Source: an uncultured archaeon (GTDB taxonomy: Archaea; Thermoproteota; Nitrososphaeria; Nitrososphaerales; Gagatemarchaeaceae). From it: a DNA stretch of 64,000 nt. Below are positions 1 through 64,000 of the stretch, one piece after another. The stretch spans positions 224,001-288,000 of the forward strand of contig CAWCYD010000003.1 of the NCBI GenBank assembly GCA_963799775.1, given 5' to 3'. The notes beneath the pieces were generated by a model, which was not told the origin of the DNA, ran no database searches, and worked only from the letters and a program-made list of their open reading frames with translations. The translations under genes were made by a program, and so were the position numbers. Positions within the stretch are counted from its first letter, which is position 1. The number at the start of each line of letters is the position of its first letter.

Positions 1-205
1 CACGATGACGGGAGGCCCGATGGACGGCGAGAGGACGATAACCTTCGTCCCGCTGGGGAAGAACAACACGCGAATCGAGGTCGATTGGGAGCTGAAGCTC
101 AAGGACGTCCCTGGCTTCGTCCAGACCATCGTCAAGGGCCAGATCGGCAAGGCCACGGACAACGCGCTGGAAAAGCTGGCCAAGGAGCTGGAGGCGAAGG
201 CATGA
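1..205 (+). CDS. SRPBCC/polyketide cyclase-like (START fold) protein, C-terminal part; probably starts before the window
   Basis: TRIEVDWELK...KATDNALEKL pattern resembles the SRPBCC C-terminal strand and helix. Confidence 0.6.
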   Translation, partial: TMTGGPMDGERTITFVPLGKNNTRIEVDWELKLKDVPGFVQTIVKGQIGKATDNALEKLAKELEAKA

Positions 206-267
206 AGGTCGGGCCTCTGCTATTCCGGATAACCGGCGTGGTCCTGCTCGTCCAGTTGCTCTTGTGA
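202..267 (+). pseudogene. 21-codon hydrophobic ORF, possibly a truncated membrane-protein gene
   Basis: ATGA overlap with the upstream stop; MKVGPLLFRITGVVLLVQLLL then stop. Confidence 0.3.
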
Positions 268-921
268 CTGCCGCTGTTGGGACGTTGCACCGGGCTGGGC
301 AGAGGATTCCTTCCCAGTATTGCTAGCTGACATCTTTGCGAGGTAAGCGCTTGTGACCGAACCAGTGTTCGGCTTTGAAAGGAGGTCGTACAGCCTCTCG
401 AAGAAGAAGAAGTAGTCCTCCGCCGCGTATTTCTTCCGCATCCCCATGATGAATGGCTTCGTCATCTCCCACGCCAACTTAGTGGCGAACATGTCGTCGA
501 CTATCTCCGGCTTCACGAAGCCCTTCGCGACGAGGAAGCCTAGGGACTCGAAGAGAGATGCGACCTGGAAGAATGCGAGCTGCTTGTCCTCGGGCAGCTT
601 CACAAATTCCTCGTAAGAGGAAATCTCCGCCCGCAAGACCGTGGTATAAGATCGCTGGACCTCCATGCTGTCCGCGAACTCGTAGATCCTCATGACGAGG
701 TCCATAGTGGCGAGGTCGCTGCTCTGCGTCACCTGCTTCAAGGTCAGGCTGGCTTGTTGGGCATTCGCGTCCGCCTGCCGCACCGAAACCCTGAGCATCT
801 CCTTGTCTTGCCTGATCTGGTAGACGACAAAGACGGATCCGAGGATGATGGCAATAGAGCTCAGGATCGATGTGTCTGTCGCAATCGTGCCGACGCTGAC
901 CTGGAGGGGCGCGATGAGCAT
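220..921 (-). CDS. DUF4760-like membrane-anchored protein
   Basis: N-terminal TM, then FESLGFLVAKG and YFFFFERLY motifs; TATA-like box ~30 nt upstream of ATG 921. Confidence 0.6.
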   Translation of the reverse strand: MLIAPLQVSVGTIATDTSILSSIAIILGSVFVVYQIRQDKEMLRVSVRQADANAQQASLTLKQVTQSSDLATMDLVMRIYEFADSMEVQRSYTTVLRAEISSYEEFVKLPEDKQLAFFQVASLFESLGFLVAKGFVKPEIVDDMFATKLAWEMTKPFIMGMRKKYAAEDYFFFFERLYDLLSKPNTGSVTSAYLAKMSASNTGKESSAQPGATSQQRQSQEQLDEQDHAGYPE

Positions 922-1039
922 CTTCGAGGACTTTGGGCCTGCCGATTCAATATAAGCTCTCTTCGAGCCTGTCCGCGATGCCTTGGTCCAAGGTCCGGTG
1001 ACCAACGTTTAACTTACACTGGGAGTCGCGGTCCCCACT

Positions 1040-1339
1040 TTGAAGATTCTGAGGCTCGAGTTCGCGCCGACGGTCTTCCTGATGCTGGCGGTGGTGCAGA
1101 TGGCCTCGCTCGCGAACGCCGGCCTCTTCGTCGATAGCTACGCGGTAGCCGGTCTCTTCAGCTTCTTGTCCTTGGCGAGCGGTCTGGGGGCGTATCTCTA
1201 CCTTCGCCGCAAAGACGTGACGGCGGCTCGCATCGGGATAGCGACCGGGGTACCTCTTCTTCATTATGCTCTTCGCAGTCGGCGAGTATCTCTTCGAGAC
1301 CTACGTCCCGACTTAAGTCCCTTCAACGAGCCTGCTTGA
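1040..1339 (+). CDS. small hypothetical membrane protein
   Basis: 99-aa ORF with 2-3 hydrophobic segments. Confidence 0.55.
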   Translation: MKILRLEFAPTVFLMLAVVQMASLANAGLFVDSYAVAGLFSFLSLASGLGAYLYLRRKDVTAARIGIATGVPLLHYALRSRRVSLRDLRPDLSPFNEPA

Positions 1340-2897
1340 CCAGAGTCGGAAGAGGCTTGTGGCTCTCCTGAGCCATCTTGGTGATGCCTCCCGTCAGACT
1401 CTGGCTCTTAATGCCCTTCGCCCCGAGCACCTGAGCCGCGCGCAGTGACGTATTTCCAGACATGCAAACTAGCATGACCTTCTTTTCACCTCGGTCGGAC
1501 TTGGCTCCTTCGTTCAGCATGCCCATCAATCCCTGAGATATCTGCTGGCTTGCGACCAGGTTGACTATGTCCCCTGGGGACGCTATCTTGACCGAGTCCA
1601 GGGGCACGCCGAGAGCGGTGGCTATGAGGTTCTTCCCTTCTTCAGTTGGGACGTATCCCATGTGAGTCCACAGCACCTCTCCGTATCTGTCCGCCCTGGA
1701 TTTGGCGCTTTCCAGAGTCACCTCGAGCCCTTCCTCTTCGTCTTCCTCGTTCTGGACCTTCTCGAGGATTCTCCGGTACTTCTTGGCCCCGTCAGCGAGG
1801 ATGACAAGGTATTTGCCCTCGCCGCCGAAGTTGACCATCTGGAGCACGGCGAAGAGCGCGAGGGCGCTGCTCTCGCCGATGTCGATGCCCTTGTTGACAA
1901 GGAACGCGAAGAGACGCTTGGCCTGCCCGAAATCGACCTCGTGCTCTCCCGCGTACTTCTCAGGCTCGTAGAACCTCAATCCGGTCGCCTTCGACTTGGT
2001 GCGGATCCCAGCCACATCTTGCCCTTCCGGAGGGAAGACCACGTGCACCGTCTTCTTTCCATACTTCTCTTGGACGTATCGGCTGAGGCCGCCAGAAGTC
2101 CCGCCCGTGCCGAACGTGCAGACTATCTGAAATTCGCCCAGCGAGAGCCCTCCCTCGTGAAGCTGTTGGTCGATCTCCGGAGCCGTCGTGCCATGATGCG
2201 CTTCCACGTTCTGCTCGTTATCGTATTGCTGTGGGCAGAACCCTCCATAGGCCTCTGCGAGGAGCTTGGCCAGGTTGATCACGTCCTGTCTCGCTAGGAT
2301 CTCCTCAATCCTTTGGCGCGAAGAGTCGAAGACTCGCGTGTCCAGCCCGATCTCCGCGAACCTTTCCCTCATGTTGGTCGCGACGACCTTTGCGAGGAGC
2401 AGGTTGGGGTCCATCTGCATCCCGGGGGCTGGGCACACGTCCACGTCCAGGTCGACCGTCTTGACGTTGCTCCTCTCGAGCTCTTCCAGCACTCCTTCCT
2501 GGAGCCTCCTTGATACCAGGACGATCACCTTGATCCCCAGGGCTCCCAGCATTCCCAAGGAGATCCCGAAGTTGCCCGAGGTCGCCTCGAAGACGACCAT
2601 TCCCCTCCTCAGGGCCCCAGAGCGGATCGCCTCGTAGGCAATCTGCATCGCGGCCCTGCTCTTCACGGACCCTCCCAAGAGAGGGGCCTCCAGCTTACCG
2701 AAGACCGCGAACTGCCGATCGGAGAAATCGAGACCGTATTCCTCCTTCGCGCAATCCTTCATGACCTGGGTGATGTCGAGAAGCGGGGTAGCGTTCACTA
2801 TCCGGCCCGATTCGGGGTGCGGGACTCTGGAAAGGATCTCCCTTTCAAAGGCCTTGAGAAGGTCGGAATCCACCCCTGAAGTGACGGGCTGTTGCAA
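1323..2897 (-). CDS. PLP-dependent cysteine synthase-like protein with a C-terminal rhodanese-like domain
   Basis: GGSVKSR (PLP Lys), EATSGNFG, GTGGT; C-terminal VCMSGNTS...LTGGI rhodanese loop. Confidence 0.8.
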   Translation of the reverse strand: MQQPVTSGVDSDLLKAFEREILSRVPHPESGRIVNATPLLDITQVMKDCAKEEYGLDFSDRQFAVFGKLEAPLLGGSVKSRAAMQIAYEAIRSGALRRGMVVFEATSGNFGISLGMLGALGIKVIVLVSRRLQEGVLEELERSNVKTVDLDVDVCPAPGMQMDPNLLLAKVVATNMRERFAEIGLDTRVFDSSRQRIEEILARQDVINLAKLLAEAYGGFCPQQYDNEQNVEAHHGTTAPEIDQQLHEGGLSLGEFQIVCTFGTGGTSGGLSRYVQEKYGKKTVHVVFPPEGQDVAGIRTKSKATGLRFYEPEKYAGEHEVDFGQAKRLFAFLVNKGIDIGESSALALFAVLQMVNFGGEGKYLVILADGAKKYRRILEKVQNEEDEEEGLEVTLESAKSRADRYGEVLWTHMGYVPTEEGKNLIATALGVPLDSVKIASPGDIVNLVASQQISQGLMGMLNEGAKSDRGEKKVMLVCMSGNTSLRAAQVLGAKGIKSQSLTGGITKMAQESHKPLPTLVKQAR

Positions 2898-3020
2898 TTC
2901 TGCTTCTTCGACCTGCGGCCTCGGGCCTCGATATAAGCCAAGTGATGGGGCAACTGTCCCGCCTCGACCAGTGGAAGGGGAAGCAATTTATCGGCAGGTC
3001 GTCAACCGTCAATTCCTCCG

Positions 3021-3545
3021 ATGCGCGCAAAGCCCGTGAACTTCATCGCCCCCGACGCGAAGCTTGGCAAGAACGTGAGGATATGGAACTACTCGTATGT
3101 CGGCTCCGGTAGCAAGATCGGCGACGGAGTCTCCATCGGGTTCCTCGCGCACGTGGACTACAACGTGAGAATCGGCGCGAGGACCAGGATCGAGGGGTTG
3201 GCATACATCCCTCCGCTGACCCGGATAGGCAAGGACGTCTTCATAGGCCCAGCGGCCGTGATCACCAACGACCCCTACCCCACGAGCAAAAAGATGGTCG
3301 GGGTGACCATCGAAGACGGCGCGGTCATAGGGGGAGGCTCCGTCATAAAGGCGGGAGTCACCATAGGAAAAAGGAGCGTAGTCGCGATGGGGGCTGTCGT
3401 GACGAAGGACGTGCCGCCCGGAGTGGTGGTCCTCGGGGTGCCAGCCAGGGTCGCATACACCAGGGAAGAGTATGACGCTAAGAAACTTGATTGGGAGACC
3501 GGAAAGCCCTCACGTAGAGCCAGTCCATCACGAACATCACGATGA
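3021..3545 (+). CDS. hexapeptide-repeat acyltransferase (sugar N-acetyltransferase-like)
   Basis: LbH repeats, FIGPAAVITND-YP, VVTKDVP, GVPAR. Confidence 0.9.
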   Translation: MRAKPVNFIAPDAKLGKNVRIWNYSYVGSGSKIGDGVSIGFLAHVDYNVRIGARTRIEGLAYIPPLTRIGKDVFIGPAAVITNDPYPTSKKMVGVTIEDGAVIGGGSVIKAGVTIGKRSVVAMGAVVTKDVPPGVVVLGVPARVAYTREEYDAKKLDWETGKPSRRASPSRTSR

Positions 3546-3750
3546 ACCAAGAGGCCGCCAGACCGAGAGTCAAGATGATCTTCAGCGCCGAGGAGGGTAA
3601 CGACGCTTCGTGCAGCTGAGGGCCGAGGGGCCTGACCACAACGAAGAACACGTAGGTCGCCCCGAGGATCAGCAGCCACGCCACCGTCACGACCCCCATC
3701 ATCGCAACCAGCGTGCCCTTTGACTTGTCGCCCGAGCTCATAGCAACCAC
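3478..3750 (-). CDS. small two-TM hypothetical protein
   Basis: Two hydrophobic helices; overlaps the end of the GT4 gene. Confidence 0.6.
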   Translation of the reverse strand: MVAMSSGDKSKGTLVAMMGVVTVAWLLILGATYVFFVVVRPLGPQLHEASLPSSALKIILTLGLAASWFIVMFVMDWLYVRAFRSPNQVS

Positions 3751-4772
3751 GTCATCACGGATGTCACGATAGACAAGAAGGCCGCGAAGGCCGTTATCGC
3801 CAGTATCCTGCTGACCAGCGTGAGCTCGTCCAGAGCTCCGCCCAGGAGTATCATCCTAACCAGGGTCGTGGGGGCCTGAGGATCGGTCGAGGCGTGGAGC
3901 TTCATGTCGTCTCCCAGGAACGTCGGCCTCGCGGCCATCTTCTTCCTCTCCACGAGGCCTCGCACGCTGGAGAGGACGTAGTAGGAGTTGATGACCGCTG
4001 GGATGAGGGCGACGAGAGCCGCTATCTCCACCCCTCCCACGATGGAGAGTATGACGTACATGGCCCCGAAAGAGAGCGCCCCGCTGTCGCCGTCGAAGAC
4101 CTTGGACGGATACCTGTTGAACGCGTAGAACGCGGCAGAGGCCGCGAGGAGAGGAAGCGCTATCGCGACCATGGCAGGCGAGGTATTGGGTAGCGCGTAC
4201 GCCCTCAAGACTATCCCGATTACGAGCGCAGCCGAGACTATGGTCGTGAATCCGGAGATCTCGCCGTTGAACGCGTCCAACATGTTGAAGGCGTTCGAGG
4301 ACACAGGGATAGAGGCCACGACGATGAGACCGAATATGATGTAGTGTGTCCCAGTCTGCGTGAAGAGCGGGAAGTAGAGGATAGGGTCGTAGACGTTCGG
4401 GTAGAAGTGCTCAGCCACGACTACGAAGAGAGCGACCACCGCCAAGAGAAAGGGCTTCACGACCCCGCCGAGCCCCTTCAGGTCGTCGTAGACGCCGATC
4501 AGGCCCGCCGAGCCGACCACCACGACCAGCACCAGCGGAAGGGCCGTGCCGTAGAACGCCCAGACGACAAGCTCCCCGACTATCATCGCGACGATGATCA
4601 GGGGGCCTGCTGGCGTGGGGACGCGAACGCTCCCGCTCTTGTGCGCGTCTCCGGTGGTCCTTCCTCTGGAGAGGAGGAACTTGATGTAACTCGGCATGAG
4701 GAGAAGGATGAGGCCAGCAGGTGCCACGAAAGAGAGCGCCAGGGGAAGAAGGTCTCCCCAGGAAGGAAGCAT
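3738..4772 (-). CDS. aglH: UDP-GlcNAc:dolichyl-phosphate GlcNAc-1-P transferase (MraY/AglH family)
   Basis: DAHK, IGVYDDL, NAFNMLD.NG, FNRYPSKVFDGDSG motifs; multi-TM. Confidence 0.8.
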   Translation of the reverse strand: MLPSWGDLLPLALSFVAPAGLILLLMPSYIKFLLSRGRTTGDAHKSGSVRVPTPAGPLIIVAMIVGELVVWAFYGTALPLVLVVVVGSAGLIGVYDDLKGLGGVVKPFLLAVVALFVVVAEHFYPNVYDPILYFPLFTQTGTHYIIFGLIVVASIPVSSNAFNMLDAFNGEISGFTTIVSAALVIGIVLRAYALPNTSPAMVAIALPLLAASAAFYAFNRYPSKVFDGDSGALSFGAMYVILSIVGGVEIAALVALIPAVINSYYVLSSVRGLVERKKMAARPTFLGDDMKLHASTDPQAPTTLVRMILLGGALDELTLVSRILAITAFAAFLSIVTSVMTWLL

Positions 4773-4882
4773 GTATGGGCCGGTCCGCCTACGTGAACCT
4801 TAAAAGACTTCGAGGCGCCAAAGGCAAGGCGGCCCAATCAAGGATAAATATCGCCCTATCTTGGCGGGGAGATTAGCTTACG

Positions 4883-5170
4883 ATGAACATCAAAGATCTT
4901 AGGGACGGAATGAGGACGGTCGAGACGGAAGGCGAGGTAATCGATATCTCCAGCCCGAGGGAAGTCTCGCTGCGGACCGGCGGCCAAGCAAGGGTCGCGG
5001 ACGCCACCCTCAAGGACGACACTGGCACGATCAAGCTGTCTCTGTGGGACAACCAGATCGACCAGGTGACAAAGGGAGCCCGAGTCAAGGTAAGCAATGG
5101 CTATACTAATAATTTCAGAGGCGAAGTTCAGCTCAATATAGGTCGCTACGGAAAGCTCGAGATACTCTAG
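4883..5170 (+). CDS. ssb: single-stranded DNA-binding protein (single OB fold, cren/thaumarchaeal type)
   Basis: LKDDTGTIKLSLW...VSNGYT..FRGEVQLNIGRYG. Confidence 0.9.
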   Translation: MNIKDLRDGMRTVETEGEVIDISSPREVSLRTGGQARVADATLKDDTGTIKLSLWDNQIDQVTKGARVKVSNGYTNNFRGEVQLNIGRYGKLEIL

Positions 5171-5276
5171 AGCTAGCTTCAGCTGAAAGGAACAAGGGGG
5201 TTGGCGCCTTCCAACGCATCGTTGCATAGGCTGCAAGGAAGAGCTGATCGTCGGAGTCAATTGGACTCCAGGTCTC

Positions 5277-6014
5277 ATGCGGAAGAATCACTTCAGATGC
5301 AAGACGTGTAGGAAGGCTCGCGACCACGAGTACTACCTGGAAAATCGAGATCACAAAATTGCGATGGTGTCACGATGGCAGGAGCTTAATCCTGAGCTTA
5401 CGGCGGAAATCCAGAGTCGCGCCCAGACAAGGCGACGTCTAGAGTCGTACGGTCTCACTCCCGAGGGTTACCAAAAGAAGATCCTGTCTCAACATGGACT
5501 ATGTCTCCTCTGCAAGTACCCATTATTCCTCGACGACAAGAAATCGTTCATGCGCCCTGTTCTCGACCACGATCACTCATTGAAGGGCGAAAAGAGGGTT
5601 CTTCGGGGCATCCTCCACCATAGTTGCAATCTTCTCCTGACAGAGAAAGTCTGCTCGAGGCCGAGCATCTTGCTGGAAGCGATAGCCTATCTGAAAGGGA
5701 GTACGACCGAGATAGCCTACAAGGCCAATGCTCACGGTGCCAACGCTCGATATTACGCCGACTATCTCCAAGCCATTGAACGGCTCCTCGAAGACCAACG
5801 GCGCTCCTGCAAGATATGCGGGTCTGAGTTCACGGCGGACAAGGTCCGAAACCAGTTCGGCATCTTCGAGAGCCGCTCCTTTGATGTCGACCATGGCGAA
5901 TACACCGGGCTTGTGCGAGGGTTGCTTTGTAGGCCATGCAATCTGCTCCTCGGGAACGCGAGGGAGAATCGCTACATCCTAGCGAGCGCCTACAGCTACC
6001 TGACTCCTTCTTGA
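5277..6014 (+). CDS. protein with two tandem Endonuclease VII-like (His-Me) domains and an N-terminal Zn finger; true start probably upstream
   Basis: Two CxxC...DH...RG[IL]L[HC]xxCNxxL units; frame open back to 5187, adding CIGC...CKTC. Confidence 0.8.
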   Translation: MRKNHFRCKTCRKARDHEYYLENRDHKIAMVSRWQELNPELTAEIQSRAQTRRRLESYGLTPEGYQKKILSQHGLCLLCKYPLFLDDKKSFMRPVLDHDHSLKGEKRVLRGILHHSCNLLLTEKVCSRPSILLEAIAYLKGSTTEIAYKANAHGANARYYADYLQAIERLLEDQRRSCKICGSEFTADKVRNQFGIFESRSFDVDHGEYTGLVRGLLCRPCNLLLGNARENRYILASAYSYLTPS

Positions 6015-6081
6015 GCACCTGATCAGACCCCCTGACGGCTTCACATTGCTTTTTATGACCGCGACATTGGGTTCTGGGTGA

Positions 6082-6624
6082 ATGGGCCGAACCGGGAAGG
6101 TCTATCGCAAGATTCGCGCTCGCTTCACCGACCAGCCTACTTTCTTCACCTGGGTGCGAGAGTCCAAGCTCGCCGCATCCGGGCGGCCGTCGTCGGGCGA
6201 GCAGGTGCGATGGCTGCGGGAGAACGGCGTTACCTCCATCCTCACCCTGACCGAAGACCCGCTCCCATCGCAGTGGACCCGAGGCTTGGAGGCTCACCAC
6301 ATCTCTCTCAAGGACCATGCGCCCCTCACTCCAGAGCAGATGATGAAGGGGGCCGACGTCCTCGCCTCCCAACTCTCAAAGGGGAAGGTCGTCCTCGTCC
6401 ACTGCCTGGCTGGGAAGGGAAGGACAGGCTGCGTGCTGGCTGCCTACATGATAGCATACGAGGGCAAGAGCGCTCGGCAGTCGATCGACGAGCTGCGGTC
6501 GCTCAGGGGTGGCTCGGTCGAGTACGCTCAGGAAAGGAACGTCCTGGAGTTCGAGAAAGAGGCCCTCAAAGGAAGACACCAGAGATCCCCGCAGCAAGGA
6601 ACCACAAACCGAAGCCCGCCATGA
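6082..6624 (+). CDS. dual-specificity protein phosphatase
   Basis: VHCLAGKGRTG P-loop (HCx5R). Confidence 0.9.
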   Translation: MGRTGKVYRKIRARFTDQPTFFTWVRESKLAASGRPSSGEQVRWLRENGVTSILTLTEDPLPSQWTRGLEAHHISLKDHAPLTPEQMMKGADVLASQLSKGKVVLVHCLAGKGRTGCVLAAYMIAYEGKSARQSIDELRSLRGGSVEYAQERNVLEFEKEALKGRHQRSPQQGTTNRSPP

Positions 6625-7178
6625 GGATGGCGGACGCATACGCTATTGGCCTTGCCAACCTCTCGTATCTTGTGACTCCCTTGTAGACGAGCGTCGTGAA
6701 GATGAGCGTCCACCCGACTATCCCGGCGAAGAAGCCGACCGCGATGTCGCCTCCGAACTCAGCCACCATGCCGGCGCCTATGGCGATCCACCATCCCAGC
6801 TGGTAGGGGTTGGTGAGGCCTATGGAGAGGCCCATCAAGAAGGGGGAGCCCCGCGCGCGTGGAGACGCCCGGCTGGACACTATCGGCTCGCGGCGGAATC
6901 TCACGACGGTCGAGAGGGCAAGATAGAGCATGAGCAACCCGCCGAAGACGAAGAGGAGGGTCCCTCTCCTCGACGGTCACGAGCTTCGAGACTCCAAAAT
7001 AGGTCAAGACGAAGAAGACCCCGTCGGCGACCGTCGCCCCGGCGGTCACAAGCCAGCCGGCCAGCCACATGCGTGCGACCACCTCCTGAGCCGCCAAGGC
7101 CATGACAGGCCCCGGGGGCGCCGCTATGGAGAGGCCCAAGGCGACACCGCTCAGAAGCACTTGGAGCCCCGCCAACAA
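6566..7178 (-). CDS. LysE family exporter (one frameshift near 6960)
   Basis: GLSIAAPPGPV N-terminus and LTNPYQLGWW C-terminal half in adjacent frames. Confidence 0.85.
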
Positions 7179-7308
7179 GCAGGCCCGCGGTCACCTCCAC
7201 GTCTAAAAGGACTTGCGAGCGCTCCCATTAGATTTCACACGGAGATGCGACGAGGCGTTCATGGCTATGGTATAGGCTTAAATCGGCGACCGCGCCGGAA
7301 CCGAGGTC

Positions 7309-7431
7309 ATGACTCTAGAAGACAAGGTAAGATACGGAATGCTGGCACTCGGTGGCGCATCAGTCGTCCTGGCGACGCTCGGTGTGCACATCTCCCCTCT
7401 CGACGGCTATCTCGGCGGCTGGGGAAGCTAG
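7309..7431 (+). CDS. 40-aa small peptide MTLEDKVRYGMLALGGASVVLATLGVHISPLDGYLGGWGS (not in the ORF track)
   Basis: TATA-like CTTAAAT ~27 nt upstream of ATG, GAGGT just before ATG; charged N-terminus, hydrophobic helix, Gly-rich tail. Confidence 0.65.
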   Translation: MTLEDKVRYGMLALGGASVVLATLGVHISPLDGYLGGWGS

Positions 7432-7463
7432 GAAATACGGCCCTAGGTCAGATAGACTCTGCC

Positions 7464-8615
7464 CTAGGGCGCTCTCTTAATTTGCAGCAGTAGCTGCTCG
7501 AACTTCCTGAGCGTCTCCTCGGAGTCGAACTTCCAAGTCCTTGACTCGTTGTCATACAGTTTGGGCACGAGCCTGAACGACGCCGAGTGCTTCTGGTCGG
7601 CCATGAACCACCGCGCCTTGTCCTTGACCGGAGTCAGGAGCCGGGAGAGGAACTCCATCGCCTCTGATATCGTCTCCGTCGGGAACGCGAACTGAGCGTA
7701 GTAGCTGTTGCCACCGACCGCCTCCCACCATAGGAAAGGAAGCGTGTTGGTCAGCCCCATCAGAGTGGTCTTCTCGTTCGGGGTAAGGTCCTTGACTATG
7801 ACGTCCACGGGCTGGTATGTGTGCCTCCTGTGCTTGCCCCTGTCGCTTTCGGGGTTGTACGTGGTCCCAATCCAGTTGACCCTGTGCCCCTTCAACATCT
7901 GCCGTCCGAGCACGTGCTTCCGATAATGGAAGCTCAGAGTCTTGTAGTTGATCCCGGTCTCCTTCTGGATCTCTGAGAGAGGCCTGGTCTCATCACGCTG
8001 GAGCCCCTCGATTATCTGGAGGTCGATCCTGTCGAGGTCGCCTCTTGGCGAAGCGCCTTCGATCGGCTCCGGGTAGACCTTCGCCGTCCTGGACCACTCG
8101 AACTCCCAGCGGCCCGCCTCAAAGTCGTATAGCTCCGACTTCATGGGGGCGTTCCTCGCCCAATCGTATCTCGAGAAATCGACGGAGGTGAAGAGCCCGG
8201 CCGACTCGAGCTTGCGCATCATCTCCGTCCAGGCTCCAACCGACTCGGCGGGGACCAGGCCTTGGACGATGTAGTGACCATCAGGGAGGGTTTTGACGAA
8301 GCTCTGGACGTAGCAGATCTGGCTCATCGCCACGAGTATCGACTCGGACTGGGTCTCGAACTCCTTCGCAAAGTCAACGACGGCGACCACCCTCGAGAGC
8401 CCCAGGCCCTCGAAGTTTACCATGGGTTGGAAGGCGATTCCTTGCTTGATCAGCTTCTTGAACCAATAACGCACCGACTCTTTGTGCTCGCCCATCCTCT
8501 TCGCGACCAGCGGGATGTCGGGCCCGACCTCGGTGACTATTCTCACGAACTCTGCGACCTTGGAATTGATGTCCCTAGGTCGTTTCATGTCCTGCATCGC
8601 AGGTTCTGAAACCAT
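7464..8615 (-). CDS. tandem Lrp/AsnC-like transcriptional regulator (two HTH plus ligand-binding units)
   Basis: HTH1 IPLVAKRMGEHKESVRYW...GLGLSRV; HTH2 LDRIDLQIIEGLQRD.TRPLSEI...GINYKTL; TATA ATTAAATA ~27 nt before ATG 8615. Confidence 0.75.
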   Translation of the reverse strand: MVSEPAMQDMKRPRDINSKVAEFVRIVTEVGPDIPLVAKRMGEHKESVRYWFKKLIKQGIAFQPMVNFEGLGLSRVVAVVDFAKEFETQSESILVAMSQICYVQSFVKTLPDGHYIVQGLVPAESVGAWTEMMRKLESAGLFTSVDFSRYDWARNAPMKSELYDFEAGRWEFEWSRTAKVYPEPIEGASPRGDLDRIDLQIIEGLQRDETRPLSEIQKETGINYKTLSFHYRKHVLGRQMLKGHRVNWIGTTYNPESDRGKHRRHTYQPVDVIVKDLTPNEKTTLMGLTNTLPFLWWEAVGGNSYYAQFAFPTETISEAMEFLSRLLTPVKDKARWFMADQKHSASFRLVPKLYDNESRTWKFDSEETLRKFEQLLLQIKRAP

Positions 8616-8756
8616 GGAGGCATTCCATGAGGCGTTGGTATTTAATCTTGTGCGATTTCTCAATAGACCCATAGAGGCACTATACTGTAATTCGGCAAAG
8701 CAGCTTCAGCGACTTCTTCATCTCTATATCGCGGCGCTTGCCCGCTCGCGCGAGAA

Positions 8757-9350
8757 GTGTCTCATGTGAACGTTGGACGGTTCGCGACAGTCAACCTCGT
8801 CTTGGTCTCGCTCTTCGCTGTCGCCCTCCTCTTCGCTCTGGAGACGGCTCCCGAGCCCTATCTCTTCGGCATCGGAGGCCTCGCCGACCTCTCGGGGTTT
8901 CTTGCCCTCGGCTTGATCGCCGCAACGGGCATAATGATGCTATTCAAGGGCAGACTCACCTCACGGGCTGGGAGTCCCGAGCGACTCTGGCGATTGCACA
9001 TCATCATAGCCGGGATCGGAGGGTTCTTCCTAGGGATCCACGTCGTCCTCTTCCTCGCCTTCCCGATCTCGCTCCCTGTCCTGTTGGGCTACGCTGGCAC
9101 CGGGGCCGCCCTCTTCGTCTGGATAACGGGGAGCCTGTATTTCCAGGGCGCGCGCAACTCGATGTTTCTCCACGGGGTGTTCTCTATCGGCGCAGTCTTC
9201 CTCTTTGTCGTCCACACATTTGGGGCGGGCCGGAACATCCCGGTCGTGCTCTCAGGGCTGAGCCTCGCCTTCGCGGCCCTGGCCATGCTCGCCGGTGTCG
9301 CGTGGAAGATAGTCGCTGCTTCTAGGTCAGAGAAAGCTCAGGCCGCCTGA
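8757..9350 (+). CDS. multi-pass membrane protein with intramembrane His residues (cytochrome b/ferric reductase-like TM)
   Basis: About 6 TM segments; WRLHII, IHVV, LHGV, VVHT histidines. Confidence 0.55.
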   Translation: MSHVNVGRFATVNLVLVSLFAVALLFALETAPEPYLFGIGGLADLSGFLALGLIAATGIMMLFKGRLTSRAGSPERLWRLHIIIAGIGGFFLGIHVVLFLAFPISLPVLLGYAGTGAALFVWITGSLYFQGARNSMFLHGVFSIGAVFLFVVHTFGAGRNIPVVLSGLSLAFAALAMLAGVAWKIVAASRSEKAQAA

Positions 9351-9357
9351 GAGGCGG

Positions 9358-9825
9358 TCAGTCGAAGCGGTATTCCATCTCCCAGGTGCGCTTCCATCCC
9401 AGCTTCGTGTAGACCTTCCTTCCCTTGACCGAGGCGTGCAGGAGGATCTTGTAGTATCCCCTCTTCCTCGCCCATTCCATAGCCTCCTTGACGATCATAG
9501 ACGCCAACCCGTTCCTCCTGTATTCGCGAACGGTGTACACCGACATCAAGTATGGTATCAGCCCGGCAGGGCGACCGGGCGAAGGCTGTTGCTCTCGAAG
9601 CCACAAGCAGCCGCTGGCCGCAACCTTCCCTCTGGCTGTCTTCGCTATGTACCCGTGGAAGACCCCTAGTCTCATCATCTCCTTCGCCCACTTCCCATAG
9701 GACTCCTCCAGAGACTGGAGCTCGCCTGTGGTTGAGTCGCTCATCTCCTCGAACATCTTGCTCCTATGCTCGACAAGCACGTCGATGTCTTTCGTGGTGG
9801 CCCTTCGAATCTTGAACGTTGGCAC
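9358..9825 (-). CDS. GNAT N-acetyltransferase
   Basis: VYTVREYRRNGLAS, LHAS..GRKVYTKLGW. Confidence 0.9.
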   Translation of the reverse strand: MPTFKIRRATTKDIDVLVEHRSKMFEEMSDSTTGELQSLEESYGKWAKEMMRLGVFHGYIAKTARGKVAASGCLWLREQQPSPGRPAGLIPYLMSVYTVREYRRNGLASMIVKEAMEWARKRGYYKILLHASVKGRKVYTKLGWKRTWEMEYRFD

Positions 9826-10041
9826 GGGGCGACTTTGCGACAGGTCGTTTAGAACTTATGCGTCGACCGTTATGGCGAAGCCAAGGTTAGAAGAGTCGGG
9901 CGTCCGCCACCTTTCTGACCGAGAATTCGTGAATCGAAGAAGTCTTATGAACGCGCCGAACATGCTCCTTCACGACCATTGTCCTCTCACGGGGGACTCG
10001 AAGAAGACGGATTGCGTGCGCGAAACGATGAGTTGGTCAAA

Positions 10042-10155
10042 ATGACCGAGCAGATGCATACTGCTCGATATGGTGGAATCTACTCTAACAGCGGCGGCCA
10101 ACCTTGGTCATACTGGATTTTCTGGGACGGACAAGACTACCGAATCGCCCATTGA
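10042..10155 (+). CDS. putative Trp-rich leader peptide of the trp operon (MTEQMHTARYGGIYSNSGGQPWSYWIFWDGQDYRIAH)
   Basis: 37-aa ORF with 3 TGG codons within 7 codons, ending 122 nt upstream of trpE on the same strand. Confidence 0.5.
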   Translation: MTEQMHTARYGGIYSNSGGQPWSYWIFWDGQDYRIAH

Positions 10156-10216
10156 GGGTCAATTTATCACCCGATGCGGGACAGCCGCGAAAGTCACCCA
10201 AGAACGGGACAATACC

Positions 10217-10234
10217 CATTTATGGGCATAAATG
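10217..10234. promoter_or_regulatory. perfect inverted repeat CATTTATG-gg-CATAAATG upstream of trpE
   Basis: 8-bp arms with a 2-nt spacer, adjacent to AT-rich ATTATTA. Confidence 0.55.
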
Positions 10235-10277
10235 ATTATTAGTGTTCATTCCTCGTGCCATCCTGAGCGTAGAATGG

Positions 10278-11716
10278 GTGACCACTTTTGGCAGCGAGCT
10301 CAGACTTGCCCGACAATCGCTGAAAGCTGAAAGGCTGAGGACGACCGATTCTCCCCGAGGGCTCTTCGTCAAGGTCCAGGAAGAGTTCGAGAACGCGTTC
10401 CTTCTAGAGTCTGCCATAGGAGAGCAGAGACTCGCGGAATACTCCTTCATCGGCTTTGGCCCGGGAACGCTCCTGAGTCTCAAGGACGGCCGGATTGATG
10501 CGCGTTCATCCGACGGAAGCAAGGACAGCTTACAGACCGACGAGCCGCTCGAGGACCTCAAGCGACTCCTCTCAATCCCGATCCCTTCAGGTCTGCGAGC
10601 GCGAAGCCCGTTCAGGTTCATCGGGGGCGCCGTCGGCTACATCTCCTATGACTCTGTGCGGTATTGGGAGCGGCTGCCAGTCAAAGCGAAGGATGACCTG
10701 TCGCTCCCCGACATGGAGTTCGGCATCTATACCGATGGGATCGCCTTCGACCACATCGGCAAGACGATCCACTACTATTCGCTGGGCAAAGAGAACCGAC
10801 TAGACCTGGTCCAGCGGTTGCTCCGCGCCAGCCCTCCGGAACGCGAGGGGCTCGAAGCTCGAGGCGTCGCGAGGCCGACGGTGGAAAAACCCAGGTTCGA
10901 GTCGATGGTCGAGGCAGCGAAGAGACAGATCACTGCGGGTGACATCTTCCAGGTCGTCCTCTCCAAGCGCTACGACTTCCAGCTGGAAGGCGACCTCTCC
11001 GTCTTCTACGAGGCGCTGAGCGAGATCAACCCTTCCCCCTACATGTACTTCCTGAAGTTCGGGGACCGTAAGATCGTAGGCTCCAGCCCCGAGATGCTGG
11101 TGAGGGTCGAGAACCGGCAGGTCGAGACCTTCCCAATCGCCGGTACGCGCCCTCATCTCATGGACAAGGCTGAGAACGCGAAGCTCACCAAGGAGATGCT
11201 CGCCGACCCCAAGGAGAAGGCGGAGCACGTGATGCTCGTCGACCTCGCGAGGAACGACGTCGGAAGGGTCGCGAAGTACGGGACGGTCAAGGTCCCCGAG
11301 CTGCTGACCGTCCAGCAGTTCAGCCACGTCCAGCACATCGTCTCGAGGGTGGTCGGGGCACTCAGGCCCGAGTTCAACTCTTTCGACGCGATGCGCGCGA
11401 TGTTCCCCGCCGGGACTGTCTCTGGCGCCCCAAAGCCCCGCGCGATGGAGATCATCGAGGAGATCGAACCGGTCAGGAGGGTCCCTACGCGGGGGCGCTC
11501 GGATACTTCTCGTTCAACGGGAACGCCGACTTTGCCATCACGATCAGGACACTCGTCGCCAGGGGGTCGAAGTGTAGCATCCAGTCAGGAGCCGGGATCG
11601 TCGCGGACTCTGACCCGTCGAAGGAATGGCACGAGACAGAGGCCAAGGCAGCCGGTCTGATGAGGGCGGTCGAGAAGGCGACCGGCAGCAAACTGAGGGG
11701 GGCCTCGGGGAGATGA
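10278..11716 (+). CDS. trpE: anthranilate synthase component I (frameshift near 11480)
   Basis: FLLES, GDIFQVVLS, NPSPYM, GSSPE, KEKAEHVMLVDLARND, FPAGTVSGAPK; GTG start (MTTFG). Confidence 0.95.
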
Positions 11717-12299
11717 AGGTCCATCGTGATCGACAACTACGACTCGTTCGTCTACAACCTGGCCCAGTACGTCGGTGAGCTCGGCGGGACCCGCACGTCT
11801 TCCGGAACGACAAGATCACTCTCGCCCAGGTGCGCGACATGGCGCCGGACCGCATCATCATCTCTCCCGGTCCCGGTCATCCTGCGGACGCCCGCTACTT
11901 CGGGGTCTGCCAGAAAGGTCCATCCAGGAGGTGAGCCCAGGCGTCCCGACCCTCGGGGTCTGCTTGGGCCATCAGGGCATAGGGACCTCTTTCGGGGCGC
12001 ACGTAAGCGGAGCCTCAAGGCTGATGCACGGCAAGACGAGCAGGATCCTCCACGACGGGCAGGGGGTGCTCAAGGGCGTGAAGAACCCGTTCGAAGCGAC
12101 CCGTTACCATTCTCTTGCGATAAACAAGGACGACATCCCCCCCGAGCTCAAGGTGACGGCCCTATCGATGGACGACGCGGAGATAATGGGGATAAGGCAC
12201 AGGAAGTATCCCATCGAGGGGGTCCAGTTCCACCCCGAGTCGATTATGACTCCCGAGGGCAAGAAGATAATCAGGAACTTCCTGAGAGGGTCGCGATGA
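11713..12299 (+). CDS. trpG: anthranilate synthase component II (frameshifts)
   Basis: [32 protein letters not shown] across frames. Confidence 0.95.
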
Positions 12300-13375
12300 C
12301 GCCCGTCCAAGACGCCATCCAGCAGATCTTGGATGGCAGGTGCAACCTCTCAGGCGAGACCATCGCCGCCTGTGTCAAGGACATCGCAGAGGGGGCCGCG
12401 ACGCCCGCCCAGGTAGCGGGGTTCCTGGTGGCCCTGAGGAAGAAGGGAGAGACCGTGGAAGAAATAGCCGCACTCGCCTCGGCTCTGAGGGGTTACAGCA
12501 CGATGAAGGAACGGCCCGTGGTAAAGGGGAGGATGGTGGACACCTGCGGCACCGGCGGCGACACTCTGAAGACCCCGAACGTCAGCACCATGTCCTCGTT
12601 CGTCGCGGCCGGCGCGGGAGCCGTCGTCGCGAAGCACGGTGGCCGCTCTGTCACGAGCAAGTCAGGGAGCGCCGACGTCTTGGAGCGCCTCGGCTTCAAC
12701 CTCGCCATGGAGCCCTCACGCGTCAAGGACTCGATCGAGCAGATAGGCATCGGCTTCATGTTCGCCCCGTCGTTCCACCCCGCGATGAAGCATGTCGCTC
12801 CCGTCAGGAAGGAGCTGGGCGTGAGGACGGTCTTCAACCTGATGGGGCCCCTGATCAACCCGGCGCGCGTCGACGCGCAGCTCGTGGGACTCTACTCGGC
12901 TGCCCTCGTCCCCCAGGTGGCAGCGGTGCTGGGCAGACTGGGCCTCGAGGAGGCGTTTGTCGTCCACGGGATGGAGGGCGTCGACGAGATCTCCGTCACA
13001 GGCAAGACGATGGTCTCACACCTCAAGGGCGGGCGCGTAGAGTCACGCGAGTATCTTCCGAAGGATTTCGGGCTCCGAGACGGGCCCCTCGTGCCCAGGA
13101 CGAGCCCGTCTGATGCCGACGAGGGAGCGATGCTCGCCCTCTCGATCCTGAGCGGAGACTGCAGCGAGCGCGACTATGGGCGACTGATGGTGCTGGCGAA
13201 CAGCGCCGCCTGCCTGGTGCTCGCGGAGAGGGCCGACAGCTTCTCCGAGGGGATAGAGCTCGCCTCCGTTTCCATAAAGAGCGGCAAGGCGATGTCGAAG
13301 CTCGAGGAGCTGGTGAAGTTCAGCGGAGGGAGCCTCGAGGCTGCGAGGGAGAGCTATGCAAAGAAGAAAGACTGA
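12296..13375 (+). CDS. trpD: anthranilate phosphoribosyltransferase
   Basis: DTCGTGGD, NVST, KHGGRSVTSKSGSAD, RTVFNLMGPL. Confidence 0.95.
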   Translation: MTPVQDAIQQILDGRCNLSGETIAACVKDIAEGAATPAQVAGFLVALRKKGETVEEIAALASALRGYSTMKERPVVKGRMVDTCGTGGDTLKTPNVSTMSSFVAAGAGAVVAKHGGRSVTSKSGSADVLERLGFNLAMEPSRVKDSIEQIGIGFMFAPSFHPAMKHVAPVRKELGVRTVFNLMGPLINPARVDAQLVGLYSAALVPQVAAVLGRLGLEEAFVVHGMEGVDEISVTGKTMVSHLKGGRVESREYLPKDFGLRDGPLVPRTSPSDADEGAMLALSILSGDCSERDYGRLMVLANSAACLVLAERADSFSEGIELASVSIKSGKAMSKLEELVKFSGGSLEAARESYAKKKD

Positions 13376-14190
13376 TGCCAATTTCATCTTCACGCTAGCC
13401 GACACTGCTTCCGAGACCATCGAGAGCGGATACTACGAGGGTCTTGACGCCAAGGCGGCGCGCGGCCTGAAGCACAGGAGCCTCAAGGCTTCGCTGGCGA
13501 CGTCGAAGCTGACGCCGGTCATCGCCGAGATTAAATTCACCTCCCCCGCCGAGGGCGAGCTGAGGAAACCTGGCGACGTCAGGAAGATCGCCCGGGCCTA
13601 CGAGCGCGGGGGGGTCTCTGGAATCTCCGTCCTGACGGAGCCGAGACACTTCGACGGTGACATCCGCTACCTCCCCCTGGTCAAGAAGTCCGTCAAAGTG
13701 CCGGTGCTGATGAAAGACATCGTCATCGACCCCGTGCAGGTCGATGCGGGCGCCAAGATGGGCGCGGACGCCATTCTCTTCATCGCGGCAATATTCATGA
13801 ATAGGCTCGCAAGGGCAGGCCTCGGAGAGATGCTCAATCTTGCCAAGAGCCGGGGTCTCGAGGTCCCTGATGGAGGCACACACAGAGAACGAGTTCATGT
13901 ACGCCCTCGAGTCCGGGGCGGACGTCGTGGGGATAAACAACAGGGACTTGGACACGCTGGATGTGTCGCTCTCGACATCGAAGAGGCTCCTCGCCGTGGC
14001 ACGGCAAGGGAAGGCGCGAGAAGGGATAAGCAAGGACAAGCTCGTCATCTCTGAGAGCGGCATCACGACGAGAGAGGAGATCCTCCAACTGAGCGAGCTA
14101 GGGGCTGACGGGTTCCTCATAGGGAGCGCTCTCATGAAATCCGGGGACATCGAGGAGAAGGTCAGGTCGCTCACGGGAGCAGCGGATTGA
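13356..14190 (+). CDS. trpC: indole-3-glycerol phosphate synthase (frameshift near 13865)
   Basis: VIAEIKFTSP, ISVLTE, LMKDI, GINNRDL, ISESGI, LIGSALM. Confidence 0.95.
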
Positions 14191-14861
14191 CCCGCGTGAA
14201 GATATGCGGCATCACCCGCGAGGAGGACGTCGATGCTGTCGTCGACGCCGGCGCGGACGCCCTCGGGTTCGTCTCAGGCTTCCCCAACTCTCCCAGAAAC
14301 CTCACGGTCTCAAGGGCGGCCTCGCTCATCTCGAGGGCCCCACCCTTCGTCACGCCGGTCCTTGTGGCGACCGCCCAGACGCTCGTGGAGCACTCTGACG
14401 AGATCAAGAGGTGTGCCCCGAAGGCGATACAACTCTACGGGAACGCGTTCTCTCAGGCGTCCATCAGGCCCTCTTTCCACGCGTACCTGCTGCGGCCCTG
14501 CGCTGTCGCCCACGACGTGGGTGACGAAGGCCTCGCGGCGCTAGAGAAGATCAAGGAGACGGTCAAGGGTTACGACGCCATCCTCACGGACGCCCACCGC
14601 GAAGGCTACGACGGCGGGACCGGCCTGACGTCTGACTGGAACTTCTGCTCCGCGATAAGGAAGAGCATCGCGCCGATGCCCCTGATCCTCTCCGGAGGTC
14701 TGAGGCCCGAGAACGTCGAGCTTGCGATAGCGACAGTCTCGCCCTTCTGCGTCGACGTCTCGTCCGGGGTGGAGTCTGCGCCAGGCGTCAAGGACCACTC
14801 GAAGGTCAAGACCTTCGTCACCAACGCCAACAAGGCTGAAGAGAGGCGGGTGGCTCCATGA
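14187..14861 (+). CDS. trpF: phosphoribosylanthranilate isomerase
   Basis: [29 protein letters not shown]. Confidence 0.95.
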
Positions 14862-14862
14862 C

Positions 14863-16086
14863 ATGACCTCGCGGAAGAGCAGCAAGGGCGAGAAGAACAA
14901 GTCCAAAGACTATCCGACCAACGGGAAGTTCGGGGGCTTCGGAGGGCAGTTCGTCCCCGAGACGCTTGTCCCGGCGGTCCAGGAGCTCGAGAAGGCGTAC
15001 CTTTCCGCACGCAAGGACAAGGCGTTCCAGGCCGAGCTCAGCAGGCTTCTGCGAGACTACGCCGGCAGGCCGACGCCCCTCTACCTCTGTGCCAACCTCA
15101 CGACGCACGCGGGCGCGGCGAGGATATTCCTCAAGAGGGAAGACCTCCTTCACGGGGGTGCCCATAAGATCAACAACACGCTCGGGCAGGCGCTGCTAGC
15201 CAAGAAGATGGGCAAGCAGAGGATAATAGCAGAGACGGGGGCCGGCCAGCACGGCGTCGCGACGGCGATGGCCTGCGCAGCGCTCGGCCTCAAGGCCGAG
15301 ATCTACATGGGGTCCGAGGACGTGGAGAGACAGAAGCTCAACGTCTACAGGATGAAGCTCCTCGGAGCCCAGGTGCACCCCGTCGAGAGCGGGTCCAAGA
15401 CGCTCAAGGACGCCATCAACGAGGCTCTCAGGGACTGGGTGACGAACGTGGGTTCCACCTACTACCTCCTGGGCTCGGTCGTGGGCCCTCATCCCTACCC
15501 GGTCATGGTCAGAGACTTCCAAAGCGTCATAGGAGACGAGGTCAAGGCAGAGTTCAAGAAGACAGGGAAAGGCCTTCCAGATGCGATCGTCGCCTGCGTC
15601 GGGGGCGGGAGCAACGCGATGGGGAGCTTCCACGCCTTCGAGGGTGACCCGAAGGTGAAGCTCTATGGCGTCGAGGCCGGCGGGATGGGGGCGGGGAGGA
15701 ACGCGGCACCCCTCATCGAAGGGAGAAAAGGCGTCCTCCATGGCATGATGACATACGTCCTCCAGGACGAGCACGGCCAAGTCCGCGGCACAGAGAGCAT
15801 CTCGGCGGGCCTCGACTACCCGGGAGTGGGCCCTGAGCACTCCTTCCTGAAGGAGACCGGGAGGGCCACCTATGTCTCAGTGACCGACGACGAAGCCGTC
15901 GGAGCCTTCCACCTCCTCTCCGAAAAGGAGGGGATCATCCCCGCGCTCGAGTCGGCCCACGCGGTCGCATACGCGGTGAAGCTGGCTGGAAGGATGGGCA
16001 AGACCCAGTCGGTTGTCGTCACGCTCTCAGGTAGGGGTGACAAGGACGTGCAGCAGGTCGCGAGAAGAGAGGGCACGGAGCTCTGA
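14863..16086 (+). CDS. trpB: tryptophan synthase beta subunit (TrpB1 type)
   Basis: [38 protein letters not shown]. Confidence 0.97.
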
Positions 16087-16902
16087 GCCCCATCTCCTCG
16101 GTCTTCGCCAAGCTCTCAGGAGAGGCAGCCCTCGTGGCCTACGTCATGGGAGGCGACCCCGACCTGGCGGCGTCTGCCCACGTGATCGACGCGGTGATCC
16201 GCGGGGGCGCTGACATCGTGGAGGTTGGCCTACCGTTCTCCGACCCGATCGCGGACGGCAAGTCGATACAGGCCGCAGATGTCCGAGCCCTGTCGTCAGG
16301 CTCCACCCCGGCAAAGGTCATGAGCGTCATCTCGAGCGTCAAGGCGCGTCATCCGGAGGTGCACCATCGTCGCCATGACGTACTACAACATACTCTACTC
16401 CAACGGCGTCGAGAAGTTCCTGCTGCAGGCGAAGAGCGGCGGAGTCGACGGGATGATCGTCCCCGACCTGCCTTTGGAGGAGGTCGCAGACTACCATCGG
16501 ATCGCAAGGTCGCTTGGACTGGATACGATACTCTTGGCGGCCCCTACCACTCCTCCAGAGAGGATGCGGAGGATCGTCGAGCAGACGTCGGGATTCCTAT
16601 ACCTTGTCTCACTCATGGGCGTTACGGGGGCGCGCCCAGGGGTCGAGGAGAGCAGCCTCGAGCTGGTCAAGAACGCGAAGAAGTTCGCAAAGGAAAGGAA
16701 CGTCCCCCTCGGCGTGGGTTTCGGCATATCGACGCCAGACCAGGTCCGGGCCATGGTCGAAGCTGGCGCTGACGCCGTGATAGTCGGAAGCGGAATCGTG
16801 GACAAGGTCGCGGGCTACGACTCTGCCGGGAGCTCGGTCTCGCTCGTGAAGATCGCCGAATACGTGCGAGCGCTGAAGGAAGCTACCAGAAAGAAGAGCT
16901 AA
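16083..16902 (+). CDS. trpA: tryptophan synthase alpha subunit (probable CTG start; frameshift near 16365)
   Basis: [33 protein letters not shown]. Confidence 0.95.
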
Positions 16903-16914
16903 ACAGATAACTCG

Positions 16915-17776
16915 TCAACGAGCGCTGTAGACTTCCCTTATCGCCGCCTTGCCCTTCCTGCCAGAGGCGTAGGTCTTCGCGAGCCTCCCGAACTCCGTCC
17001 TGAACGCGTCCCAGTCGGACCCTTCCACGACCTCGATGGCTCTCCTGAGCTCACGCAGGGCCTCTCTTCCGACCTTCCTGGTGTAGCCGTTCGAGGCCTG
17101 TATGGCGAACGAGAGCCGCGGGTCTTGGGCAAGGATCGCCTCCGCCAGCGTCATCTGCATGGAGGAGTTCGGCGTCGAGATCCTGTCGAACTCATCCGGC
17201 GAGAGGAACTTTGCCATCGTCCCCGCGTACACCAGGTTCAGCAGGTGCGTGAGAGAGAGCACGGCTGCCATCGCCTGGTCGTGCTCCTTCCTCGTCATCG
17301 GGATTATCCGCGCACCGGGGAACAGCCTCTTTGCGAGCGAGGCCTCAGTACCAGGCCTTCCTCCCTCCTTCTTCACTATGACGGCTAGCTTCATCCCGTC
17401 CGCGGACTCGAGCGCAGGGCCGAAGAGAGGATGTATGGACAGCAGAGAGACCCTCTCCCCCGCCAATTTCCTGAGAGCCGGCAAGGTCTCCCCCTTGACG
17501 GACATGATATCGATCAGGGTAGACCCTCGCTTCATCTTGGGGACGGCCTCCTCTGCCACCTTCAAGGTGCTCTCGATGGGGACTGCCATCAGGACGAGGT
17601 CGCAGCCTCTCACGGCCTCAGAGTTCGAGGCGGCGCTCTTGACGTGTACACCTCGGGGCGACTGCCTCCTCGCCTTTCTCGAATCGAACCCGCGCACCGT
17701 GTCTCCTTTCTCGATGAAGTACCTCGCGAAGAAGGGCACCCATCCCGCCCCCTGCTCCGAGGACGGCGACCTTCAA
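16915..17776 (-). CDS. tyrA: prephenate/arogenate dehydrogenase (frameshift near the N-terminus)
   Basis: KVAVLG N-terminus, DIMSVK, SIHPLFGP, EHDQAMA..LSLTH. Confidence 0.9.
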
Positions 17777-19194
17777 CTCAGCATTTCGCCTATCTTCCTA
17801 ACCCCGGCGGTGAGGGTCTCTTGAGGCTGACCGAGGGAGATCCTGAAGCATCTGGGGTAGTCTCCGAACCCGGTGCCAGGGCTGATGGTGACCCCCTTCT
17901 TCTCCAGGAGCTCCATCGCGAAGGACGAGGAGTCGAACGCCGGGTCCTTTGCCTGTGGGAACGCGTAGATCGCTCCCTCGGGCTTGAGAATCTCGAGGGC
18001 GTCTATCTTCTCTATCTCCGCGGTCGTCGCGTCTATCCTCTCTTTCATCACGCGCGAGTTCCTCGAGACTTCCTCGGCGCAGTCGAGCGCCTTCGCCGCA
18101 CCCCTCTGGATGAACTCAGGGACGCAAGTGATCATGAGCCCGAGGATCTTGAGCATCTTCGCGCTCGTCTCAGGCGGAGCCAGAGAGTAGCCTATCCTGA
18201 ATCCCGTCATGCTCCACGCCTTGGAGAACGACGACGTGAGGACGTACTTCTTGGGCAGCCTCTCGAGGATGCTCGGGCACGGTTTGTAGGCGTAGTCGTT
18301 GTAGATCTCGTCGCTTATCACCGTGAGGCCATGGTCGTCGGCGATCTCGACTATCTCGCCGAAGCGCCTCTTGTCCATTATCTTCCCCGTCGGGTTGGAA
18401 GGATAGCTCAAGACGATCGCCTTGGTGTTGGGCTTTATCGCAGCCTCGACCCTCTCTGGCGACGGCTCCCACCCTTCCTCCATCGTGGTCGGGATGGTGA
18501 TCGCTCGGACTCCGATGAACTCAAGGCCCTCCTTGTACGCGGGCCAGTTGGGCTCGATCACTATCACGCTGTCCCCTTCAGCGGCGACGGTCGCGAGCGC
18601 GGAATACACGGCGAACCTCCCTCCCGGGGTCACGATGAGCTGGCTCTCCGCGGCCTGGAAGTCGTGCCTCCTGGCGAGGTATGCGCGGAGCGCCGACAGC
18701 AGCTCCGGTATTCCGCGCCCGACGGTGTAGTATGTCTTGTAGGAGTACAAGGCCTCGGAGACCGCATCGAGGACCGCCTTTGGAGGACGGAAGTCGGGCT
18801 CCCCGACGTCGAGGCGGATGAGCTTCTTCCCGCTCTTCTCTATCTCCGTCGCCTTGGCCATCATCATCATCGGCGTGATGAAGGTCTGCTTCTTCGCCGC
18901 CCCCACGCTGCGCTGCGCGGTCTTGGATTCCCTGAGCAGCGTGCTTAGGATCTTCAGGCCTAGCTCTTGGTCCAGGCCTATTCTCTTGCAGTCGCTGATC
19001 ACCTCTTGGAGGAGGGCGTCCTCGACCTTCTCGTTGTCGATGGGGAGCGACTCCCGGCTCTTCACCTGGCCTATCTTCTTCGAGAGCTCCACCCGCTTCG
19101 CGACGAGCTCGATTATCTCACTCGTCGTCTCCGCGACCTCTTCTCGAAGGCTCCTGAGCTCCGACTCTGTCTCCTCGACCCCGCTGCTAGTCAT
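17773..19194 (-). CDS. chorismate mutase (AroQ) fused to a class I/II aminotransferase
   Basis: N-terminal LRSLREEV...KRVELSKKIGQVK; GEPDF, PSNPTG, SDEIY, SFSKAWSMTGFRIG. Confidence 0.9.
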   Translation of the reverse strand: MTSSGVEETESELRSLREEVAETTSEIIELVAKRVELSKKIGQVKSRESLPIDNEKVEDALLQEVISDCKRIGLDQELGLKILSTLLRESKTAQRSVGAAKKQTFITPMMMMAKATEIEKSGKKLIRLDVGEPDFRPPKAVLDAVSEALYSYKTYYTVGRGIPELLSALRAYLARRHDFQAAESQLIVTPGGRFAVYSALATVAAEGDSVIVIEPNWPAYKEGLEFIGVRAITIPTTMEEGWEPSPERVEAAIKPNTKAIVLSYPSNPTGKIMDKRRFGEIVEIADDHGLTVISDEIYNDYAYKPCPSILERLPKKYVLTSSFSKAWSMTGFRIGYSLAPPETSAKMLKILGLMITCVPEFIQRGAAKALDCAEEVSRNSRVMKERIDATTAEIEKIDALEILKPEGAIYAFPQAKDPAFDSSSFAMELLEKKGVTISPGTGFGDYPRCFRISLGQPQETLTAGVRKIGEMLS

Positions 19195-20309
19195 TGCTTC
19201 TTCTTTCGCCTTCCCAGCACCGGGGAGATAAACCCGGCTCTCAGCGCGTGGTCGGCCAGCACGATTGCGGTGCAGCACTCGACGATGGGGACCGCCCGCG
19301 GGACGACTACCGGGTCGTGCCTTCCCGGGACCACGAGCTCTACTTCCTTCTTGGTCGAGAGGTCGACGGTCTTCTGCTTCTTGGCTATCGACGCCGGGGG
19401 CTTGAAGGCCAGCCTGTAGACGATCGGCATCCCGCTCGACACCCCTCCTACGATCCCACCTGAGTTGTTCGTCTGAGTCACTATCTTCCCAGAGGCGTCC
19501 AGGCGGTACTGGTCGTTGTTCTCGCTACCCTTGAGCCGGGTCGAGGCGAATCCAGAGCCGAACTCAACCCCCTTCACGGCGGGGATCGAGAGAGCCATCT
19601 GCGCAAGGTCAGAGTCGAGGGAGTCGAAGACAGGCTCGCCGAGTCCCACGGGGACGTTGAGCGCCACGCACTCGACCACGCCACCGAGGCTGTCCCCCTC
19701 CCCTCTGCTCTTGATCACCATCTGTTTCATCTTCTCCGCCACCTCTGGGTCAGGGCTCCGGACCTCGTTCGAGTATCTGTTCTTGCGGGCCTCGTCTATC
19801 GTGAACCCCTCGGCCCGCAGGCCCCCCAGCTCGAGCGTGTACGCGATTATCTCGACCCCTAGTGTCTCCTTCAACAGCTTCTTTGCCAGGGCACCTGCCA
19901 TGACGAACCCCGCCGTCACCCTCGCGGAGGCCCTTCCGCTCCCTCTGTAGTCGTTGAAGCCGCCATACTTGGTCCTGTGGGAGAGGTCGGCGTGGCTCGG
20001 TCGGGGAGTGTTGACCATCGCCTCGTAAGACCTCGAGTCCACGTCGAGGTTGCGGATCATCATCATGATGGGAGCGCCGGTCGTGTGGCCGTCGAACACG
20101 CCAGAGAATATCTCTACGACGTCTCCTTCCTTCCTCTGAGTGGTGACGATCGATTGGCCCGGTCGCCTGAGGTCGAGGTCAGGCTGGATGTCCGCCTCGG
20201 ATAGGGCCAGCCCCGCCGGCACGCCGTCCACCACGATCCCCACGCCCTTGCCGTGGCTCTCTCCGAAGCTGATCACCGCGAACCTCTCGCCGAAGATGTT
20301 GCCGGGCAT
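19191..20309 (-). CDS. aroC: chorismate synthase
   Basis: FGESHG, PRPSHAD, GSGRASAR, GRHDP. Confidence 0.97.
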   Translation of the reverse strand: MPGNIFGERFAVISFGESHGKGVGIVVDGVPAGLALSEADIQPDLDLRRPGQSIVTTQRKEGDVVEIFSGVFDGHTTGAPIMMMIRNLDVDSRSYEAMVNTPRPSHADLSHRTKYGGFNDYRGSGRASARVTAGFVMAGALAKKLLKETLGVEIIAYTLELGGLRAEGFTIDEARKNRYSNEVRSPDPEVAEKMKQMVIKSRGEGDSLGGVVECVALNVPVGLGEPVFDSLDSDLAQMALSIPAVKGVEFGSGFASTRLKGSENNDQYRLDASGKIVTQTNNSGGIVGGVSSGMPIVYRLAFKPPASIAKKQKTVDLSTKKEVELVVPGRHDPVVVPRAVPIVECCTAIVLADHALRAGFISPVLGRRKKKQ

Positions 20310-20310
20310 G

Positions 20311-21650
20311 CTAGTCGCTGCTCACCCTAGCCCCGAGCTTCTTGAGGTCTTCCAGGAACGTCGGATACGAGACGTCGAGGCTCTCGACACCGACGATCGG
20401 GGTCCTCCCGGGATCAGCATCGACGCCAGTGAGAAGGCCATGAACATCCTGTGGTCGTCGTGCGCGTCGAGGGCGGCCGGTTCGAGCTTCCCTCTGACGG
20501 GCGCTATCCTCAGTCCGTCGGGCCTCTCCTTCACGCTCGCTCCAAGCTTCGAGAGCTCCTTCGCGACTATCGCGATTCTGTCGGTCTCCTTGAACCTGGC
20601 GTGTGCCGTCCCCACCACCTCCACGGGCGTGTCGCACCTCAGAGCCAGCGCCGCGACGACCGGGAGAAGGTCCGGGGTGTCCCCGAGGTCGAATGACCCG
20701 CCCAGCAGGGTGTCGCCGTCCGAGGAGACGACCAGGCCGTCCTTCTCTTGGGTCACGTTCGCTCCCATCTTCTTGACTATCTCAGTTATCCGAGCGTCTC
20801 CCTGAGGCAGGCTGGCGTCGAGGTTCTCGATTCTCACCCTTCCTCCTATCATCGCGACCGCCGCGATGATGAAGGACGCCGAGCTAAAGTCCGCGGGCAC
20901 GGTGAAGTCCGCGCTCCTGTATTCTTGGCCGGATCTGACCTCGAACTCCGCGTACCCCTTGTTCGAGGCCTTCACTCCAAAGTGCGCCGCGAGCCTCAGC
21001 GTCATCTCGATGTAAGGCCTTGAGACGGCGTCCGCGACCTTGAGCGTCGTGTCTATCTCCGCCATGGGGCTCGAGATGAGGAGCGACGAGACGAACTGCG
21101 AAGAGACGTCCCCCCGGATGGACGCCCTCCCACCTCGCATCCCTCCTGACTTGATTATCACGGGGGCGCACCCGTTCCCCCTGGAGCTCCATCCCTGGAC
21201 CCCAAGCTGCCCTAGGGTGTCCAGGAGGGGCTGCATCGGCCTCCTCCTTATGCTAGAGTCCCCGGTGAGGACGACGAAGCCTTCTGGGGCGAGCGAGAAC
21301 GCGGAGGTCATGAACCTGAGCGTCGTCCCCGAGTTCTCGACGTTGACGACGTCGTCGGGGACCATCGGCTTCGTGCCCTTGATGACTAGCATCCCTTGTC
21401 GCCTCTCCATCTCTGCCCCCATCGCGGCGCAGGCGGACACGGTGGCGTTGGTGTCTCGGGAGAGCAGCGGGTTTCGTATCTTCGAACTTCCCGCCCTCCC
21501 CGCGGACTGCGCCAGGCTCGCGATGAGCACGGCTCTGTGCGTGTAGCTCTTGCTCGGCGGCACCGAGACGCTCCCGCTCAACTTCCCCGCCGCGAGGGCC
21601 CTCGTCGCGTGGACGGAGGCAGCCCTAGCCAACAGAGAGCAGCCTCCCAT
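20311..21650 (-). CDS. aroA: EPSP synthase (frameshift near the C-terminus)
   Basis: PPSKSYTHR, NSGTTLRF, SSQFVSS, RFKETDRI, DDHRM. Confidence 0.95.
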
Positions 21651-22517
21651 GCTCGTTGTTTGTCTCCGTCTCGATCACCGTGCTCCCGTCGCTCTGCCAA
21701 TCTTTCTTGAGGGCCTCCATCTCGGCCTGCCTGGAGGCGTCGAAGACCGCGGCCACCGCCGGCCCGGTCCCCGAGAGCCCCGCCCCCAGCGCGCCGTGTT
21801 CCACAGCGCGGAGCGCAGGAGAGGGGTCGTACTTCAGTATCGACGAATACGTCATCCCGTTCAAGACCATCGCCCTCCAGTAGTCGCCCTTAAGCGTCAT
21901 CTCGAAGAAAAGGTCGGTGAGGAGCCCGAACTTCCTGATGAGCTGGGGCTCGACGCTCTCTCGCCTGCTCTTCGTCCTTGGGATGACGACAAGCACTCTG
22001 AGCTTCTTGTCGAACAGCCTCGAGCTGACCACCTTGCGTGCGAGGTTGTCGGTCATGTTCAGGCCTCCGAGAAGGCAGCCTGAGGCGTCGTCCAGCGCCC
22101 CGGTGATGCTGGCCCCGCTGGCGAGCGAGGCTTGGACGCTGCAGTCGAGGGCCCTCTTGGGGTCGAAGGCCTTCTGCCCGAGGGCGGCGAAGACCGCGAT
22201 GGAGATGGCGGTCGAGGCGGCCGAAGAGGTCTTCAGGCCCACGCCTATGGGCACAGAGGACACAGTCCTCACATTCCCGCTGAAGCCGCCTGGTCCTTCC
22301 CGCTCATCTTTATCGCCAGTCTCACCGTCTCCAATGCGAGGGCCGAGCCGGTCCTCTTGCCGTTGACGCTGACCGACCACTGACCGGGAGAGTCTTCGAG
22401 CTCGACCTCTGCCTCGGTCGGAAGCCTGACGCTCGCCGTCGCTCCCTTGCCGCTAGCTATCGCGTTGACTATGCTTATCGCGCCGAAGGTCGTCGCCTTC
22501 GCCTTCACCACTGTCAC
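21625..22517 (-). CDS. aroK: archaeal shikimate kinase (GHMP family; frameshift near 22300)
   Basis: GAISIVNAIASGKG, PIGVGLKTSSA, ITGALDDA, GLSGTGP. Confidence 0.93.
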
Positions 22518-23390
22518 TTGCTCTTTCGGCCCCCTTTCTTCCGACTCGGAGACTGCCCGCCCTTTAGCGCGGCCACAAGCGCTTCCCTCATCTCGCTCTC
22601 GGGGGCCCCCCTTCCCGTCCAGAGCTTGAAGGCAGCCATCCCTTGGTGCAAGAGCATGTCCTCGCCATGTATGACCTTCGCGCCCGACCGGCGGGCCTCC
22701 ACAAGCAGGCCGGTCTCCTTGGGACGGTAGACGGCGTCGAACACGACCTCGCTTCCCGGAACGATCCGCTTCGCCCCGGAGGGGAGGGCAGCCCCGTCTG
22801 CCCCCATGGGCGAGGCGTTGAATATCAGGTCATGGTTGAGATGATGGAGGTCGCCTCATCGAGGCCAGGGTGAGGTTGAGGCGCGGGAAAGCCTTCTCCA
22901 TGTCCTGCACGAACGACCTCGCGCGCTCGGGGTCGCGGACTGCCACGCCCACGTCGACTATCCCGAGCCTGTTCATGGCCTCGCAGAACGCTCGCGCTGC
23001 ACCGCCCGCCCCTATCAGGAGCGCGTTCCTGACGTAGATGGAGGCAAGCAGCCCGCGGAGCGGCTCCACGATCCCGTCCGGGTCCGTATTGTGCCCGGAG
23101 TACCTCCCGTCCTCCTCGAGCTTCACAGTGTTGACAGCTTGTATCCTCGTCGCGACGGCGTCGAGCTCGTCCAGGAACCGGAGCACGGCCGCCTTGAACG
23201 GGATGGTGACGTTCATCCCCTTGAAGCGGATCGAGATGAGGCGGCGGAACTCCCTCGGGAACGCCTGCTCTGGAACGCTCACCTGCGAGTACTCGGCGTC
23301 GATCGCCAGGGCCTTGAACGCGGCGTTCATCATGGCCGGCGAGGGCGAGCGAGACACGTCCCTCCCCACGATGCAGTAGCGGTCGGTCAT
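22514..23390 (-). CDS. aroE: shikimate dehydrogenase (frameshift near 22850)
   Basis: SPSPAMMN, NVTIPFK, AVNT, GHNTD, GAGGAAR, DAVYRP, MLLHQG. Confidence 0.95.
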
Positions 23391-24087
23391 CCCGCTTCGT
23401 TGGGGACCAGGCCCCTGAACTCAATCATGGTGGAAATCGAGAGCTGGCCAGGCGCGACCGCATCGTTGGGGAGAGCGGCGTAGGCGATTGGAGCCTGCAT
23501 GAACATGGAGAGCAGTCGCGACGAGGCACCCTCCTCGCCCATGCAGAACGCCGTCACCTTCCCCGGGTTCTCCTCGCAGAGCCTCAGTGCGCTGACGTTG
23601 TCCTCGAGCTTTGTTGCCGTCGTCACCACCTTCGCTATCGCCCCGTATTGCAGCTCGTCTTTGCAGCTTCTCCTCAGCTCGCTCAGCGGAGGTGCCCCTT
23701 GAAGTCGTGCCACGAGACGATCCTCTCCACCTTGTTCGGCAGGCTCTTCAGCCACCTCTCGTTGTCGACCGCGGTCCTGAGCTCCACGTCCAGGTAGGCG
23801 GGGAGCATAGTGGCAAGCTCCGAGATCAGGCTCAGGCGCTCGATGTCGCTCCCAGAGAACGCCCCTCCTTCTTGGTTGGTCCTTACGGTCACGACGGAAC
23901 GCGGCGCGAACTTCGCCAGCTTTGTCTTGATGTCCTCAGGCGTCACCCTGCTCATGATGCGGTCTATCCGGAACTCCACCAGGTCCGCGCCTAGATGGAA
24001 CGCATACTCCGTCTTCTGGACCATCTCATCGAGAGAGTCTGCGCTTATCGATGCGCATATCTTGGGCATGACTCGCTTGTTGGCCAT
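23387..24087 (-). CDS. aroD: type I 3-dehydroquinate dehydratase (frameshift near 23700)
   Basis: ADLVEFRID, TVRT..EGG, VSWHDF, MG..SR, APGQ. Confidence 0.93.
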
Positions 24088-24103
24088 CCATCTCTCACTT
24101 GGG

Positions 24104-25120
24104 TCAGCGCTCCAAGATGAACTCGTCTACCTCTCCGCCAAAGTGCCTGGCCTTGCCGTGGGCTGCGACGTGGACGAGTATCTCGTCGCCCGCCTTTGCC
24201 TCGGTGACCGCCACGGGCCTGCCGTCCGGCCTCACGAGGCGGATGGTCTCTGCGTTCTGGATCATGGCCGTGCCTTCGTGCCCATCGCACTCCGCGACCA
24301 CCATCACCAAGGGCCTCCTCTCCATCTTTATCCTCCCGACTGTCGCCTCGCGCCTCTTGCCCGCAAAGTCGACGAGCTGGACCTTGTCCCCGGCCTCCAG
24401 CTCAGAGAGGTATCTCGTCTTCCCGTCCGCTCCCAGGATGTAGCTGTGCAGCGCGCCCGCGTTGACCCTGAACGGCCTCGTGGGTATGTACTCGGTGGGG
24501 ATCGTCTCGCTGTGGACGAGGAAGAAGAAGCTGGCCTTGCTCCCTATGAGCATGCCCTCGCCCAGGGAGAGCTGAGATGCGGTGTCGATGCAGACCCTCT
24601 CCCCGTCACCCACGTCCACGATCCGCTTGACCCTGGCCTTTACGAGCTTGAGCTGGTCGCCGTCGACGTTGGCCATAAGTCTCTTGACGGCCGCCAAGGA
24701 CGAGTAGGGCACCACGACGCCGTCGACCCCCTTCTCGAGGATGGAGAACGCCAACCTGATGTCGCTCTCGCTCTTCATGAATGCGTAGATCTTCCTGTGC
24801 TTCCTCCTGAACTCTCCGATGAGGTTCTCAAGAGGTATGATCTTCCAGTTTGTGCAGTCCACCACGACGAACTTGTGGTCATGCTTCAGGGCTGACTCGA
24901 CCGCCCTGTCCAGGTCCTTGGCGCCCTTGACCTCTATCCACGCAAAGTCCCCTTCTTTCTCCTTGTACTCGCGCATTCCCGACCCCGACGCGGCGCCCAG
25001 AGGCCTCGCGCTCCTGTTGATGACTGCGTTGATGCCGGCCCCCTTGGCCTCCTTCAGAGCTTTCGAGAGGTCTTTTGCTTCCGTGAGGTCGAGGATAATC
25101 TCTTTCTCAGGCTGGAGCAG
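24104..25120 (-). CDS. aroB': 3-dehydroquinate synthase II (AroB')
   Basis: WKIIPLEN, ERVCIDT, GEGMLIGS, RPFRVNAG, IQNAETI; frame open to CTG 25120 after GGAGGT. Confidence 0.93.
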   Translation of the reverse strand: MLQPEKEIILDLTEAKDLSKALKEAKGAGINAVINRSARPLGAASGSGMREYKEKEGDFAWIEVKGAKDLDRAVESALKHDHKFVVVDCTNWKIIPLENLIGEFRRKHRKIYAFMKSESDIRLAFSILEKGVDGVVVPYSSLAAVKRLMANVDGDQLKLVKARVKRIVDVGDGERVCIDTASQLSLGEGMLIGSKASFFFLVHSETIPTEYIPTRPFRVNAGALHSYILGADGKTRYLSELEAGDKVQLVDFAGKRREATVGRIKMERRPLVMVVAECDGHEGTAMIQNAETIRLVRPDGRPVAVTEAKAGDEILVHVAAHGKARHFGGEVDEFILER

Positions 25121-25900
25121 CGCCCATTACCTCCATCGCCTCTTCCACGCTGCCTCCGTCGATCACCACCCGCCTGATCGCCCTGACGATGAGGGTCGGG
25201 TCGCGGTGCTGGAATACGTTCCTCCCGAACGTGACGCCTGCGGCCCCTGCCTCCATGACGTCGCTGGCTAGCTTGAGGATCTCAAGGTCGTTCTCTACCT
25301 TCGCCCCTCCCGCGAGGACGACCGGGACAAGGCACTTCCTCACGACTTCCCTGAAGGTCTCCGGGCTCCCTGTGTAGACCGTCTTGACGATGTCCGCCCC
25401 CGACTCGGCCCCGACCCTCGCCACGTGCGCCACCACCTGCGGGTCCGTGGGTCCTTGATGTTCTCGCCCCTGGGGTACATCATCGCGATCAGCGGGACCT
25501 GGTACTCGTCGCACTCGTCCGCGACCAAGCCGAGCTGTTGGAGCATCTCCGGCTCCTCTTTGGAGCCCATGTTGATGTGGACCGAGATCGCGTCCGCACC
25601 GAGCCTCAATCCCTCCACTACCGAGGAACTGACCATCTTCCTGTTCGGCGCAGGGCTTAGGTTGGTGCTCGAGGAGATGTGCATGATCATCCCGATTGGG
25701 GCTGGCTTCCTCATCGCCTTGATCACTCCCTTGTGGACGAGGAAGGCCGTCGCGCCGCCCTTCGCCACCTTCGCGATCATCTCCTCAGGGCCCTCGAGAC
25801 CTGCGATGGGTCCGACTGTGAAGGAGTGGTCCATGGGGATGCAGAGCATCCTTCCGCCCTTCGTTATCCTGTTGATCCTCACCTGCTTCCCGAACACCAT
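25107..25900 (-). CDS. aroA': 2-amino-3,7-dideoxy-D-threo-hept-6-ulosonate synthase (class I aldolase, AroA'; frameshift near 25445)
   Basis: PMDH, GADAISVHIN, MMYPRG, GADIVKT, GRNVFQH; adjacent to aroB'. Confidence 0.9.
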
Positions 25901-25907
25901 GTCTCCA

Positions 25908-26982
25908 TTACCTCCCCAGGTATCCCTCTCTTTCCATGAGCTCCGCTGTAAGTATTGCCGTCCCGGCCGCTCCACGGATCGTGTTGTGGGAGAGAAGGGT
26001 GAGCTGCAGCGACCTCTCGTCTATCCCGTTCCTGACCCGGCCGACGACGACGCTCATGCCGGGCACGCTCCCCGCCAGCCTGTCGAGGCGCGGCTGGGGC
26101 CTGTCGTTCTCCTTCCTTACGATGATCGGCTGCTGGGGCGCCGTCGGGAGCTTCAGCTTCTGGGGCTCGCCCTTGAACCTCTCCAGAGCCCTCTCGGCAG
26201 ACTTTGGCGAGATCCTCCCCGGGAACTCCGCATAGAGGGTCTCCATGTGCCCGTCGATGACCGCGACCCGGTTGCAGGAGATGCCCATTCTTATCGGGCT
26301 AGGCTTGATCGCGCCGCCGACGAGCTTGCCAAGGATCTTCTTCGCCTCGGCGGCCACCTTCTCCTCCTCGTTCTTGATGTAGGGTATGACGTTCTCCTGT
26401 ATCGCGAGCGAGGGGACTCCCGGATATCCGGCACCTGAGAGGGCCTGCATCGTCGTGACGATGGCCTTCTCGGCGCCGAACTCGTCGATTAGGGGCTTGA
26501 GCACCATGGAGAGGCCCGTGCCCGTGCAGTTCGGCGTCGTCGCTATGGCGCCCTTCCACCCCCTCTTGTTCTTCTGGGACTTTAGAAGGCCCAGGTGCTC
26601 GGCGTTTATCTCGGGTATCATCAGAGGCACGTCTGGGTCCATCCGGTGGGCGCTCGCCTCGCTCACGACCGTGAATCCTGCCTCGGCGAACTTCGACTCG
26701 ACCTCAGCTGCGACCTCCGAAGGCAGCGCAGAGAAGACGACGTCGCATCCCCTCGCGGACTCCGGTCTGGCACGCTGTACGACCTTCGCGGCCATCTCCT
26801 CGTCCATCTCGTCAGGGAACAGCCAGTGCACGGCCTCCCCGTACTTCTTGCCCGCTGACTCGCCTCCCATCAGGCACCTCCAGCCTCAGGTAGGGGTGCC
26901 TGGGGAGCATGTTGATGTAGCGCTGCCCTACTGCGCCCGTCGCGCCCAGCAGGGCGGCCTTGACCTCTCTACGCTTGCTCAT
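25908..26982 (-). CDS. asd: aspartate-semialdehyde dehydrogenase (frameshift near the N-terminus)
   Basis: LLGATGAVGQ, PNCT, QALSGAGYPG, HNTIRGAAG. Confidence 0.95.
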
Positions 26983-28226
26983 CGTGATTGCATCCTTCCT
27001 GGGGCTTGCGGCTCGCTCGCCATCGCCTCCGTCACCAGGCTGTAGGCCCTTTCCGAGTCGTCGTTTGAGACGAAGACCCTGACGGACGAGAGGATCGTCA
27101 CTATGCCGTAGACGTTGATGCCCGTCTTTGCGAGAGGAGTGGTGATCCTCTGGACCACACCGCGCTCCGTCTCGAGCGCCGCCCCCTTGACGGTGATCAT
27201 GGAGAGGTGGGGGAACTCGGAGACGGCCTTGCCTATCTTCTCCTCTATGAGCACATGGTGAACGCTGTCCAGCACGTTCTCGCCCCCGCCCACGTAGAAG
27301 ATGGCCGCGCTCGTCTCGAGCGAGAGGGCCAGCAGGTCGCCTCGAGCCTCTCTCACCGCAGCGACCGCTCGCATGATCGAGTCGGTCTTGGCCGGATTGA
27401 GGCCGACGAGGGTGATCATCGAGACCCCTCCTCGTACGATCTCCACCTGGGCGGGCGAGAGCTCACCCTTGATGACAGTCCCGGAGTCGAGCTTCTCGAG
27501 GCTCGTGACCCTGATCCGGAGTCCGGATGATTGGTATCTGAGGGCCTTTACGTGGAGGAACTTTGCCCCGCCCGCCGCGAGCATCTCAGCTTCCTCGCCG
27601 TTCAGACTCTCGATGAACTGCGGGTTGGTGACCTTGTCGGGGTCGCTCGAGTAGACCCCTTCCACGTCCTTGACCAGTATGACCTCCTTCGCATCCAAGC
27701 AGTTGCCGAGCAGCACGGCCGTCGTGTCGCTCCCTCCTCTGCCCAATGTCGTCGTCTTTCCGCGGATCGTCTTCCCCAGGAAGCCGCAGACGACAGGCAC
27801 GCGTCCCGCCGCCAAAAGAGGCATAATCAGCTGCTGGGCCTTCGCCCTGCTCTCCGCCACGAGCGGGTTCGCGTCTAGATGCTTCTCGTCCGTGATGACG
27901 GGCCAGTACGGAGTATCGGGGTCGACGACGACCGACTGGAGGCCGAACGACGCGAGGGCCGCCGCGACGAGTCTGGCGCTCGTCTTCTCTCCGGACGAGA
28001 GCAGCTCGTCGAGCAGATGGGGCTCGATGCCCGGGTTCTCCTTCTTCGAGAGGGACATTATCTGATCTGTGACGCCCTTCATCGCGGAGACGACCGCGAC
28101 CACCCCGAGCCCCTTGCTCTTCGTCTCTTTGATCAGGGAAGCCACTTGGTTGATGGCCTTCTCGTTCTCGAGAACCGATCCGCCGAACTTGACGACGACG
28201 GTCTCAATCATCTTAGTTGTGCTCAT
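26979..28226 (-). CDS. lysC: aspartate kinase
   Basis: VVKFGGS, VVSAM, TTLGRGGSDTTA, DVEGVYSSDP, ACT-like tail. Confidence 0.95.
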   Translation of the reverse strand: MSTTKMIETVVVKFGGSVLENEKAINQVASLIKETKSKGLGVVAVVSAMKGVTDQIMSLSKKENPGIEPHLLDELLSSGEKTSARLVAAALASFGLQSVVVDPDTPYWPVITDEKHLDANPLVAESRAKAQQLIMPLLAAGRVPVVCGFLGKTIRGKTTTLGRGGSDTTAVLLGNCLDAKEVILVKDVEGVYSSDPDKVTNPQFIESLNGEEAEMLAAGGAKFLHVKALRYQSSGLRIRVTSLEKLDSGTVIKGELSPAQVEIVRGGVSMITLVGLNPAKTDSIMRAVAAVREARGDLLALSLETSAAIFYVGGGENVLDSVHHVLIEEKIGKAVSEFPHLSMITVKGAALETERGVVQRITTPLAKTGINVYGIVTILSSVRVFVSNDDSERAYSLVTEAMASEPQAPGRMQSR

Positions 28227-28274
28227 GGTGCAAGACGCTCCAGCTGATTTTCGCGTAGGAAACTAGAGCGCGAG

Positions 28275-28349
28275 CTAGTAGCGAAAACCGAAGATGGGCT
28301 TCCAATAACCGAGGTTCCCATAAACTGAACCGCCTCTGTGGAGCTCCAT
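28275..28349 (-). CDS. putative aromatic-rich leader peptide of the lysC-asd-aro operon (MELHRGGSVYGNLGYWKPIFGFRY)
   Basis: 24 aa with 3 Tyr, 2 Phe, 1 Trp; TATA-like CATAAATAT ~32 nt upstream; ends 48 nt before the lysC ATG. Confidence 0.6.
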   Translation of the reverse strand: MELHRGGSVYGNLGYWKPIFGFRY

Positions 28350-28563
28350 CTCTTCTTCACTCTCTGGCGCTCGAGAATCGATATTTATGCATTGCTGAGT
28401 TGGAACGGCGCCTTTCCCCTGGCCCACAGGGCATCGCACTGGTTCTCTGGTCTGTCTACCTGGCCGAAAGATTCTTTCGAGAAAAATCATAAACATCACT
28501 TCCGACATATTAAATAGAGGAGGTCGGGGCACCGAAAAATCCTCAGGGTAGGGTACTGGTCGT

Positions 28564-30126
28564 ATGGTTGCCACGCTTGTTTTCTCACCTGTAGCCGGAA
28601 TAATCCTCGGTTTATCGGTGCTCCTCAGCTTCTCCTTCTTCATCTACGGCATCAACACGCTCTATCTTACTCGCAAGGCCCGCGGTTACACCCAGCCGGC
28701 GTTGGCGACGTTGAAGGAAAGGCCCCCCGTTGCGGTGCATCTGCCCGTCTACAACGAGTTCTACGTGGCCGACAGGCTCCTCAACGCCTGCGCCAAGATG
28801 GCCGACCATTACGGGAAGAGTCTGGTGAGAGTCGTCGTGATCGACGACTCGGATGACGAGACGCGCCAGAAGCTCGACGGGCTCGCCTCGGACTACACCT
28901 CCAAGGGGTACAAGGTCGAGCTCCTCCGCAGGGGGACCAGGGCTGGCTTCAAGGCCGGGGCTCTTCAGGCTGCCCTCGAGAAGACGACCGAGCCGTTCGT
29001 CGCCGTCTTCGACGCGGACTTTGCCCCCAGCGAGGACTTCCTCGAGAGGACCGTCCCCTTCATGATCCAAGACGACAAGGTGGGGTTCGTCCAGTGCAGG
29101 TGGACCCACTTCGACAGGGGTTACAACATGATCACCGAGACTCTCGCGATAGGCGTCGACGCCCACTTCCTGCTGGAGCAGCCCGGCAGATGGAGCGGAG
29201 GCTACATGATGAACTTCAACGGGAGCGCAGGTCTCCTCCGGACAGTGGCCATCGTCAGTGCGGGAGGATGGAACGCCGACACCCTCGCAGAAGACCTCGA
29301 CCTCAGCTACCGCATGCAGCTCAACGGTTTCAAGCCGGTCTATCTGAAAGACGTGAAGTTCCCGGCAGAGCTCCCACCGACGATCACGAGCCTGAAGAGA
29401 CAGCAGGGCAGGTGGGCCCGGGGCTCCATCCAGACGGCGCGCAAGGTCTGGCCCACGATATACGCCTCCAAGAAGCTCTCCGTCAGGCAGAAGTTCGAGG
29501 CCTTCGTCCACCTGACGTACTACATGGTCCATCCCCTCATGGTGGCCTCGTTCGTCCTTGCCCTTCTCGCGACCTTCCTCAACGTGAACGTCATCAACTA
29601 CGCGGTCCACGTGACGATCCCGAGCCCTGGGGCGATAGTCGGCTCGCCGGCCGAGGTGACACTGAGCATCGTGCCCTGGGCGATCTTCGCCCTCATGATC
29701 GTCCTCTCGACGCTCTCGGTGCTCTACTACTGCGTGGAGGCTGTGAGGGCCCAGCACATGGGCCTTTTCAAGAACGTCAGGCAGATCATCCTTCTAGTCA
29801 TCCTTGGATATGGGATCAGCGTCAGCAACTCCGTGAGCGCTCTCTCGGGCCTCCTCTCGCCGCAGACCGGAACGTTCCTGAGGACGCCAAAGTACGCCAT
29901 CACCAGCAAGACTGGGACTTGGAAGGAGAAGAAGTACCAACTGACTCTCAACAGGGAGACCGTTTTCGAGATGATCGCCACGGGGGTCGGAATAATCGCG
30001 ATAATCTACGCCATGGCCCTGGGGAACCTTGGGATCCTCCCGATACTTGCGGTCTATGTCACCGGTTACCTGCTGGTGCTCTTCCTGACGCTCTCCCAGT
30101 CTGTCTCCAGACAAAGCGGCAGCTGA
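28564..30126 (+). CDS. GT2 processive glycosyltransferase (cellulose synthase-like)
   Basis: DDS.D, GFKAGAL, FDADF, LAEDLD, QQGRW (D,D,D,QxxRW); C-terminal TMs. Confidence 0.9.
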   Translation: MVATLVFSPVAGIILGLSVLLSFSFFIYGINTLYLTRKARGYTQPALATLKERPPVAVHLPVYNEFYVADRLLNACAKMADHYGKSLVRVVVIDDSDDETRQKLDGLASDYTSKGYKVELLRRGTRAGFKAGALQAALEKTTEPFVAVFDADFAPSEDFLERTVPFMIQDDKVGFVQCRWTHFDRGYNMITETLAIGVDAHFLLEQPGRWSGGYMMNFNGSAGLLRTVAIVSAGGWNADTLAEDLDLSYRMQLNGFKPVYLKDVKFPAELPPTITSLKRQQGRWARGSIQTARKVWPTIYASKKLSVRQKFEAFVHLTYYMVHPLMVASFVLALLATFLNVNVINYAVHVTIPSPGAIVGSPAEVTLSIVPWAIFALMIVLSTLSVLYYCVEAVRAQHMGLFKNVRQIILLVILGYGISVSNSVSALSGLLSPQTGTFLRTPKYAITSKTGTWKEKKYQLTLNRETVFEMIATGVGIIAIIYAMALGNLGILPILAVYVTGYLLVLFLTLSQSVSRQSGS

Positions 30127-30144
30127 GCGAAGGGAAAACGACGC

Positions 30145-31161
30145 TCAGATCCCAGCCGTGGGGATCAGCTTCGCGTTCGTCGTGATCCTGCTCTCGCGCC
30201 GGAGGATGACCACCACGAAGGCGATGATCCAAGGGATGAAGATGAGCTCCCCGATGACAGAGTGGAAGGCCTCGAATGCCTTTGGGTTCGTGATGTTGCT
30301 CATCGCATAGGCGGCGAGCAGCGCCAGCCTGAGGACGTTGACCAGGAACGAGCCGACGACCCCCGCGAGCAGGTAGAGCGCTCCTCGGGTCCAGCCGGTG
30401 CCCACTTTCACGCAGATGGCAAGGACCACAAACAGGCCTATCACGATCCCGTCCAATCCAGCAGAGGGCCAGAAGACCTGGAGGTTCATCGACCCCAGGC
30501 TGTTCTGGAGCATCAGGATGTTCCCCTGGGAGTGCGCCACGCCGGGTGCGAAGAGGTTGAGCACTCCCGAGACGACTTGGAGGACCGGAGGGACGACGTA
30601 CCCGAACGGCCCTAGGGTGTTCTCCGGCAACACGACGTCGATGAAAAGGAAAGAAGCCATCCCGACCGTGTAGATGAGCGGGGTCACGGTCCTGGACCTC
30701 CTGTCAACCATCAAGAGGGCGATGAGGAATACCGACGTGACTGCGTAGTCGATCGCCCAGACCCAGCTGTATTGGACGATAGTCGGGTTTACCCCGAGAT
30801 TCGTCCCGGCCTTGACCAGCCAGTTGAAGACAGAGGGTTGGGCGAAGGTCACGTAATATGCGCCAGCCACGACGAGCGTAGACCAGGCGAGCAAGGCCCC
30901 TCTCTTCTCTCTCAAGGGTGCCAATGACCTGCTGCCTGCCTCGAGGAAGACAAGCGGCACGATTGCGAGCATCGCGGACCTGCCCTGGTTCCAGGTCCTA
31001 GTGAAGCTGTAGGGGTCTGCCAGGAATGCTATCAAGACGAGGACTGCGAAGTAGCCTATGTATGGCATCCCGAGGAGGCGAGAGACGACGCGAGCCAGCG
31101 GCCGCTCTGCCTGTGGACTGGCATCACCTCCCGAGCTCTCTGTTGCAGCCAAGGACTTCAA
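30145..31161 (-). CDS. thaumarchaeosortase (exosortase/archaeosortase family, Ser type)
   Basis: Multi-TM; SWVWAIDY, VFWPSAG (Ser at the usual Cys), VNVLR, FHS. Confidence 0.8.
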   Translation of the reverse strand: MKSLAATESSGGDASPQAERPLARVVSRLLGMPYIGYFAVLVLIAFLADPYSFTRTWNQGRSAMLAIVPLVFLEAGSRSLAPLREKRGALLAWSTLVVAGAYYVTFAQPSVFNWLVKAGTNLGVNPTIVQYSWVWAIDYAVTSVFLIALLMVDRRSRTVTPLIYTVGMASFLFIDVVLPENTLGPFGYVVPPVLQVVSGVLNLFAPGVAHSQGNILMLQNSLGSMNLQVFWPSAGLDGIVIGLFVVLAICVKVGTGWTRGALYLLAGVVGSFLVNVLRLALLAAYAMSNITNPKAFEAFHSVIGELIFIPWIIAFVVVILRRESRITTNAKLIPTAGI

Positions 31162-31245
31162 GGACGGGGGAAACCCTCTGTTCCCCGATTTCGATTCCGC
31201 ATTATTAATATGCGTCGCAGAAAGGAGCCTCTGGGTGCTGATGTA

Positions 31246-32178
31246 GTGAGCGGAGATGCCTGGAAAGGCAGAGACGTCATCAGCATCTTGGACTTTTCGC
31301 GCAAGGAGCTAGAATCTCTTTTCCAGGCGGCGGACGCCTTCGTCGGCCCACCGAGGCCCCGTAATGACCTCGCCGACTACATCATTGCCACCGCGTTCTT
31401 CGAACCGAGCACCAGGACACGTTTGAGCTTCACCACCGCCGCCCTGAGGCTCGGAGCCAGGGTCATCGACCTCTCCCCTGACGTCTCCTCCCTCCAAAAG
31501 GGGGAGAGCCTGCATGACACCACGATGATGCTCGAGGGCTACTCCGACCTCATCGTCATGCGCCATCCGTCGGAGGGAGCCGCCCTCCTTGCGGCGGAGT
31601 TGAGCTCGGTCCCCGTGGTCAACGGCGGAGACGGGTCGCAGCATCACCCGTCCCAGGCGATGCTCGACCTCTTCACGGTCAAGCGGTTGAAGGGAAGGAT
31701 AGACGGCCTGACCTATGCGGTCCTCGGTGACAACCGTTACGCTAGGAGCGCAACGTCCTTCCTCTACGGGCTGACGAAGTTTAAGCCAAAGATGGTCTAC
31801 GTCATCTCACCTGAGACCCTGAGACCCAGGGACGAGATAACAAAGAAGCTAAAGGGTCTGGGCCTGCGTTTCGAGATCCGCTCTGATGTCGAACAGGTGA
31901 TGGCCAACACCGACGTCCTGTATCTCACGCGTATCCAGAAGGAGAGGTTCCCTGATCCAAACGAGTACGAGAAGGTCAAGGGCAGCTACAAGCTCACAAA
32001 GGAGGTCATAGCGAAGGGCCGAAGCGGCCTCATCGTCCTGCACCCTCTCCCACGCTCCACGGAGCTGCCCTACGAGATCGACTCTGCCAAGTCTGCGGCC
32101 TACATGACCCAGGCGCATCTGGGGTGCCCCTCCAGGATGGCCCTCCTCCTGAAGATACTCGGCGGAGGAAGAAACTGA
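31246..32178 (+). CDS. pyrB: aspartate carbamoyltransferase catalytic subunit
   Basis: FFEPSTRT, KGESL, NGGDG..HPSQ, TRIQKER, LHPLPR. Confidence 0.97.
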   Translation: MSGDAWKGRDVISILDFSRKELESLFQAADAFVGPPRPRNDLADYIIATAFFEPSTRTRLSFTTAALRLGARVIDLSPDVSSLQKGESLHDTTMMLEGYSDLIVMRHPSEGAALLAAELSSVPVVNGGDGSQHHPSQAMLDLFTVKRLKGRIDGLTYAVLGDNRYARSATSFLYGLTKFKPKMVYVISPETLRPRDEITKKLKGLGLRFEIRSDVEQVMANTDVLYLTRIQKERFPDPNEYEKVKGSYKLTKEVIAKGRSGLIVLHPLPRSTELPYEIDSAKSAAYMTQAHLGCPSRMALLLKILGGGRN

Positions 32179-32693
32179 TGGGCGTAGAGGCTGTATCGCG
32201 GAAGGGCGGACAGTCCCGGTCCGACGACCATACCACTATGCTGGTGAGGAAGATACCAGATGGCAGCGTGATCGACCACATCGCCGCGGGGAAGGCGCTG
32301 TCGGTCCTGCGGCTTCTCGGCGACCCTCAGGAGAACGGGATAACGATAGCGCTCGTCATGAACGTCAGCAGCTCGAAGATGGGCAAGAAGGACATCGTCA
32401 AGGTGGAGGGGATGGAGATCTCGCCCGAGCAGATCCAACGCCTCGCGCTCATCGCTCCTCGGGCCAGCGTGAACATTGTGCGCGCCTATCGGGTGGTCGC
32501 GAAGCGGAACGCCGTCCCCCCTCGAACGCTGCGGGGCATCCTGAGCTGCACGGCTCCGACCTGCGTCTCAGTGCGTGAGAAGGAGTCCGCACCCTCGATT
32601 TTCTTCCTCTCGGGGCGGTCCCCGCTGAGGTATCGCTGCAAGTATTGCGGCAGGGAGCTCACGGAGAAGGAGATCTCCGCCCAACTGGGATAG
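32178..32693 (+). CDS. pyrI: aspartate carbamoyltransferase regulatory subunit
   Basis: VIDHI.AG, MNVSSSKMGKKDIVK, C..P.C...RCKYC. Confidence 0.95.
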   Translation: MGVEAVSRKGGQSRSDDHTTMLVRKIPDGSVIDHIAAGKALSVLRLLGDPQENGITIALVMNVSSSKMGKKDIVKVEGMEISPEQIQRLALIAPRASVNIVRAYRVVAKRNAVPPRTLRGILSCTAPTCVSVREKESAPSIFFLSGRSPLRYRCKYCGRELTEKEISAQLG

Positions 32694-32700
32694 CTAACGG

Positions 32701-33147
32701 ATGAAGACCAGGGTTTTCACGACAGGGGTCGTGCTCGACCGGGGCAAGCTCCTGATATTGAAGCGAAAGGACGACGACGACACCTACCCGGGGGTGTGGG
32801 ATTGCGTGGGCGGCCACTTTGAAAAGGGCGAGTCCGCCGAGGAGTGCATGCTGCGCGAAGCTCGGGAGGAGAGCGGCCAGCACATGAAGATAGTCAAGGT
32901 TGGGCCGCTCATCGAGTACCTAGACCACTATGGAAGGGTCGTCGCCGTGCCCTTCGTCTTGCGCCCTGACCCGAAGGAGGCAATCAGACTGACGGAGCAC
33001 TCCGAGTACAGATGGATAGGCCTGAGCGAGACGCCCAACTTCGAGATCGTGCCGGACCTCCTAAAGGCCCTCTCAGCCTTCGGACTCGTCCCTGGCGCAG
33101 GTCGTCGGAAGCGACTCAAGGCAGGAGCTGCTCGTCAAAACTCCTGA
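32701..33147 (+). CDS. NUDIX hydrolase
   Basis: GGHFEKGESAEECMLREAREESG Nudix box. Confidence 0.92.
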   Translation: MKTRVFTTGVVLDRGKLLILKRKDDDDTYPGVWDCVGGHFEKGESAEECMLREAREESGQHMKIVKVGPLIEYLDHYGRVVAVPFVLRPDPKEAIRLTEHSEYRWIGLSETPNFEIVPDLLKALSAFGLVPGAGRRKRLKAGAARQNS

Positions 33148-34378
33148 CGTGTCTCTCTCTGTAGAGTGAGACGAGGTAGTAGATGTTGAGGGCGCAGAAG
33201 ACGGAAGCGCCGAGGAAGAGAAGTGCGTTCCTCTCAAAGCTGAACTGCGCGATGAGGCTGCCCTCTATGTCCAGTGCGTGCGGATAGACGGGCGCAAGGA
33301 ACCTGAGAAGCAGTACGTCGTTTGTCATGGTCACGAGGAAGATGACCGCCAAAGAAGCCAGGAACAGTCTCTTCCTCTGCGGGCTCCACAAGCCCACGTC
33401 GATGAGCATGAGCGCGAACAGGTAGAGCGCATATTGCTCGTTCACCTGGCCCCTGAACAGCAGGAAGGCCAGAGTGATCAGGAGCATCGAACGGACAACG
33501 CCGCGCTCGGTGTCGAACCCGAACCACTTGTATCCGAGGACGGTCGCGACCACGACGGCGACCACCCAGGCGTAGCCGACCGAGGACAGAATGCCGACCG
33601 TCGCGCTGTTGGAGATGACGCCTACGTTGTCCAGGAAGAACAGGAACTCCCAGAGCGAGATGCTCAACCCTCCCTTTGTGATCGTGCTCTGGAGCGTGGT
33701 CCCGAAGACAGAGAACGACCATCCCTCCAGGTAGACTATAACCAGACTCAGGACGATCGGGATGCCTACGGCCAAGACCAGATTCCTGAGCATGCCCGGC
33801 CCCCTCGAGAGGGGGACAGAGTAGATCACGGGTATCGACTTTGCAAACGTCGCCAGCCCGGCCCAAGCCCCTCTCAGCGCGCCTGGCCGAGCGCCGAGGC
33901 TGAGCACGACGAACAGCATCGCGATGGAGTCGAACATCCCCCATATCCCGGAGAGCAGGATGTTGAACGGGGAGAAGAGCCAGACCTTCAGGACGAAGCC
34001 TGCCTTGTCAGAGCCTCGTCGCTCAAGGAACCTGAACAGGCAGTAGGCGAGGAGGACATCGCAGACTATGATCGGCTGCTTGAGGAGGAAGTAATACAAG
34101 AACTGGCTCGGGGAGCCTACGATGGCGTAGACCCCGTACAGCCCTGCGAGGAGGAGGGGCCACATCGGGAGGTACGCTACCGTCGGGTTGCCGCCTGCGG
34201 AGATGTTGTTGACGAAGCTCAATCCGGGTGCTGGAGGGACCAAGCCATACGGATTGACTCCCCGGGCTACCCAATAGCCCGTCCTCACCCAGAGCTCAAA
34301 GTCGTAAGGGTGGCCGGTCCAGAAGCTGAACGCCTCTCTGAGAGCCAGACCCAGCACGAGAAGATATCGGAGCCTCAA
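33116..34378 (-). CDS. GT-C membrane glycosyltransferase (GT87/PIG-M-like)
   Basis: TGHPYD, AYLP, LKQPII..D, IWGMFD, QVNEQY; about 11 TM segments. Confidence 0.75.
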   Translation of the reverse strand: MRLRYLLVLGLALREAFSFWTGHPYDFELWVRTGYWVARGVNPYGLVPPAPGLSFVNNISAGGNPTVAYLPMWPLLLAGLYGVYAIVGSPSQFLYYFLLKQPIIVCDVLLAYCLFRFLERRGSDKAGFVLKVWLFSPFNILLSGIWGMFDSIAMLFVVLSLGARPGALRGAWAGLATFAKSIPVIYSVPLSRGPGMLRNLVLAVGIPIVLSLVIVYLEGWSFSVFGTTLQSTITKGGLSISLWEFLFFLDNVGVISNSATVGILSSVGYAWVVAVVVATVLGYKWFGFDTERGVVRSMLLITLAFLLFRGQVNEQYALYLFALMLIDVGLWSPQRKRLFLASLAVIFLVTMTNDVLLLRFLAPVYPHALDIEGSLIAQFSFERNALLFLGASVFCALNIYYLVSLYRERHVRSFDEQLLP

Positions 34379-34396
34379 GACATCGCCTCTGGGAAC

Positions 34397-35248
34397 CTAG
34401 ACGCTCGCCCTGTTCCGGGCCTCGACCAGGTCGACGATCCGGCCGTAGCGCCTCTCACACCCTGTGCAAGCGTTCCCCACGATCTCGCCTCCGCAGACGC
34501 AGATCACGTGAGGCTCGTTTCTGGACGTCGTGCGTCCGGCGCCCTTGGAGATCTTGAACTTGATGAAGAGGTTCATCTTGACGGGCCAAAGTCGTGAAGT
34601 CCCGACATCGAACAGCGACAGAGGAGCGAGCCGTTGGAACTTCGCCGAGATCCTGTTGTCAAACAGCCCGACCCCCCTGATCTCCTCACGCACGAGAGAG
34701 CGGTTTCCATATCGCGACAACCGCGACGGATAGATGAGGTGGCCATTTGAGCTCTTGACGACTCGGCCTCGCTCCCTCCTGAGGGCCTTGGTGATCGAGT
34801 TAGCCTCGCTCATGACGAAGGCTCCTCCATCCCGCCCGACCCGCACGACCTCGGAGAGAAGCGCTGCATGATCCGAGACGTGATGGATCACTCTGACGAG
34901 CGAGACCAAGTCGAACGCGTCGTCGTGGAACGGCAGCGAACCAAGGTCGCTCCGCACAAGCGTGGTCTTCTGGCTCAGCTTGGACGATGCGGCCAGGAGG
35001 TTCCTCCTGGAGTAGTCCAACATGAACATCCTATGGAAATGAGGTTCCAGGACCTTGGTTACTCGGCCGAACCCGCCCCCGAGGTCAAGGCAGGCATCCC
35101 CGCCTGGGAGCGCCCATCCCTCCACGAGGCGCCTCTCTGCGGCGTCCGCCAGCCCTCTCCCTCGCCAGACGCTCGAGAAGTCGTAGGTCTCATAGTCCGG
35201 GATCTCGTCAGGAGCCCGGCCGTCGGGAGCGGCCCCTCCGTCCGTCAC
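34397..35248 (-). CDS. class I SAM-dependent methyltransferase with a C-terminal Cys-rich Zn ribbon
   Basis: LDLGGGFGR, LPFHDDAFD, VIHHV; CVCGG...CTGC; GTG start overlaps the upstream stop. Confidence 0.85.
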   Translation of the reverse strand: MTDGGAAPDGRAPDEIPDYETYDFSSVWRGRGLADAAERRLVEGWALPGGDACLDLGGGFGRVTKVLEPHFHRMFMLDYSRRNLLAASSKLSQKTTLVRSDLGSLPFHDDAFDLVSLVRVIHHVSDHAALLSEVVRVGRDGGAFVMSEANSITKALRRERGRVVKSSNGHLIYPSRLSRYGNRSLVREEIRGVGLFDNRISAKFQRLAPLSLFDVGTSRLWPVKMNLFIKFKISKGAGRTTSRNEPHVICVCGGEIVGNACTGCERRYGRIVDLVEARNRASV

Positions 35249-36525
35249 GGCGCAGCCCTGGGGTTGTCCCTTCTCTCGAAGACGAAGAGCGTCTGGTCTC
35301 CGAATCTGTTGAACGGGAACTTGTCCGCGAGGGCGGCATCCGCCTTCTCGACCAGGAGCAGCCTCGACCTCAATCTCACGTAGAAGTCGTTCAGGCTCGG
35401 CGGAGGGATGACCGCCGGGAGCGCGGCCATCTTGGTCGTCGAGAAATAGGGCTCGAAGAAGCGTGCGAACTCGCGGGGGGAGTAGTAGTATGCAGGGATG
35501 TCCATCCCCCCGACGGAGACCATTATCGGCTGCCTCTTTCTCGGGGCGAGCGTCCCAAACCTGAACTGGACGGCCCGCGAGAGCGACTCCTCGAGGCAGA
35601 GCCTGTTCCTCACAGAGCAGATGAACAGCCCGCCTGGCTCGAGCAGATTCCAGAGCTCCCGTGCCACGCGGCCCACATCGACCTCGCAGTTCAGGGCGCC
35701 GTTGAGAGAGTAGGCCAGCCTCGCCTTCCCTCCCGGCAGCGCCCCGCTGGCTCGCGCGATCTCGGTCGCCCTCAACTGGATGGCCTCTATCCTTGTGGTC
35801 AGGCCTCTCGCGTCCACCTTTCGTCTCAGGAGCGAGATCATCCCCAGAGAGATATCGGTCGCCACGACCTTCCTGACATGCCTCGAGATGCGGATCGCCT
35901 CCGTCCCTGTGCCGCACCCGATCTCGAGAAGCGTGTCGTCCATGCCCGCCCGGCGGATCACTTCCGCAATCGACCTGTCTCTGGTCCAGACATTGATGAA
36001 ATTCCCCTTTATCGTGAAATCGTATTCCTCAGAGGCCGAGTCGAAAGCGGTGGCTACCGAGTCGAGGTAGTCCGCGCTCTTGGACGTCCATGCCCGAAAG
36101 TCAAGCTTCACGTCGTCCTCTCCCCTGATGGCGCCGCGGAGGGTCGCGGGGCATGTCGGAACCAGGCGCATCGCGCGCGTCGTGGCGCTGGAGTACCAGT
36201 CCTTGACTGTCCTAGCACCGTATTTCTTCGTGTAGAGCCCTCGCATCATCTCACCCTCTGGGGACTCCTCGCAGGAGACCGGCTGCACGTGGTCGCCCAG
36301 CCGGACCTTGGCGACTCGGGAGGCGAGCGCGTTGAGGAACCAATCGGTGTTCGGTGTCCCTGCGAACACGTAGTACGCCCCCTGCGAAATGACGAAGCGC
36401 ATCATAGCGACGTGCGGGATGCCGCTCCTCCTCCCGGTGGTGATCAGCTTCAGCGTCGTCGCGTTCGTTCCCGGAGGGAACTCGCGACCCTGTTCTTGGA
36501 TCGACTCGGCGGCCATCTCAGCCAT
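35245..36525 (-). CDS. DDN-like (deazaflavin-dependent split barrel) domain fused to a class I SAM methyltransferase
   Basis: N-terminal LITTGRRSG.PH...DWFLN; C-terminal LEIGCGTG, DIS..M, GALNC. Confidence 0.75.
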   Translation of the reverse strand: MAEMAAESIQEQGREFPPGTNATTLKLITTGRRSGIPHVAMMRFVISQGAYYVFAGTPNTDWFLNALASRVAKVRLGDHVQPVSCEESPEGEMMRGLYTKKYGARTVKDWYSSATTRAMRLVPTCPATLRGAIRGEDDVKLDFRAWTSKSADYLDSVATAFDSASEEYDFTIKGNFINVWTRDRSIAEVIRRAGMDDTLLEIGCGTGTEAIRISRHVRKVVATDISLGMISLLRRKVDARGLTTRIEAIQLRATEIARASGALPGGKARLAYSLNGALNCEVDVGRVARELWNLLEPGGLFICSVRNRLCLEESLSRAVQFRFGTLAPRKRQPIMVSVGGMDIPAYYYSPREFARFFEPYFSTTKMAALPAVIPPPSLNDFYVRLRSRLLLVEKADAALADKFPFNRFGDQTLFVFERRDNPRAAP

Positions 36526-36526
36526 G

Positions 36527-37475
36527 TCACCGCGAAGAGGATGCGATGTCCAGGTACATCCTTCCTAGGCGCCTATACTTGTTCGACTCGTAGATGCAGT
36601 GGTCTGGCCCTATCCTTGTCTCGAACTCTGACCACCGTCTTCCAAACTTCGCAAACTTTCTGTTCAGCGCCCAGGACTTCATCCTGAGGAAGGAACCCAC
36701 AGTGTGGTAGAGGAGCTGGTTGAGCACTGCGGGACGAGCACCCGCACGCGCGGAGGAGGCGCCCCTCCCCTCCGAGTCCGTCTCCAGCACCCTGATGTCG
36801 TAGAGGGCCGGAAAGTGGACTTTCATCCACTTCGCCTCTTCCAGCAACCCGTGGTATGTCTTCCTGCCTTCGATGAGCTTCACGGTGAGGGCGTCCCTCG
36901 CGAAGATGGGGGTCCTGAGGGGTCCTGAAAGTCCGCTCAGCCCACGCCTCATCCATCTCGAAGCTGAAGCAGAGTTCGGGCACTCCTCTCCTTGACGCCC
37001 TGTATATCCTAGCGAGGAGCAGGCCCTTTAGCATGAACGGCCAGAGGCGGCCTGGCTTGGTCACGCAGAAGTAGTCGATGTCCTCGTCCTCGCTGGCCGT
37101 GAGGTAGGAGTTCGCACCTCCGACCGAGACCAAGAGGGTGCCCTTTGCGAGAAACTTGCCAAAGTCCCTCGCGATCGCTAGGTTTGCTCGGGCCCTCTGC
37201 TTGCTCTTCTCCTCCTCGACGACTATCCTCTTGAGGTCTTTGTCGAGATCCCGCGTCCTCTCAACGACGTAGCCCGACTGCACGACGAACTTGGAGGCCA
37301 GCGAGGGATCCCTCCGGAACGCCTCGTCCAGTTCCTGCTCCCTCGCGTCTATCGGGACCAGTGCGATGAGTTCGCGTAGGGAGATGAGCGCGCCGTTCTC
37401 TCTTGCTATCTGGCAGAACATCCCCACCTCTCGCGCCTGCTTGTCGGTCAGCGTGAGGCTGGTCTCACTGGTCAT
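36527..37475 (-). CDS. nucleotidyltransferase-like (pol-beta fold) protein (frameshift near 36920)
   Basis: VSVGGANSY...DEDIDYFCVT..GRLW. Confidence 0.65.
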
Positions 37476-38431
37476 ATCTCTTCCAGATCGCAAGGTTCTT
37501 GGAAGTCATGGTGTCCCACAGCGCACCGGAGACGGCGATAAGTTCCCCTATCCCCGCCGCTGGCAGCGCCAACACGAGTCTGGGCTTGCCCGCAAGCTCC
37601 CTGATCACTATCTTCAGGCTCGAGGACGGGCTGAAGAACATCATCGTCTCCACCGTGCGGGGGGCCTTGCCCACGAGCCTCTTGACCTGGATGTGCCCGA
37701 AGAGTATCCTCCTCCTCTGGGCAATCAGGTCGACCATCCTCCGGGGGACGTCGATCTGCACTAGCGCGTCCCGTTGGAACCCAACTCTGAAGCCTCTTTC
37801 GCGGATCCTTCCGGCGATGTAGGCCCCGTCGTTGACCACCCCCGGCGGAAGCTGGGGGAGCAGCTTCTTCCTGATTACCATTAACTCGTCGGTCCCGTGG
37901 TTGACCTGGTTCGCGTGCCTCGGGTCGGACGAGAGGAGGTTGAACGATGTCCACATGAGCTCGAGGACGTCTGCGATCAGGCCCTTCGGTTTTTCGAAGA
38001 TCGGCCTCCCCGAGATGAAGCCGAACTTCTCGCCTTGGTCGATGCTCTGGAGGAGGACGGGGATCGACATCGGGTTTATCATCGCGTCGGCGTTGACGTA
38101 GACCAGGTAGTCTCCCTCTGTCTCCCTGAATACCTCGTTTATCGCGTCCGCCTTGCCGGTCCTCGTCTTGTGCTCTATGAGCTTCAATCTCTTGTCCTTG
38201 GCTGCCACCGCCTTCGCGACGCCGAGTGTCTCTTCGGAGCAGTCGCTGGCGACAAGGACGATCTTCGCGAGGATGAAGTTCGGCATCTCGCTGGACAGGA
38301 CTGTGTCTAGCAGGGTCGCCTAGCGCCGGCGGAGTTCCGGTGGCGCAGATCCCGACGGTGTAGGTGCAGGGCCTGTGCTTGCTCGCCTGACCGCTCGCGG
38401 GTGTCGAACTGACCTCCTCGGATTTCTGCAT
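37465..38431 (-). CDS. GT2 glycosyltransferase (frameshift near the N-terminus)
   Basis: GKADAIN, VNADA, VNDGAYI, QRRRI..GH. Confidence 0.85.
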
Positions 38432-38622
38432 TTTTGAGCACCTCTATTCAGATTGCGGCAAACGGGAAGTCTGCCTGCTCTTGAGAATGTCGCTCTTCCG
38501 TCTCATAAGGGTTTGCTCGATGATTTGGGACGAATTTTGAAGAAGCGTTAATACTCGCCTCGACCCGCAACGTTGACTAGTCTCTAGGGAAGCTGCATGT
38601 CCACGGATTCGAAGGGATTGAC

Positions 38623-40220
38623 TTGAGGCAAGGGCTCCGGAGGTTCCTCATCGGTGTCGGCGCGGGCGCGGTGGCGTTGTCAATCTCATTCGTCATCAGG
38701 CTCTACTTCGGGGGTCTCTTCCTCCCCGAGGTCGCGGTGGGGGCGCTTGTGACGAACACGCCCGGCTCGGTGGAGTCCGTCCTCGTCAGCAACCTGCAGT
38801 ATCTGGCAAAGTACTCGGCCCTGACGGGAGCGATAGCGGTCAATCTGGCCCTATACGGGTCCTTGCCTGGTCTCTATCCGGTGTGAGCGGAAGAAGGGGT
38901 TATGGGGATCGTCTTTCGATCTACATGTTCGCGGCATACGGGATCCTCTTCATCATCACTCTCGTCACTCTCACTTTCACGCAGATCCTCAGCTCACCGC
39001 AGCCTATCTCGACGGTCATGTTGACCCTCATCCCGCCCCAGTTCGCCTTCGGCTTGGTCCTGGTGACTGCGGAGAAGTACGCCCCGGTCCAGACGGGCGT
39101 GATCTGCGAGCCACTCAAACCGAAGTCGAGCTCACGCTCGGGGAGGGGCAACAAGCAGAAGTTCGACAGGAGGAGGCGGCTGGTCGATCAGGGCTGGCGC
39201 CGCGACCGCTGTCGCCGGGGTCCTGCTCTACTACGGGGTGAGCCTGCTCTTCCCGAAGGCGAGGCGTGAGAGGACCGAGGCTGTCAGCACGCTCTACGCG
39301 CAGGAGGTCACGCCGAACGAGCCAGTTCTACCGGGTCGACGTCAACATATTCCCTCCGAGCGTCGACTCTAGCACCTGGTCCCTGAGCGTCTCGGGCCTC
39401 GTCGCGAACCCGACGACCCTGACCTACGAGCAGCTCCATGGCCATGCAACCGGTGGAGCAGTACAACACGCTCGAGTGCGTCAGCAACGACGTCGGGGGC
39501 GACCTGATCAGCACGGCGAAGTGGACGGGCGTGAAGCTCGAGGACATCCTGCAGCCAGGCGCAGGGTCAGCCGCAGGCCACCTACGTGGTCTTCAAGGCC
39601 ACCGACGGCTACAGCGTCGGGATACCGATGGAGAAGGCCATGGACTCGACGGGACGATCCTGGCCTACGAGATGAACGGCGAGCCGCTCCCCGCAGGAGC
39701 ACGGGTACCCCGCCCGGCGATAGTCCCCGGATACTACGGGATGATGAACGCAAGTGGATGACGGGCATAGAAGCTGGTCGACGAGACCTACCAGGGATAC
39801 TGGCAGGTCCGCGGATGGGAGAAACGAGGCGCAGTACGAGACGAGCTCCTCCATAGTCGTCACCCCGGGACCGCCCAGGTCGCCGACAGGTTCGGGATCG
39901 CACCGCGCCGTCAGGTCCCGCTGGGTCTGAACGCCCATCGCTGGCGTGGCGTTCGCCGGAGACAGAGGGATAGAGAAGGTCGAGGTCAGCACAGACGGCG
40001 GAAAGACGTGGACGCCAGCCAGCGTGAAAGACCCTCTCTCGGAGTACACCTGGGTGCTCTGGACCGCCGAGTGGAACCCCCCGCCGACGGGGAAGTACTC
40101 GATCGCCGTGCGGGCGACCGACGGGACCGGGCAGGTCCAGACGGCGATCGATGGCCTCGCCCGTTCCCGGGCGGGGCGACGGGCTACAACATCGTCGACG
40201 TCGGCGTCACCTCTGGCTAG
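38623..40220 (+). CDS. membrane-anchored sulfite oxidase-family molybdopterin oxidoreductase (several frameshifts)
   Basis: FYRVD, TLECVSN..GG.LIS.AKWTGV, LAYEMNGEPL, VPGYYG, AFAGDRGIEKVEVS. Confidence 0.85.
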
Positions 40221-40224
40221 AGGC

Positions 40225-40506
40225 TCACAGCGTTATCTTCAGCAGGACGGCCAAGCCCACGAACTCGAGCACCGATATCATCGACAGGTAGGGGAGCGCA
40301 GCCTCTCCAAAGAATGGCGCCATAGTCGCGTAGGAGTAGGCAGTAAGCACGCTGTTCGCCAGGAGCAGGATCGCAAAGAACATCAGCCCTACCGAGTGCG
40401 CGGCGTGGCTCCTGGTCGCGATCCCCGCGAAGACCACCAACAGGACGACGAGGAGCGCCGCGTTGAGGACCGAGAAGACAATGGCGACGTCCATCATTGG
40501 GTGCAT
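40225..40506 (-). CDS. small three-TM membrane protein
   Basis: Hydrophobic 93-aa ORF divergent from the wHTH gene. Confidence 0.7.
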   Translation of the reverse strand: MHPMMDVAIVFSVLNAALLVVLLVVFAGIATRSHAAHSVGLMFFAILLLANSVLTAYSYATMAPFFGEAALPYLSMISVLEFVGLAVLLKITL

Positions 40507-40604
40507 TATTCAGAAAGCCACCCGTTTTCGGGCCTGCAAAGTATTAAGGATATTTCATATTCTCGGCGCTATGGGTAAATAGCGAGCCAGGAAGTTCAGC
40601 CCTC

Positions 40605-40910
40605 GTGCAGGACAACCAGGACCTGCGCCGTCTTTTGTGGTATCTCCTCGGAGCGACGCGAGGTGGCGAAATGAGAGCCCGGCTCATCCACTCTCTGAAG
40701 GTCCAGCCGGGGAACATGAACCAGCTTGCGAAGCGACTGGGCGTCGAATACAGGACGATCCAGCACCACATAGAGGTCTTGAAGAAGAACTCGCTCGTAA
40801 ACTCCACAGGAGACCACTACGGGCTCACCTACTTCCTGACTCCTTGGTTGGAGGCACACATCGACGTCTTCTACGAGCTGTGCGACAAGCTCAAGTTCAA
40901 ACTTGAATGA
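40605..40910 (+). CDS. ArsR-like winged HTH regulator
   Basis: LLWYLLGATRGG..R, NMNQLAKRLGVEYRTIQHHIEVL. Confidence 0.88.
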   Translation: MQDNQDLRRLLWYLLGATRGGEMRARLIHSLKVQPGNMNQLAKRLGVEYRTIQHHIEVLKKNSLVNSTGDHYGLTYFLTPWLEAHIDVFYELCDKLKFKLE

Positions 40911-40978
40911 ATCTCTAGCGAATCTGCAACTGAGTTTGAAATATCGATAAATAGAAAATCCGGCTCAGCGGTTTTCAT

Positions 40979-41527
40979 ATGCAGATCCAAGGCTCCGGCC
41001 GAACCGCGATATCTAACACCGTCTTCGCCGTGACCGTCGTCGTCCTCTTGGTGGTGGCAGCCAGCGGCTTCTTGCTCTATGCGAACAGGTCCCCGATGGA
41101 GGAGACGATGACCGTCACCTCCACGGCCTCGGCGGCGTCGTCGACCCAGACCTCCACAATGTCCAACGAGGCCGTCGCCTTCGCCGCCGTACACGGGCAG
41201 ATGTTCGGGAGCGGCTGGCTGGTCGTCGCGCCTTTGGGCAACGGCGATTACGCCGTGACTGTGCAGGCGACAGGCCTGGAGCCATCGGCCATGGGCAACT
41301 ATATCGTCGAGGCCGCCCAGAAGACAGGGCAGATGGCAAACGTGCCCATCGCGGGCACGAACGACACCCAGAGCGAGTTCGACGCTGATGTCCACGGGAC
41401 CGGGGTCTACTTCACGACCCTCATGGAGAACCCGGCGTCGACCTACGAGAGCGTGTCGCTCGTGTACCTCCCAGGGATGGAGATGCAGAACGCGACCGTC
41501 GTGGCCACCGCGCCTCTCACGATGTAG
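40979..41527 (+). CDS. exported/membrane-anchored protein with a class III-like signal
   Basis: GRTA|ISNTV followed by a TM and a Ser/Thr linker; Met-rich. Confidence 0.65.
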   Translation: MQIQGSGRTAISNTVFAVTVVVLLVVAASGFLLYANRSPMEETMTVTSTASAASSTQTSTMSNEAVAFAAVHGQMFGSGWLVVAPLGNGDYAVTVQATGLEPSAMGNYIVEAAQKTGQMANVPIAGTNDTQSEFDADVHGTGVYFTTLMENPASTYESVSLVYLPGMEMQNATVVATAPLTM

Positions 41528-41592
41528 AAGCGGGCCGCCCCTTCGAACTTTTAGCCCCACCCGGTCACCCCGAGGCCGTGGAGGCCAGCAAC

Positions 41593-43425
41593 ATGAGCGC
41601 TGACGAGGTCGCCCACAGCCTCAGGCGATACCTCTCGATGAAGTCAGCTTACGCCCCTGACTTCCTGCCGGGCGACAAGAGCGTAGCATACCTCACCGAC
41701 CTCACAGGGGTTCCGCAAATCTGGATGACAGACACCTCGGAGGATCGTGTCCCCCAACAGATCACACTCGAGGACGAGAGGGTCGCCCACTTCAGCGTCG
41801 GGCCGAAGAGCGGCAACATCGTCTTCGGGATGGACAAGGGCGGCAACGAGAGGTTCCAGATCTACATGCTCGAGGACTTGGGCGACTCGGTCGTCAAGCT
41901 GACAGACGACCCCAAAGTGATCCACAACTGGGGGGACTGGTCTCCCGACGAGAAGAGGATATCCTTCTCCTCGAACGCTAGGAGCCAGGAGTTCTTCGAC
42001 ATCTACGTCGAGGACATCGACGACCGTTCCACGGCGCTGGTATACAGATACGACGGGAACGCATACCCCGTGAGTTGGAGTCCCGACGGGTCGAAGATCC
42101 TTCTCGAGGTGACCCACACCCCCTTTGACCATGACCTCTTCCTTCTTGACCCCGACGACAAGAACGCGGAGCTGCTGACGCCTCACACCGGCGATGCGGC
42201 GTTCTACTCCCCCACCTTCGACTGGTCAGGGAAGTTCGTCTACTGCGCCACAGACAAGGACCGGGAGTTCGTGGCTCTCGCAAGAATAGACGTGGGTTCG
42301 CACGAGCTGGAGTATGTCTACGCGGAGGACTGGGACATAGAGGGACTGGTCGCCACGAGAGACAAGAGGACGGTCGCCTTCACCGTGAACGACGGCGGGG
42401 CCTCGAGGCTGATGCTCTGGGGACCTCGGCGGCGGAGTACCGCAGGAATTGAATGCCCCCAGAGGGCTCGTCGGCGGACTGGACTGGTCAAACGACGGGC
42501 GAAGGCTTGCCTTCTCCCTCTCAGCCTCCTCGGCGAACACCGACGTATGGACGTACGATTTCGGACCGAACATGGGATCGACGCGGGGTCAGCTGACCAG
42601 GCTGACCAGGTCCTCCACGTGCGGGATACCGGCGACAAGTTTCGTCGAGCCGCAGCTTGTAGAGACCCGCTCGTTCGACGAGCTGCAGGCCCCTCGTATC
42701 TCTACTTGCCGAAGACAGGTGCCTCGTTGCCCCTCGTCGTCCTCCTCCACGGCGGGCCCGAGTCGCAATTCAGGCCCGGCTTCAGCCCTCTCATCCAGTT
42801 CTTCGTGAGGATGGGTTTCGGCGTGCTCGCACCGAACTTCAGAGGAAGCACGGGATACGGCAGGAGGTACACGCACTTGGACGACGTCAGGGGGAGGATG
42901 GACACCGTCAAAGACGCCGAGTTCGCGGTCCGCCATGTCTTGGAGAGGTATCCCATAGACAGGAACAAGGTGGTGGCCTGGGGCGGCAGCTACGGGGGTT
43001 TCATGGTCTTGGCTTGCCTCTATTCGAGCCCGAAGATGTGGGCGGCAGGAGTGGACATCGTCGGCATATCGAACATCGTCACATTCCTGAAGAACACGGG
43101 ACCTTGGAGGAGGAAGCTCAGGATCGCCGAGTATGGAGACCCAGAGAAGGACAAGGACTTCCTAGAGAGCATCTCCCCGAACAACAACGCACACTTGATC
43201 ACAGCGCCGCTCTTCATTATCCACGGCGCGAACGACCCCAGGGTGCCCGTCGGCGAGGCCGAGCAGATCGCCGAGACTCTCAAGAAGCTGGGAAGAGAGG
43301 CCCACATGATGAGGTTCGACGACGAAGGTCATGGACTCGCGAAACTGAAGAACAGAATCGCTGGGTATTCAGCAGCCGTCGAGTTCCTGATGAGTCACGT
43401 CTCCAGCCAGGGCGAGAAAGCCTAG
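41593..43425 (+). CDS. S9 prolyl oligopeptidase/acylaminoacyl peptidase (internal compensating frameshifts)
   Basis: Beta-propeller repeats; HGGP, GGSYGG, HGANDPRV, EGHG. Confidence 0.92.
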   Translation: MSADEVAHSLRRYLSMKSAYAPDFLPGDKSVAYLTDLTGVPQIWMTDTSEDRVPQQITLEDERVAHFSVGPKSGNIVFGMDKGGNERFQIYMLEDLGDSVVKLTDDPKVIHNWGDWSPDEKRISFSSNARSQEFFDIYVEDIDDRSTALVYRYDGNAYPVSWSPDGSKILLEVTHTPFDHDLFLLDPDDKNAELLTPHTGDAAFYSPTFDWSGKFVYCATDKDREFVALARIDVGSHELEYVYAEDWDIEGLVATRDKRTVAFTVNDGGASRLMLWGPRRRSTAGIECPQRARRRTGLVKRRAKACLLPLSLLGEHRRMDVRFRTEHGIDAGSADQADQVLHVRDTGDKFRRAAACRDPLVRRAAGPSYLYLPKTGASLPLVVLLHGGPESQFRPGFSPLIQFFVRMGFGVLAPNFRGSTGYGRRYTHLDDVRGRMDTVKDAEFAVRHVLERYPIDRNKVVAWGGSYGGFMVLACLYSSPKMWAAGVDIVGISNIVTFLKNTGPWRRKLRIAEYGDPEKDKDFLESISPNNNAHLITAPLFIIHGANDPRVPVGEAEQIAETLKKLGREAHMMRFDDEGHGLAKLKNRIAGYSAAVEFLMSHVSSQGEKA

Positions 43426-43850
43426 TCCTTCGATATCTTCTCTAGTCGCTGCGACAGGCTCAGAAGGGCTTCTTGGTGTTCCTTCATCTTCGATGGGTCG
43501 GACTTGGCCAAGTCCTCCATGTAAGAGACGAAGCCGCTAACCTCCTCGACCATCTCGTCCAGAGAGCGCTGCTTTCTCCCGAAAGCAGGCCCGAATGACC
43601 ACTCCAACTCGCTGCTTGCCTTGTCCGTAAGCTCGTATCTGCCATCGTCTTTCTTCTTTACCATCCCATCCTTGACGAGCTGCTCGAGCACGGGATAGAC
43701 CGACCCCGGCGAAGGCCTCCACCATCCTTGCGTCATACTCTCGATCTCATCCATCAGCTCCACGCCGTTCTTCGGCGAGGACGCCAGCATGGTGACGATC
43801 GCCATGCGAAGGCCCCGCTTCCTATGCATCATCCATCTGAAAGGCCACAA
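43422..43850 (-). CDS. PadR family regulator
   Basis: NGVELMDEIE...WRPSPGSVYPVL. Confidence 0.9.
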   Translation of the reverse strand: MWPFRWMMHRKRGLRMAIVTMLASSPKNGVELMDEIESMTQGWWRPSPGSVYPVLEQLVKDGMVKKKDDGRYELTDKASSELEWSFGPAFGRKQRSLDEMVEEVSGFVSYMEDLAKSDPSKMKEHQEALLSLSQRLEKISKD

Positions 43851-43885
43851 ATCGGCATGAAGCCAGAAGGCGAGCTAATAAGGGA

Positions 43886-43913
43886 ATCGGTTTTCCGATA
43901 TCGGTTTTCCGAT
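43886..43913. promoter_or_regulatory. tandem palindromic operator (ATCGGTTTTCCGAT)x2
   Basis: Two exact adjacent 14-bp copies between divergent padR and SHOCT genes, next to CTTAAAG. Confidence 0.7.
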
Positions 43914-43959
43914 ATCTTAAAGAACCCCTGCTTCCATCCAGGTGATTGCGAAACACGGC

Positions 43960-44382
43960 ATGAGCGACGACAACCACAACAACTACGCGACGCCGTCACA
44001 CAGCTTCGGGCAGACTCGTCACAGGCGAGTGGTCATAGGCTGGGTCATCGGCGGGCTGGTCATCCTACTCCTCGCGGGGCTTCTCCTCTCTCCCTTCCTC
44101 TACAACTTCGGTTCACGACCCTTCGGATACTACCCTTTCCCGTTCGTCTTCTTCCCGTTCGGGTTCCTTATCTTCTTCTTTTTCATCTTCTTCGTGATCC
44201 GAGGGGTGTTCTGGGGTTGGGGATGGGGCTGGCGAGGCGGCTATGGTCGTGGCTACTGGCGGGGCCAGGGCTATAACTATGGCGACGCCACTGAGATTCT
44301 CAGGCAACGATACGCGAAGGGCGAGATAAGCAAGGATCAGTTTGACCAGATGATGAGGGACCTGCAGGCATCCAAAGCCTAG
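43960..44382 (+). CDS. SHOCT domain membrane protein
   Basis: ATEILRQRYAKGEISKDQFDQM C-terminus. Confidence 0.9.
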   Translation: MSDDNHNNYATPSHSFGQTRHRRVVIGWVIGGLVILLLAGLLLSPFLYNFGSRPFGYYPFPFVFFPFGFLIFFFFIFFVIRGVFWGWGWGWRGGYGRGYWRGQGYNYGDATEILRQRYAKGEISKDQFDQMMRDLQASKA

Positions 44383-44464
44383 AGGCCCTCCTCTCCTCTC
44401 TTTTTCTCGAGAGACCATCCGGACAGGCTCGTCTCCCAAGGCACTCAATGTCAATCAGGAGATG

Positions 44465-44497
44465 TGGTGCGGGGGGTGGGATTCTAACCCCACAACC
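44465..44497 (-). repeat. degenerate copy of the tRNA-Leu 3' end (att-like remnant, intron-less)
   Basis: TGGTGCGGGGGGTGGGATTCTAACC matches the spliced tRNA 3' end. Confidence 0.75.
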
Positions 44498-44510
44498 GCT
44501 GAAGGAGGTT

Positions 44511-44612
44511 CTACCTGAACAACCAGCCGAGGACTATGAGTACGACAATTACGATGACAATCGTGCCAAGTAGCCCGTATGCCGGCCTTTTGTTCCGAAA
44601 CGTGAGTGACAT
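44511..44612 (-). CDS. 33-aa single-TM peptide MSLTFRNKRPAYGLLGTIVIVIVVLIVLGWLFR
   Basis: TATA-like GATAAAT ~30 nt upstream; basic N-terminus plus TM. Confidence 0.55.
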   Translation of the reverse strand: MSLTFRNKRPAYGLLGTIVIVIVVLIVLGWLFR

Positions 44613-44804
44613 GGTATACGAAGTTCGTGGGGGCCTAAGTGCATTTATCTAGCTTCAAACATAACTTGGATACCTAGCCGAGCTCCATAACCTTCTCCGG
44701 GTGACATCCGAGCGGGAAGCCGGCACGCGGTGGTGGCCCTAGCCGCCAAGACTTCGCCCTTGGGGGTCAACGGAGGACGACTGCTCTCCTGGCGAGCGAG
44801 AATA

Positions 44805-44852
44805 GGTGGGGTGGGCGGGACTTGCACCCGCTTCGTACTCCAGCTCCACCCT
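44805..44852 (-). other. tRNA-like minihelix (acceptor stem and T-arm, no D or anticodon arm)
   Basis: AGGGTGG-14 nt-GCGGG TGCAAGT CCCGC CCACCCC A CC. Confidence 0.4.
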
Positions 44853-44854
44853 AA

Positions 44855-44893
44855 TGCGGGGGGCGGGATTCGAACTCACGAACCCCTTTAGGG
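44855..44893 (-). repeat. second degenerate tRNA-Leu 3' copy (att-like remnant, intron-less)
   Basis: TGCGGGGGGCGGGATTCGAACTCACGAACCCCT versus the mature tRNA. Confidence 0.75.
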
Positions 44894-44908
44894 GGTGCTT
44901 GTGTTGAA

Positions 44909-45466
44909 TTATCCCATTTGAGGCATCAATGGTTTGGATGGCTTTGCCAGCCTAAACAAGCCAAATCCCAGCATGCAAGCTCCGCCTAGAAGTCCTGCGG
45001 CTTCGATAATGGTGGCAAGTCCGGAGAAACTCTTGGGGTAAGTGGCGAGCAAGCTGTATGAAATCAAGAGAAGCGCATCCACTGAGAGAACGGCAGAGAA
45101 GGTGCGTCGATCTGGCAGGGCTCTTAGGTCGATTAGACCCAGAATCGCTGTGACAAAAATCACCAAAAGTATCTCGCCCTCTAGGACGTCGATGTGAGAG
45201 TCTTCGACAAGCGCGGCGGCAGATAGGAACATCATCGATAAGATAGAGCCCGAAATATTTTGGCGGTGATGGCCACGCAGTTCCAGGACTCCCAGCGCCC
45301 CCCAGAACCCCCCGAACCCAACGAAGGGAAAAAGCAACAGCAACAATGGGAGGAAGTTGGTGGGTGGTGGTTGCATGGCAAGCTGATAGCTCAAGATGGT
45401 TTCGTAGAATATGTATCCAGCGTACACGAAATACAATCCGGCTAGGCCCACCTGAATGGGCTTCAA
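44909..45466 (-). CDS. hypothetical multi-TM membrane protein (cargo between tRNA and att remnant)
   Basis: 185-aa hydrophobic ORF with lower GC. Confidence 0.6.
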   Translation of the reverse strand: MKPIQVGLAGLYFVYAGYIFYETILSYQLAMQPPPTNFLPLLLLLFPFVGFGGFWGALGVLELRGHHRQNISGSILSMMFLSAAALVEDSHIDVLEGEILLVIFVTAILGLIDLRALPDRRTFSAVLSVDALLLISYSLLATYPKSFSGLATIIEAAGLLGGACMLGFGLFRLAKPSKPLMPQMG

Positions 45467-45548
45467 GGCCTCGTCTTCAGACCTGTTCGGCTATATTGCT
45501 GTGCCGGCCGGTTTGCGCCTGAAGCTCGAAGCATCCGCTAGGACTGAT

Positions 45549-45689
45549 TGGTGCGGGGGGTGGGATATTCGCCGACCTTGCCCGAGGGTGCTCGCGAGCA
45601 CCCCCTAAGCAGGTTCGGATTCGAACCCACGAACCCCTAAGGGATGGGGCCTAAGCCCCACGCCGTTGACCAGGCTTGGCGACCCCCGC
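45549..45689 (-). tRNA. tRNA-Leu(TAG) with a 54-nt intron at 59/60 (45566-45619) and encoded CCA
   Basis: GCGGGGG/CCCCCGC acceptor, CT-TAG-GC anticodon loop, long variable arm; canonical BHB: GGG-TTCG-AAT-CCGA...TCGG-CGAA-TAT-CCC. Confidence 0.93.
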
Positions 45690-45836
45690 TCTTTCATCAC
45701 CCCGGCCGTTTTCTTGGCTTAACAGTTTTCCTAGCCTCTGCGCATCCCGCAGATGGCATCAAGGCCCTCGGAAACGGTTCCCTGCTGGGACTATTCCCGA
45801 AGGGGATAATAACGCCGGAGGACCGACTGATTCAGA

Positions 45837-46811
45837 GTGAGCCTGGCTCAGAACATATTGGACGTGATTGGTAACACCCCAATCGTCAGACTCCAACGGA
45901 TTGCCGAGAAGCCTAGTCCGCGCATCTTCGCCAAGCTCGAGTTCATGAACCCAGGGGGATCTGTCAAGGACCGGATAGCCGCTTTCATCGTCGCGGACGC
46001 AGAGCGACGAGGCGTCCTCAAGAAGGGGGGGACACTTATCGAGCCTACATCTGGGAACACCGGGGTGGGGCTTGCCATCCTTGCGGCCGTCCGTGGCTAC
46101 AAGGCCATCTTCACCATGCCTGACAAGGTAAGCGAGGAAAAGCGCGCCCTGCTGAGAGCTTTCGGGGCCAAGGTCGTCGTCGCACCCACAGATCTGCCGC
46201 CAAGTTCGCCAGACCACTACATCAACGTGGCCAAGAGGCTCAACAAGCAGAATCCGGGTTCGTTCATGCCGAACCAGTACCAGAACAAGGGGAACCCCGA
46301 GGCCCACCGAGCCACGACCGGCCCTGAGATCTGGCGCCAGACCAAAGGCAAGATCGATGCCTTCGTCGCTGGTGTCGGGACAGGTGGGACCATATCGGGC
46401 GCGGGCGGATACCTAAAGTCGAAGAAAAGCTCGTTGCTCGTCGCCGGAGTCGAGCCTCAAGGCTCCATCTACGCGAACCTCAAGTACGGAAAGAAGGAAC
46501 CGCTGCACCCATACCTGGTCGAGGGCGTCGGGGAGGATTTCGTGCCCGAAACCTACGACGAGAGCGTAGTCGATGAGATCATCACGGTCAGCGACGAGGA
46601 GAGCATCTCGATGTCCCACAAACTGGCTAGGGAAGAGGGGATCTTCGCGGGGGGCTCATCCGGCATGGCGGTGGCAGGGGCGTTGGAGCTGGCGCGCCGA
46701 AGGCCCTCCCTGAAGCTCATCGTCGTGATCCTCCCCGACTCTGGGAGGAGCTACCTCAGCAAGATCTACAACCCGCAGTGGCTCAAGGCTCACGGGTTCT
46801 CGCAAGATTAA
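45837..46811 (+). CDS. cystathionine beta-synthase/cysteine synthase (MccA-like)
   Basis: NPGGSVKDR, EPTSGNTG, GTGGT, VEGVGEDF, PDSGRSYLSK. Confidence 0.9.
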   Translation: MSLAQNILDVIGNTPIVRLQRIAEKPSPRIFAKLEFMNPGGSVKDRIAAFIVADAERRGVLKKGGTLIEPTSGNTGVGLAILAAVRGYKAIFTMPDKVSEEKRALLRAFGAKVVVAPTDLPPSSPDHYINVAKRLNKQNPGSFMPNQYQNKGNPEAHRATTGPEIWRQTKGKIDAFVAGVGTGGTISGAGGYLKSKKSSLLVAGVEPQGSIYANLKYGKKEPLHPYLVEGVGEDFVPETYDESVVDEIITVSDEESISMSHKLAREEGIFAGGSSGMAVAGALELARRRPSLKLIVVILPDSGRSYLSKIYNPQWLKAHGFSQD

Positions 46812-46837
46812 AGTCACGCTCCAACGCGCCGCCCCTC

Positions 46838-47998
46838 ATGCGGTTCGACACCCGGGCGGTCCACGTTGGGAACGAGCCAGACGAGCTGACCGGAGCGGTG
46901 ACCCCTCCGATTTACACCTCGTCGACCTTCGCCCAGGCGAAGATAGGGCTCACAAAGGGCTACGAGTACTCTAGGTCCGGCAACCCGACCAGGGCGAGGC
47001 TGGAACGGGCCGTGGCCGACCTCGAGGGCGGCAAGTTCGGGCTGGCGTTCGCGTCTGGCCTCGCCGCCGAGACCGCCGTCGCGAGCCTGCTCAACAACGG
47101 CGATCATGTGATAATCTGCAACGACGTCTATGGCGGCACCTTCAGGCTCTTCAACCAGGTCTTCAGGAACTTCGGCGTCTCCTTCGACAGGGTCGACGCG
47201 AGAGACCTAAGCAAACTCGAGCGCGCGGTCAGACCTAACACCAGGATGATCTGGATGGAGTCTCCCACCAACCCATTGATGCTGGTCCTCGACATCGCTG
47301 GCGTAGCAAAGGTGGCGAAGGCACACGGGCTGACCCTTGCGGTGGACAACACCTTTGCCTCTCCCTGTCTCCAGAACCCGCTCAAGCTGGGTGCGACAAT
47401 CGTCGTCCACAGCACGACCAAATACATCGGCGGCCACAGCGACCTCGTGGGCGGCGCTCTTGTCACCTCAGACAAGGCGCTCTTCGAGAGGTTGAAGTTC
47501 CTCCAGAACGCGACCGGGAGCGTCCCTGGCCCGTTCGATTGCTATCTTGCACTCAGGGGCCTCAGGACGATCCACCTCCGGGTAGCCAGGCACTCGAAGA
47601 ACGCAGGGGCTGTCGCAAAGGCCCTAGCGAGCGACCGAGCGAGGGTGAAGGAAGTCTACTATCCGTTCCTCAAGGGATCTCCCTCGTACAAGCTGGCGAG
47701 GAAGCAGATGTCCGCCGGAGGAGGGATGATCGCCTTCAGGATCGTGGGAGGTTATCGAGCGGCGTCGAAGTTCCTAGAGTCCCTGAAGGTCTTCACGCTC
47801 GGTGAGAGTCTGGGAGGGGTAGAGTCACTGGCCGAGCATCCGTCCAAGATGACCCATGCCTCGCTACCGGCCGCCGAACGCAAGAAGATAGGCATCACGG
47901 ACGACCTGATACGCCTATCTGTCGGCATCGAGGACTCTGGCGACCTGGTCGAGGACGTCAGAACCGCTCTGAGAGCCGCGGTCCACACGCAAAGCTGA
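46838..47998 (+). CDS. cystathionine gamma-lyase/synthase (MccB/MetB-like)
   Basis: YSRSGNPT, ESPTNP, VDNTFA, HSTTKYIGGHSD, ESLGGVESL. Confidence 0.92.
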   Translation: MRFDTRAVHVGNEPDELTGAVTPPIYTSSTFAQAKIGLTKGYEYSRSGNPTRARLERAVADLEGGKFGLAFASGLAAETAVASLLNNGDHVIICNDVYGGTFRLFNQVFRNFGVSFDRVDARDLSKLERAVRPNTRMIWMESPTNPLMLVLDIAGVAKVAKAHGLTLAVDNTFASPCLQNPLKLGATIVVHSTTKYIGGHSDLVGGALVTSDKALFERLKFLQNATGSVPGPFDCYLALRGLRTIHLRVARHSKNAGAVAKALASDRARVKEVYYPFLKGSPSYKLARKQMSAGGGMIAFRIVGGYRAASKFLESLKVFTLGESLGGVESLAEHPSKMTHASLPAAERKKIGITDDLIRLSVGIEDSGDLVEDVRTALRAAVHTQS

Positions 47999-48182
47999 GT
48001 TTTCCCCTTCTCGGACCCCAGGATTCGAGGGATTTTACAGCAGGAGACGATGGGCAGTTCGGCAACTTAAGACAATCGTCGATTTGCCGCATGGAACGCA
48101 CCCGTATAATGCGTACGGGATGTTCAAGCACTCACAGAACAATGCAACTGGATAACTGCAAGATTTTGAATCTATCGCTCGT

Positions 48183-49017
48183 GGATTCTGTTACGTCTTT
48201 TCTCATGACGCCGCTGGCGCACGACGCGACGGGCTGGCCCTGCTCCACTCCATCGGCTCGGAGGACTTCCTGCGCGGGAACTTGTGAAACCGGCTTTCCG
48301 GTTTGGCGATTTTGGAAGTCCGGAAGGAGGGCCCTCTCTCTGGTGGCCTTCTCGATTAGCTCGCTCCATCCGTTTGTGACCGGGATTCCGGCCTTCTGTG
48401 CCGGTCTCATTCCGTTTATTTGGCGTTCGCGCACGTAGTTGTAATTCACCACGTAGCCGTCTAGGATGTTCTTTGCCGTCTCGTTGTGCTTGAGGCTCCG
48501 CATCGGGCGCGTCCTCTCCTTTAATGTCTCGTGGAGCCTTTCAACGATGTTACTTGTTTGCCTTGCTCTGATTCCGACTCTTTGCACAAATTCGACCTTA
48601 TCGACTTTGTATCGGGAGTAGAACACGCGGTTGAAGGCACTCTGATAGACGTGGCTCCCATCGACGAATACTGCCTTTGGCCTCGTCTTGCTCATGTCCA
48701 GCCCTTTTTGGAAGATTGCGACGGCGTCCTCGAATGTCCTTGACCCTGACAGGTGTGACGCCATCAAGAACTTCGTGTGCTCATCAATCATCTCCCAGAA
48801 CCATTGATCGCGGCCTTCGCACTCGATGACCGTCTCATACTCATGCCATTTCCCTTGGGTTAGGAAGTTTCGCCTTCTGAACTTCCTAAACTGCTAAATC
48901 CGGAACACGGTTTCACAAGTTCCCGCGCAGGAAGTCCTCCGAGCCGATGGAGTGGAGCAGGGCCAGCCCGTCGCGTCGTGCGCCAGCGGCGTCATGAGAA
49001 AAGACGTAACAGAATCC
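48183..49017. mobile_element. non-autonomous transposon: 110-bp perfect TIRs, 6-bp TSD GCTCGT
   Basis: 48183-48292 is the reverse complement of 48908-49017; GCTCGT at 48177-48182 and 49018-49023. Confidence 0.85.
48330..48860 (-). pseudogene. IS6-like DDE transposase/integrase fragment
   Basis: WHEYET (expected WHxDET), FVDG..Y, NIVERLHETLKER, YNYVR, PAQKAGI; N-terminus missing. Confidence 0.8.
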
Positions 49018-49065
49018 GCTCGTAAGAGCCTCAGTCATCCAAAAGATTCACACAATCGTCAGGGG

Positions 49066-49455
49066 CTAGACGGTTTCCGACTGGAGTTTCCTTTCGAGCT
49101 CCTTCTCGGCTGCTCTCGCGCCCTTCACTATTCTTCCCTGTCTCGTAGCGAATCGGTAGTCTAAGGCGGCAACGAGAACTAGCGCCGCCGTTACAAAGAG
49201 CAATGCTAACTCTAGAACGAGAAGACTCGGATCCGTCAGGTTGACTGTTATCACTCCCTCTCCGCTCGCGAACGGGTAGACAATTTGGAAAGCATACGAC
49301 AAGCTCAGGAAGGCTCCGAGGATAACCGTCAAAATCGAGAGCGACCGCATCCTCCTGTGGGTCGTCTCGATATGCTTCGCAAATTCTTCGTGTGCTTCCA
49401 CCAGCGTCGCCCCGGGCGATCTCTCTGCGTCGCTGCCTGTTGACAAGCTCTTCAC
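49066..49455 (-). CDS. two-TM hypothetical protein
   Basis: 129-aa ORF with 2 TMs, just downstream of the wHTH gene. Confidence 0.6.
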   Translation of the reverse strand: MKSLSTGSDAERSPGATLVEAHEEFAKHIETTHRRMRSLSILTVILGAFLSLSYAFQIVYPFASGEGVITVNLTDPSLLVLELALLFVTAALVLVAALDYRFATRQGRIVKGARAAEKELERKLQSETV

Positions 49456-49459
49456 TCGC

Positions 49460-49760
49460 TCAAAATGGAACCTTAAAGGCTTCCTGACCGGAGGTCAGTT
49501 TCACGCCGCTCTCCCACTGGTTCCACAAACTCATGTAATGAGTATAGGCATTGAGCCCTTCCTCCGTGATTCTGTGGATTTCGTGGTCGGCCTCGATGCG
49601 CTTAGCTACCCAACCGTTCGCGTGCATCGGCTCCAGGTCCCCGGCCTAGCCGGCCGTAATTGATGTTGCAGCGCTGAGCAAGCCGCGAGGAATTCATTGG
49701 CCCTTCCTTCAACGCGGCCAATATTTTCATCGCGTTAGCCAACGAGTCCCCGTGGGCCAT
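49460..49760 (-). CDS. winged HTH regulator (HTH_45-like; frameshifted)
   Basis: KILAALKEGPMNSSRLAQRCNINY...HRITEEG. Confidence 0.75.
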
Positions 49761-49928
49761 AGTGACCGCTTCGAAAAGGCGGGTTCCCGTCGATAAAAGC
49801 ATGCCAACCAGTGTTTCTACTGACCGAACGTCCGGACCAGGTGTCAGAAATCGTCTATAAGCTGGGGGCGACCTCTCCTCTCATGACTTCGACTTTCGTG
49901 AAGTCGGCGTGGTTGTGAGACTCGCTGC

Positions 49929-50969
49929 TTGACGGATGTTCCTGCGCTAGTTCTCAAAAGTCGCCTTGCAGAATTGATTTCGCGGAGCTCCGCTCTCAGA
50001 CTTGCAGCTGATCCGACGGACCATCGAGCCTGTTGCATTGCTCGGTTCGGCGGAACCCACGCACAAACTCGCGATTGCCCGGCGCGCCTCTTTTGCGAAG
50101 ATGGGGGAATCGTGATACCCACCGGCCTGAGCGATGGCCCTTTTCGAAGACCGCGATCACCTAACTTTCGAATCCCCAGACTCATCCCGCTGGTGAACCC
50201 GCTCGACGAGAGGACATTCGCCCATAGACATCTCGAAGGCGTCTTTCCGATGCTGGCTGTCCAATTATGGAAGATAGTGAGGAGCGGTCCCGCGTACCGT
50301 ACGGCCGTCTCGAAGGGACTGAACCGGATGCTGAGGTTCGATGGGAAGATCTTGATCTCCAGCGTACTGCCGGACGCAGATATCATAGAGAGGGGTGTGG
50401 ACTGGTTCATCGACGCGATTAGGGAGCTGAAACCTGATGCTGTGACGACTTGGGATGTCCCGACCTATTCCGACCATCCTAGGATGGCCTCGCTCAACTG
50501 GATGATGACCGGGCTTGATGCAGCGAGACGGATGTCACTCGAGCTTGACACGCCTCTTATTGGGCTCGCGGCAGGAGCTGACATCCGCCAAGTGGGGTTG
50601 TCATCGTCCTGCTTACGGGCGATGGGTTTCGAGCACCAGGCACTCGCATGCCACGAGTTGCTGGTCGAGAGACGACACCGATACCTGAGATCGTGCGCGG
50701 AATTGGTAAAAAGCAACTGTTCTCACATGACGTTGCTGTCCTGTTCTCATCCAAACCTGTTTGAGAAGTTCAAGATGGCGGACCATTTTGTCGGGATGTC
50801 CTGGTTCAACCAGGCCATCAGGGGACGGCGACCGCGGAGCAGGTCAAACAAGGTTGGTCACGGAAGCAAGGAGACCATCGACTTGACGAGGGAGAATCTG
50901 GTTGAAACCCTCCGCGCTTTACGCGAGTCATTCCCAACTGACCACGAGGAGGCGAACGACACTGGGTAG
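49929..50969 (+). CDS. DUF4417/TGT-like TIM-barrel protein
   Basis: IRELKPDAVTTWDVPTYSDHP resembles the DUF4417 PDFSxYxDxP motif; LIGLAAG; N-terminal Cys cluster. Confidence 0.55.
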   Translation: MTDVPALVLKSRLAELISRSSALRLAADPTDHRACCIARFGGTHAQTRDCPARLFCEDGGIVIPTGLSDGPFRRPRSPNFRIPRLIPLVNPLDERTFAHRHLEGVFPMLAVQLWKIVRSGPAYRTAVSKGLNRMLRFDGKILISSVLPDADIIERGVDWFIDAIRELKPDAVTTWDVPTYSDHPRMASLNWMMTGLDAARRMSLELDTPLIGLAAGADIRQVGLSSSCLRAMGFEHQALACHELLVERRHRYLRSCAELVKSNCSHMTLLSCSHPNLFEKFKMADHFVGMSWFNQAIRGRRPRSRSNKVGHGSKETIDLTRENLVETLRALRESFPTDHEEANDTG

Positions 50970-51507
50970 GGGCAATTACTCGTCGCACTTTCCAGGGGCG
51001 AGTCAGACTGCGAACAGTTCGTCTCTTTCCGGTAAGGCAAGTGCCTCGGGTCAAACGATCTTGCCGATTGAAGGGCTCACCAACGACCAGTCTACCTGGA
51101 CAAATCCCGTTCTTGCCACTAAAGACGACGAAATCGTTCTCTATAGGGAGTACGTGCCCGCCATGTGTACTGCATTCGTCTATCAGAGAGAAGGTGGCAG
51201 GATGGAGGTCTACTTTTCTGATATCAAAGGATATCACTCTTTTGTTGCGGATAATGTATTGCCCGACGGACGGCTCGTTGAGAACAAATCGGGACTCGTT
51301 CCTATCGAGGCAAGACGTCAATTTTGGAACTACGTGATGCATATTCAGGAAACCGGAGGCTCGCTCGACCTCAATTTCTTCCGCAGTCCACTCACTGGCA
51401 AGGTGGGACCGACCGCGCCGTTCGCTTCAATCTTAAACGAGGCATCAAGAAGATACAAGATAGACATTCACTTCTTTGACTACGATTGGTGGGAGGAGCT
51501 TCTGTAA
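50962..51507 (+). CDS. putative toxin with a (M)GRG N-terminus and a C-terminal restriction endonuclease-fold domain
   Basis: GAGGAGG 9 nt before CTG; Ser/Gly-rich N-terminus; VADNVLPDGRLVENKSG...RRQFWNY (D..ExK..QxxxY). Confidence 0.6.
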   Translation: MGRGNYSSHFPGASQTANSSSLSGKASASGQTILPIEGLTNDQSTWTNPVLATKDDEIVLYREYVPAMCTAFVYQREGGRMEVYFSDIKGYHSFVADNVLPDGRLVENKSGLVPIEARRQFWNYVMHIQETGGSLDLNFFRSPLTGKVGPTAPFASILNEASRRYKIDIHFFDYDWWEELL

Positions 51508-51508
51508 C

Positions 51509-51859
51509 ATGTCAGAATACAAGGCCATGGAAGCATTGTCTTGGCTCGCGAAGAACAAGAATCCGCATGCGTTTGCGGGGAATCGCTTCCAAACAACCGC
51601 TGACACGATTGGAGCCGTCAAGCGACTCTACTCGGCCGGCGCTACGCGCGTCTCCATTGGACCTCCGTTGGAAGAGCCCGAAAGACTTCGAGAGGACGGC
51701 GGGCCTTATGCGGACGTCTTGGAAATTGCGTTTCCAAAAGACAAGATCAGCCAAATAATGTCCGTAGTCAGGACTCTGGCTCCCGATGAGGGAGGAGAAT
51801 TGAAAGACGTTCTCAAGATTGACTACATGCACCGCAGAATGATATTATGGTGGGATTGA
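51509..51859 (+). CDS. putative immunity protein
   Basis: 116 aa, 1 nt after the toxin stop with a GGAGGAG RBS; EAL.WL..N.N...A.NRF...LY.AGA...GG.YAD...LWWD. Confidence 0.55.
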   Translation: MSEYKAMEALSWLAKNKNPHAFAGNRFQTTADTIGAVKRLYSAGATRVSIGPPLEEPERLREDGGPYADVLEIAFPKDKISQIMSVVRTLAPDEGGELKDVLKIDYMHRRMILWWD

Positions 51860-51910
51860 GAGTTCGCGGTCCGCCAAGGCCGTAAATAATGCCGAAGCAA
51901 GAGGCACTCC

Positions 51911-52132
51911 GTGAGAAGAGCTACCTTAGGTTTAGTCACAGTCGCTTGTATCGGCGCCTTCTACGTGTTCTTCCTCTTCGTTCCGATTTTCCAGGGAATC
52001 GCGGGTGACTGTATCTTTACGCCCGGTGAGCAGCAATCCCAATCCCTTTCATTTCCTCTGATTGGGATAGGAATGACGATTGCCGGAGGACACCTTTCTT
52101 GGCGATCCAGTCCAATGCCTTCCTGCTGGTGA
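51911..52132 (+). CDS. small membrane protein
   Basis: 73 aa with an N-terminal TM; TAAATAA promoter-like upstream. Confidence 0.5.
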   Translation: MRRATLGLVTVACIGAFYVFFLFVPIFQGIAGDCIFTPGEQQSQSLSFPLIGIGMTIAGGHLSWRSSPMPSCW

Positions 52133-52258
52133 CCCTCGCGACACGTCAATCGTCGTTGGAAATGCTCAGAAATCACCCGTAGATTGGACAGAGCCCTTGG
52201 TCGAGGTGCAATCCTTATAAGACAATCGTCGAAGGCCTGCCGAATCGCGTGAAATAGG

Positions 52259-52570
52259 TTGGCAAGATTTCTGGCCTTCGTGGACATCTTTGTGGACTCC
52301 CCCTTAATGGACGACGTAGTGCAGGCGCTGATCAAGCTCGAGAACCTCGAAGAGCTATACGAGGTCACCGGCGAGTTCGACGTCGTCACGCTCCTGTCCG
52401 CGAAAGACATCGAAGAATTCCGAGACGTCCTGAAGAACAAGATCATGAAGATCAAGGGAGTCAAGAGCACGGTGAGCTCGGTGGTGCTAAAGGCCTACAA
52501 GGGCCCCAGGTGCATTGCTGAACCGCCTACCGCCAACGAGCCACTGAAGGCAAAACCCGTTCGTCAATAG
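52259..52570 (+). CDS. stand-alone Lrp/AsnC ligand-binding domain protein
   Basis: LYEVTGEFDVV...IKGVKSTVS; no HTH. Confidence 0.88.
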   Translation: MARFLAFVDIFVDSPLMDDVVQALIKLENLEELYEVTGEFDVVTLLSAKDIEEFRDVLKNKIMKIKGVKSTVSSVVLKAYKGPRCIAEPPTANEPLKAKPVRQ

Positions 52571-52617
52571 GCGAGGCTGCAGCAGTCTCGCCAGCAGAGG
52601 AGGAAAGTGCAAAGTGA

Positions 52618-54275
52618 ATGATAGACATATCTCAACTAATCTCAGTAATCCTGATTCTCGGGGGCACGATGGCCGTAGCGTGGCTCATCGCCTCCTACAT
52701 CACAAGGATCTACACGAGGGCACCTAGTCGCCTCGACAGGTTCCTCGCGCCTATCGAGAACTCGATCTACAAGCTCCTGGGTGTCGATCCCTCGCACGGG
52801 ATGTCTTGGAAGGAATACTTCCTAGCAGGACTGATCGTCAACATCGCCCAGATGGCGATAGCGTTCGGCATCCTCATGCTGCAGGGGAGCCTTCCGCTGA
52901 ACCCGATGGGGTTCAAGGGGATCAACTGGGACCTCGCCGTCAACACCGTGATTTCTTTCGCGACCAACACCAACCTGCAGCACTACAACGGTGAGACGAC
53001 GCTCTCGTACTTCAGCCAGATGGGCGCAATCCAGTTCCTCCAGTTCACATCGGCCGCCACTGGCATCTGCATGGGGGTGGCAATGGTCCGAGGGTTGATC
53101 GTCGGGTCGAAGGACATGGGTAACTTCTACGTAGATTTCACCAGGTCGCTCACGAGACTGCTCCTTCCGTTCTGTTTCATCGCCGCCCTGATCCTAGTCT
53201 GGATGGGCGTGCCTCAGACCATCGGAGGCTACCTCCCCATAACGACGGTGCAAGGTGCCACGGGCTCGGTCCTCGTGGGTCGCCTGTGGCCTCGCTCGTC
53301 TCGATCATGCAGCTGGGCACAAACGGCGGCGGATACTACGGAGCAAACTCCGCTCATCCGTTCATGAATCCGAGTCCTTCCTCCGACGTGCTCGAGATCT
53401 GCCTCATGCTCTTGTTGCCGACAGCCCTTGTCTTCGTCTTTGGCGAGCTTCTGGGCAAGAAGAGGGAGTCAAGACCTGTGCTCATCGGCGCCTATGCGCT
53501 CTTCGTCATAGATCTGGCGATCGCGTTCATCCCGACCATCCCGCAGGTAGCGGCTGGGATAGAGACGAGGATCGGGGGATTCTTCTCCGCCTTTTGGACC
53601 GTCGTGACCACTGCTGTGACGACGGGGTCCGTAAACACGTCGCTGTCGGCGATGCACCCTCTCGTGATACTTGGGGGCTTCATGGGGATGCTGATCCAAG
53701 CCACGCCCGGAGGGAAGGGTGTCGGATTGGCATACATGGTCATGTACATCGTGATAACCGTCTTCATCGTGGGACTCATGTCCGGGAGGACTCCTGAGTA
53801 TCTCGGGATCAAGATCAACTCACGCGACGTGAAGATAGTCCTGGTGGCCTTCCTGATTCATCCCATAGTCATCCTTGTCCCGACCATACTCGCATACGCC
53901 ACCGGAGCCGCTCAGGCAATTGGGGTATCTGGCAATTCGCTTGGATTCACCCAGATTCTCTGGGAGTACACTTCAGCCGCAGCAAACAACGGGTCTGATT
54001 TCCTAGGAGCGTCTGCGAATACCGTCTTCTTCAACATCACCACCGGGGCTGTGATCTTCATAGGACGATACGCTCCAATAGGATTGATGCTGGCCCTCGC
54101 TGGTTCGGTAATCGGAAGGAAGAGGAGCTCTGACGCCGGCGGCCTCAGGACTGACAGCTTCACCTTCTCGGCCGTGCTAATCGGGAGCATACTGATCCTC
54201 GTGGTGCTGACCTTCCTCCCGTTCCTGGCGCTCGGGCCTATTCTTTCCTACTTCCAGGGGAATGGGTATGCATAG
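52618..54275 (+). CDS. kdpA: K+-transporting ATPase subunit A (frameshift near 53282)
   Basis: SFATNTNLQHY, QLGTNGGG..GANSAHPF, GRTPEYLG, SAAANNGS. Confidence 0.95.
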
Positions 54276-56424
54276 CGAGGGCGACGCTTCTCAAGACGGC
54301 AGGATGCACGAGGCGATGCTACGCGGCAGAAAGATGTCAGTGATCTCTGGCAGAGTCCTCGCCGACTCCATTGTTCGCCTGAACCCGACAAAGCTGGTAT
54401 CCAACCCGGTCATGCTGATCGTGGAGCTGACGTTCTTCATCGTGGCCGCGATGGCGGTCTATCCGCAGGGCTTTGCTCCGGTTGCAAGTGTGAGCGAGAG
54501 GACATTCTATGTTGAGATCGCCGCGATTCTGCTGATCACGGTCTGGTTCAGCACGTTGTCGGATTCCTTGGCAGAGCAGCAGGCCAAGAACACTGCGAGC
54601 AGCCTGCGCAAGCTCGAGAGCGAGGTCCCGAGCAAGAAGATAATGACCCAGGGCTGGACAAGGACAATCGTCCAGGCATCCTCGAAAGAGCTGCGGAAGG
54701 GAGACTTGGTGCTCCTCGAGAAAGGCGACGTCGTCCCGCTCGACTCCGACGTGTTGGAGGGAATCGCCATGGTCGATGAGTCGCTGATGACCGGAGAATC
54801 TGCGCCTGTAAAGAAGGCCCCCGGCGACGTCCTCATCGGAGGCTCCAGGGTCGTGAGCGACACCCTCACCGTGAGGATCAACGCAAACCCGGGAGAGACC
54901 TACGTTGACCAGATGATACAGATGGTGGAGTCGTCGAAGAGGCCCAAGACTCCCAACGAGCAAGCCGTGACGATGGTCCTCATCGGCCTGACCGCGATCT
55001 TCACGATAATCATCGGCTCGCTGCTCGGGCTGTCGATAACGCTCAACCTCGGCGCGGACCTCTCCGTACTGATAGCCCTCTACGTCTGTCTCCTCCCAAC
55101 GACGATAGGGGCGCTGCTGCCGGCGATCGGACTGTCAGGGATATCCAGGCTCTACGCGAGGAAGATAGTGGCGAAGTCTGGGAAGGCGATCGAGACGGCC
55201 GGCGACGCCGACGTCATCCTTTTGGACAAGACCGGGACCATCACAGTGGGGAACAGGCGCGCGATAGAGTTCACCCCCCTCAACGGCCACACGGAGAAGG
55301 AGGTCGGGGAGGCCGCGTTCCTGTCGTCCTGGTCCGACGACACCCCCGAAGGGAGGAGCATTATCAACCTGGCCTACGACAAGGGTTTCGTCCCTCGCGA
55401 ACTCAATTCCTTGGCGCTCTCCGAGGTCCGCGAGTTCTCCGCTAGCACGCGGACGAGCGGAGTGAAGATAATGAGAGGCCTCGGGTTCGTCCCTGCCAAG
55501 GCCGACAAGTCAGGAGAGGCGCGAATGAGGTTCAGCAGGAAGTACGCCGAAGAGAACGGGTCTTCGGAGATCGAGATAACGAAGGGCGCTCCGGACTCGA
55601 TAAAGGAGATTCTAGGCTCGGTCTCGCCCGAATATGAGACGATCGTAACCCGGATCTCTTCAGCCGGAGAGACCCCGATGGCGGTCATGAGGAACGGGGA
55701 GCCGTTGGGGATAATCCGGCTGAAGGACGTCATGAAGGAGGGGATTAAGGAGAAGATTCAGGGAATTAGGACGCTCGGCATCCGTCCCGTCATGATCACG
55801 GGTGACCAGCCCCTCACCGCGAAGTCGATCGCGGAGGAGGTCGGCATAACGGAGTACGTGCCAAGGACTAAGCCCGAAGACAAGTTCGGGATAGTCAAGA
55901 AGGAGCAAGCCCAGGGGAGGATAGTCGCGATGATAGGCGACGGGACCAACGACGCCCCAGCCCTCGCGATGGCCGACGTCGGCCTGGCCATGAACGCTGG
56001 GACCGAGGCCGCGAAGGAGGCTGCGAACATGGTGGACCTTGAGTCGAACCCCGCCAAGATCATCGACGTCGTGCTCCTAGGGAAACAGCTCCTGATGACG
56101 AGAGGCGCTGTCACAGCATTCAGCATCGCGAACGACGTCGCAAAGTATTTCGCGATAATGCCGGTGCTCTTCGCCGCGACCATCCCGCAGCTCGAGGCGC
56201 TCAACATCCTGGGGCTGGGCCTCCACACGGCCGTGCTCTCCGCGTTGATCTTCAACGCAATCATCATCCCGCTGCTCATCCCGCTCGCCATGCGAGGGGT
56301 CTCGTTCAAGCCCGCCGACACGATGACGATATTCCTGAGGAACGTCCTGATCTACGGAATCGGCGGCGTAATCGTCCCCTTCGTCGGGATTAAGCTGATC
56401 GACGTCCTGATATCGGCCTTGTAG
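54262..56424 (+). CDS. kdpB: K+-transporting ATPase subunit B
   Basis: TGESAPV, CLLPTTIG, DKTGT, GDGTNDAPAL. Confidence 0.97.
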   Translation: MGMHSEGDASQDGRMHEAMLRGRKMSVISGRVLADSIVRLNPTKLVSNPVMLIVELTFFIVAAMAVYPQGFAPVASVSERTFYVEIAAILLITVWFSTLSDSLAEQQAKNTASSLRKLESEVPSKKIMTQGWTRTIVQASSKELRKGDLVLLEKGDVVPLDSDVLEGIAMVDESLMTGESAPVKKAPGDVLIGGSRVVSDTLTVRINANPGETYVDQMIQMVESSKRPKTPNEQAVTMVLIGLTAIFTIIIGSLLGLSITLNLGADLSVLIALYVCLLPTTIGALLPAIGLSGISRLYARKIVAKSGKAIETAGDADVILLDKTGTITVGNRRAIEFTPLNGHTEKEVGEAAFLSSWSDDTPEGRSIINLAYDKGFVPRELNSLALSEVREFSASTRTSGVKIMRGLGFVPAKADKSGEARMRFSRKYAEENGSSEIEITKGAPDSIKEILGSVSPEYETIVTRISSAGETPMAVMRNGEPLGIIRLKDVMKEGIKEKIQGIRTLGIRPVMITGDQPLTAKSIAEEVGITEYVPRTKPEDKFGIVKKEQAQGRIVAMIGDGTNDAPALAMADVGLAMNAGTEAAKEAANMVDLESNPAKIIDVVLLGKQLLMTRGAVTAFSIANDVAKYFAIMPVLFAATIPQLEALNILGLGLHTAVLSALIFNAIIIPLLIPLAMRGVSFKPADTMTIFLRNVLIYGIGGVIVPFVGIKLIDVLISAL

Positions 56425-56432
56425 GCGAGAGC

Positions 56433-56903
56433 ATGGAAGAGCCAAACAAGACCAAGAAGAGCTCCAATCACGCAAGGCCGATCATAGGGATCGCGATAGT
56501 CTCCCTGCTGATCTGCGGATTGTTCTTTCCGCTCCTCATCACCGCGGTCGCGCAACTGGCGTTCCCGTACCAGGCGAACGGGGAGATCGCGTATCTCCAC
56601 GGGCAGCCGGTAGGATCGGTGGTCGCGGTGAACTCGACGGACTACTCTGCGCCCGTCTTCTTCCACCTCAGGAACGACTCGGCATCGGGATTCGATCCTG
56701 ACATCACGATACAGGATGCCCAGGCACAGATCCCAGGCATAAGTAGCGCCACAGGGATCCCAACGTCATCTATCCAGACGATAGTGAGCCAGAACACGGA
56801 AGGCGTCTGGTGGATCTTCGGGAGCCCATACGCCAACGTGCAGAAGATGAACCTGGCCTTGATAGCGCAGTTCCCGTCTGTCTACGCGAACTACACGGCC
56901 TAG
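56433..56903 (+). CDS. kdpC: K+-transporting ATPase subunit C (short form)
   Basis: QLAFPYQANG, SASGFDPDI, NVQKMNLAL. Confidence 0.9.
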   Translation: MEEPNKTKKSSNHARPIIGIAIVSLLICGLFFPLLITAVAQLAFPYQANGEIAYLHGQPVGSVVAVNSTDYSAPVFFHLRNDSASGFDPDITIQDAQAQIPGISSATGIPTSSIQTIVSQNTEGVWWIFGSPYANVQKMNLALIAQFPSVYANYTA

Positions 56904-57211
56904 TGTTGGACCTTACGCTTCTTTCTCTTCTCTTCTTCGGCCTTTAGCTTCTTGGCCTTCATCTCGGCCTTCTTCTTATCGAAGGCGCCGAGGGGCGCGT
57001 CGCTCTCGACCCACCCGTGCGCTATCGTTATGATGTTTTTCACGAGCCTCTTCGTCTCAGGGTCGTTCTTCGAGAGGACCACCTTCAGGTTCCTCCTGTC
57101 GAGGACGGCGAACTCGGGGGGCTTTTCCATCTTCTTGATCTCGTCCACAGCGCGTTCCAGAGCATACTCGTTGCCGAAGAGCCCCCGTACCTCCCAATCC
57201 CCGCCAGCCAT
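56900..57211 (-). CDS. hypothetical protein with a Lys-rich tail
   Basis: ATG 57211 with GGAGG RBS and a TATA-like element upstream. Confidence 0.65.
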   Translation of the reverse strand: MAGGDWEVRGLFGNEYALERAVDEIKKMEKPPEFAVLDRRNLKVVLSKNDPETKRLVKNIITIAHGWVESDAPLGAFDKKKAEMKAKKLKAEEEKRKKRKVQH

Positions 57212-57327
57212 GTCCGACCTCCGGCTAGTGGAGTGGATAAAAGTGTTAGAGGGAGAGGCGCGAACCAGCTCGGTCCCTAAACTCCGACTCACGCGTTAAA
57301 TACTCCCGGTCAGGCTCGGGATTTTTG

Positions 57328-60051
57328 ATGCCGAACGCGGAGAGGTCGTTCGATTTCGCACTCGACAGGATCGAGACCCGTAAAGGGAAGGCGGACTTCT
57401 GCAACCTTCGGAAGGTCTCCGAGCGCGGACACGAGATAAGCCGTCTCCCGTACTCGATCAAGATACTTCTCGAGAACGCGATCCGCCACTCAAAATCCGT
57501 CGAGGGGGCGTCGGAGGCGGCGAACAGGCTCCTCGAATGGCCGCGGAGCGTCGGCTCTGAGTTCCCTTTCATGCCCTACCGGGTCCCTCTTGCAGGACTA
57601 CACGGGCGTGCCTCTCATAGTCGACCTGGCCGCGATGCGGGACGCGATGGCGAGCAGAGGAAATGGACCCGACCAAGATCAACTCGATAGCCCCGATCGA
57701 CCTTGTGATCGACCACTCCGTCCAGGTCGACAGCTGGGGAAACTCTATCTCCTTCGAGTACAACATCGAGAAGGAGTACGAGAGGAACTCGGAGAGGTAC
57801 GCCTTGCTAAGGTGGGCGCAAGACTCCTTCAAGAACATGAGAGTCTTCCCTCCCGGTAAAGGTATCTGTCATCAGGTCAACCTCGAGTTTCTCTCGACGG
57901 TGGTCGCGGTCGGCGAGAGGGAGGGGAGGCGCTTCGTCTGCCCCGACAGCGTCGTCGGGACCGACTCCCACACGCCGATGGTCAATGGCGTTGGGGTTCT
58001 CGGATGGGGGGTCGGCGGGTTGGAGGCTGAGGCTGCCATGCTCGGCGAACCATGCCACATACCAATCCCTAGGGTCGTCGGAGTCAAGCTCAAGGGCGAG
58101 CTGCAAGAAGGGGCGACGACGACCGACCTCGTGCTCTTCATCACGGAGCTCTTGAGACGCAAGAACGTCGTCGACGCCTTCGTCGAGTACTTCGGCGAGG
58201 GGTACCTCAAGCTGTCTGTCCCAGACCGGGCCACGCTGGGTAACATGTCGCCCGAGTATGGCGCCACGGTTGGGTTCTCCCCTGTCGACGATGCTACGCT
58301 CAGGTATCTCAACGACACCGGAAGGGACGAAGCTCAGATCAGGCTGGTCGAGGAATACTGTCGGCTCCAAGGCCTCTTTCTCACTCCTGAATCACCCGAT
58401 CCGCACTACTCGGAGGTGCTCGAGGTCGACATGTCCAAGATCGTCCCATCAGTCGCTGGCCCGAGGAACCCGGAGGAATGGCACTCGCTCAAGGACATGC
58501 CCAAGGTCGGTCGCTCCTTGATCGGCGAGCAGTCGCGGTCTAGGACGACGGTAGCGCAAGCCGGCTCGGTCCAGAGCGGGACCGTGCAGCTGGAGGAGAC
58601 TATGGCTCTCCCAAAGCAGGGCCCTGGCCAGAGCGCCGAAGGGCTGGACGACGGCTCGGTGATAATCGCCGCCATAACTAGCTGCACGAACACATCGAAC
58701 CCGACCGTGATGATAGGCGCGGGCCTCCTCGCCAGGAACGCGGTAGCGAAGGGTCTGGCGCCAAAGCCATACGTGAAATGCAGCCTCGCCCCCGGTTCCA
58801 CCGTCGTCAAGGACTACCTGGACGGGTCGGGCCTCCTGAGACCCCTGGACGAGCTAGGATTCTATCTCGTCGGCTACGGGTGCACGACGTGCATAGGCAA
58901 CAGCGGCCCTCTCTCCCCTGCGGTGGAGGAGGCGATAACAAAGAATGAACCTCTACACGGTGGCGGTCCTGAGCGGGAACAGGAACTTCGACGGCAGGAT
59001 CAACAGGCTCGCAAGAGGCGCCTTTCTGATGTCCCCGATGCTGGTGGTCGCCTACGCCATCGCGGGGAACGTGCAGTTCGACTTTGACAGGCCTCTCGGC
59101 GTCTCGAAGGTAGATGGCACGCCAGTTTACTTGCGAGACATCTGGCCGAGAATGAAGGAGATCAAGCAGGTCGCCGAAAGGTCGCTGAACCGCGGTCTCT
59201 ACGAGAAGCGATACGCAGAGGCACTCGTCGGCGACGATAGCTGGAACCAACTCGTCTCAAAGCCCAGCGAGACGTTCCCCTGGGACGAAACGTCAACCTA
59301 TGTCAGGAGCCCTCCTTGGTTCAAGGAAGGAAGCACCTCCGCCCCTCGAGACATCAAGGGCGCACGCGCTCTCGCGCTCTTCGAGGACAAGATAACCACC
59401 GACCACATCTCGCCTGCGGGGGCGATCCCGGCTGACAGCCCCGCGGGCAAGTTCCTGATGGAGCACGGCGTCGAGATGATCAACTTCAGCACATACGGGA
59501 GCAGGAGAGGAGACCACGAGGTGATGGTCAGGGGGACGTTCAGCAACACTCGCCTCGAGAATCTTCTTGCCGAAGGCAAGGTCGGCGGGTTCACGAAACA
59601 CTTCCCCACAGGGGAGATCATCCCCATCTTCGAAGCGTCCGAGAGATACGCTCAGCAGGGCGCGCCTCTTCTGGTGATCGCTGGCAAGCAGTACGGGGGC
59701 GGCAGCTCCCGTGATTGGGCAGCCAAAGGCCCGAAGCTCCTAGGAGTGAAGGCCGTCATCGCAGAAAGCTTCGAGAGGATCCACCGGAGCAACCTGGTCG
59801 CCATGGGGGTGCTCCCGCTGGAGTTCCTTCCGGGCGACGGGGCCAAGAAGCTCGGCCTGAACGGCGACGAGACCTACACTATACGAGGGATAGAAGGGCT
59901 CAAGCCCGGGGCATTGCTGGAGGTCATGGCCGCTTCGAAGGAGAAGGAAACGAGGTTCAAGGTGAAGGCCAGGATCGACAACCCGACCGAGCTAGGATAT
60001 TTTGAGGTGGGAGGGGTCTTGCAGTACACACTCAATCGGCTCTCCCGCTAG
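57328..60051 (+). CDS. acnA: aconitate hydratase A (frameshifts)
   Basis: LPYSIKILLEN, QDYTGVP, DHSVQ, GTDSHT, TSCTNTSN, GCTTCIGN, TTDHISP, GSSRDWAAKG. Confidence 0.95.
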
Positions 60052-60071
60052 AGGCGCCGTCTTCCTGGGCT

Positions 60072-60296
60072 TCACTTGGTCCTCGTCCCGCGGGCCAGCC
60101 ACAGCAGGCCGAACGCGGCGAGACCGAGCATCCCGATTATGCCCGTGACCGCGATCATCCCAGTCGAAACCACGAACGTCCCGGACGGCGTCGCTAGCGC
60201 CTGGAGCGCCGTCATCCCGATCGCCGCGACCGAGAAAACAAGTGCGACCCCAGCAGCGAGTATCATCGCCTTCTCGATGCCATTCATTCTGGCCAT
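60072..60296 (-). CDS. small two-TM membrane protein
   Basis: Hydrophobic 74-aa ORF. Confidence 0.5.
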   Translation of the reverse strand: MARMNGIEKAMILAAGVALVFSVAAIGMTALQALATPSGTFVVSTGMIAVTGIIGMLGLAAFGLLWLARGTRTK

Positions 60297-60499
60297 TCCC
60301 TAGGGTTCCGGGTCTTTTCAAGGGCCGGATAAGAATTCTGGCCTCGACCCTCGTTATGGACCTGAAAGATGTCGATTTCCTCCCCAGATTTGACCCTGAA
60401 ATTCTTAAATAACTCCCGCAAGCGGTCTTTTTTTGGGTCCTTTAGAGTGTATTCTAGACCTATGCTAGGGTCAATTATGAATGGAGGAAGAGCCGTATA

Positions 60500-60784
60500 A
60501 TGCCGACTAAGGCAAAGACGACAAGAGCGAAGAAGACAGAGGAGGAACTGCCTTTCAAGATCACCGACCATCTGCTCGTGCCAAAGCACGAGCTCATGCC
60601 CCCTGAGGAGGTCTCAGGGATTCTGAAGAGGTTCAACGCGTCTCCGCACGAGTTCCCGTTCGTCCTCTCGACGGATCCTGCAGCGAAATCGATCGGAGCG
60701 AAGCCAGGGGATTTCGTCAAGGTCACGAGAGCATCAGAGACCGCAGGCGAGACGGTCTACTACAGGTACGTGGTGGAGACATAG
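60500..60784 (+). CDS. rpo5: RNA polymerase subunit Rpo5 (H)
   Basis: HLLVPKHE, DPAA...AKPGD.VKVTR.SETAG...YYRYV. Confidence 0.97.
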   Translation: MPTKAKTTRAKKTEEELPFKITDHLLVPKHELMPPEEVSGILKRFNASPHEFPFVLSTDPAAKSIGAKPGDFVKVTRASETAGETVYYRYVVET

Positions 60785-60790
60785 AGAGCA

Positions 60791-63700
60791 ATGGCGACCA
60801 CTACGAAGCAGCTTGACTCATGGGCGGTCCTTAGAGACATCCTCCAGAGGGAAGGAGTCGCAAGACAGCACCTCAACAGCTACAACGAGTTCATCGCGAA
60901 GGGACTGCAGTCGATCATAGACGAGATAGGAGAGACAGAGATCGAGACTGTCAGCACCCCATACAAGGTGAAGTTCGGCCGAGTCGAGCTCGGCAGGCCC
61001 AGAATCGTCGAGATCGACGGGTCCGTGAGCAACATCTTCCCGATGGAGGCGCGCCTGAGGAACCTGTCATACTCGTCACCGATCTACCTCGACATGACGA
61101 TCGAGGAGGAGGGGATGTCGCGCGAAGCGACCCGCCAGCACATAGGCGACCTCCCGGTCATGGTCAAGTCCGACCTCTGCCAGCTCTCGAAGATGACAAA
61201 GGAGCAGCTCGTGATGTCGGGCGATGGACCCGAACGACGCAGGCGGCTATTTCATCATCAACGGCTCCGAGAGGGTAATCGTCGGCCTGGATGAACCTCT
61301 CCCCGAACAAGATCCTCGTCGACCTCGAGAAGGTCGGCGCGGTCTCCACCTACAAGGCCCGTGTCTACTCTTCCGTGGTGGGCTACAGGTCCAAGCTAGA
61401 GGCCACCCTGAAGCAGGACGGCTCGATCAACGTCAAGGTGCCGAGCTGCCCGATAGACATCCCGTTCGTGATAATCATGCGCGCCCTCAGCTTCAAGTCC
61501 GACAAGGACATCGCCAACGCGGTCTCACCAAAGCCCGAGATACAGGACCTGCTCGAGGTCTCCTTCGACAAGGCCAACGAAGCGCCCACCGAGAAGGACG
61601 CCCTCGTCTACATCGGCAACCGGGTCGCCCACGGCATGCTCGAAGAATACAGGATCAAGAGGGCGCTTTCAATGCTCGACTGGGGGTTCCTTCCCCACCT
61701 CGGCAAGGCCGAGGACAGGAGGTACGACAAGGCGATGTTCCTGGGAGAGGCGGTCTGCAAGCTCCTCGAGCTGAGGCTGGGCTGGATCGAGGCTGACGAC
61801 AAGGACCACTATGGGAACAAGGTAATCAAGTTCGCAGGCCAGATGCTGGCCGACCTGTTCCGGACGTCGTTCAGGAACTTGGTCCGCGACATGAAGTACC
61901 AGCTCGAGAGAGCGGGGCAGAAGAGAGGAGGGAACGTCGTAGGGGCCGCGATAAGGACCGGCATCATCACTGACAAGCTCAACAACGCCATCGCGACTGG
62001 CAACTGGGGCAGAGGGAAGGTCGGAGTCACGCAGCTCCTGGACAGGACCAACTACCTCAGCACCCTGTCGCACTTGAGAAGGATACAGTCTCCGCTCAGC
62101 AGATCCCAGCCCAACTTCGAGGCGAGGGACCTTCACGCGACCCACTTTGGGAGGGTCTGCCCGTCAGAGACACCTGAGGGGGTCAACTGCGGTCTGGTCA
62201 AGAACCTGGCGCTCTCTGCGACGATCTCCGTCAGCGTCCCGCCGGCCGAGGTGGAGGAACGTCTGTGGGAGCTCGGAGCCAAGTCGATCCGCGACATCCC
62301 AGAGAAGCTGGCGCTCGATGGCTGCAAGATATTCATGGACGGGAGGTTCATCGGCTACGTCGACGACGGCGAGCGGCTCGCAAAGGCGTTCCGAAAGCTG
62401 CGCAGGGAAGGGCAGATCCACCCCAGCGCGAGCGTGATGCATTACGAGGCGGCCAACAAGAAAGGCTACTCCCGTCTCTACATCAGCCTGAGCGCCGGAA
62501 GGGTCATCCGTCCGCTCATCGTGGTCGAGAACGGGAAGCCTCTCCTCACGCAGGAGTTGGTCTCCAAGATCGCTGCCAACGAGCTGACTTGGAGAGACAT
62601 CGTCGAGAGAGGGATAATCGAGATGCTCGATGCGAACGAGGAGGAGAACTGCCTGGTAGCGATGTCTCCCGAGGAGGCGACTTCCAAGCACACGCACCTC
62701 GAGCTCTATCCGGGGGCAATGTTCGGAATCGCGGCCTCTATCATCCCGTATCCAGAGCACAACCAGTCCCCGAGGAACACGTACGAGTCGGCGATGGCAA
62801 AGCAGAGCCTCGGCTTCTCGACGCCCACCTTCCCGCTCTCTACGTTCGTGCGGCAGCACCTGCTGGTGAACCCCCAATCGCCGATGGTCCACACCAAGAG
62901 CACAGAGCTTCTGAACATCGACGAAAGGCCCTTCGGGACGAACGCCGTGGTGGCGGTCCTCTCCTTCGAGGGCTACAACATCGAGGACGCGATCATCATG
63001 AACAAGTCCAGCATCGAGCGCGGGTTCGCTCGCTCCTTCTTCTACAGGCTGTACGAGGCGGAGTCGAAGCAGTACCTTGGCGGGATGCGGGACACCTTCG
63101 AGGTACCCTCTGCAGAGTCCAACATCAGGGGATACCGGGGCGAGAAGTTCTACCGCCTCCTCGAGGCCGACGGAGTCATCATGCACGAGGCGACGGTGAC
63201 AGGCGGAGACGCGGTCATCGGCCGCACGAGCCCTCCTCGCTTCATGGAGGAGTACAAGGAGTTCGAGATCAAGGGGCCCTACAGGCGCGACACGTCCGTG
63301 GCCGTGAGGCCGACCGAGACCGGCGTCGTGGACTCTGTCTTCATGACAGAGAACGTCGAGGGGGGCAAGATGTACAAGGTCAGGGTGAGGGACATGAGCA
63401 CCCCGAGATCGGCGACAAGTTCGCGTCCAGACACGGACAGAAGGGAGTCATCGGGCTGGTCGTCCCGCAGGAGGACATGCCCTACACCGCCGACGGCGTC
63501 GTACCTGACGTGATAATCAACCCGCACGCGTTCCCATCAAGAATGACCGTGGGGCAGTTCATCGAGTCCATCTCCGGCAAGGCGGCCTCGCTCAGGGGCA
63601 ATTCCGCCGACGGGACCGCCTTCGCAGGCGAGACTCCGGAGGAGATGAGCAAGATCCTGCAAGAAAAGGGGTTCGAGCCCACAGGCAGGGAGGTGCTCTA

Positions 63701-64000
63701 CGACGGCAAGACGGGAAGGAAGTTCGCAGTCGACGTCTTCATCGGGGTCGTCTACTACCAGAAGCTCCACCACATGGTCGCCGACAAGATCCACGCCAGG
63801 GCGAGAGGCCAGGTCCAGATGCTGACAAAGCAGCCGACAGAAGGTCGTGCGCGCGGCGGAGGCCTCAGGTTCGGAGAGATGGAGAGAGATTGCCTCATCG
63901 CGTACGGCGCATCGATGGTCCTCAAGGACAGGCTCCTCGACGAAGCCGACAAGACAGAGGTGAACGTCTGCGAAAAGTGCGGCCTGATCGCCTACTACGA
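60791..64000 (+). CDS. rpo2: RNA polymerase subunit Rpo2 (B), unsplit, running off the window (frameshifts near 61220, 61290, 63400)
   Basis: [50 protein letters not shown]. Confidence 0.97.

Follow-up and report, generated by a model that had tools for sequence, protein, structure and literature searches.

A conserved gene pair of a 40-residue peptide and a tandem Lrp/AsnC-like protein in soil Nitrososphaerota: a candidate for a peptide acting on its own regulator

In the RRNPP(A) pairs of Bacillota (Rap-Phr, NprR-NprX, PlcR-PapR, Rgg-SHP, ComR-ComS, and AimR-AimP), a small propeptide gene adjoins the gene of a cytoplasmic receptor or regulator, and the shp and rgg genes are arranged convergently. 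Up to 25 such pairs occur per species in Paenibacillus (PMC7425212), the pheromone unit is duplicated in tandem in some propeptides (PMC11343458), and the short hydrophobic SHP peptides use a dedicated export route (PMC7564271). In Archaea, mechanisms of cell-cell signalling are described as poorly known (PMC13464002), and a search of the literature by titles and the beginnings of abstracts found neither an archaeal peptide-receptor pair nor the peptide family reported here. Analysis of a 64,000-nucleotide stretch from an uncultured archaeon (the window) uncovered a likewise adjoining pair, in which the gene of a 40-aa peptide converges on that of a putative regulator with an architecture resembling two Lrp/AsnC proteins in one chain.

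A small gene convergent with a regulator gene

The two genes lie tail-to-tail with 32 nt (7432-7463) between the peptide stop and the regulator stop, as an earlier note on this DNA, made without database searches, had described for the span 7309..8615. The features of the peptide gene and of the intergenic spacer are as follows.

7228..7239, forward strand: upstream box TTAGATTTCACA, candidate operator, about 81 nt before the peptide ATG
7277-7284, forward strand: TATA-like element CTTAAATC, 24 nt before the peptide ATG, a leaderless spacing
7309..7431, forward strand: peptide gene MTLEDKVRYGMLALGGASVVLATLGVHISPLDGYLGGWGS, 40 aa plus stop, a class A member of an unnamed family
7309..7383, forward strand: signal-peptide-like N-terminus, residues 1-25, with an n-region containing K6/R8 and a 15-residue hydrophobic span
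Peptide residues 23-25, forward strand: possible cleavage site, T-L-G at -3..-1
7384..7428, forward strand: tail VHISPLDGYLGGWGS, residues 26-40, with the motif [VL]H-x-[SNG]-P-L-[DE]-x-x-G-G-x-G
7440..7470, no strand assigned: inverted repeat between the stops, 13-nt arms, 92% complementary, a possible two-way terminator hairpin

In DNA of about 58% G+C (estimated by eye), a 40-aa ORF has little meaning by itself. Among orthologues, pN/pS is 0.34, and the frame is kept with differences most frequent at third positions (0.196/0.137/0.451 per codon position). The gene is kept in 9/9 orthologous loci as well as in paralogous loci. A peptide profile recovered 567 database relatives, none of them named and none in a Pfam family; the length after trimming is 39 or 40 aa in all 120 relatives among those listed, and many homologues had already been predicted by gene callers as "hypothetical protein". 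Searches of Pfam and NCBIfam with the peptide returned nothing at E ≤ 0.1, while Rfam over 6500-9500 gave no credible RNA family, its sole chance-level match lying elsewhere. As judged from these sequence comparisons, the 40-aa ORF is a real gene under purifying selection. Short ORFs are frequent in G+C-rich DNA, but a chance origin of this one, in the DNA that separates LysE from the regulator, is already refuted by the pairing described below, the in-frame signature of selection and the hundreds of relatives of fixed length, along with the conserved promoter spacing and the retention of the ORF in pairs whose other neighbours differ.

The association of the two genes goes far beyond chance. 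In 41 related genomes, 64/73 peptide-profile matches are convergent with a regulator-family gene and 21-325 nt from its 3′ end, and the same convergent arrangement beside a regulator homologue was found at 7/7 loci of deeper lineages and at 74/77 metagenome loci with enough flanking sequence. In two of the three unpaired metagenome loci, the copy has lost its stop codon. The earlier note had staked its proposal on regulator homologues carrying similar peptides next to them and on conservation of the ORF, and both expectations are borne out. The family of the window's archaeon has the pair, as do a few further families of the order and the class; 145 + 30 genomes from two other families yielded none. 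Peptide and double Lrp-type regulator form a conserved two-gene unit of soil Nitrososphaerota.

Several paralogous pairs are present per genome; regulator-family matches number 7 (at 6 loci) in the window's own genome and 1-13 in each genome with a match. The remaining neighbours vary among paralogous pairs, with LysE here and a dCTP-deaminase-like gene elsewhere. In the window, the pair is flanked by LysE and an unnamed membrane protein, and reading of the translations (not Pfam) adds an acetyltransferase-like ORF and a chorismate-binding/anthranilate-synthase-like ORF. Neither a protease gene nor one for an exporter or importer accompanies the pair within the 1.2-2.5 kb of flank considered per locus. 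The genome encodes two SBP_bac_5 (Opp/Dpp-type) binding proteins that pass the Pfam cut-off; they offer a route of import, which is only permissive. The two genes also occur singly: at least five strong peptide matches stand without a regulator close by (three checked within ±2.5 kb, and one in the window's own genome checked over ~3.3-3.6 kb on each side), and many regulator paralogues are found without a peptide, for example a clade beside a DJ-1/PfpI gene.

The regulator and its candidate operator

The features of the regulator gene, all on the reverse strand, are given below.

7464..8615, reverse strand: tandem Lrp/AsnC-like protein, 383 aa, a putative DNA-binding regulator with its ATG at 8615
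8445..8579, reverse strand: first HTH, residues 13-57, with recognition helix 45-57 and invariant E46, V48, R49, Y50, and K53
8151..8435, reverse strand: first RAM-like alpha/beta domain, residues 61-155, from the DSSP pattern, the PH0061 match, and fold alignments
7908..8036, reverse strand: second HTH, putatively AsnC-type, residues 194-236, with invariant Y224, K225, L227, H230, and H234
7578..7895, reverse strand: second RAM-like alpha/beta domain, residues 241-346, from the DSSP pattern and fold alignments
8646..8640, reverse strand: regulator promoter, TATA-like ATTAAAT, 24 nt before the ATG at 8615
8663..8647, reverse strand: regulator box TTGAGAAATCGCACAAG, directly preceding the regulator TATA

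At the sequence level the signal is weak, with Pfam HTH_AsnC-type matching residues 194-222 at 17.8 bits against a cut-off of 27 and NCBIfam returning nothing. The same Pfam family matches 49/63 regulator homologues at E ≤ 0.01 (best 3.7e-6), and no TPR family is present among the Pfam matches of the regulator and its homologues. A regulator profile run against PDB sequences recovered ST1022 (E 8e-4) and, over the first RAM-like domain, the C-terminal domain of PH0061 (E 0.015). Fold alignment with Lrp/AsnC-type proteins covers the whole chain, both HTHs included, and a C-terminal RAM (beta-alpha-beta-beta-alpha-beta) domain is present. As modelled, the 383-aa protein is two complete Lrp/AsnC-like units in a single chain, in agreement with the two HTH plus RAM-like units given in the earlier note.

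The recognition helices are the most conserved segments of the regulator, that of the first HTH having the lowest column entropy of all (0.59), while the RAM-like parts are more variable. With this distribution of conservation and its double Lrp/AsnC fold, the regulator resembles a DNA-binding protein whose ligand domain is diversifying.

Candidate binding sites were found upstream of both genes. In its family form, T[GT]AGA[ACT]T[TC]N[GA]CA, the box lies at -78..-84 in 17/23 peptide loci; 22/61 upstream regions of an independent metagenome set contain it, always at -83..-77 (0.01 expected from shuffled sequences). Of the 5 matches to TTAGANTTYNCA in the whole genome, 3 fall in the upstream regions of two peptide genes. 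The core of the peptide TATA element, TTAAATC, is invariant in 9/9 orthologous loci and a TATA-like A/T stretch stands at the equivalent position in paralogous loci; its spacing, already pointed out as leaderless in the earlier note, fits a leaderless transcript. On the regulator side, the same box abuts the TATA element, and the layout of box, TATA, 24/25 nt, and ATG recurs in 8/8 orthologous loci whose upstream region is complete. The recognition helices and the box are common to paralogues, which implies cross-talk between pairs at the DNA level. The inverted repeat between the two genes overlaps the regulator stop codon, and spacer inverted repeats of different sequence occur in 9/10 other loci, a count made without a shuffle control.

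A generic N-terminus and a modular tail

Family peptides share a strongly patterned N-terminus. Two K/R are present within the first 9 residues in 182/184 peptides and, when 178 are aligned on the Gly equivalent to G25, the hydrophobic span measures 15 residues in 161/178 and T/A/S/G stands two residues ahead of that Gly in 164/178. G25 itself is invariant in a 16-row alignment, and an AF2 model of the peptide predicts one helix over residues 3-24. By rule of thumb only, this part of the peptide resembles a Sec signal peptide in its three regions and carries a small-x-Gly site. Constraint is stronger on the N-terminal part than on the tail (pN/pS 0.225 vs 0.53), which is unusual for a mere export signal.

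Other assignments for the peptide were considered and rejected. In type IV pilin-like (class III) signals, the FlaFind-type rule places a [KRDE][GA] cleavage motif directly ahead of the hydrophobic stretch; here the residues at that position are R-Y-G (consensus K-V-R-Y-G), so that an uncharged Y/F/L precedes the Gly, and the mature part would be only ~30 aa. The order of a PGF-CTERM/archaeosortase signal is reversed, the hydrophobic part coming before the Gly motif and not after it, and cleavage as in a double-glycine leader would leave just 2-4 residues behind the GG. A leader peptide or attenuator finds no same-strand feature downstream of the peptide gene. A type I toxin-like hydrophobic peptide does not agree with family members that have no hydrophobic part.

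These members, which we refer to as class B, are peptides of 16-63 aa with neither a hydrophobic N-terminus nor an export signal, and consist only of one to five tandem copies of the motif (D/E)P(I/M)GGxGPS(Y/N). The tandem copies differ from one another nearly exclusively at synonymous sites. One regulator clade (SH-aLRT 100, in a quick tree for which SH-aLRT is the only support value) has 3 class A partners, 6 class B partners, and 1 member without a peptide; its class A partners have the hydrophobic N-terminus and end in ...LDPIGGVGP, and its class B partners contain only (D/E)P(I/M)GG(F/A/V)GPS(Y/N) in 1, 3 or 5 copies. In hybrid peptides, a hydrophobic N-terminus is followed by two or three tail repeats, and such duplication of the tail has independent origins (3 x NGDPGGNGGPN and 2 x LEGGGNAD). 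Across paralogue groups the N-terminus is generic and the tails are group-specific, the leader/mature-peptide pattern also displayed by known pheromone families. Since motif-only, tandem, and repeat-tailed variants exist, the tail motif is modular and the Gly-rich tail is, on sequence grounds, the functional unit of the peptide; the earlier note had suggested a Gly-rich C-terminal segment as the active one, an idea to which these natural variants lend strong support.

A proposed circuit, its alternatives and known systems

We propose that the tandem (single-chain pseudo-dimer) Lrp/AsnC-type regulator and the convergent 39-40 aa pre-peptide form a cognate module, in which the 14-15-residue Pro/Gly-rich tail would bind the RAM-like domains of the neighbouring regulator. 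The regulator, in turn, would bind the T(G/T)AGAATTCGCA-type box. About 50 nt upstream of the TATA of the peptide gene, the box sits where upstream activating sites are placed in archaea, and binding there would activate the peptide gene, while binding to the box abutting the regulator's own TATA would repress the regulator gene, so that peptide and regulator together would close a feedback loop. In class A, to which the window pair belongs, the peptide would probably be exported and cleaved after the invariant Gly25, and the loop would be an extracellular, quorum-sensing-like circuit with a need for re-import. In class B, the motif is encoded as one to five tandem units that lack an export signal, and would act inside the cell. 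Binding of DNA at the box, binding of peptide to regulator, export, cleavage, and re-import are all steps that we infer. We put at roughly one half the probability that the adjacent regulator has the tail as its cognate ligand within a feedback loop, and the pair is a strong candidate for a peptide talking to its own regulator.

A purely extracellular pheromone is complicated by three observations, namely motif-only peptides without an export signal, an N-terminus more conserved than the tail, and peptides that have no regulator. Because class B peptides carry no export signal, a single extracellular mechanism cannot cover all pairs. The ligands described for Lrp/AsnC proteins are amino acids and other small molecules; none is known to be a peptide, which counts against the ligand reading.

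The peptide may instead be the output that is regulated, a secreted small effector (antimicrobial and "archaeocin"-like, surface-active or adhesive) under a regulator that senses, for example, an amino acid. The box upstream of the peptide gene and the tight pairing fit a regulator with a single target equally well, the N-terminus resembles a signal peptide, the tails diversify among paralogues as in bacteriocin families, and amino acids are what Lrp/AsnC proteins with solved ligands bind. However, purifying selection maintains the motif in class B peptides of 16-63 aa, which lack an export signal, and an extracellular effector that cannot be exported is difficult to account for; moreover, no immunity, export or processing gene accompanies the pair within the flanks considered. 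We regard this explanation as less likely than the ligand reading.

Less probable again is an uncleaved membrane microprotein, whose tail would recruit or sequester the regulator at the membrane, as a tether or anti-regulator, or act on a membrane partner. The hydrophobic N-terminal part, predicted to form a single long helix (3-24), is the best conserved part of the peptide (pN/pS 0.225), the length is fixed at 39-40 aa, and multi-repeat tails could engage several sites of an oligomeric Lrp-type assembly. Against this, 161/178 peptides have a hydrophobic span of just 15 residues, which the small-x-Gly site follows, and class B pairs do without a hydrophobic part altogether. In addition, with two K/R near the start of the peptide and a net acidic tail, the positive-inside rule predicts the tail to lie outside, away from the cytoplasmic regulator.

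A RiPP-like precursor, also considered in the earlier note, would have a conserved leader and a variable core, matching the conserved N-terminus and variable tails of the family; multi-core precursors occur among RiPPs, and the winged-helix domains of the regulator might then be a precursor-recognition element of a modification pathway, since RiPP recognition elements have a wHTH fold as well; this is nevertheless very improbable, as gene context lends it no support (no modifying enzyme is common to paralogous pairs within 1.2-2.5 kb of flank per locus), class B precursors have no leader, and the protein aligns full length with Lrp/AsnC-type proteins and is best conserved in its recognition helices.

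With hundreds of natural peptide-regulator pairs, a defined motif, and a candidate operator, the family is a compact testable system, and its orphan, motif-only, and tandem-repeat forms are natural "experiments". Should the regulator bind the tail, the ligand range of the very large Lrp/AsnC family widens from metabolites to gene-encoded peptides, and uncultured soil Nitrososphaerota offer a first handle on peptide communication or peptide-based self-regulation. Should the peptide be no more than a regulated output, it still represents an undescribed, widespread family of small proteins with its own regulator. A wider interpretation is tentative, and its full form is more doubtful than the ligand reading taken alone: that this is the first ribosomal peptide signalling system of Archaea, with secreted 14-15-residue Pro/Gly-rich pheromones, their own tandem Lrp/AsnC receptors, several diversified pairs per genome, and leaderless tandem variants that short-circuit inside the cell, and with it the first peptide-reading Lrp/AsnC effector domain.

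Among described proteins, the siroheme decarboxylases NirDL/AhbAB share with the archaeal regulator a fused or paired Lrp-like double unit, but identity between them is 11%. NirDL/AhbAB occur in one or few copies in the context of haem d1 or alternative haem biosynthesis, whereas the archaeal regulator has no haem-biosynthesis neighbours and up to 13 matches per genome. The low identity, the absence of haem genes, the 1-13 matches per genome, the conserved recognition helices, and the promoter boxes argue for a DNA-binding regulator and not a NirDL/AhbAB enzyme. From the Lrp/AsnC (feast/famine) regulators it differs in the fusion of two units of ~190 residues each, in an extra hairpin segment after each RAM-like domain, in a sequence similarity below Pfam thresholds, and in its proposed ligand, a ribosomal peptide and not an amino acid.

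The RRNPP(A) systems differ in that their receptor has a TPR fold while the archaeal regulator has a double Lrp/AsnC fold, the host here is an archaeon, some archaeal pairs make a peptide without an export signal, and the archaeal processing, export, and import steps are proposed ones. As in the archaeal module, RRNPP(A) systems have several paralogous pairs per genome and peptides with a conserved N-terminal part and a variable mature C-terminal part. By analogy, the archaeal module resembles the logic of RRNPP or Rgg/SHP systems, built from unrelated proteins.

A peptide gene convergent with a tandem Lrp/AsnC-type protein

The elements that an earlier note had described from the sequence, a small ORF with a TATA-like box whose stop lies 32 nt from that of a 383-aa neighbor, are all present at the positions it gave. 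The pair and its promoter elements comprise the following features.

Convergent peptide-regulator pair and its promoter elements
7228-7239: box upstream of the peptide gene, TTAGATTTCACA; family form T(G/T)AGA(A/C/T)T(T/C)N(G/A)CA
7277-7284 (+): TATA-like element of the peptide gene, CTTAAATC, 24 nt 5′ of the ATG
7309..7431 (+): peptide ORF, product MTLEDKVRYGMLALGGASVVLATLGVHISPLDGYLGGWGS
7464..8615 (-): regulator ORF, 383 aa counted from the ATG at 8615
8646..8640 (-): regulator TATA, ATTAAAT, 24 nt 5′ of the ATG at 8615
8663..8647 (-): regulator-promoter box, TTGAGAAATCGCACAAG, directly abutting the TATA

The small ORF is conserved. Across nine orthologous loci, whose regulators are 71-74% identical, per-codon-position differences are 0.196/0.137/0.451 and the pooled pN/pS is 0.34; constraint is stronger in the N-terminal 26 columns (0.225) than in the tail (0.53). 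A profile built from 16 aligned peptides matched 567 proteins at E≤0.01 in a 5.8-billion-protein collection, all of them ‘hypothetical’ or unnamed and none with a Pfam family; searches of the peptide against Pfam and NCBIfam returned no match. With N-terminal over-calls trimmed, all 120 relatives listed are 39 or 40 aa long, and the 79 clusters matched at E≤0.001 in a 1.84-billion representative library are all ≤98 aa, bar one spurious multi-stretch match. Judged by these comparisons, the small ORF is a gene.

Pfam and NCBIfam gave only sub-threshold matches for the regulator, to HTH_AsnC-type (17.8 bits at residues 194-222, below the cut-off of 27) and to HTH_36 (residues 32-60). HTH_AsnC-type is matched at E≤0.01 by 49 of 63 homologues, and ST1022, an Lrp/AsnC protein of Sulfolobus, is matched by the family profile (E 8e-4). 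Homologues are named, for instance, ‘DNA-binding Lrp family transcriptional regulator’ or ‘AsnC family protein’, and their names place the organism in Nitrososphaerota (Thaumarchaeota). In the AlphaFold2 model based on the alignment of these 63 homologues (pLDDT 86.9, pTM 0.84), a three-helix HTH leads into a beta-alpha-beta-beta-alpha-beta unit; this arrangement occurs twice, each time with an extra hairpin segment. Among its structural matches, Foldseek ranks NirDL, a fused Lrp-like siroheme decarboxylase, first (4ch7, E 6e-10), ahead of many single-unit Lrp/AsnC regulators. Model and matches bear out the two HTH plus RAM-like units proposed earlier, and the large protein is, by predicted structure, a double Lrp/AsnC unit. 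A decarboxylase function is not the favored reading, because identity to NirDL is 11%, haem genes are absent nearby, the family is multi-copy (seven matches in the window's own genome; in relatives that have any, 1-13), and the two recognition helices are the best conserved segments while the RAM-like parts vary more. ESM-Atlas look-alikes suggest, as a lead only, that ~355-415-aa proteins with an AsnC-type HTH in several archaeal phyla may share the tandem build.

Pairing, distribution and neighboring genes

Similar peptide genes were expected in the flanks of regulator homologues, and they were found there. In 41 related genomes, 64 of the 73 peptide-profile matches at E≤0.1 are convergent with a regulator-family match whose 3′ end is 21-325 nt away; the nine unpartnered matches include three weak ones (E>0.02), two at contig ends, and four real orphans. 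Deeper lineages, among them another family of the class, supplied seven more loci, and all seven have the convergent pair. Among metagenome contigs picked by the regulator alone (the best 80 of 388 matches, a choice biased to the peptide-linked clade), 77 regulator genes have sufficient flank, and in 74 of these a peptide gene lies 3-121 nt past the regulator stop. Of the three misses, two represent one and the same sequence, in which a peptide copy is recognizable but has lost its stop. Other neighbors vary among paralogous pairs, and the conserved unit is therefore regulator plus peptide.

The distribution of the pair is narrow: besides the window's own family it occurs in three more families of the order, where some matches are weak, and in one more family of the class. 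Searches of 145 and 30 genomes, mostly complete, from two other families of the order did not find it. Regulator paralogues at 25-35% identity mostly have no peptide. In one paralogous tandem Lrp-like clade without a peptide gene (loci L021 and L034-L037, in the window's own genome at C3:1973195 and in relatives), a ~185-aa DJ-1/PfpI-like gene, identified from its translation, follows 25-30 nt 3′ on the same strand. An orphan peptide gene outside the window, on contig C3 of the same genome (G000:C3:1840812-1840928, -; tail ...HLSPLAEVAGGAGAG), lacks a neighboring regulator homologue over about 3.3-3.6 kb in each direction; on the same strand, the ORF after it encodes a hydrophobic, membrane-like product of 104 aa, and a second genome keeps an orthologue of the peptide gene (locus L054). 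Three other orphan peptides have no regulator within ±2.5 kb.

Divergent from the peptide gene, a LysE-type exporter gene (6566-7178, -) is interrupted by a frame change somewhere from about 6854 to 6960, which divides it into the ORFs 6759..7178 and 6566..6937; its orthologues have a single open frame, and the split copy is either a pseudogene or an assembly error. A dual-specificity/PTP-type phosphatase gene (6082-6624, +; PTP-SAK, E 1.2e-22) is conserved beside LysE in orthologous loci, next to a gene for a 245-aa protein with two Endonuclease VII-type stretches (5277-6014, +; Pfam E 3e-23). Divergent from the regulator gene lies that of a polytopic membrane protein (8757-9350, +; 197 aa), which contains four spaced histidines, has no Pfam or NCBIfam match at E≤0.1 and, to judge from its sequence, may be dihaem cytochrome-b-like; orthologous loci, at least three of them (L004, L005, L009), keep it there, as seen from chance-level tblastn fragments.

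Peptide architecture

The charged N-terminus and hydrophobic helix seen in the window's peptide extend to its family. The strongly conserved start, MT(L/I)(D/E)(D/E/Q)K(V/I)R(Y/L)G, is accompanied by two K/R among the first nine residues in 182/184 members, a hydrophobic span of 15 residues in 161/178, and T/A/S/G at the second position ahead of a conserved Gly (G25, which never varies in the 16-row alignment) in 164/178; the tail after this Gly is 14-15 residues long in 148/178. AlphaFold2 predicts a single helix (3-24) with a low-confidence tail. By rule of thumb, this three-part layout would match that of Sec signal peptides, including a small-x-small motif for cleavage.

Tails across the family follow the pattern [VL]H-x-[SNG]-P-L-[DE]-x-x-G-G-x-G, after which come one to three more residues; the x of GGxG is group-specific (W, Y, F, M, A and others). 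One regulator clade, beside a dCTP-deaminase-like gene (SH-aLRT 100 in a quick tree), includes three species with such a signal-peptide-like form (class A), ending ...HPGILDPIGGVGP or ...GPLDPTGPGPLT, and six peptides entirely without the hydrophobic part (class B). The latter are 16-aa forms, M-x5-DPIGGAGPSY or M-x5-DPMGGVGPSN, or repeat forms with (D/E)PIGGFGPS(Y/C/N) in three or five tandem units; the sixth locus, L029, is a looser match and possibly a degenerate copy. Tandem units of one class B gene differ almost exclusively synonymously (for example, GAC CCA ATC GGA GGC TTC vs GAG CCG ATA GGC GGG TTT), which shows, at the codon level, selection on the peptide unit. Behind a hydrophobic N-terminus, the tail is independently duplicated as 3 x NGDPGGNGGPN in a paralogue of the window's genome, whose ORF end overlaps the regulator gene's 3′ end by 4 nt, and as 2 x LEGGGNAD in a database member. 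The Gly-rich tail is thus the predicted functional or selected unit of the peptide. In the motif-only clade (loci L013-L015, L027-L029, L017-L019), the dCTP-deaminase-like gene stands directly 5′ of the peptide gene on the same strand, with the peptide gene's box and TATA just past its stop.

Promoters and the proposed circuit

The TATA-like box noted at leaderless spacing keeps its TTAAATC core in 9/9 orthologues, and paralogous peptide loci have an A/T element at the corresponding position. The regulator promoter carries a copy of the box found at the peptide gene, and its box-TATA-ATG layout recurs in 8/8 orthologues. At LysE, TCTAAAAG (7202-7209; minus strand CTTTTAGA) lies 23 nt before the TTG start (7178), so that all three genes have the same distance from TATA to start, one expected for leaderless transcription. 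The candidate operator box lies between the LysE and peptide promoters and is found 78-84 nt before the peptide ATG in 17 of the 23 loci from which its pattern was derived. In an independent metagenome set, 22 of the 61 distinct upstream regions match a stricter form of the pattern, against 0.01 expected from mononucleotide shuffles; within the 130 nt, these matches fall only at -83..-77. TTAGANTTYNCA occurs five times genome-wide, three of them upstream of two peptide genes. Metagenome orthologues L062, L066, L067, L070 and L080 carry further box-like repeats, TGATGAGAAT(A/G)TGAT..CATAA(A/G)ATATG, 5′ of the main box, about 95-125 nt before the peptide ATG, which suggests cooperation among several sites, a usual feature of Lrp-type proteins. 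An inverted repeat with 13-nt arms fills the spacer between the two stops, and 9/10 other loci have one of different sequence there (a raw count with no control set). For archaeal Lrp-type regulators, a position 5′ of the TATA is consistent with activation, and one at the TATA itself with autorepression.

Together, these comparisons establish a conserved multi-copy module in which a predicted tandem Lrp/AsnC-type regulator is joined by a small peptide, with the Gly-rich tail as the unit under selection. In the most economical mechanism, to which we give a probability of about 0.5, the regulator would take the tail as its ligand and control both the peptide-gene promoter and its own; class A pairs would go via export and cleavage, and class B pairs would work intracellularly. 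Against this mechanism stand the tighter constraint on the N-terminus, the orphan peptides and peptide-less regulator paralogues, and the fact that no protease or transporter gene travels with the pair in the loci read. The Lrp/AsnC ligands known to us so far, all small molecules, argue the same way. The peptide could instead be only a regulated, secreted output, an explanation with a smaller but real share of the probability. An uncleaved membrane microprotein tethering the regulator is unlikely, a RiPP-like precursor is very improbable, and a chance ORF scarcely credible.

Literature searches brought up no description of a peptide-regulator pair of this type, and we know of no counterpart to the leaderless tandem peptide forms. 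That the pair represents the first archaeal peptide signaling system and the first peptide-reading Lrp/AsnC domain is a tentative proposition, which we consider rather doubtful. Systems of the Bacillota follow the same logic, with a propeptide gene beside a cytoplasmic receptor-regulator and several diversified pairs per genome, but their components are unrelated to the present pair, whose host is an archaeon. Class A pairs would resemble RRNPP or Rgg/SHP circuits, given the proposed export and cleavage, and pheromone units in tandem duplication are described for systems of these types (PMC11343458).

Follow-up and report, generated by a model that had tools for sequence, protein, structure and literature searches.

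Do the trp operon and the operon of the common aromatic pathway of this archaeon each begin with a leader peptide, and do the two leaders belong to one regulatory system? The original prediction, made on the 64,000-nt stretch of DNA analysed here (the window), placed an aromatic-rich small open reading frame (ORF) before each operon and took the two to be homologous leaders of a ribosome-stalling or nascent-peptide mechanism. Both ORFs were found, at 10042–10155 on the (+) strand and 28349–28275 on the (−) strand, and, as had been noted, neither is followed by a hairpin and T-run, with 0 terminator-like sites in 9830–10330 and in 28150–28560. The features of the trp side are the following:

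10042–10155, (+) strand: trp-side small ORF, MTEQMHTARYGGIYSNSGGQPWSYWIFWDGQDYRIAH, read here as a stray ORF and not a leader
10217–10249, (+) strand: conserved block (TTTATGGGCATAAATGATTATTAG...) found in the upstream DNA of relatives, putative trpE promoter
10278–16902, (+) strand: trp operon (trpE, trpD with a trpG that may be frameshifted, trpC, trpF, trpB, trpA; Pfam)

The trp-side ORF, part of a 58-aa ORF starting with TTG (9979–10155), is Trp-rich and lies 120 nt 5′ of trpE. For that gene, GTG 10278 is the likely start, with GTG 10242, upstream in the same frame, as the other candidate; a conserved ATG/TTG-GGTGAC is found at the place of the trpE start in relatives. A trp-leader reading of 10042–10155 was rejected because the ORF lies 5′ of the promoter block, the DNA homology to relatives starting at 10217 or later, past the ORF stop; because it is absent from all 18 trpE loci of relatives with any upstream DNA (17 with 299–760 nt and one with 74 nt; L010, with none, was left out); and because its sole homologue (E = 0.002; tblastn, 3e-5), in genome G016, sits next to a DDE transposase and not on the trpE contig. 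Likewise, across 29 additional genomes of the phylum, the region upstream of trpE showed no conserved Trp-rich uORF. As judged by these comparisons, 10042–10155 is a sporadic small ORF outside the proposed aro attenuation system, and control of the trp operon more likely resides at its conserved promoter block.

The resemblance between the two peptides could nevertheless point to one homologous family of leaders providing coordinated attenuation of both operons, and their Smith-Waterman score of 38 is indeed rare by chance: of 5000 shuffled versions of the trp peptide, just 36 reach it, and among random genomic ORF tails about one in 20000 does (5e-05), that one possibly being the trp ORF itself. 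At the level of the peptide sequences, the likeness is real and above composition chance but superficial, because the common residues are conserved in neither family. In the aro family, the 'N-x-G' and 'YW' of the proposed common motif occur in the window's copy only, relatives having YPHLSYQK, YLRLGYQK and so on, and the trp-side homologue, which ends in WHDVAYANSDGSYWIIFDGQNYQIAH, lacks R-x-GG-[IV]Y. With the matching residues not being the conserved ones and the trp ORF missing before the trpE of relatives, the claim that both operons begin with homologous leaders falls, and a two-operon system of this kind is very improbable. A crude genome-wide scan for further cognate-rich leaders, which had also been envisaged, found none.

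The leader-peptide idea survives for the aro operon: we consider it rather probable that the aro uORF is the leader-peptide gene of a bacterial-style, ribosome-mediated attenuator, probably translational, to which the trp ORF is unconnected. The locus is organized as follows:

28382–28390, (−) strand: TATA-box-like GCATAAATA, putative promoter of the aro leader and operon
28275–28349, (−) strand: aro leader uORF, 24 codons plus TAG, MELHRGGSVYGNLGYWKPIFGFRY
26979–28226, (−) strand: aspartate-kinase-like gene (AA_kinase and ACT; Pfam), first gene of the aro operon
16915–26870, (−) strand: remaining aro operon (Pfam), with several genes split into partial ORFs

The uORF starts about 35 nt 3′ of the TATA box and lies 48 nt 5′ of the Asp-kinase/ASD/aroA′/aroB′ operon, which continues with genes for ASD, aroA′ aldolase, DHQS-II, GHMP-type kinase, EPSP synthase, chorismate synthase, chorismate mutase-aminotransferase and prephenate dehydrogenase; of the 31 loci examined, 30 have ASD and/or aroA′ after the kinase. 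The CATAAAT of the putative promoter is invariant in 21/21 same-genus sequences (alignment A1), and AT-rich TATA-like boxes are found in other families 44–57 nt (counted by eye) 5′ of the conserved core described below. Metatranscriptome contigs cover 28031–28336, and two of three span the start of the kinase gene, extending 31 nt or more to either side; these contigs come from relatives (88–95% alike), not from the window organism, and RNA libraries can hold DNA.

Conservation among relatives, lacking on the trp side (0/18 trpE loci), holds for the aro uORF, which is present in all 21 same-genus upstream regions (Nitrososphaerota, 'Gagatemarchaeum' group). DNA homology covers the whole leader, at 80–84% identity, in 10 close relatives (nine at full length, plus a separate fragment in G020), and the uORF carries the signatures of translation. 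Its start codons interchange (ATG, n = 10; TTG, n = 11), as do its stops, all at the same in-frame place (TAG, n = 17; TAA, n = 3; TGA, n = 1); lengths of 24, 20 and 19 codons differ by multiples of three, the indels being in frame; and codons are swapped for Arg (AGA/CGA) and in FGF (TTC/TTT, GGT/GGC, TTT/TTC). The tails are aromatic (FGFRY, FGFYYF, GFWF), and in the window's clade an eight-residue C-terminal block is invariant except for one F-to-Y change. Variable columns of the genus uORF have no third-position bias (8, 8, 10 and 11, 14, 11), which we count against attenuation. Taken as a comparative result, the aro small ORF is a conserved and almost certainly translated uORF, and we take it to be a real leader peptide gene.

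The aromatic enrichment recurs across the phylum. In three genera of the window's family, F+Y+W make up 22–35% of the uORF frame vs 5–12% of the other two frames, with examples such as MVSIANRLYLSYSYWVSYYY and a uORF ending in VYGYYGYSW. At least five aromatic residues occur in the last 12 uORF codons in 14 of 36 genus-level representatives vs 0/36 on the antisense strand. The same operon is preceded by equivalent aromatic-rich uORFs in many other archaeal families of the phylum, and outside the order 13 of 23 aro-context loci reach this level of at least five, for instance with tails NPYYYYYYYCFF and RFYSFEYSFYYYFN. However, many of the order's ammonia-oxidiser-like families have a uORF of just 9–19 codons with one to three aromatics; this is not significant against shuffles and counts against the attenuation model.

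Near the uORF start lies a second conserved element:

28320–28337, (−) strand: core AGAGGCGGTTCAGTTTAT, codons R-G-G-S-V-Y, Shine-Dalgarno-like (GGAGGTGATC)

In A1, all 21 genus loci share the GAGGCGGTT, A and TTTAT of the core without variation, and the core occurs once in the genome, allowing up to three mismatches. Its order-wide form, GGCGRT-N4-TTTAY (M-R/K-G-D/G-x-L/V-Y), is present in 29 of 37 non-genus loci, 17 of these 29 having a start codon exactly 6 nt 5′ of the core GGC (seven GTG, seven ATG, three TTG) and AGA, CGA, AGG or AAA as the next codon. The third codon positions (GGC, GAT/GGT, NTT) are kept across very divergent families, which counts against the attenuation model. Family f11 keeps the core, but in none of its nine loci is there a canonical start at −6, and in four of them the core frame contains an in-frame stop. 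A role of the core at the RNA level, left unexplained by attenuation, has to be assumed.

Another explanation to be weighed is an RNA element, riboswitch-like or bound by a protein, or else an operator in the DNA, around GAGGCGRT-N4-TTTAY. The reading frame would then be incidental or secondary, and a ligand (for instance, an aromatic amino acid or an intermediate of the pathway) or a regulatory protein bound to the core would gate the Shine-Dalgarno (SD) sequence of the kinase. The nucleotide-level conservation, third positions included, and the f11 loci speak for this explanation, as does the conserved C of GAGG-C-GAU, a mismatch to the 16S 3′ end (GGATCACCTCCT), although GGU would be synonymous; moreover, the covarying helix P1 (below) encloses the core. 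Yet the conserved stretch is just about 12 nt long, Rfam yields no family match for the element at E up to 10, and neither a local hairpin nor a long-range pairing at the core was seen consistently across families (duplex z-score mean −0.4; 3/34 below −2). Furthermore, an untranslated RNA does not explain the interchange of start and stop codons, the in-frame indels or the aromatic runs of lineages without the core (g20, g22 and other families), and f11 members have aromatic-rich ORFs further along the core frame, such as MPSWITYNSDEFFAYF. We regard this explanation as unlikely.

For the favoured attenuator, the question is how the uORF could be linked to kinase expression. The helices below come from RNAalifold and pair counts, the anti-SD from the minimum-energy fold of the window leader, in which 28263–28271 pairs with 28243–28235:

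28340–28352, (−) strand: P1 5′ arm (GAGAUG..GCUCC), with the uORF start codon
28291–28302, (−) strand: P1 3′ arm (GAAGC.CAUCUU), codons K-P-I-F
28281–28289, (−) strand: P2 5′ arm GGUUUUCGC, uORF codons G-F-R
28246–28254, (−) strand: P2 3′ arm GCGAAAAUC, 3′ of the uORF stop
28263–28271, (−) strand: predicted anti-SD GCGCUCUAG, 4–12 nt past the uORF stop
28235–28243, (−) strand: kinase SD region CUGGAGCGU, GG.G invariant in A1

Among relatives, the kinase SD also occurs as GGAGG or GGTGA. In clade 1, P1 and P2 together are 98.5% paired with two compensatory changes (8/500 shuffles), P2 having 100% of cells paired and one compensatory UA-to-CG change, in G008. In clade 2, P1 has 86% of cells paired and double changes in six of eight pairs (0/500 shuffles reach the score), and the pairing of the anti-SD (GCUUU, G-F codons) with the SD (GAGGC), together with a stop hairpin, is 93.6% paired (1/500 shuffles), becoming UUUAU:GUGAA in three genomes. 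This covariation comes from few lineages, both clade-1 changes being in G008 and the anti-SD triple change in three related genomes. In the window's clade the anti-SD site lies directly past the stop, whereas in its sister clade it falls within codons G-F.

In the free leader, the predicted probability of an unpaired SD is 0.00 for the window and 0.01–0.06 for three others. With a ribosome footprint on Tyr11 to Phe18, it is 0.44–0.85 in the clade-2 leaders L033 and L037; in the window's clade, masking opens it in part (0.17–0.52), and this solely for a ribosome placed at the stop or the last Tyr codon. The simulation did not free the SD in three leaders of genus g20 or in clade-2 L035. We count both this and the partial opening in the window's clade against the model.

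The predicted opening of the SD in the window's clade, limited to a ribosome at the very end of the uORF, would fit a TnaC- or SpeFL-type arrest peptide, with M-R/K-G-D/G-x-L/V-Y and KPIFGFRY acting in the ribosome tunnel, with or without a small molecule, and stalling the ribosome at the last codons or stop, over the anti-SD 4–12 nt downstream. The order-wide conservation of the N-terminal motif, the near-invariance of the eight C-terminal residues in the window's clade and some f11 ORFs that would stop directly past R-G-D also speak for such a peptide. However, the conserved codons are kept as nucleotides rather than as amino acids, the tails vary in length and swap F, Y and W freely, which fits codon sensing better than tunnel contact, and, for a biosynthetic operon, a stall brought about by plentiful aromatic amino acids would act in the wrong direction. 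An arrest peptide is thus distinctly improbable.

The ribosome-mediated attenuator could operate as follows. The TATA box at 28390–28382 would yield a transcript with the uORF at the 5′ end of the Asp-kinase/ASD/aroA′/aroB′/shikimate operon mRNA, and the uORF, with its Phe/Tyr/Trp-rich last codons, would be translated. In the free leader, P1 would join the start-codon region to the K-P-I-F codons and P2 the G-F-R codons to the post-stop sequence, with the kinase SD predicted to be sequestered by the anti-SD. At low levels of charged aromatic tRNAs, a ribosome delayed within the aromatic tail would mask or re-route these pairings, so that the kinase, and hence the operon, would be translated or spared premature termination; at good aromatic supply, the ribosome would depart and the off-structure re-form. 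The output is probably translational, as the window has no terminator and the varying pairing involves the SD of the first gene; arrangements of a hairpin with a T-run were confined to certain distant lineages, L133 and L130 among them. In agreement with the original prediction, no description of leader-peptide attenuation of this kind in archaea was found in the literature searched; this soil archaeon and many of its relatives would have an aro leader resembling bacterial attenuators, a mode not established in archaea.

Bacterial ribosome-mediated transcription attenuators include trpL, pheL, hisL and others, as well as aroR of Corynebacterium. Actinobacterial examples are reported in PMC1262725. 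Like these, the aro leader ORF is short, lies directly before a biosynthetic operon, is enriched in codons for the amino acids of that operon and overlaps alternative RNA pairings at its end. Unlike them, it belongs to an archaeon, has no intrinsic terminator in the window, carries a conserved 5′ core and has a varying pairing that involves the SD of the first gene.

Stalling on a leader ORF underlies translational attenuation in the ermC and cat leaders. Mycobacterial leaderless uORFs encoding polycysteine are reported in bioRxiv 10.1101/834739. In both, as proposed for aro, a held ribosome refolds the mRNA and turns on the downstream gene without a terminator, and the 5′ UTR of the aro uORF is similarly very short; in contrast to ermC and cat, the aro trigger would be a shortage of aromatic aminoacyl-tRNA and not a drug, and the system is archaeal.

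In TnaC and SpeFL, the nascent chain senses a free metabolite and induces catabolic or decarboxylase genes. As in those systems, the aro peptide is short and conserved, precedes a metabolic operon and has an end at which a ribosome would cover adjacent regulatory RNA, but its tails are variable aromatic runs and its operon is biosynthetic.

For archaea, PMC6737238 describes TrpY of Methanothermobacter as a repressor at TRP boxes and Tar/TK0271 of Thermococcus as an activator of aromatic biosynthesis, and states that both are missing from most Crenarchaeota, for which 'a third regulator or mechanism' may serve instead. These proteins serve the same archaeal pathway and act on promoter DNA, whereas the aro leader is a uORF within the transcript. 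A protein of the TrpY or Tar type could have its site in the conserved block at the trpE promoter of the genus.

The small ORF at 28349-28275 on the minus strand (positions are those of the window), located in front of an aromatic amino acid operon that opens with an aspartate kinase-like gene, would represent, as judged from comparative sequence analysis, the strongest computational case known to us for amino-acid-sensing leader-peptide control in Archaea. The original prediction placed a homologous aromatic-rich leader peptide before each of two convergent operons. Both small ORFs exist where claimed; the aro leader proved real and conserved from the genus to the phylum, whereas neither a trp leader nor a two-leader family was recovered. 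The features concerned are as follows.

Small ORFs and operons on the two sides
10042-10155, plus strand: trp-side small ORF, within the TTG-initiated ORF 9979-10155
~10278 (trpE) to 16902, plus strand: trp operon with trpE, trpD, trpC, trpF, trpB and trpA (Pfam)
28349-28275, minus strand: aro uORF, the candidate leader
28226-16915, minus strand: aro operon (Pfam); first genes, AA_kinase+ACT aspartate kinase-like protein, aspartate-semialdehyde dehydrogenase (ASD), DeoC-type aldolase (aroA') and DHQS-II (aroB'); further genes, GHMP kinase, EPSP synthase, chorismate synthase, chorismate mutase-aminotransferase fusion and prephenate dehydrogenase
L105 (G016:C6), ~1500-1620, minus strand: homologue of the trp-side ORF in the relative G016, alike at the peptide level only

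The two operons are convergent in the window according to their Pfam matches, and the source metagenome-assembled genome (MAG) comprises 2.47 Mb in 3 contigs, with 82% completeness and a GC content of ~62%. Many of the trp and aro genes are represented by partial Pfam profile matches in separate, overlapping ORFs (10242-16902 and 16915-26870). In particular, the C-terminus of trpE is out of frame past ~11480, the 549-aa trpD ORF has no GATase match within its first 190 aa, the trpC match spans profile positions 24-161, trpA is split between 16134-16772 and 16375-16902, the DHQS-II match covers profile positions 66-344, and the ASD match is devoid of the N-terminus. These interruptions look like indel errors of long-read assembly, given that the MAG consists of only 3 contigs at 82% completeness, with genuine pseudogenes as a conceivable alternative.

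The aro uORF is separated from the kinase start by 48 nt and is preceded, ~35-38 nt upstream of its own start, by the conserved TATA-like sequence GCATAAATA. Farther upstream, at 28480-28520, between this putative promoter and a divergent glycosyltransferase-2 gene (28564-30126), lies an AT-rich stretch, TCTATTTAATATGTCGGAAGTGATGTTTATGATTTTT, which is probably the promoter of the glycosyltransferase gene. The leader DNA is 80-84% identical in 10 close relatives (nine full length, plus a separate fragment in G020), with homology that runs from ~28396 through the uORF and on into the kinase coding region. As predicted, the operon is preceded by a conserved aromatic-rich small ORF: it is retained in all 21 same-genus upstream regions, with an ATG start and 24 codons in 10 copies (e.g., MRLQRGGSVYPHLSYQKPIFGFRY) and a TTG start and 19-20 codons in 11 copies (e.g., LKEQNRGGSVYRRSLFGFSF, LKGDSRGGSVYRWAFGFYYF, and LKVQGRGGSVYDSAPCGFWF). 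Six of the 24 residues encoded in the window are aromatic, and Phe, Tyr and Trp jointly account for 22-35% of the residues in the uORFs of the family, compared to 5-12% in other frames. The stop codon is TAG in 17 copies, TAA in 3 and TGA in 1, at an identical in-frame place throughout, the length differences among the copies are multiples of three, and there is synonymous variation, with Arg encoded by AGA or CGA and the FGF motif by TTC/TTT, GGT/GGC and TTT/TTC. The interchange of start and stop codons, the in-frame indels and the synonymous changes are indirect signs that the uORF is translated. The middle of the uORF varies freely, whereas two blocks are kept as nucleotides. Because these blocks are conserved at the nucleotide level and the variable columns (8, 8, 10 and 11, 14, 11 by codon position) display no third-position bias, the pattern suggests that codon identity and RNA pairing are what is constrained, and not a folded peptide.

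Helices in the leader were predicted using RNAalifold and pair counts, with significance estimated from 500 shuffles. One helix, P1, joins the start-codon region to the codons just 5' of FGF; in clade 2, the sister of the window's clade within the same genus, 86% of its cells are paired and 6 of its 8 pairs show double changes, a level reached in 0 of the 500 shuffles. In the window's clade (clade 1), a second helix, P2, pairs GGUUUUCGC (codons G-F-R) with GCGAAAAUC beyond the uORF stop; over P1 and P2 jointly, 98.5% of cells are paired, G008 accounts for both of the two compensatory changes, and 8 of 500 shuffles score as high. The G-F codons of clade 2 (GCUUU) pair straight with the Shine-Dalgarno (SD) sequence of the kinase gene (GAGGC), with a joint switch to UUUAU:GUGAA in three genomes, and this anti-SD:SD pairing along with a hairpin at the stop has 93.6% of its cells paired (1 of 500 shuffles). 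In the window, the minimum-energy fold pairs GCGCUCUAG (28271-28263) with CUGGAGCGU (28243-28235), and the predicted probability of an unpaired SD in the free leader is 0.00; in clade 1, P2 and anti-SD:SD are mutually exclusive structures that overlap the uORF end. Consistent with the claim that neither ORF is followed by a hairpin with a T-run, 0 terminator-like sites were detected in 28150-28560 on the aro side and 0 in 9830-10330 on the trp side. A cmscan search of 9500-29000 at E ≤10 yielded no match to curated RNA families at either leader. On these predicted folds, the regulated element of the aro leader appears to be the SD.

Ribosome-mediated attenuation, which for bacteria is textbook knowledge, requires coupled transcription and translation; the best-supported reading of the aro leader is a form of this mechanism that acts on translation. 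The Phe, Tyr and Trp codons of the uORF would report the supply of aromatic aminoacyl-tRNAs to the ribosome; in the free leader, the kinase SD would be sequestered by pairing, and slow passage of a ribosome over the aromatic tail would disturb the sequestering helix. In a variant of this scheme, akin to the bacterial tna operon, the stalled ribosome would instead shield the untranslated spacer from factor-dependent termination. Attenuation at the level of translation was modeled by forcing the ribosome footprint to be unpaired and computing the thermodynamic accessibility of the SD, and the simulated support was mixed. In two clade-2 leaders (L033 and L037), for which the SD-unpaired probability was 0.06 and 0.18 at the outset, placing the A site on Tyr11-Phe18 raised this value to 0.44-0.85; in a third (L035), accessibility did not change. 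The four leaders of the window's clade reached only 0.17-0.52, and only with the ribosome on the final Tyr or the stop codon, and the three leaders of genus g20 showed no SD release.

Peat or soil libraries from two studies yielded three metatranscriptome contigs over 28031-28336, the 88-95% likeness of which to the window shows that they come from relatives. Two of the three run across the kinase start codon, with at least 31 nt to either side of it, and one extends 61 nt into the aro uORF. Given their origin from relatives and the DNA that RNA libraries can hold, these contigs lend weak support to the leader and the kinase gene being on one transcript; they represent a small share of the sampled words, and the uncovered parts carry no meaning. 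A fragment end one base inside the ATG of the uORF was considered as a transcript start and rejected because it adjoins adapter sequence.

In a wider set of 31 loci, from the order and one Thermoprotei MAG, 30 have ASD and/or aroA' after the kinase homologue. A conserved core motif, GGCGRT-N4-TTTAY, found early in the aro uORF, is present upstream of the kinase in 29 of 37 non-genus loci. In 17 of these 29, a start codon is located exactly 6 nt 5' of the core (7 GTG, 7 ATG and 3 TTG), and one more TTG is found at 9 nt; the codon that follows such a start is AGA, CGA, AGG, AAA or ACA. The resulting peptides have the form M-R/K-G-D/G-x-L/V/F-Y, for instance, MRGDRLYTERDHLFTNHIL, MRGDHLYIL, MKGDRLYQTAF, and MTGDCLYRHESEGFFSFYNKAQ, each ending at a stop codon. 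The third codon positions of the core (GGC, GAT/GGT, NTT) are kept across families the kinases of which are only 45-50% identical. In family f11, 0 of 9 loci have a canonical start at -6, four carry an in-frame stop right after R-G-D, and aromatic-rich ORFs follow in the core frame (e.g., MPSWITYNSDEFFAYF and a stop). By eye, the stretch from the core to the kinase start in four f11 loci (L091, L093, L099 and L103) also contains a long frame of up to 48 codons, +1 relative to that of the core, which has no canonical start and begins with ATT after ...CTTT; its TAA overlaps the kinase SD (TAAGGAGG or TAAAGGGTGG), and its tails are alike in L091 and L093 (...ASYFSIFAY and ...ASYFLNFAY, both before the stop).

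The core occurs in the genome as a single exact copy, allowing up to 3 mismatches, and two degenerate patterns gave 5 and 23 genomic matches, none plausible as a second site. It resembles an SD complementary to the 16S rRNA 3' end GGATCACCTCCT, apart from one conserved C mismatch. Its GAGG precedes codon 6 by 7 nt and the invariant Tyr codon by 10 nt, which corresponds to the real SD-to-start spacing in these loci, and we therefore suggest that a translating ribosome paired to the core through its 16S tail might hold the Tyr codon in the A site. No helix around the core was supported across families (RNAduplex z-scores with a mean of -0.4; 3 of 34 below -2), and a small hairpin at the core, AGGC(G)/(C)GUUU, was discarded because the registers assigned by eye disagree between families.

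Other genera of the window's family lack an exact core, yet have uORF tails such as MKNAATRVGTASRFTVYGYYGYSW, MTEVGTRGAAYSWPLYGYSW, MKNAITRAERPAYWTVFGFFGYSW, and MVSIANRLYLSYSYWVSYYY, all terminated by a stop. The survey was extended to a sample of 200 additional genomes of the phylum (201 counting the source genome), from which 29 kinase loci were retrieved, 23 with aro context. Among the aro-context loci outside the order, 13 of 23 have at least 5 aromatic residues within the final 12 codons of the uORF (e.g., MSSTAYFKELNTFNPYYYYYYYCFF, MNATLQTTNAFTRFYSFEYSFYYYFN, MELTKNACIVFFFSFWSYYYFALA, and MRAVGLTCTGFSAFTTFSYYYRW, each followed by a stop), and uORFs resembling MRDCLFLTTGYSYYRYSETGASL plus stop are present in six more loci, all from one genus, three of them recognized by eye. 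When 36 genus-level representatives were compared at the same threshold of at least 5 in 12, 14 qualified in the sense and 0 in the antisense orientation; the shuffle p was ≤0.02 in twelve.

In some distant lineages, a strong hairpin directly follows the uORF stop, with a T-run added in L133 and L130; that of L133, GCTTCGAAACC...GGTTTCGAAGC, is followed by TTTTTGTTTT. Three genomes of family f31 share a conserved hairpin, GCCCAGAAC...GTTCTGGGC, and in L133, L130-L131, L132/L134/L137 and L122/L124/L125, the stop of the aromatic uORF adjoins the hairpin or sits in its loop. The hairpin with a T-run in L133 and L130 looks like a classical terminator, an architecture found in some lineages only. 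Kinase loci of genus g73 (L123 and L117), which lack both ASD and aroA' within 1.5 kb of flanking DNA, were intended as non-aro controls and are not clean, the L123 uORF being aromatic-tailed; in these loci, aromatic-tailed ORFs (MTANLLSPRYRATFYRYY and ...GSGQSTYY, each before a stop) are located 15-19 nt before the kinase. The leader may thus serve stand-alone kinase genes too.

We give roughly even chances to the broader proposition that leader-peptide attenuation is old and widespread in Archaea, with a translated Phe/Tyr/Trp uORF governing the archaeal-type shikimate operon (aspartate kinase, ASD, aroA' and aroB') of Nitrososphaerota and other Thermoproteota and the SD-like core GAGGCGAU-N4-UUUAY added in Nitrososphaerales. 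If so, the archaeal domain would have its first described ribosome-mediated attenuator that senses amino acids. The open-access literature searched contains no description of leader-peptide attenuation in archaea, and subscription journals may differ. The known archaeal aromatic regulators are TrpY and Tar, and Crenarchaeota mostly lack both and may use a third mechanism (PMC6737238). In archaeal Ribo-seq reports, small ORFs in 5'-UTRs are only called "reminiscent" of leader peptides (PMC10117724, PMC11456600). With its conserved aromatic-rich uORF ahead of one and the same operon in dozens of genomes and its covarying SD pairings, the aro leader offers a concrete, testable case for the control of aromatic synthesis in archaea outside methanogens and Thermococcales; the element reaches ecologically important ammonia-oxidiser relatives, the core-type leader being carried by ammonia-oxidising Nitrososphaerales, and could guide the search for more archaeal leaders.

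The trp side provides a correction, its "leader" being a false lead. The trp-side and aro-side peptides align locally with a score of 38, which 36 of 5000 shuffles attain, as do ~1 in 20000 ORF tails drawn at random from the genome, so that the likeness is not trivial; the comparative data show that it does not reflect homology, and there is no two-leader family. When 9980-10900 was used as a DNA query against 41 genomes (the source genome and 40 relatives), 21 gave matches, and the match of every relative begins at query position 238 or later (window 10217), past the stop of the trp-side ORF at 10155. Upstream DNA was collected for 19 trpE loci, with 299-760 nt in 17, 74 nt in one and none in L010. 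The relatives share a block consisting of a TGTACA-like box...CATAAATGATTATTAG, 35-45 nt 5' of a conserved ATG/TTG-GGTGAC, beyond which the upstream DNA of the loci is unrelated. The corresponding TATA-containing block of the window, 10217-10249, is probably the trpE promoter, possibly plus an operator, and is located downstream of the ORF stop, which runs counter to a leader inside the operon transcript. Nor was the proposed leader conserved in relatives: an ORF with the trp-side peptide motifs is absent from all 18 loci with DNA before trpE. On both of these grounds, the trp-side ORF was rejected as a leader; it is a sporadic small ORF in variable DNA before the trp promoter.

Searching these 41 genomes at the protein level retrieved one homologue of the trp-side peptide, in G016 (E 0.002; MPITEGRLRKEEWHDVAYANSDGSYWIIFDGQNYQIAH and a stop), which shares the C-terminal pattern ...Y.NS.G..SYWI..DGQ.Y.IAH before the stop; no further homologue, Pfam family or, in blastn of the window region against the G016 copy, DNA likeness was detected. 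The G016 copy is encoded on a contig other than that of trpE, next to a DDE_Tnp_1 transposase gene and in convergent orientation to it. The trp-side ORF is perhaps a real small gene, and may be one that moves with mobile DNA.

In 29 further genomes of the phylum, in some of which other operon genes may precede trpE, no conserved Trp-rich uORF was found upstream of trpE: ORFs with at least 2 Trp precede the gene in 6 loci and are conserved only within the same-genus pair L167/L168 (G179 and G186). In this pair, M(PRL)WGMCLWQ, with two Trp codons and a stop, overlaps the inferred trpE start by ~17 nt and could be either a genus-level trp-specific uORF or a chance occurrence. A crude scan for cognate-rich leaders elsewhere in the genome gave 24 matches, none of them convincing; a His-rich match (C2:17785-17883) turned out to be the C-terminal end of a frameshifted gene.

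The TRP-box consensus of Methanothermobacter TrpY is TGTACA, and the TGTACA-like boxes observed here resemble the TRP boxes bound by that protein. They are located directly 5' of the trpE TATA box in most relatives within the genus (loci L004-L020; e.g., GACAGTGTACATAAACGTACATAAATGATTAT), as well as 5' of the TATA box of the aro operon in genus g20 (L068 and L070), a distribution which suggests that a DNA-binding regulator acts at the trpE and g20 aro promoters.

Follow-up and report, generated by a model that had tools for sequence, protein, structure and literature searches.

A short leader ORF ahead of the aromatic amino-acid operon in the window (the whole 64,000-nucleotide stretch of DNA analysed here) belongs to a conserved unit found in 38 loci from three Nitrososphaerota families and one metagenome contig. 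All 38 loci share an element complementary to the anti-Shine-Dalgarno (anti-SD) sequence, an NUU-UAY junction and a +1 frame that stays open to the next start codon. From these shared features we tentatively propose, at a confidence just short of even, that translation of the operon is coupled to the supply of aromatic aminoacyl-tRNA by a +1 frameshift of the prfB type, taken at a hungry Tyr codon. The unit comprises an upstream ORF of 12-24 codons, situated 37-45 nt past a TATA box and ahead of either an aspartate kinase gene or aroD, and its invariant core is a 10-nt anti-SD-complementary stretch followed by one base, an NUU codon and a Tyr codon (UAY).

The leader, its promoter and its operon

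All leader coordinates are given in window numbering and refer to the minus strand. The leader ORF, which defines frame 0, occupies positions 28275-28349 and encodes MELHRGGSVYGNLGYWKPIFGFRY, running from an ATG at 28349 to a TAG at 28277-28275. A frame-0 start (ATG, TTG or GTG) and an in-frame stop (TAG, TAA or TGA) delimit 12-24 codons in 38/38 loci. We read frame 0 as coding because its start codon is conserved and its stop codon varies among TAG, TAA and TGA, because the FGF of the leader undergoes synonymous and Phe-to-Tyr changes among relatives, because the aromatic enrichment of the tail is specific to this frame, and because a true GGAGG stands 4 nt upstream of the leader start in one genus. 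On these grounds the leader ORF is almost certainly translated. Its tail in the window carries the aromatic codons Y15, W16, F20, F22 and Y24 (28278-28307); across 15 kinase-type representatives aromatic residues account for 47 of the 139 frame-0 tail residues (34%), against 9/124 (7%) and 15/124 (12%) when the tail region is read in the other frames. NUU-aromatic junctions recur in the frame-0 tail of 6/15 representatives, and the role of the tail aromatic codons is only partly explained by the frameshift reading.

Upstream of the leader lies a putative archaeal promoter, AA-N-GCATAAATAT (28381-28394), recognised from the consensus as a BRE-like AA and a TATA box. In an alignment of 34 leaders, the columns for AA and TAAATA vary little or not at all, and the TATA box is separated from the leader start by 37-40 nt in most loci, by 43 nt in L161 and by 45 nt in one genus. 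Transcription in archaea usually starts about 26 nt from the TATA box; this spacing, together with a conserved pyrimidine-GAG at the site, predicts a transcription start at 28358 and hence a 5' UTR of about 9 nt. RNA contigs of relatives, which show neither start, strand nor level, extend to 28348 with none reaching upstream, and their ends are compatible with the predicted start. The junction between leader and kinase is bridged by RNA contigs in 4 metatranscriptome runs from 3 studies.

The first gene of the aromatic operon encodes an aspartate kinase (26979-28226; Pfam AA_kinase, 2.2e-47, plus an ACT domain), the stop codon of which overlaps the ASD start codon (ATGA, 26982-26979). Besides the kinase and ASD, the operon encodes a DeoC-type aldolase, DHQ synthase II, aroD, aroE, a GHMP kinase, EPSP synthase, chorismate synthase and a chorismate mutase-aminotransferase. 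The downstream gene set is thus that of the aromatic amino-acid pathway, in agreement with a preliminary description of this DNA that had assigned the leader to an aro operon. A search of Rfam 15 over 27000-29600 returned 0 matches at E values up to 10, and a search of NCBIfam 20 with the 24-aa leader peptide returned 0 families at E values up to 10.

An rRNA-complementary element, an NUU-UAY junction and an open +1 frame

Within the leader, an internal SD-like element, GAGGCGGTTC (28327-28336), is complementary to the 3' end of 16S rRNA. The conserved 10-nt core that pairs with this end is GAGGCGGUUC, and the host genome's own 16S 3' end reads ...GGAUCACCUCCU. Among 30 distinct variants of the motif, 28 can pair at 9/10 positions and the other 2 at 8/10. 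Motif positions 3, 8, 10 and 11 vary solely as A/G, G/A, U/C and C/U, respectively, and the rRNA pair is kept each time; in the peptide, these pairing-neutral changes replace Gly with Asp, or Ser with Leu or Pro. Because the changes keep rRNA pairing while the amino acids change, the substitution pattern indicates that selection at the cassette is acting on the RNA and not on the peptide.

The element is followed by the proposed +1 shift site, GTT TAT (Val, Tyr; 28320-28325), which would read G-TTT-A after the shift. U14, U15, U16 and A17 are invariant in 30/30 distinct variants (38 loci), such that every variant presents an NUU codon followed by U, the first base being G, C or U. The proposed sensor codon is always Tyr, as UAU in 28 variants and UAC in 2, with a Trp codon in its place in the second copy in L183. 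The two most distant lineages, L180 and L183, carry Tyr as UAC, with the result that the AUN codon of the +1 frame is gone. Motif position 19 is C, G or U and never A, and frame stops in L012, L167 and L181 confine any shift site common to all loci to motif positions 14-24. The distance from GAGG to NUU is 7 nt, and from the end of the extended duplex to NUU 1 nt; the former falls 2-3 nt short of the distance between SD and start codon in the local kinase genes (9-10 nt). In prfB, 3 nt separate the SD-like element from the CUU codon, and the shortened spacing seen here may have an effect analogous to that in prfB. By eye, several loci also display a candidate hairpin enclosing the motif, formed with either the start-codon region or GAGGC and a downstream pyrimidine run; its register shifts from locus to locus, and it was set aside.

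In the window the +1 frame is open across 28223-28324, from TTT (28324) to a TGA (28225-28223) that overlaps the kinase ATG, and the codon after TTT in this frame is itself ATG (28321-28319). Starting at U14-U16, no stop interrupts the +1 frame before the downstream gene in any of the 38 loci. Where that gene is a separate ORF (33 loci), the +1 frame closes in 30 with a TGA that overlaps the start codon of the gene (NTGA) and in the remaining 3 at a stop 5-13 nt past this start; in the other 5 of the 38 loci, aroD itself is encoded in the +1 frame. Of these 5, L164, L168 and L169 have no ATG, GTG or TTG from the leader up to the conserved ICTS that opens the DHquinase domain. Distances from leader stop to gene start of 39, 42, 45, 48, 51, 54, 57, 60, 66 and 96 nt, all multiples of 3, are observed, the exceptions being spacers of 44 and 83 nt. 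All 15 lineage representatives have an open +1 frame, against shuffle frequencies of 0.12-0.84 each, for a product of 3e-8 if the lineages are independent; the +2 frame is open in 3/15.

Because stops close the +1 frame before or inside the motif, as with the UAG at positions 11-13 in L012 and L167, the frame is, judged by these stops, unreadable from upstream, and the same UAG rules out a continuous +1 ORF through the motif. A canonical +1-frame start is absent upstream of the junction in 35/38 loci, and absent anywhere ahead of the downstream gene in 16/38. Stop-codon read-through from the leader into the kinase was also considered, and is ruled out by further frame-0 stops in several clades. 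Within one genome such an arrangement is not unusual: A occupies +4 at 33% of crude ORF starts, and in 38% of these cases at least 29 upstream codons are open in that frame; the weight of the +1-frame evidence is its conservation across lineages, which are themselves non-independent.

Additional searches defined the distribution of the unit. An exact 17-mer scan of genome contigs yielded, among the matches listed, mostly chance bacterial ones, and the archaeal rows were used. In the window's own genome, the motif pattern with up to 2 mismatches matches this site alone, and a relaxed screen gave 10 matches, the single similar-looking one of which falls inside a methyltransferase gene. A second covariance-model (CM) match in G020 (L175) was dropped for its position at an ORF end, and nine weak phylum-level CM matches, which lie inside longer ORFs or have no UUU, all lack the architecture. 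A metagenome scan with the kinase alignment recovered distant kinases alone, at most 47% identical. The sole cassette-bearing locus from that scan, the metagenome contig L183 (kinase 47% identical), contains the cassette twice in frame, with UAC (Tyr) in one copy and UGG (Trp) in the other, and past both copies its +1 frame runs through 28 codons without a stop until it reaches TTGA, where the kinase starts. A generalised cassette pattern occurs just twice in 265 kb of control sequence. Two other metagenome loci, L185 and L188, have aromatic-rich leaders of another design before their kinase genes, and the L181 leader ends directly after Tyr-Arg-Arg without an aromatic tail.

A proposed frame change and its alternatives

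In the proposed frameshift, transcription would begin about 9 nt ahead of the short frame-0 ORF, and a ribosome five codons in would encounter the mRNA 10-mer able to pair with the 16S rRNA 3' end, then one base, the NUU codon and the Tyr codon. If charged tRNA-Tyr were scarce, the ribosome would wait with NUU in its P site and an empty A site, and the rRNA-mRNA duplex behind it would sit 2-3 nt closer than at the lineage's normal start sites. The P-site tRNA could then re-pair on UUU, one base forward, and translation would proceed in the +1 frame. Because this frame is free of stops up to the UGA overlapping the aspartate kinase start codon, the shifted ribosome would unwind the cover of the kinase SD (here the B:D stem described below) and terminate on the start codon, where it could re-initiate; in genomes in which the leader precedes aroD, the +1 frame would be aroD itself. 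Ribosomes staying in frame 0 would meet more Phe, Tyr and Trp codons and stop well before the kinase.

Several points speak against a frameshift: the spacing is unlike that of prfB, stimulation of a +1 shift on archaeal ribosomes would be an extrapolation, tRNA-Val on UUU would be an imperfect re-pairing, and U18 is nearly invariant, which suits initiation at AUC better than it suits a free synonymous position. Since the kinase SD is good and exposed in many lineages, the kinase could be translated without ribosomes arriving from upstream. A geometry based on ribosome collision was dropped, since the distance between the shift site and the tail codons differs by 5 codons between clades.

The main rival explanation, which we consider unlikely, is that two leader ORFs overlap with no frameshift. 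The SD-like element would serve as an ordinary ribosome-binding site, with initiation in the +1 frame at AUC (in some loci AUG or AUU), yielding a second small ORF that is translationally coupled to the kinase or constitutes the aroD start, with frame-0 traffic or stalling modulating access. GAGG lies 11 nt before AUN, a spacing similar to the 9-10 nt of these genomes' kinase genes, and this makes plain +1-frame initiation a live alternative. It would also account for the near invariance of A17 and U18 and the constant exclusion of A from position 19; the codon is AUG in L001 (the window), L010 and L016 and AUU in 2 loci, and the evidence for an open +1 frame fits equally well. To our knowledge, however, AUC is not an efficient archaeal start codon, and AUC has been retained in 24/30 distinct variants although AUG is one base away. 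Furthermore, L180 and L183 have ACU or ACC at this codon and the second L183 cassette has GGC, yet L180 and L183 keep the Tyr codon, NUU, the spacing and the open +1 frame. Initiation at AUC would also leave the invariant UUU without explanation, and the start would be covered whenever a ribosome stalled at the Tyr codon or in the aromatic tail, such that starvation would repress the operon unless the +1 ORF were inhibitory.

The second alternative, quite unlikely in our judgement, is the model of the preliminary description, in which translation is attenuated by the position of the ribosome on Tyr, Trp and Phe codons through mutually exclusive RNA stems. A stall on the late Phe, Tyr or Trp codons or the stop would mask arms A and B and free the SD in D, with no change of frame, and after ribosome release B:D (or A:C plus B:D) would re-form. 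The stems themselves are present as described. Arm A, GGTTTTCGC (28281-28289, the G-F-R codons), pairs with arm C, GCGAAAATC (28246-28254), over 9 pairs, and the anti-SD arm B, CGCTCTAG (28263-28270), pairs with arm D, CTGGAGCG (28236-28243), over 8, with one G-U in each stem. Arm D holds the kinase SD, GGAG (28241-28238), 11 nt upstream of the kinase ATG at 28226. Evaluated alone, A:C and B:D have energies of -9.2 and -10.5 kcal/mol; B:D can be extended to 11 pairs (28271-28261 with 28245-28235), and D has alternative partners in CGCUACUAG, which spans the last codons and the stop, and CUUCGGUU. Dinucleotide shuffling of the 69-nt stretch (3000 shuffles) gives one helix of at least 8 pairs in 20% of cases, two or more such helices in 1.9% and one of at least 9 pairs in 6.3%. 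The whole leader folds slightly better than shuffles (z = -1.74; 11/200 as good).

Burial of the kinase SD by B:D holds in the window, the SD being paired at a probability of 0.97-1.0 in free RNA, as does competition between the stems, in that the minimum-energy fold of the relative L011 forms A:C and leaves the SD free. Conservation extends part of the way: the stems are kept in 11 same-genus relatives but absent from other clades with the same leader, the spacers of which are unrelated to the A/B/C/D region. In the 11 sequences A:C pairs in 99/99 cells, with 1 double compensatory and 3 wobble-type changes, and B:D pairs in 94.3% of cells, pair 86:108 being broken in 4/11 and pair 80:114 in 1/11. 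Covariation analysis, which had been suggested as a check, thus yielded one compensatory change in A:C. An equal level of covariation arises in 34/500 column shuffles, and with so little variation among the 11 sequences the support is weak. An SD buried in a hairpin, on which translational attenuation of the ermC/cat type would depend, is seen in the window and its close relatives and also in L162 and L043, and burial exceeds that of 92-94% of shuffles in L001 and L002 and 97.5% in L162, where the anti-SD arm adjoins the stop codon. It does not rise above shuffles in 14/18 sequences, and general burial of the SD across lineages is therefore unsupported. Since they are absent from other clades carrying the same leader, the stems are, to judge by this distribution, a local accessory of one subclade.

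A stem-based switch would be in keeping with the enrichment of the tail in aromatic codons and with the aromatic-rich leaders before the L185 and L188 kinases. However, a stall at F20 or F22 masks A and not B, which would favour B:D, and the model does not account for spacers that are multiples of 3, for the open +1 frame and its NTGA overlap, for the start-less aroD in the +1 frame or for the tail-less L181 leader. Of the proposed attenuation, then, the part that stands is that ribosome position on aromatic codons probably matters; the part that does not is the choice of stems as the switch, given their restriction to one subclade and the mostly shuffle-like burial of the SD. Because the features kept in all 38 loci differ from the stems, a change of frame is a likelier basis for the switch than alternation between A:C and B:D.

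Finally, it is very improbable that the invariant 18 nt is a protein site (a DNA operator past the start, or an RNA site) or encodes an RGGSVY tunnel peptide or micro-protein, with the frame relations incidental: nucleotide-level conservation within the genus that includes third codon positions, the single copy of the motif in the genome and a peptide motif recognisable in most loci favour this, but the motif is not palindromic and lies at a variable 49-69 nt from the TATA box, variation follows rRNA pairing at the expense of the peptide (Gly becomes Asp, Ser becomes Leu or Pro, and Arg becomes Glu, Gly or Ser), which rules out peptide-level selection on RGGSVY, the 2-14 codons between motif and leader stop argue against a tunnel-arrest peptide, and the frame statistics are left unexplained.

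Returning to the +1 frameshift, its confirmation would provide a simple, testable account of how uncultured soil and peat Nitrososphaerota sense aromatic amino acids, and would constitute the first regulatory +1 frameshift in an archaeal cell, with a hungry sense codon, rather than a stop codon or polyamine, as the programmed sensor. It would also explain the start-less look of aroD in some genomes, which bears on annotation. We know of no leader-peptide or uORF control of amino-acid biosynthesis established in Archaea, and our literature search found no published archaeal aromatic leader. A single programmed frameshift (-1) demonstrated in an archaeal cellular gene is noted in the part of a 2021 review on which we draw (PMC8211752). 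Even the weaker claim alone, of a conserved and translated aromatic leader and a second frame coupled to the kinase start, would describe a new regulatory element for the phylum. A still broader proposal, which we regard as unlikely to hold, is that the cassette is a modular archaeal device that reads the charging of a chosen tRNA through hungry-codon +1 frameshifting, a counterpart of bacterial attenuators and T-boxes. Such a device would be stackable (Tyr plus Trp, as in L183), would provide the sole route by which the essential enzyme AroD is translated in some genomes, and would be used beyond this family, perhaps for other amino acids.

Comparison with known systems

One close parallel is prfB, the E. 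coli release factor 2 gene, described in the consulted part of a general account as an autoregulatory +1 programmed frameshift (PMC5009743). As in prfB, a short frame-0 ORF contains an internal SD-like element just upstream of NUU-U (CUU U there; G/C/U-UU U here), an A-site codon that would be slowly decoded is the proposed sensor, and the useful route lies in a +1 frame without a start of its own. Unlike prfB, where a release factor reads a stop codon, the proposed sensor is a sense codon (Tyr; Trp in L183) read by tRNA, the spacing is 7 nt, or 1 nt from the extended duplex, instead of 3 nt, and the +1 frame has no conserved product in most loci and would just deliver the ribosome to the next start. 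The host, moreover, is an archaeon.

A second parallel is ermC, where, according to the same portion of that account, ketolide-induced frameshifted ribosomes enter the spacer, unfold it and turn on ermC (PMC5009743). In both cases ribosomes that have changed frame would bypass the leader stop, open the spacer structure and allow downstream initiation. The ermC trigger, as presented there, is a drug that acts largely independently of sequence, whereas a conserved cassette and an amino-acid codon are proposed here, and the new frame in our loci terminates exactly on the start codon.

Like pheL, trpL and pheM, as these are covered in the excerpt consulted (PMC5009743), the unit places a short leader ORF rich in end-product codons before a biosynthetic operon, and the progress of the ribosome would be the signal; a +1 shift at the end of pheL is judged incidental in the same excerpt. 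Between the leader and the kinase there is no hairpin plus U-run of the trpL/pheL terminator type. The leader, unlike trpL and pheL, thus has no terminator/antiterminator pair, nor does it match an Rfam family, and control is here probably exerted at the level of translation.

The polycysteine leaderless short ORFs of mycobacteria also share a very short or absent 5' UTR, regulated amino-acid codons and the position of first cistron in a biosynthetic operon, as set out in the portion of that report used here (bioRxiv 10.1101/834739). They are bacterial, and that portion mentions neither a frameshift nor an anti-SD-complementary element. Coupling of termination to re-initiation has been shown in archaea for overlapping gene pairs of Haloferax (Huber 2019, cited in PMC7531240, the latter consulted in part). 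As described in that part, the Haloferax pairs resemble our loci in their NUGA stop-start overlap and in an SD that aids re-initiation, but they consist of two ordinary genes, whereas the upstream frame in the present loci would be reachable solely by recoding or from a non-canonical start.

The aromatic operon and its transcript

The intergenic region (28563-27227, minus-strand reading) separates an aspartate kinase gene (28226-26979, minus strand, 415 aa), the first in a long same-strand gene run, from a divergently oriented glycosyltransferase gene. By Pfam assignment, the kinase is followed by ASD (across an ATGA overlap at 26982-26979), a DeoC-family aldolase, 3-dehydroquinate synthase II and type I dehydroquinase, and further genes in the run encode shikimate dehydrogenase, a GHMP kinase, EPSP synthase, chorismate synthase and a chorismate mutase-aminotransferase fusion. 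The aldolase is expected to be 2-amino-3,7-dideoxy-hept-6-ulosonate synthase, and the operon is that of the archaeal aromatic pathway, which starts from aspartate semialdehyde (PMC4162585). It follows that the kinase, labelled lysC in the preliminary description, serves the aromatic pathway and not lysine synthesis. In the assembly, ASD, the aldolase gene and aroD are each split into two ORFs, aroE is short, and DHQ synthase II is without its first ~65 profile positions; ORF and Pfam readings place the split or truncated genes at 26870-26882 (ASD), 25340-25975 / 25107-25514, 23387-24087 and 22830-23390. The ASD break reads GTGCCTGATG, and one C fewer would restore the frame. As the genome comprises 3 contigs yet has a completeness score of 81.7%, the breaks seem to be artefacts of a long-read assembly, namely homopolymer indels, and not biological.

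A BRE/TATA element, AA-N-GCATAAATA, is located 37-45 nt upstream of the leader start codon, from which the usual archaeal TATA-to-start spacing would give a 5' UTR of ~6-10 nt; one genus has a longer UTR, with GGAGG 4 nt upstream of the leader start. RNA contigs from four metatranscriptome runs of three studies, 85-93% identical and hence from relatives, cover 28021-28336 without a break, across the leader-kinase junction, and none extends past 28348. These contigs, which cannot show starts and might reflect DNA carry-over, fit one transcript starting near 28358; they also argue that a separate kinase promoter is not needed. A second conserved TATA-like box at 28505-28520 (minus strand TCTATTTAATATG; CTATTTAATATGTT in relatives sharing the divergent gene) is presumably the promoter of the glycosyltransferase gene, whose start codon (28564) is ~50 nt away.

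Clade-specific stems and the wider leader family

The elements of the preliminary description, namely a 24-codon leader ORF (28349 to 28275), stems A:C (28289-28281 with 28254-28246) and B:D (28270-28263 with 28243-28236), and a GGAG within arm D 11 nt before the kinase ATG, are all present exactly as claimed on the minus strand. B:D can be extended to 11 pairs, and two other segments are potential partners of D. When this 69-nt stretch is shuffled, 1.9% of the shuffles contain at least two helices of at least 8 pairs, and the folding stability of the whole leader is not unusual (z = -1.74). In a gap-free alignment of 11 same-genus sequences, A:C is paired in 99/99 cells, with one double compensatory change, and B:D in 94.3% of cells, one pair being broken in 4 of the 11. 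Covariation supports the stems weakly, as the alignment varies little and 34/500 column shuffles reach the same covariation level. Stems A-D are confined to one subclade, the spacers of other clades being unalignable; the conserved leader itself reaches further, and the stems are an accessory to it in that clade alone.

The region was found by BLAST in 17 of 41 relatives. A first covariance model, based on the sequences of 19 leaders without structure, matches 35 of 97 family genomes; the matches span 7 of 10 genera and, within the window's genus, 21 of the 22 other genomes. A second model matched just two out-of-family genomes among 151 of the order, both inspected, and gave no convincing match in a 151-genome phylum sample; the leader is also found on one metagenome contig (L183), and a search of the window's own genome for further copies of the cassette (SD-like 10-mer, spacer, NUU and sensor codon) found none. 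Examination of 38 loci yielded 30 distinct 21-nt cores, with the kinase as downstream gene in 31 loci and aroD in 7.

A conserved core and an open +1 frame

Every locus has a frame-0 ORF of 12-24 codons (start ATG/TTG/GTG, stop TAG/TAA/TGA), within which lies the 18-nt core AGA GGC GGU UCA GUU UAU. The genome's own 16S rRNA ends ...GGAUCACCUCCU, with which core positions 2-11 (GAGGCGGUUC) pair at 9/10 positions in 28 of the 30 variants and at 8/10 in the other two. Core variation (position 3 A/G, 8 G/A, 10 U/C, 11 C/U) retains rRNA pairing in each case and changes the frame-0 peptide (Gly to Asp, Ser to Leu or Pro), a pattern indicating that what the core conserves is RNA, not peptide. Positions 14-17 (UUUA) are invariant, whereas position 13 may be G, C or U. 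Tyr is encoded by UAU in 28 variants; the two most distant lineages use UAC. Aromatic residues make up 47/139 of the frame-0 tail in kinase-type loci, vs 9/124 and 15/124 for the same bases in the other two frames; FGF is retained via synonymous and Phe-to-Tyr changes, and the NUU-aromatic junction recurs in the tail of 6/15 representatives (CUU UUC, CUU UAC, UUU UAU or UUU UGG).

Entered at UUU (positions 14-16), the +1 frame meets no stop before the downstream gene in any of the 38 loci. Where a separate downstream ORF exists, it stops at a TGA overlapping the start codon (NTGA) in 30 of 33 loci and 5, 8 or 13 nt further on in the other three. The other five loci have aroD itself in this frame; three of these (L164, L168 and L169, from three genomes of two genera) have no canonical start (ATG, GTG, TTG) between the leader and the conserved ICTS motif, which in the AroD encoded in the window aligns with position 1 of the Pfam DHquinase_I profile, and standard gene callers are expected to truncate such start-less genes. 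Spacers range from 39 to 96 nt across lineages, a multiple of 3 in all except two. All 15 representatives chosen to cover the lineages keep the +1 frame open (0.12-0.84 of dinucleotide shuffles each), against 3 for the +2 frame, about the chance expectation. The product of the shuffle frequencies, 3e-8, exaggerates the evidence since lineages share ancestry, and the +1-open arrangement is not rare inside one genome; the signal is the persistence of the open frame while spacers turned over.

Upstream, the +1 frame is closed, often by a TGA overlapping the leader start, which usually precedes A (ATGA, TTGA; 28349-28346 in the window), or by UAG at positions 11-13 (L012, L167). A canonical +1 start is absent upstream of the junction in 35/38 loci and anywhere before the downstream gene in 16/38. 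These closures, together with an early frame-0 stop at positions 25-27 in the AT-rich relative L181, confine any common entry point to positions 14 to 24, the interval of the invariant NUU-UAY junction.

A candidate translational switch and its precedents

The preliminary description took A:C and B:D as alternatives or a pseudoknot and inferred translational attenuation set by ribosome position on the Y/W/F codons. Its observed elements are real, but the stems are clade-specific and the frame architecture points elsewhere, to a putative translational switch of the aromatic operon that works by frameshifting or by two frames; the observation is confirmed and its interpretation supported in part. 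We favour a frameshift at a hungry Tyr codon. The leader, with a UTR of roughly 9 nt and no SD, is assumed to be translated; when charged tRNA-Tyr is scarce, the A site would stay unfilled and the tRNA in the P site would slip from NUU to UUU. The shifted ribosome would read across the spacer, melting B:D in the window's genome, and end on the kinase start codon or carry on into aroD. Imperfect re-pairing of tRNA-Val on UUU counts against this reading. Many lineages have a good exposed kinase SD, and dependence of the kinase on upstream ribosomes is therefore predicted only.

In the main rival reading, which is less likely, the SD-like element instead starts the +1 frame by initiation at AUC, with no frameshift. 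The 11-nt distance is right for initiation, the codon is AUG in the window, and the near-invariant U18 would be accounted for; however, initiation explains neither the invariant UUU nor ACU and ACC at that codon in L180 and L183, nor why AUC is commoner there than AUG.

Independent support for the frameshift reading comes from L183 (560-680), whose leader carries two tandem in-frame cassettes, AGGUGGUC-GC-GUU-UAC (Tyr) and GGGCGACC-AC-GUU-UGG (Trp), a pattern of which control sequence totalling 265 kb holds just two other occurrences; this leader precedes a kinase-ASD pair, and its +1 frame stops on the kinase TTGA. In L181 (G028:C121), the leader is merely MKLRRGDLLYRR and a perfect 12-bp hairpin (UUUACUUUAUCG/CGAUAAAGUAAA) has the shift site in its 5' arm and the frame-0 stop in its 3' arm; it might act as a 3' stimulator of the shift. 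Two further metagenome contigs differ. In L185 (546-602), where a 36% identical kinase precedes a DHQ synthase II-like ORF, a TATA-like box is followed by the upstream ORF MTSSVTFYDFTYGYYFYF, 9 of its 18 residues being aromatic; this is a different leader design for the same operon kind. L188 (525-605; kinase 42% identical) has the upstream ORF MKEKTRVLFGALTFFFAYFGYSGHLT and then a cassette-like GGAGAGGTCGGCAACAGTCTTTATC in a different frame relation.

A full-text literature search turned up no account of aromatic leaders in archaea, nor of regulatory +1 frameshifting in any gene of an archaeal cell. The leader combines four parts, namely the SD-like element inside the ORF, the slippery NUU-U codon, a codon for an end product of the pathway that would occupy the A site, and a start-less +1 frame to the regulated gene. 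This is the anatomy of regulatory +1 frameshifting of the prfB kind, although the spacing of the SD-like element is not the same. PMC5009743 gives a general description of prfB-type frameshifting and reports that, at ermC with ketolides, frameshifted ribosomes enter the spacer, unfold it and turn the next gene on, and PMC7531240 documents termination-reinitiation at overlapping stop-start pairs in archaea. It is because of these two precedents and the prfB-like anatomy that the frameshift reading is favoured.

Follow-up and report, generated by a model that had tools for sequence, protein, structure and literature searches.

A three-gene archaeal cassette pairing a divergent TGT-superfamily enzyme with a glycine-led, nuclease-like protein, a candidate conflict module

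In the window considered here, i.e., the whole stretch of 64,000 nt of DNA analysed from an uncultured soil archaeon of the family Gagatemarchaeaceae, three open reading frames (ORFs) follow one another on the forward strand, namely (i) gene 1 (49929..50969), encoding a TIM-barrel enzyme of the TGT superfamily of 346 aa from a TTG start, (ii) gene 2 (50962..51507), encoding a protein of 181 aa from a probable CTG start and closed by TAA at 51505-51507, and (iii) gene 3 (51509..51859), encoding a protein of 116 aa from an ATG start. All three were located where a first-pass annotation of this DNA had placed them. Begun at the CTG (50962-50964), gene 2 overlaps the stop codon TAG of gene 1 (50967-50969), so that genes 1 and 2 share 8 nt, and the ATG of gene 3 (51509) comes one base past the stop of gene 2. 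Because the order gene 1-gene 2-gene 3 was found again in five distinct loci, with protein identities of 45-70%, the three ORFs are genuine, tightly coupled and conserved, and form more than a chance arrangement. Gene 2 is preceded by the Shine-Dalgarno (SD) site GAGGAGG (50946..50952, forward strand), 9 nt 5' of the CTG at 50962, and a GGAGG-like site is also present 7-9 nt 5' of the same start codon in the loci L033, L035 and L039; gene 3 has GGAGG (51492-51496, forward strand) 12 nt 5' of its ATG. Since the 3' end of the host genome's own 16S rRNA reads ...GGATCACCTCCT / ...CACCTCCT, both sites are true anti-SD complements. The strong SDs ascribed earlier to the whole set thus hold for two of the three genes, since gene 1 has a weak, SD-like GTGAG only.

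The product of gene 1 had been described as DUF4417/TGT-like, a label of which only the second half stands. Its AF2 model (pLDDT 92.8, pTM 0.91) retrieves ArcTGT with Foldseek (1iq8_A, E 6.3e-10), and with VIA-align the five TGT-family representatives take ranks 1-5, namely ArcTGT (Z 26.1, rmsd 2.6 over 267 residues), DpdA (Z 20.9, rmsd 2.7 over 252 residues), bacterial TGT (Z 20.9), QTRT2 (Z 19.8) and Cap10 (Z 14.6), above generic TIM barrels at Z 13.4 or less. The family profile of gene 1 reaches the ArcTGT sequence at E 6e-8, against E 0.75 for DpdA. Judged on the modelled fold, gene 1 is a divergent member of the TGT superfamily, with a structure closer to those of ArcTGT and DpdA than to that of Cap10. 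DUF4417 (PF14386), which is reported from phages as a domain fused to ParB-CTPase folds, was rejected, as gene 1 gave no Pfam match at E<=1, to this family or any other, and no feature in common was found. Among the curated families, gene 1 has no match to PF01702 and scores 11.9 bits against TIGR00432, for which the cut-off is 350; the distant relative L018 comes narrowly above the PF01702 cut-off (27.1 versus 26.3 bits). The window copy has no match in PADLOC, the TGT model of which matches the relatives L050 (2.4e-6) and L039 (6e-6).

With respect to the active site, D285 of gene 1 (in ADHF) pairs in a profile alignment, rather than in superposed structures, with the nucleophile D249 of ArcTGT (in VDLFD), the equivalents of which are D280 in the Zymomonas enzyme and D248 in Cap10; across the family this column holds Asp in 80 of 107 sequences, Asn in 11 and Glu in 4. 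D176, which 112 of 114 sequences share, pairs with the base-reading D130 of ArcTGT. The first base-reading Asp (D95 in ArcTGT, D73 in Cap10) aligns with S144, a position occupied by Ser in 94/114 sequences, so that any binding of a 7-deazaguanine by the pocket may differ from the canonical mode. Five residues past S144 stands D149 (Asp in 106/114), which, from the alignment, might substitute for the missing first base-reading Asp. Gene 1 consists of the catalytic barrel only, with no C-terminal or PUA tRNA-binding domain. The CxCxxC..H zinc motif is absent from gene 1 and its clade and is kept in distant relatives (e.g., CYCEAC...H); gene 1 has an N-terminal region with four Cys (C35, C36, C50, and C56).

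Gene 2 is read in the +1 frame relative to gene 1, with no ATG, GTG or TTG near the Gly-Arg-Gly (GRG) of its N-terminus. The codon ahead of GRG is CTG in five of five distinct loci, with TTG at the same position in L039, and in L035 and L032 no canonical start occurs between the upstream in-frame stop and GRG. The codons for GRGNYS vary synonymously among loci (GGT/GGC, AGG/AGA, GGC/GGA/GGG, and TCG/TCA), from which it follows that the frame is translated. On this sequence comparison, the conserved CTG at 50962 is most likely the start codon, and the cassette probably exemplifies archaeal translation initiation at a conserved CTG. A programmed +1 frameshift or read-through joining genes 1 and 2 was rejected for four reasons: (i) reading through the TAG of gene 1 leads to the next stop after 21 codons, (ii) L037 has CAG in place of TAG and a different frame relation, (iii) in L039 gene 2 starts with TTG, 1 nt past the stop of gene 1, and (iv) distant relatives have separate ATG starts.

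The N-terminus so defined, (M)GRGNYSSH, opens a Ser/Gly tail (residues 1-52; 50962-51117, forward strand) that is predicted to be disordered (model pLDDT < 50) yet is conserved at the protein level; the GRGNYSS start and the Ser/Gly linker noticed by the first-pass annotation are thus present, and the Gly-led start is a conserved trait. Past the tail lies the core (residues ~53-181, forward strand; model pLDDT 64-93). Its D97 (51250-51252), E107 (51280-51282), and K109 (51286-51288), which fall on or beside the model strands E93-95 and E105-110, are the same in all 11 aligned homologues, as are Q120 and Y124, making up the D..ExK..QxxxY motif already remarked upon. In VIA-align the core comes closest to SfsA (Z 6.9, rmsd 3.0 over 88 residues), AF1548 (Z 6.2), NucS (Z 5.7), EcoT38I (Z 5.6), TseT (Z 5.2), and Can2 (Z 5.0); several nucleases rank top, though STAS-type alpha/beta proteins reach a similar Z of 5-6. 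The best Foldseek match is EndoMS (E 9e-3). SfsA, AF1548 and NucS/EndoMS have in common with gene 2 an alpha-beta-beta-beta-alpha-beta core and a D...ExK motif but differ in showing no detectable sequence kinship, and their Z of 5.7-6.9 is in the range that the tool calls common. The conserved residues point to a restriction-endonuclease-like core, as proposed earlier; given a fold match that is only moderate, the core is likely PD-(D/E)xK nuclease-like and gene 2 a putative nuclease. With a pI of 5.1, the core is more acidic than is usual in DNA nucleases. A PADLOC match of gene 2 to DruB (E 0.0035, 14 bits) was taken as noise. A complex prediction for gene 1 with gene 2 (residues 2-181) gave a score of 0.25, the mark being 0.32, and speaks neither for nor against binding.

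Gene 3 encodes a small protein ending in ...MILWWD at 51859, in keeping with its first description as LWWD-ending. It is coupled 1-2 nt past gene 2 in every locus with the three-gene order, and its identity is 56-58% in L033, L035 and L037. Compared with Pfam, NCBIfam, PHROGs, PADLOC and a PDB-sequence profile, it gave no match. A lead to YfbO from the ESM Atlas was discarded as unreliable, its recognition value (1867) being below the benchmark of the tool (2300).

The cassette sits in an insertion of ~4.1 kb, for which four same-genus genomes have the empty site, i.e., an uninterrupted metC-Lrp spacer. The insertion is bordered by two forward copies of a 15-nt motif, TAAGACAATCGTCGA, on the left at 48068..48082 and on the right at 52218..52232, the right border lying near 52157, where the right-flank homology of L062 picks up again. 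These are the only two occurrences of the motif in the 2.47-Mb genome. As direct repeats they were considered as target-site duplications or att sites and rejected: in same-genus genomes the metC-Lrp spacer, though uninterrupted, already has one or two copies of the motif, which is therefore native to the spacer. The left part of the insertion holds an IS6/IS240-type IS remnant (48132..49017, reverse strand), composed of a truncated DDE transposase ORF (48132-48791; Pfam DDE_Tnp_IS240, E 9.4e-13) and 145-nt inverted repeats (48183-48327 / 48873-49017, 92% complementary); this stretch is missing from the related insertion in L062. Next comes a gene (49066..49455, reverse strand) for a small 129-aa protein, the hydrophobic stretches of which may be read as membrane-spanning, by eye rather than with a prediction tool. 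This protein, for which no family match above threshold was obtained, is conserved 5' of the cassette in L032, L035/L036, and L040 (48-54% identity), and its gene has a 92% DNA-identical counterpart at the corresponding site of L062, where gene 1 is absent. The divergent winged-helix regulator gene of the first-pass annotation is indeed there (49460..49802, reverse strand) but is broken by a frameshift into two ORFs, the pieces aligning in different frames to residues 10-43 and 46-100 of an intact 100-aa paralogue; its family signals are weak matches to HTH_20 and HTH_34 only. Both cassette copies of the genome carry lesions, i.e., this broken regulator gene in the window copy and, in a paralogous cassette, a TGA inside gene 1 and a frameshifted gene 3, with gene 2 intact. 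The neighbours of the insertion are housekeeping genes (metC-like, Lrp, and kdp), so the locus is not a defence island. One soil-metagenome run yielded seven short contigs and no joints.

Beyond this genome, a family search returned 185 clusters among 1.84 billion representatives. In 27 of the 31 loci for which 300 nt or more of downstream sequence is available, a long Met/Leu-Gly-led ORF comes directly after the TGT-like gene, starting mostly at -19 to +9 nt. Of the other four loci, L019 is a frameshifted copy, L029 a weak homologue and L031 a false match to TsaD, and L037, which does have CTG-GRG, was counted as a miss through a scoring artefact. The expectation that homologues of gene 1 would be followed by Met-Gly-led proteins with varied C-termini is borne out by these 27 loci. 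Behind the Gly-led start, the partner domains differ, i.e., LAGLIDADG, HD or PD-(D/E)xK-like, with Pfam matches to LAGLIDADG_3 (E 1.7e-16, 4.5e-15, and 9.3e-16) and HD-CE (E 6.7e-8), and a LAGLIDADG partner is found in most family branches. Elsewhere in the family an unrelated protein is encoded by the third gene, with a length of ~216-230 aa or 412 aa; in the LAGLIDADG-type operons this third gene has no Pfam match above noise and no Atlas match. Of 23 genomes of the same genus, two carry the family, and in another genus some genomes have five copies or more; this is the behaviour of an accessory or mobile element. Phage records, plasmid records and IMG/VR yielded no homologue of gene 1. Regarding the 7-deazaguanine pathway, there is no QueC-like (Cap9-type) gene in or beside the cassette, the PF06508 matches of the host genome lying far from both cassettes, nor beside the TGT-like loci of five multi-copy genomes, in which weak PP-loop matches of 19-31 bits occur elsewhere. 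Outside the cassette, QueC and a QueD-like gene occur in the host genome, as does a canonical ArcTGT (253.7 bits, PF01702), and from this gene content the genome makes preQ0.

The reading put forward tentatively here, by analogy with the Cap10-CdnD pair and at somewhat short of an even chance, is that of a three-gene conflict module, for defence or addiction, carried on the ~4.1-kb insertion. Gene 1 would be a TGT-family base-exchange enzyme without the zinc motif, derived from an ArcTGT-like ancestor. Gene 2 would be translated from the CTG overlapping the gene 1 stop and, after removal of the initiator Met, present an N-terminal Gly-Arg-Gly; the disordered tail of ~50 residues would carry this glycine, and the remainder would form the PD-(D/E)xK nuclease-like domain. 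The TGT-like enzyme may then take the Gly-led tail into or beside its base pocket, the glycine possibly being first conjugated to 7-deazaguanine. Binding of the tail could hold the nuclease in check, or transglycosylation could plant it on a target nucleic acid, with gene 3 as a third subunit or regulator. A TGT-fold enzyme acting on a Gly-led N-terminus has a precedent in the published account of Cap10-CdnD. Pushed further, and doubtfully so, the proposal would be one of QueC-independent protein-to-nucleic-acid conjugation in archaea, whereby the TGT-derived enzyme transglycosylates with the Gly-led N-terminus of the nuclease, via the alpha-amine directly or after deazaguanylation by a housekeeping enzyme, and covalently plants the nuclease on RNA or DNA, the effectors (PD-(D/E)xK, LAGLIDADG, HD or metallophosphoesterase) having been swapped in evolution.

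A rival reading is that of a pair akin to restriction-modification, in which the TGT-like enzyme marks the cell's own DNA in a DpdA-like manner, with 7-deazaguanine or another base, the nuclease cuts unmarked DNA and the tail serves for docking only. DpdA is the second-best structural match of gene 1, which is moreover basic (pI 9.0); a nuclease-type partner always adjoins the TGT-like gene, and the genome makes preQ0, having QueC, the QueD-like gene and ArcTGT. Yet this would leave the near-universal Gly-2 and the conserved disordered tail unexplained, and the cassette holds no DpdB/ParB-like ATPase, DpdC or preQ0 genes. LAGLIDADG and HD partners would also be atypical as restriction subunits, and the paralogue, with an in-frame TGA in gene 1 and gene 2 intact, would be lethal in a strict pair of this kind, unless the window copy protects in trans. 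Such a pair appears unlikely.

The first-pass annotation itself leaned towards a toxin cassette, with gene 2 as a nuclease toxin of the polymorphic kind, gene 3 as its immunity protein and gene 1 as the enzyme processing or loading the toxin. The constant coupling of the small gene behind gene 2 would suit this arrangement, as would the variation of C-terminal domains among family branches and the occurrence of T6SS/CDI nuclease toxins (TseT, PA3907, and CdiA-CT, Z 4.7-5.2) among the weak fold matches. However, no domain for secretion or trafficking and no pre-toxin domain occurs in gene 2, the N-terminus of which is the 50-residue disordered tail, and this argues against a polymorphic toxin. 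As for immunity, gene 3 had been cast in that role from its position only; its product, with a near-neutral pI of 6.1, is without relatives of known function, among the known immunity families as elsewhere, the third gene is unrelated in other branches, and in the paralogue gene 3 is frameshifted beside an intact gene 2. The chances of a toxin-immunity system are slim.

Slimmer still are those of a selfish, homing-type mobile element, the spread of which would be driven by the nuclease-like partner with the TGT-like gene as an accessory. LAGLIDADG_3 in the partners of many loci, the multiple copies (at least five) of some genomes, the insertion of the window copy at a variable site and a match to a PADLOC homing-endonuclease model (E 5.1e-5) all point that way, but LAGLIDADG_3 is found also in non-cutting DNA-binding proteins and the partner in the window is not LAGLIDADG. 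Besides, the borders show no target-site duplication, the insertion has no recombinase of its own, and a conserved three-gene operon exceeds the usual size of a homing-endonuclease gene. Finally, a specialised housekeeping paralogue for RNA modification, gene 1 modifying a guanine of tRNA or rRNA with genes 2 and 3 as accessories, is highly improbable despite ArcTGT being nearest by profile and structure, given the canonical ArcTGT encoded elsewhere in the genome, the confinement of the cassette to an insertion in just 2/23 same-genus genomes and the lack in gene 1 of PUA/C-terminal tRNA-binding domains and of the Zn motif.

Returning to the conflict module, the cassette may be an undescribed archaeal counterpart of a recently reported bacterial antiviral system, as suggested by comparison with known systems. 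Nucleobase-protein conjugation at an N-terminal glycine was reported in 2025-2026 for CBASS type IV and Qat, both bacterial, and by these accounts its final target is still being sought (bioRxiv 10.1101/2025.04.06.647259; PMC13279940). A full-text literature search found no description of such a pairing of a TGT-like enzyme with a Gly-led nuclease, though supplementary files may list related operons, and the PADLOC models for CBASS have no match in the cassette. ArcTGT/TgtA (PDB 1iq8) is the best match of gene 1 by profile and structure alike, with the nucleophile and one base-reading Asp aligned; gene 1 differs from it by the loss of the C-terminal/PUA domains and zinc motif and by the added N-terminal four-Cys region. 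DpdA (PDB 7ui4) shares the TGT fold and is part of a nuclease-containing conflict system, but neither the cassette nor its paralogue contains DpdB (ParB-like ATPase), DpdC or Dpd restriction genes. The QatB-QatC pair resembles the cassette, as far as reported, in the essential MG-led motif, the unstructured N-terminus and the handling of this partner by an enzyme of the 7-deazaguanine pathway (PMC13279940); in QatABCD, though, the enzyme is described as QueC-family rather than TGT-family (PMC13279940), and the cassette has no QatA- or QatD-like genes.

By analogy, the closest precedent for the cassette is Cap10-CdnD of type IV CBASS. Cap10 is described as a TGT-family enzyme that lacks the Zn site and binds CdnD by its N-terminus, conjugated at Gly2 to 7-amido-7-deazaguanine (bioRxiv 10.1101/2025.04.06.647259), its base pocket holding the CdnD tail (bioRxiv 10.1101/2025.04.06.647259; PDB 9ntn), and an MGGS or MGTS motif within an unstructured N-terminus is reported for both CdnD and QatB (bioRxiv 10.1101/2025.04.06.647259; PMC13279940). 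As in that published description, the cassette sets a Zn-less TGT-fold enzyme beside a Met-Gly-led partner with a long unstructured N-terminal extension, and occurrence is patchy and accessory in both. The differences are that Cap10 is a weaker structural match to gene 1 than ArcTGT (Z 14.6 versus 26.1), that the equivalent of Cap10 D73 is Ser in the gene 1 family, that the partner is PD-(D/E)xK-like (LAGLIDADG or HD in relatives) instead of a CD-NTase, that the cassette has no QueC-like Cap9, no Cap11 and no cyclic-nucleotide effector, and that its host is an archaeon. Should the analogy hold, the archaea, the immune repertoire of which is poorly charted, would gain a candidate defence family, a TGT-fold enzyme could act on protein tails without Cap9, and the transfer target could be looked for in simpler systems of two or three genes. 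The archaeal family has the TGT-like half and the Gly-led tail, with no QueC-like writer and with nuclease-type effectors in the place of the signalling enzyme.

The three open reading frames (ORFs) of the first-pass annotation are confirmed at positions 49929-51859 of the window, where all of them run in the same direction. Gene 1 (49929-50969, +) starts with TTG and encodes 346 aa, gene 2 (50962-51507, +) lies in the +1 frame relative to gene 1 with a probable CTG start, and gene 3 (51509-51859, +) starts with ATG and encodes 116 aa with a C-terminal end reading ...MILWWD. Upstream of gene 1 are found a gene whose 129-aa product has hydrophobic stretches (49066-49455, -) and the expected divergent winged-helix gene (49460-49802, -), which does exist but is broken by a frameshift when compared with its intact 100-aa paralogue. 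The Gly-led tag proposed for the N-terminus of gene 2 is borne out by a motif, LGRGNYS, conserved across loci, near which neither ATG, GTG nor TTG is present. At one closer cassette locus (L035/L036), an in-frame stop stands six codons before LGRG with no canonical start in between, and in the paralogous cassette of the same genome (L032) the first canonical start occurs only 27 codons downstream of this motif. The Leu codon is CTG in all five distinct loci, its position being taken in a more distant relative (L039) by a TTG one base past the stop of gene 1, and a GGAGG-type site lies 7-9 nt before the start codon, the 3' end of the 16S rRNA being ...CACCTCCT. Since the G-R-G and S codons vary synonymously among loci, the GRGNYS frame is translated. 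From these sequence features, gene 2 probably initiates at CTG 50962, with an 8-nt overlap with the TAG of gene 1, and its product would start (M)GRG. For two metagenomic homologues, gene callers chose a GTG or TTG lying one or two codons further upstream. A frameshift fusing gene 1 to gene 2 is improbable, as the partner starts separately, and in other frame relations, in L037 (another closer cassette locus), in L039 and in all distant relatives.

Gene 1 has no match in Pfam, PHROGs or PADLOC and gives a weak TgtA signal against NCBIfam (E 0.053). Of the two identities first suggested for it, DUF4417 has to be abandoned, no DUF4417 match being returned by the Pfam search, and a TGT-like nature is retained on the basis of both profile and model. 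A profile of 114 sequences matches the archaeosine tRNA-guanine transglycosylase ArcTGT (1iq8) with an E of 6e-8, spanning the whole barrel, and gives an E of about 0.1 for bacterial TGTs and 0.75 for DpdA, the DNA preQ0 insertase. The confident AF2 model (pLDDT 92.8) likewise matches ArcTGT (Foldseek E 6.3e-10; Z 26.1), followed by other members of the TGT family, namely DpdA (Z 20.9), bacterial TGT (20.9), QTRT2 (19.8) and Cap10 (9ntn_B; 14.6), generic TIM barrels scoring from 13.4 downward. In the profile alignment, D176 corresponds to ArcTGT D130 and D285 to the nucleophile D249; ArcTGT D95 is aligned to S144, with an invariant D149 five residues further on. The clade of the window lacks the CxCxxC..H zinc motif, which distant relatives retain, and exhibits an N-terminal CC...C...C region in its place. 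Homologues are scarce, i.e., 27 in a search of 5.8 billion proteins, and the family amounts to 185 clusters at E<=1e-3 among the 1.84 billion representatives searched. A canonical ArcTGT gene and QueC- and QueD-like genes are located elsewhere in the genome; a second QueC-like gene, beside a QueD-like gene (G000:C2:258180-258780), was detected in two pieces and may be frameshifted.

In the model of gene 2, residues 1-52 are disordered (pLDDT <50) and the core is ordered as helix, three strands, helix and strand. Seven residues, namely D97, N98, E107, N108, K109, Q120 and Y124, are invariant in eleven homologues, which also have a C-terminal DWWEEL motif in common. Fold matches are moderate and enriched for PD-(D/E)xK nucleases, with Z of 6.9 for SfsA, 6.2 for AF1548, 5.7 for NucS, 5.6 for EcoT38I, 5.5-5.6 for FANCM/FAAP24, 5.2 for TseT and 5.0 for Can2, STAS-type proteins reaching Z similar to those nucleases. 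Taken together, the predicted fold and the motif make a restriction-endonuclease-like fold likely, if not proven. Homologues of gene 3 are conserved at 56-58% identity, and in every case no more than one or two bases separate its ATG from the gene 2 stop; the protein (pI 6.1) has no recognisable family or fold in family and fold searches, and its candidate role as an immunity protein is suggested by gene position. Trp-Trp-acidic C-terminal ends occur both in gene 2 (DWWEELL, 51480-51507) and in gene 3 (LWWD, 51840-51859). They are kept in the homologues of each and may constitute a shared docking motif.

In four genomes of the same genus, the metC-like gene, the Lrp-domain gene and kdpA are consecutive; in the window, about 4.1 kb is inserted between the metC-like and Lrp-domain genes. 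A 15-nt motif, TAAGACAATCGTCG, is present at both borders (48068-48082 and 52218-52232) and nowhere else in the genome. A target duplication is ruled out because this motif already occurs once or twice in the empty metC-Lrp spacers of same-genus genomes (L059-L061); it may serve as an operator in kdp regulation or for the neighbouring Lrp/AsnC-domain protein. In a fifth genome (L062, G406:C39), the same site (2639-3925) holds the gene of the 129-aa putative membrane protein (92% DNA identity) beside some 0.8 kb of unrelated DNA and has neither gene 1 nor any TGT-like cassette; it is therefore a variable hot spot for insertions. The IS6/IS240 remnant in the insertion of the window is not present at the L062 site and is a later addition. 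Within the genus, gene 1 was found in 2 of 23 genomes. The genome, archaeal since its rRNA operon matches archaeal SSU and LSU models, contains the complete five-gene cassette a second time as a paralogous copy (G000:C3:99139-102972), in which gene 1 (71-74% identity) is interrupted in frame by a TGA, gene 3 has a frameshift, and gene 2 and the winged-helix gene are intact; this copy adjoins a geranylgeranyl-reductase-like gene, as does another cassette locus (L040). Downstream of the insertion, a stand-alone 103-aa protein that lacks an HTH and has the Lrp/AsnC ligand-binding (RAM) domain as its only domain (52259-52570) is encoded directly 5' of kdpA. The latter appears broken into ORFs 52618-53367 and 53286-54275, which overlap and differ in frame, pointing to either an assembly error or a frameshift.

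Across the phylum, a gene 1 homologue was found in 29 of 401 sampled genomes, including 13 of the 17 genomes of one genus, several with five or more copies, and these relatives sit in compact operons. In type A operons, the TGT-like protein (354-402 aa) is Cys-rich at its N-terminus, and one member passes the Pfam TGT cut-off (27.1 bits vs 26.3); next come a 300-313-aa protein starting MG[GSAE][GA][STKD]..Q...RF and bearing a LAGLIDADG_3 domain, and a 216-230-aa protein without assigned function. In type B, the TGT-like part is fused to a metallophosphoesterase and the next gene encodes an MGQ-led protein, with lengths of 467, 472 and 755 aa for the three that were read completely. At L039, a TGT-like protein with 41% identity to gene 1 precedes a (TTG)GKHKYS-led protein with an HD-CE domain, then a 412-aa protein. 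As such, the earlier expectation of variable effector domains behind a Gly-led start is upheld (LAGLIDADG_3, HD-CE and PD-(D/E)xK-like). Considering loci that extend 300 nt or more downstream, with five duplicates removed and five incomplete 3' ends unscored, a long Met/Leu-Gly-led ORF lies beside the TGT-like stop in 27 of 31; of the other four, one copy is frameshifted, one is a weak homologue, one is a false hit to TsaD and one is an artefact of the script. In another genus of the phylum (L048, L049, L052-L057), many genomes have several copies of a three-gene operon inserted amid housekeeping genes. Its products are a TGT-like protein rich in Cys, a LAGLIDADG protein with an MGxG start and the 216-230-aa protein; in most copies the third protein has a WGWGD-like N-terminal motif, and at L052 type A and type B operons stand back to back.

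The mechanism ranked first, albeit tentatively and at somewhat under an even chance, is by analogy with Cap10 and CdnD: a TGT-derived enzyme would handle the Gly-led tail of the putative nuclease inside an accessory conflict module. Its main rival is an R-M-like pair, where the TGT-like enzyme would mark DNA in the manner of DpdA. Regarding the Cap10-like handling of a tail, type IV CBASS offers the closest description, where Cap10, a TGT-family enzyme without a zinc site, binds the CD-NTase CdnD by its N-terminal tail, to whose Gly2 amine the QueC-like Cap9 has attached 7-amido-7-deazaguanine; defence requires the M(G/S)G(G/S)GG motif as well as D248 and D73 of Cap10, and the authors proposed transfer to an unknown target (bioRxiv 10.1101/2025.04.06.647259). 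The same tail logic, but with a QueC-family enzyme, is seen in QatB-QatC (PMC13279940). Because the archaeal family has no CD-NTase, no QueC-like gene adjoining the cassettes of its own genome or the TGT-like loci of five other genomes, and a gene 1 pocket changed at one base-reading position, it is not a member of CBASS. With type IV CBASS it nonetheless has in common a TGT-like enzyme and a Gly-led disordered tail on the partner, and by analogy it may work in a related manner.
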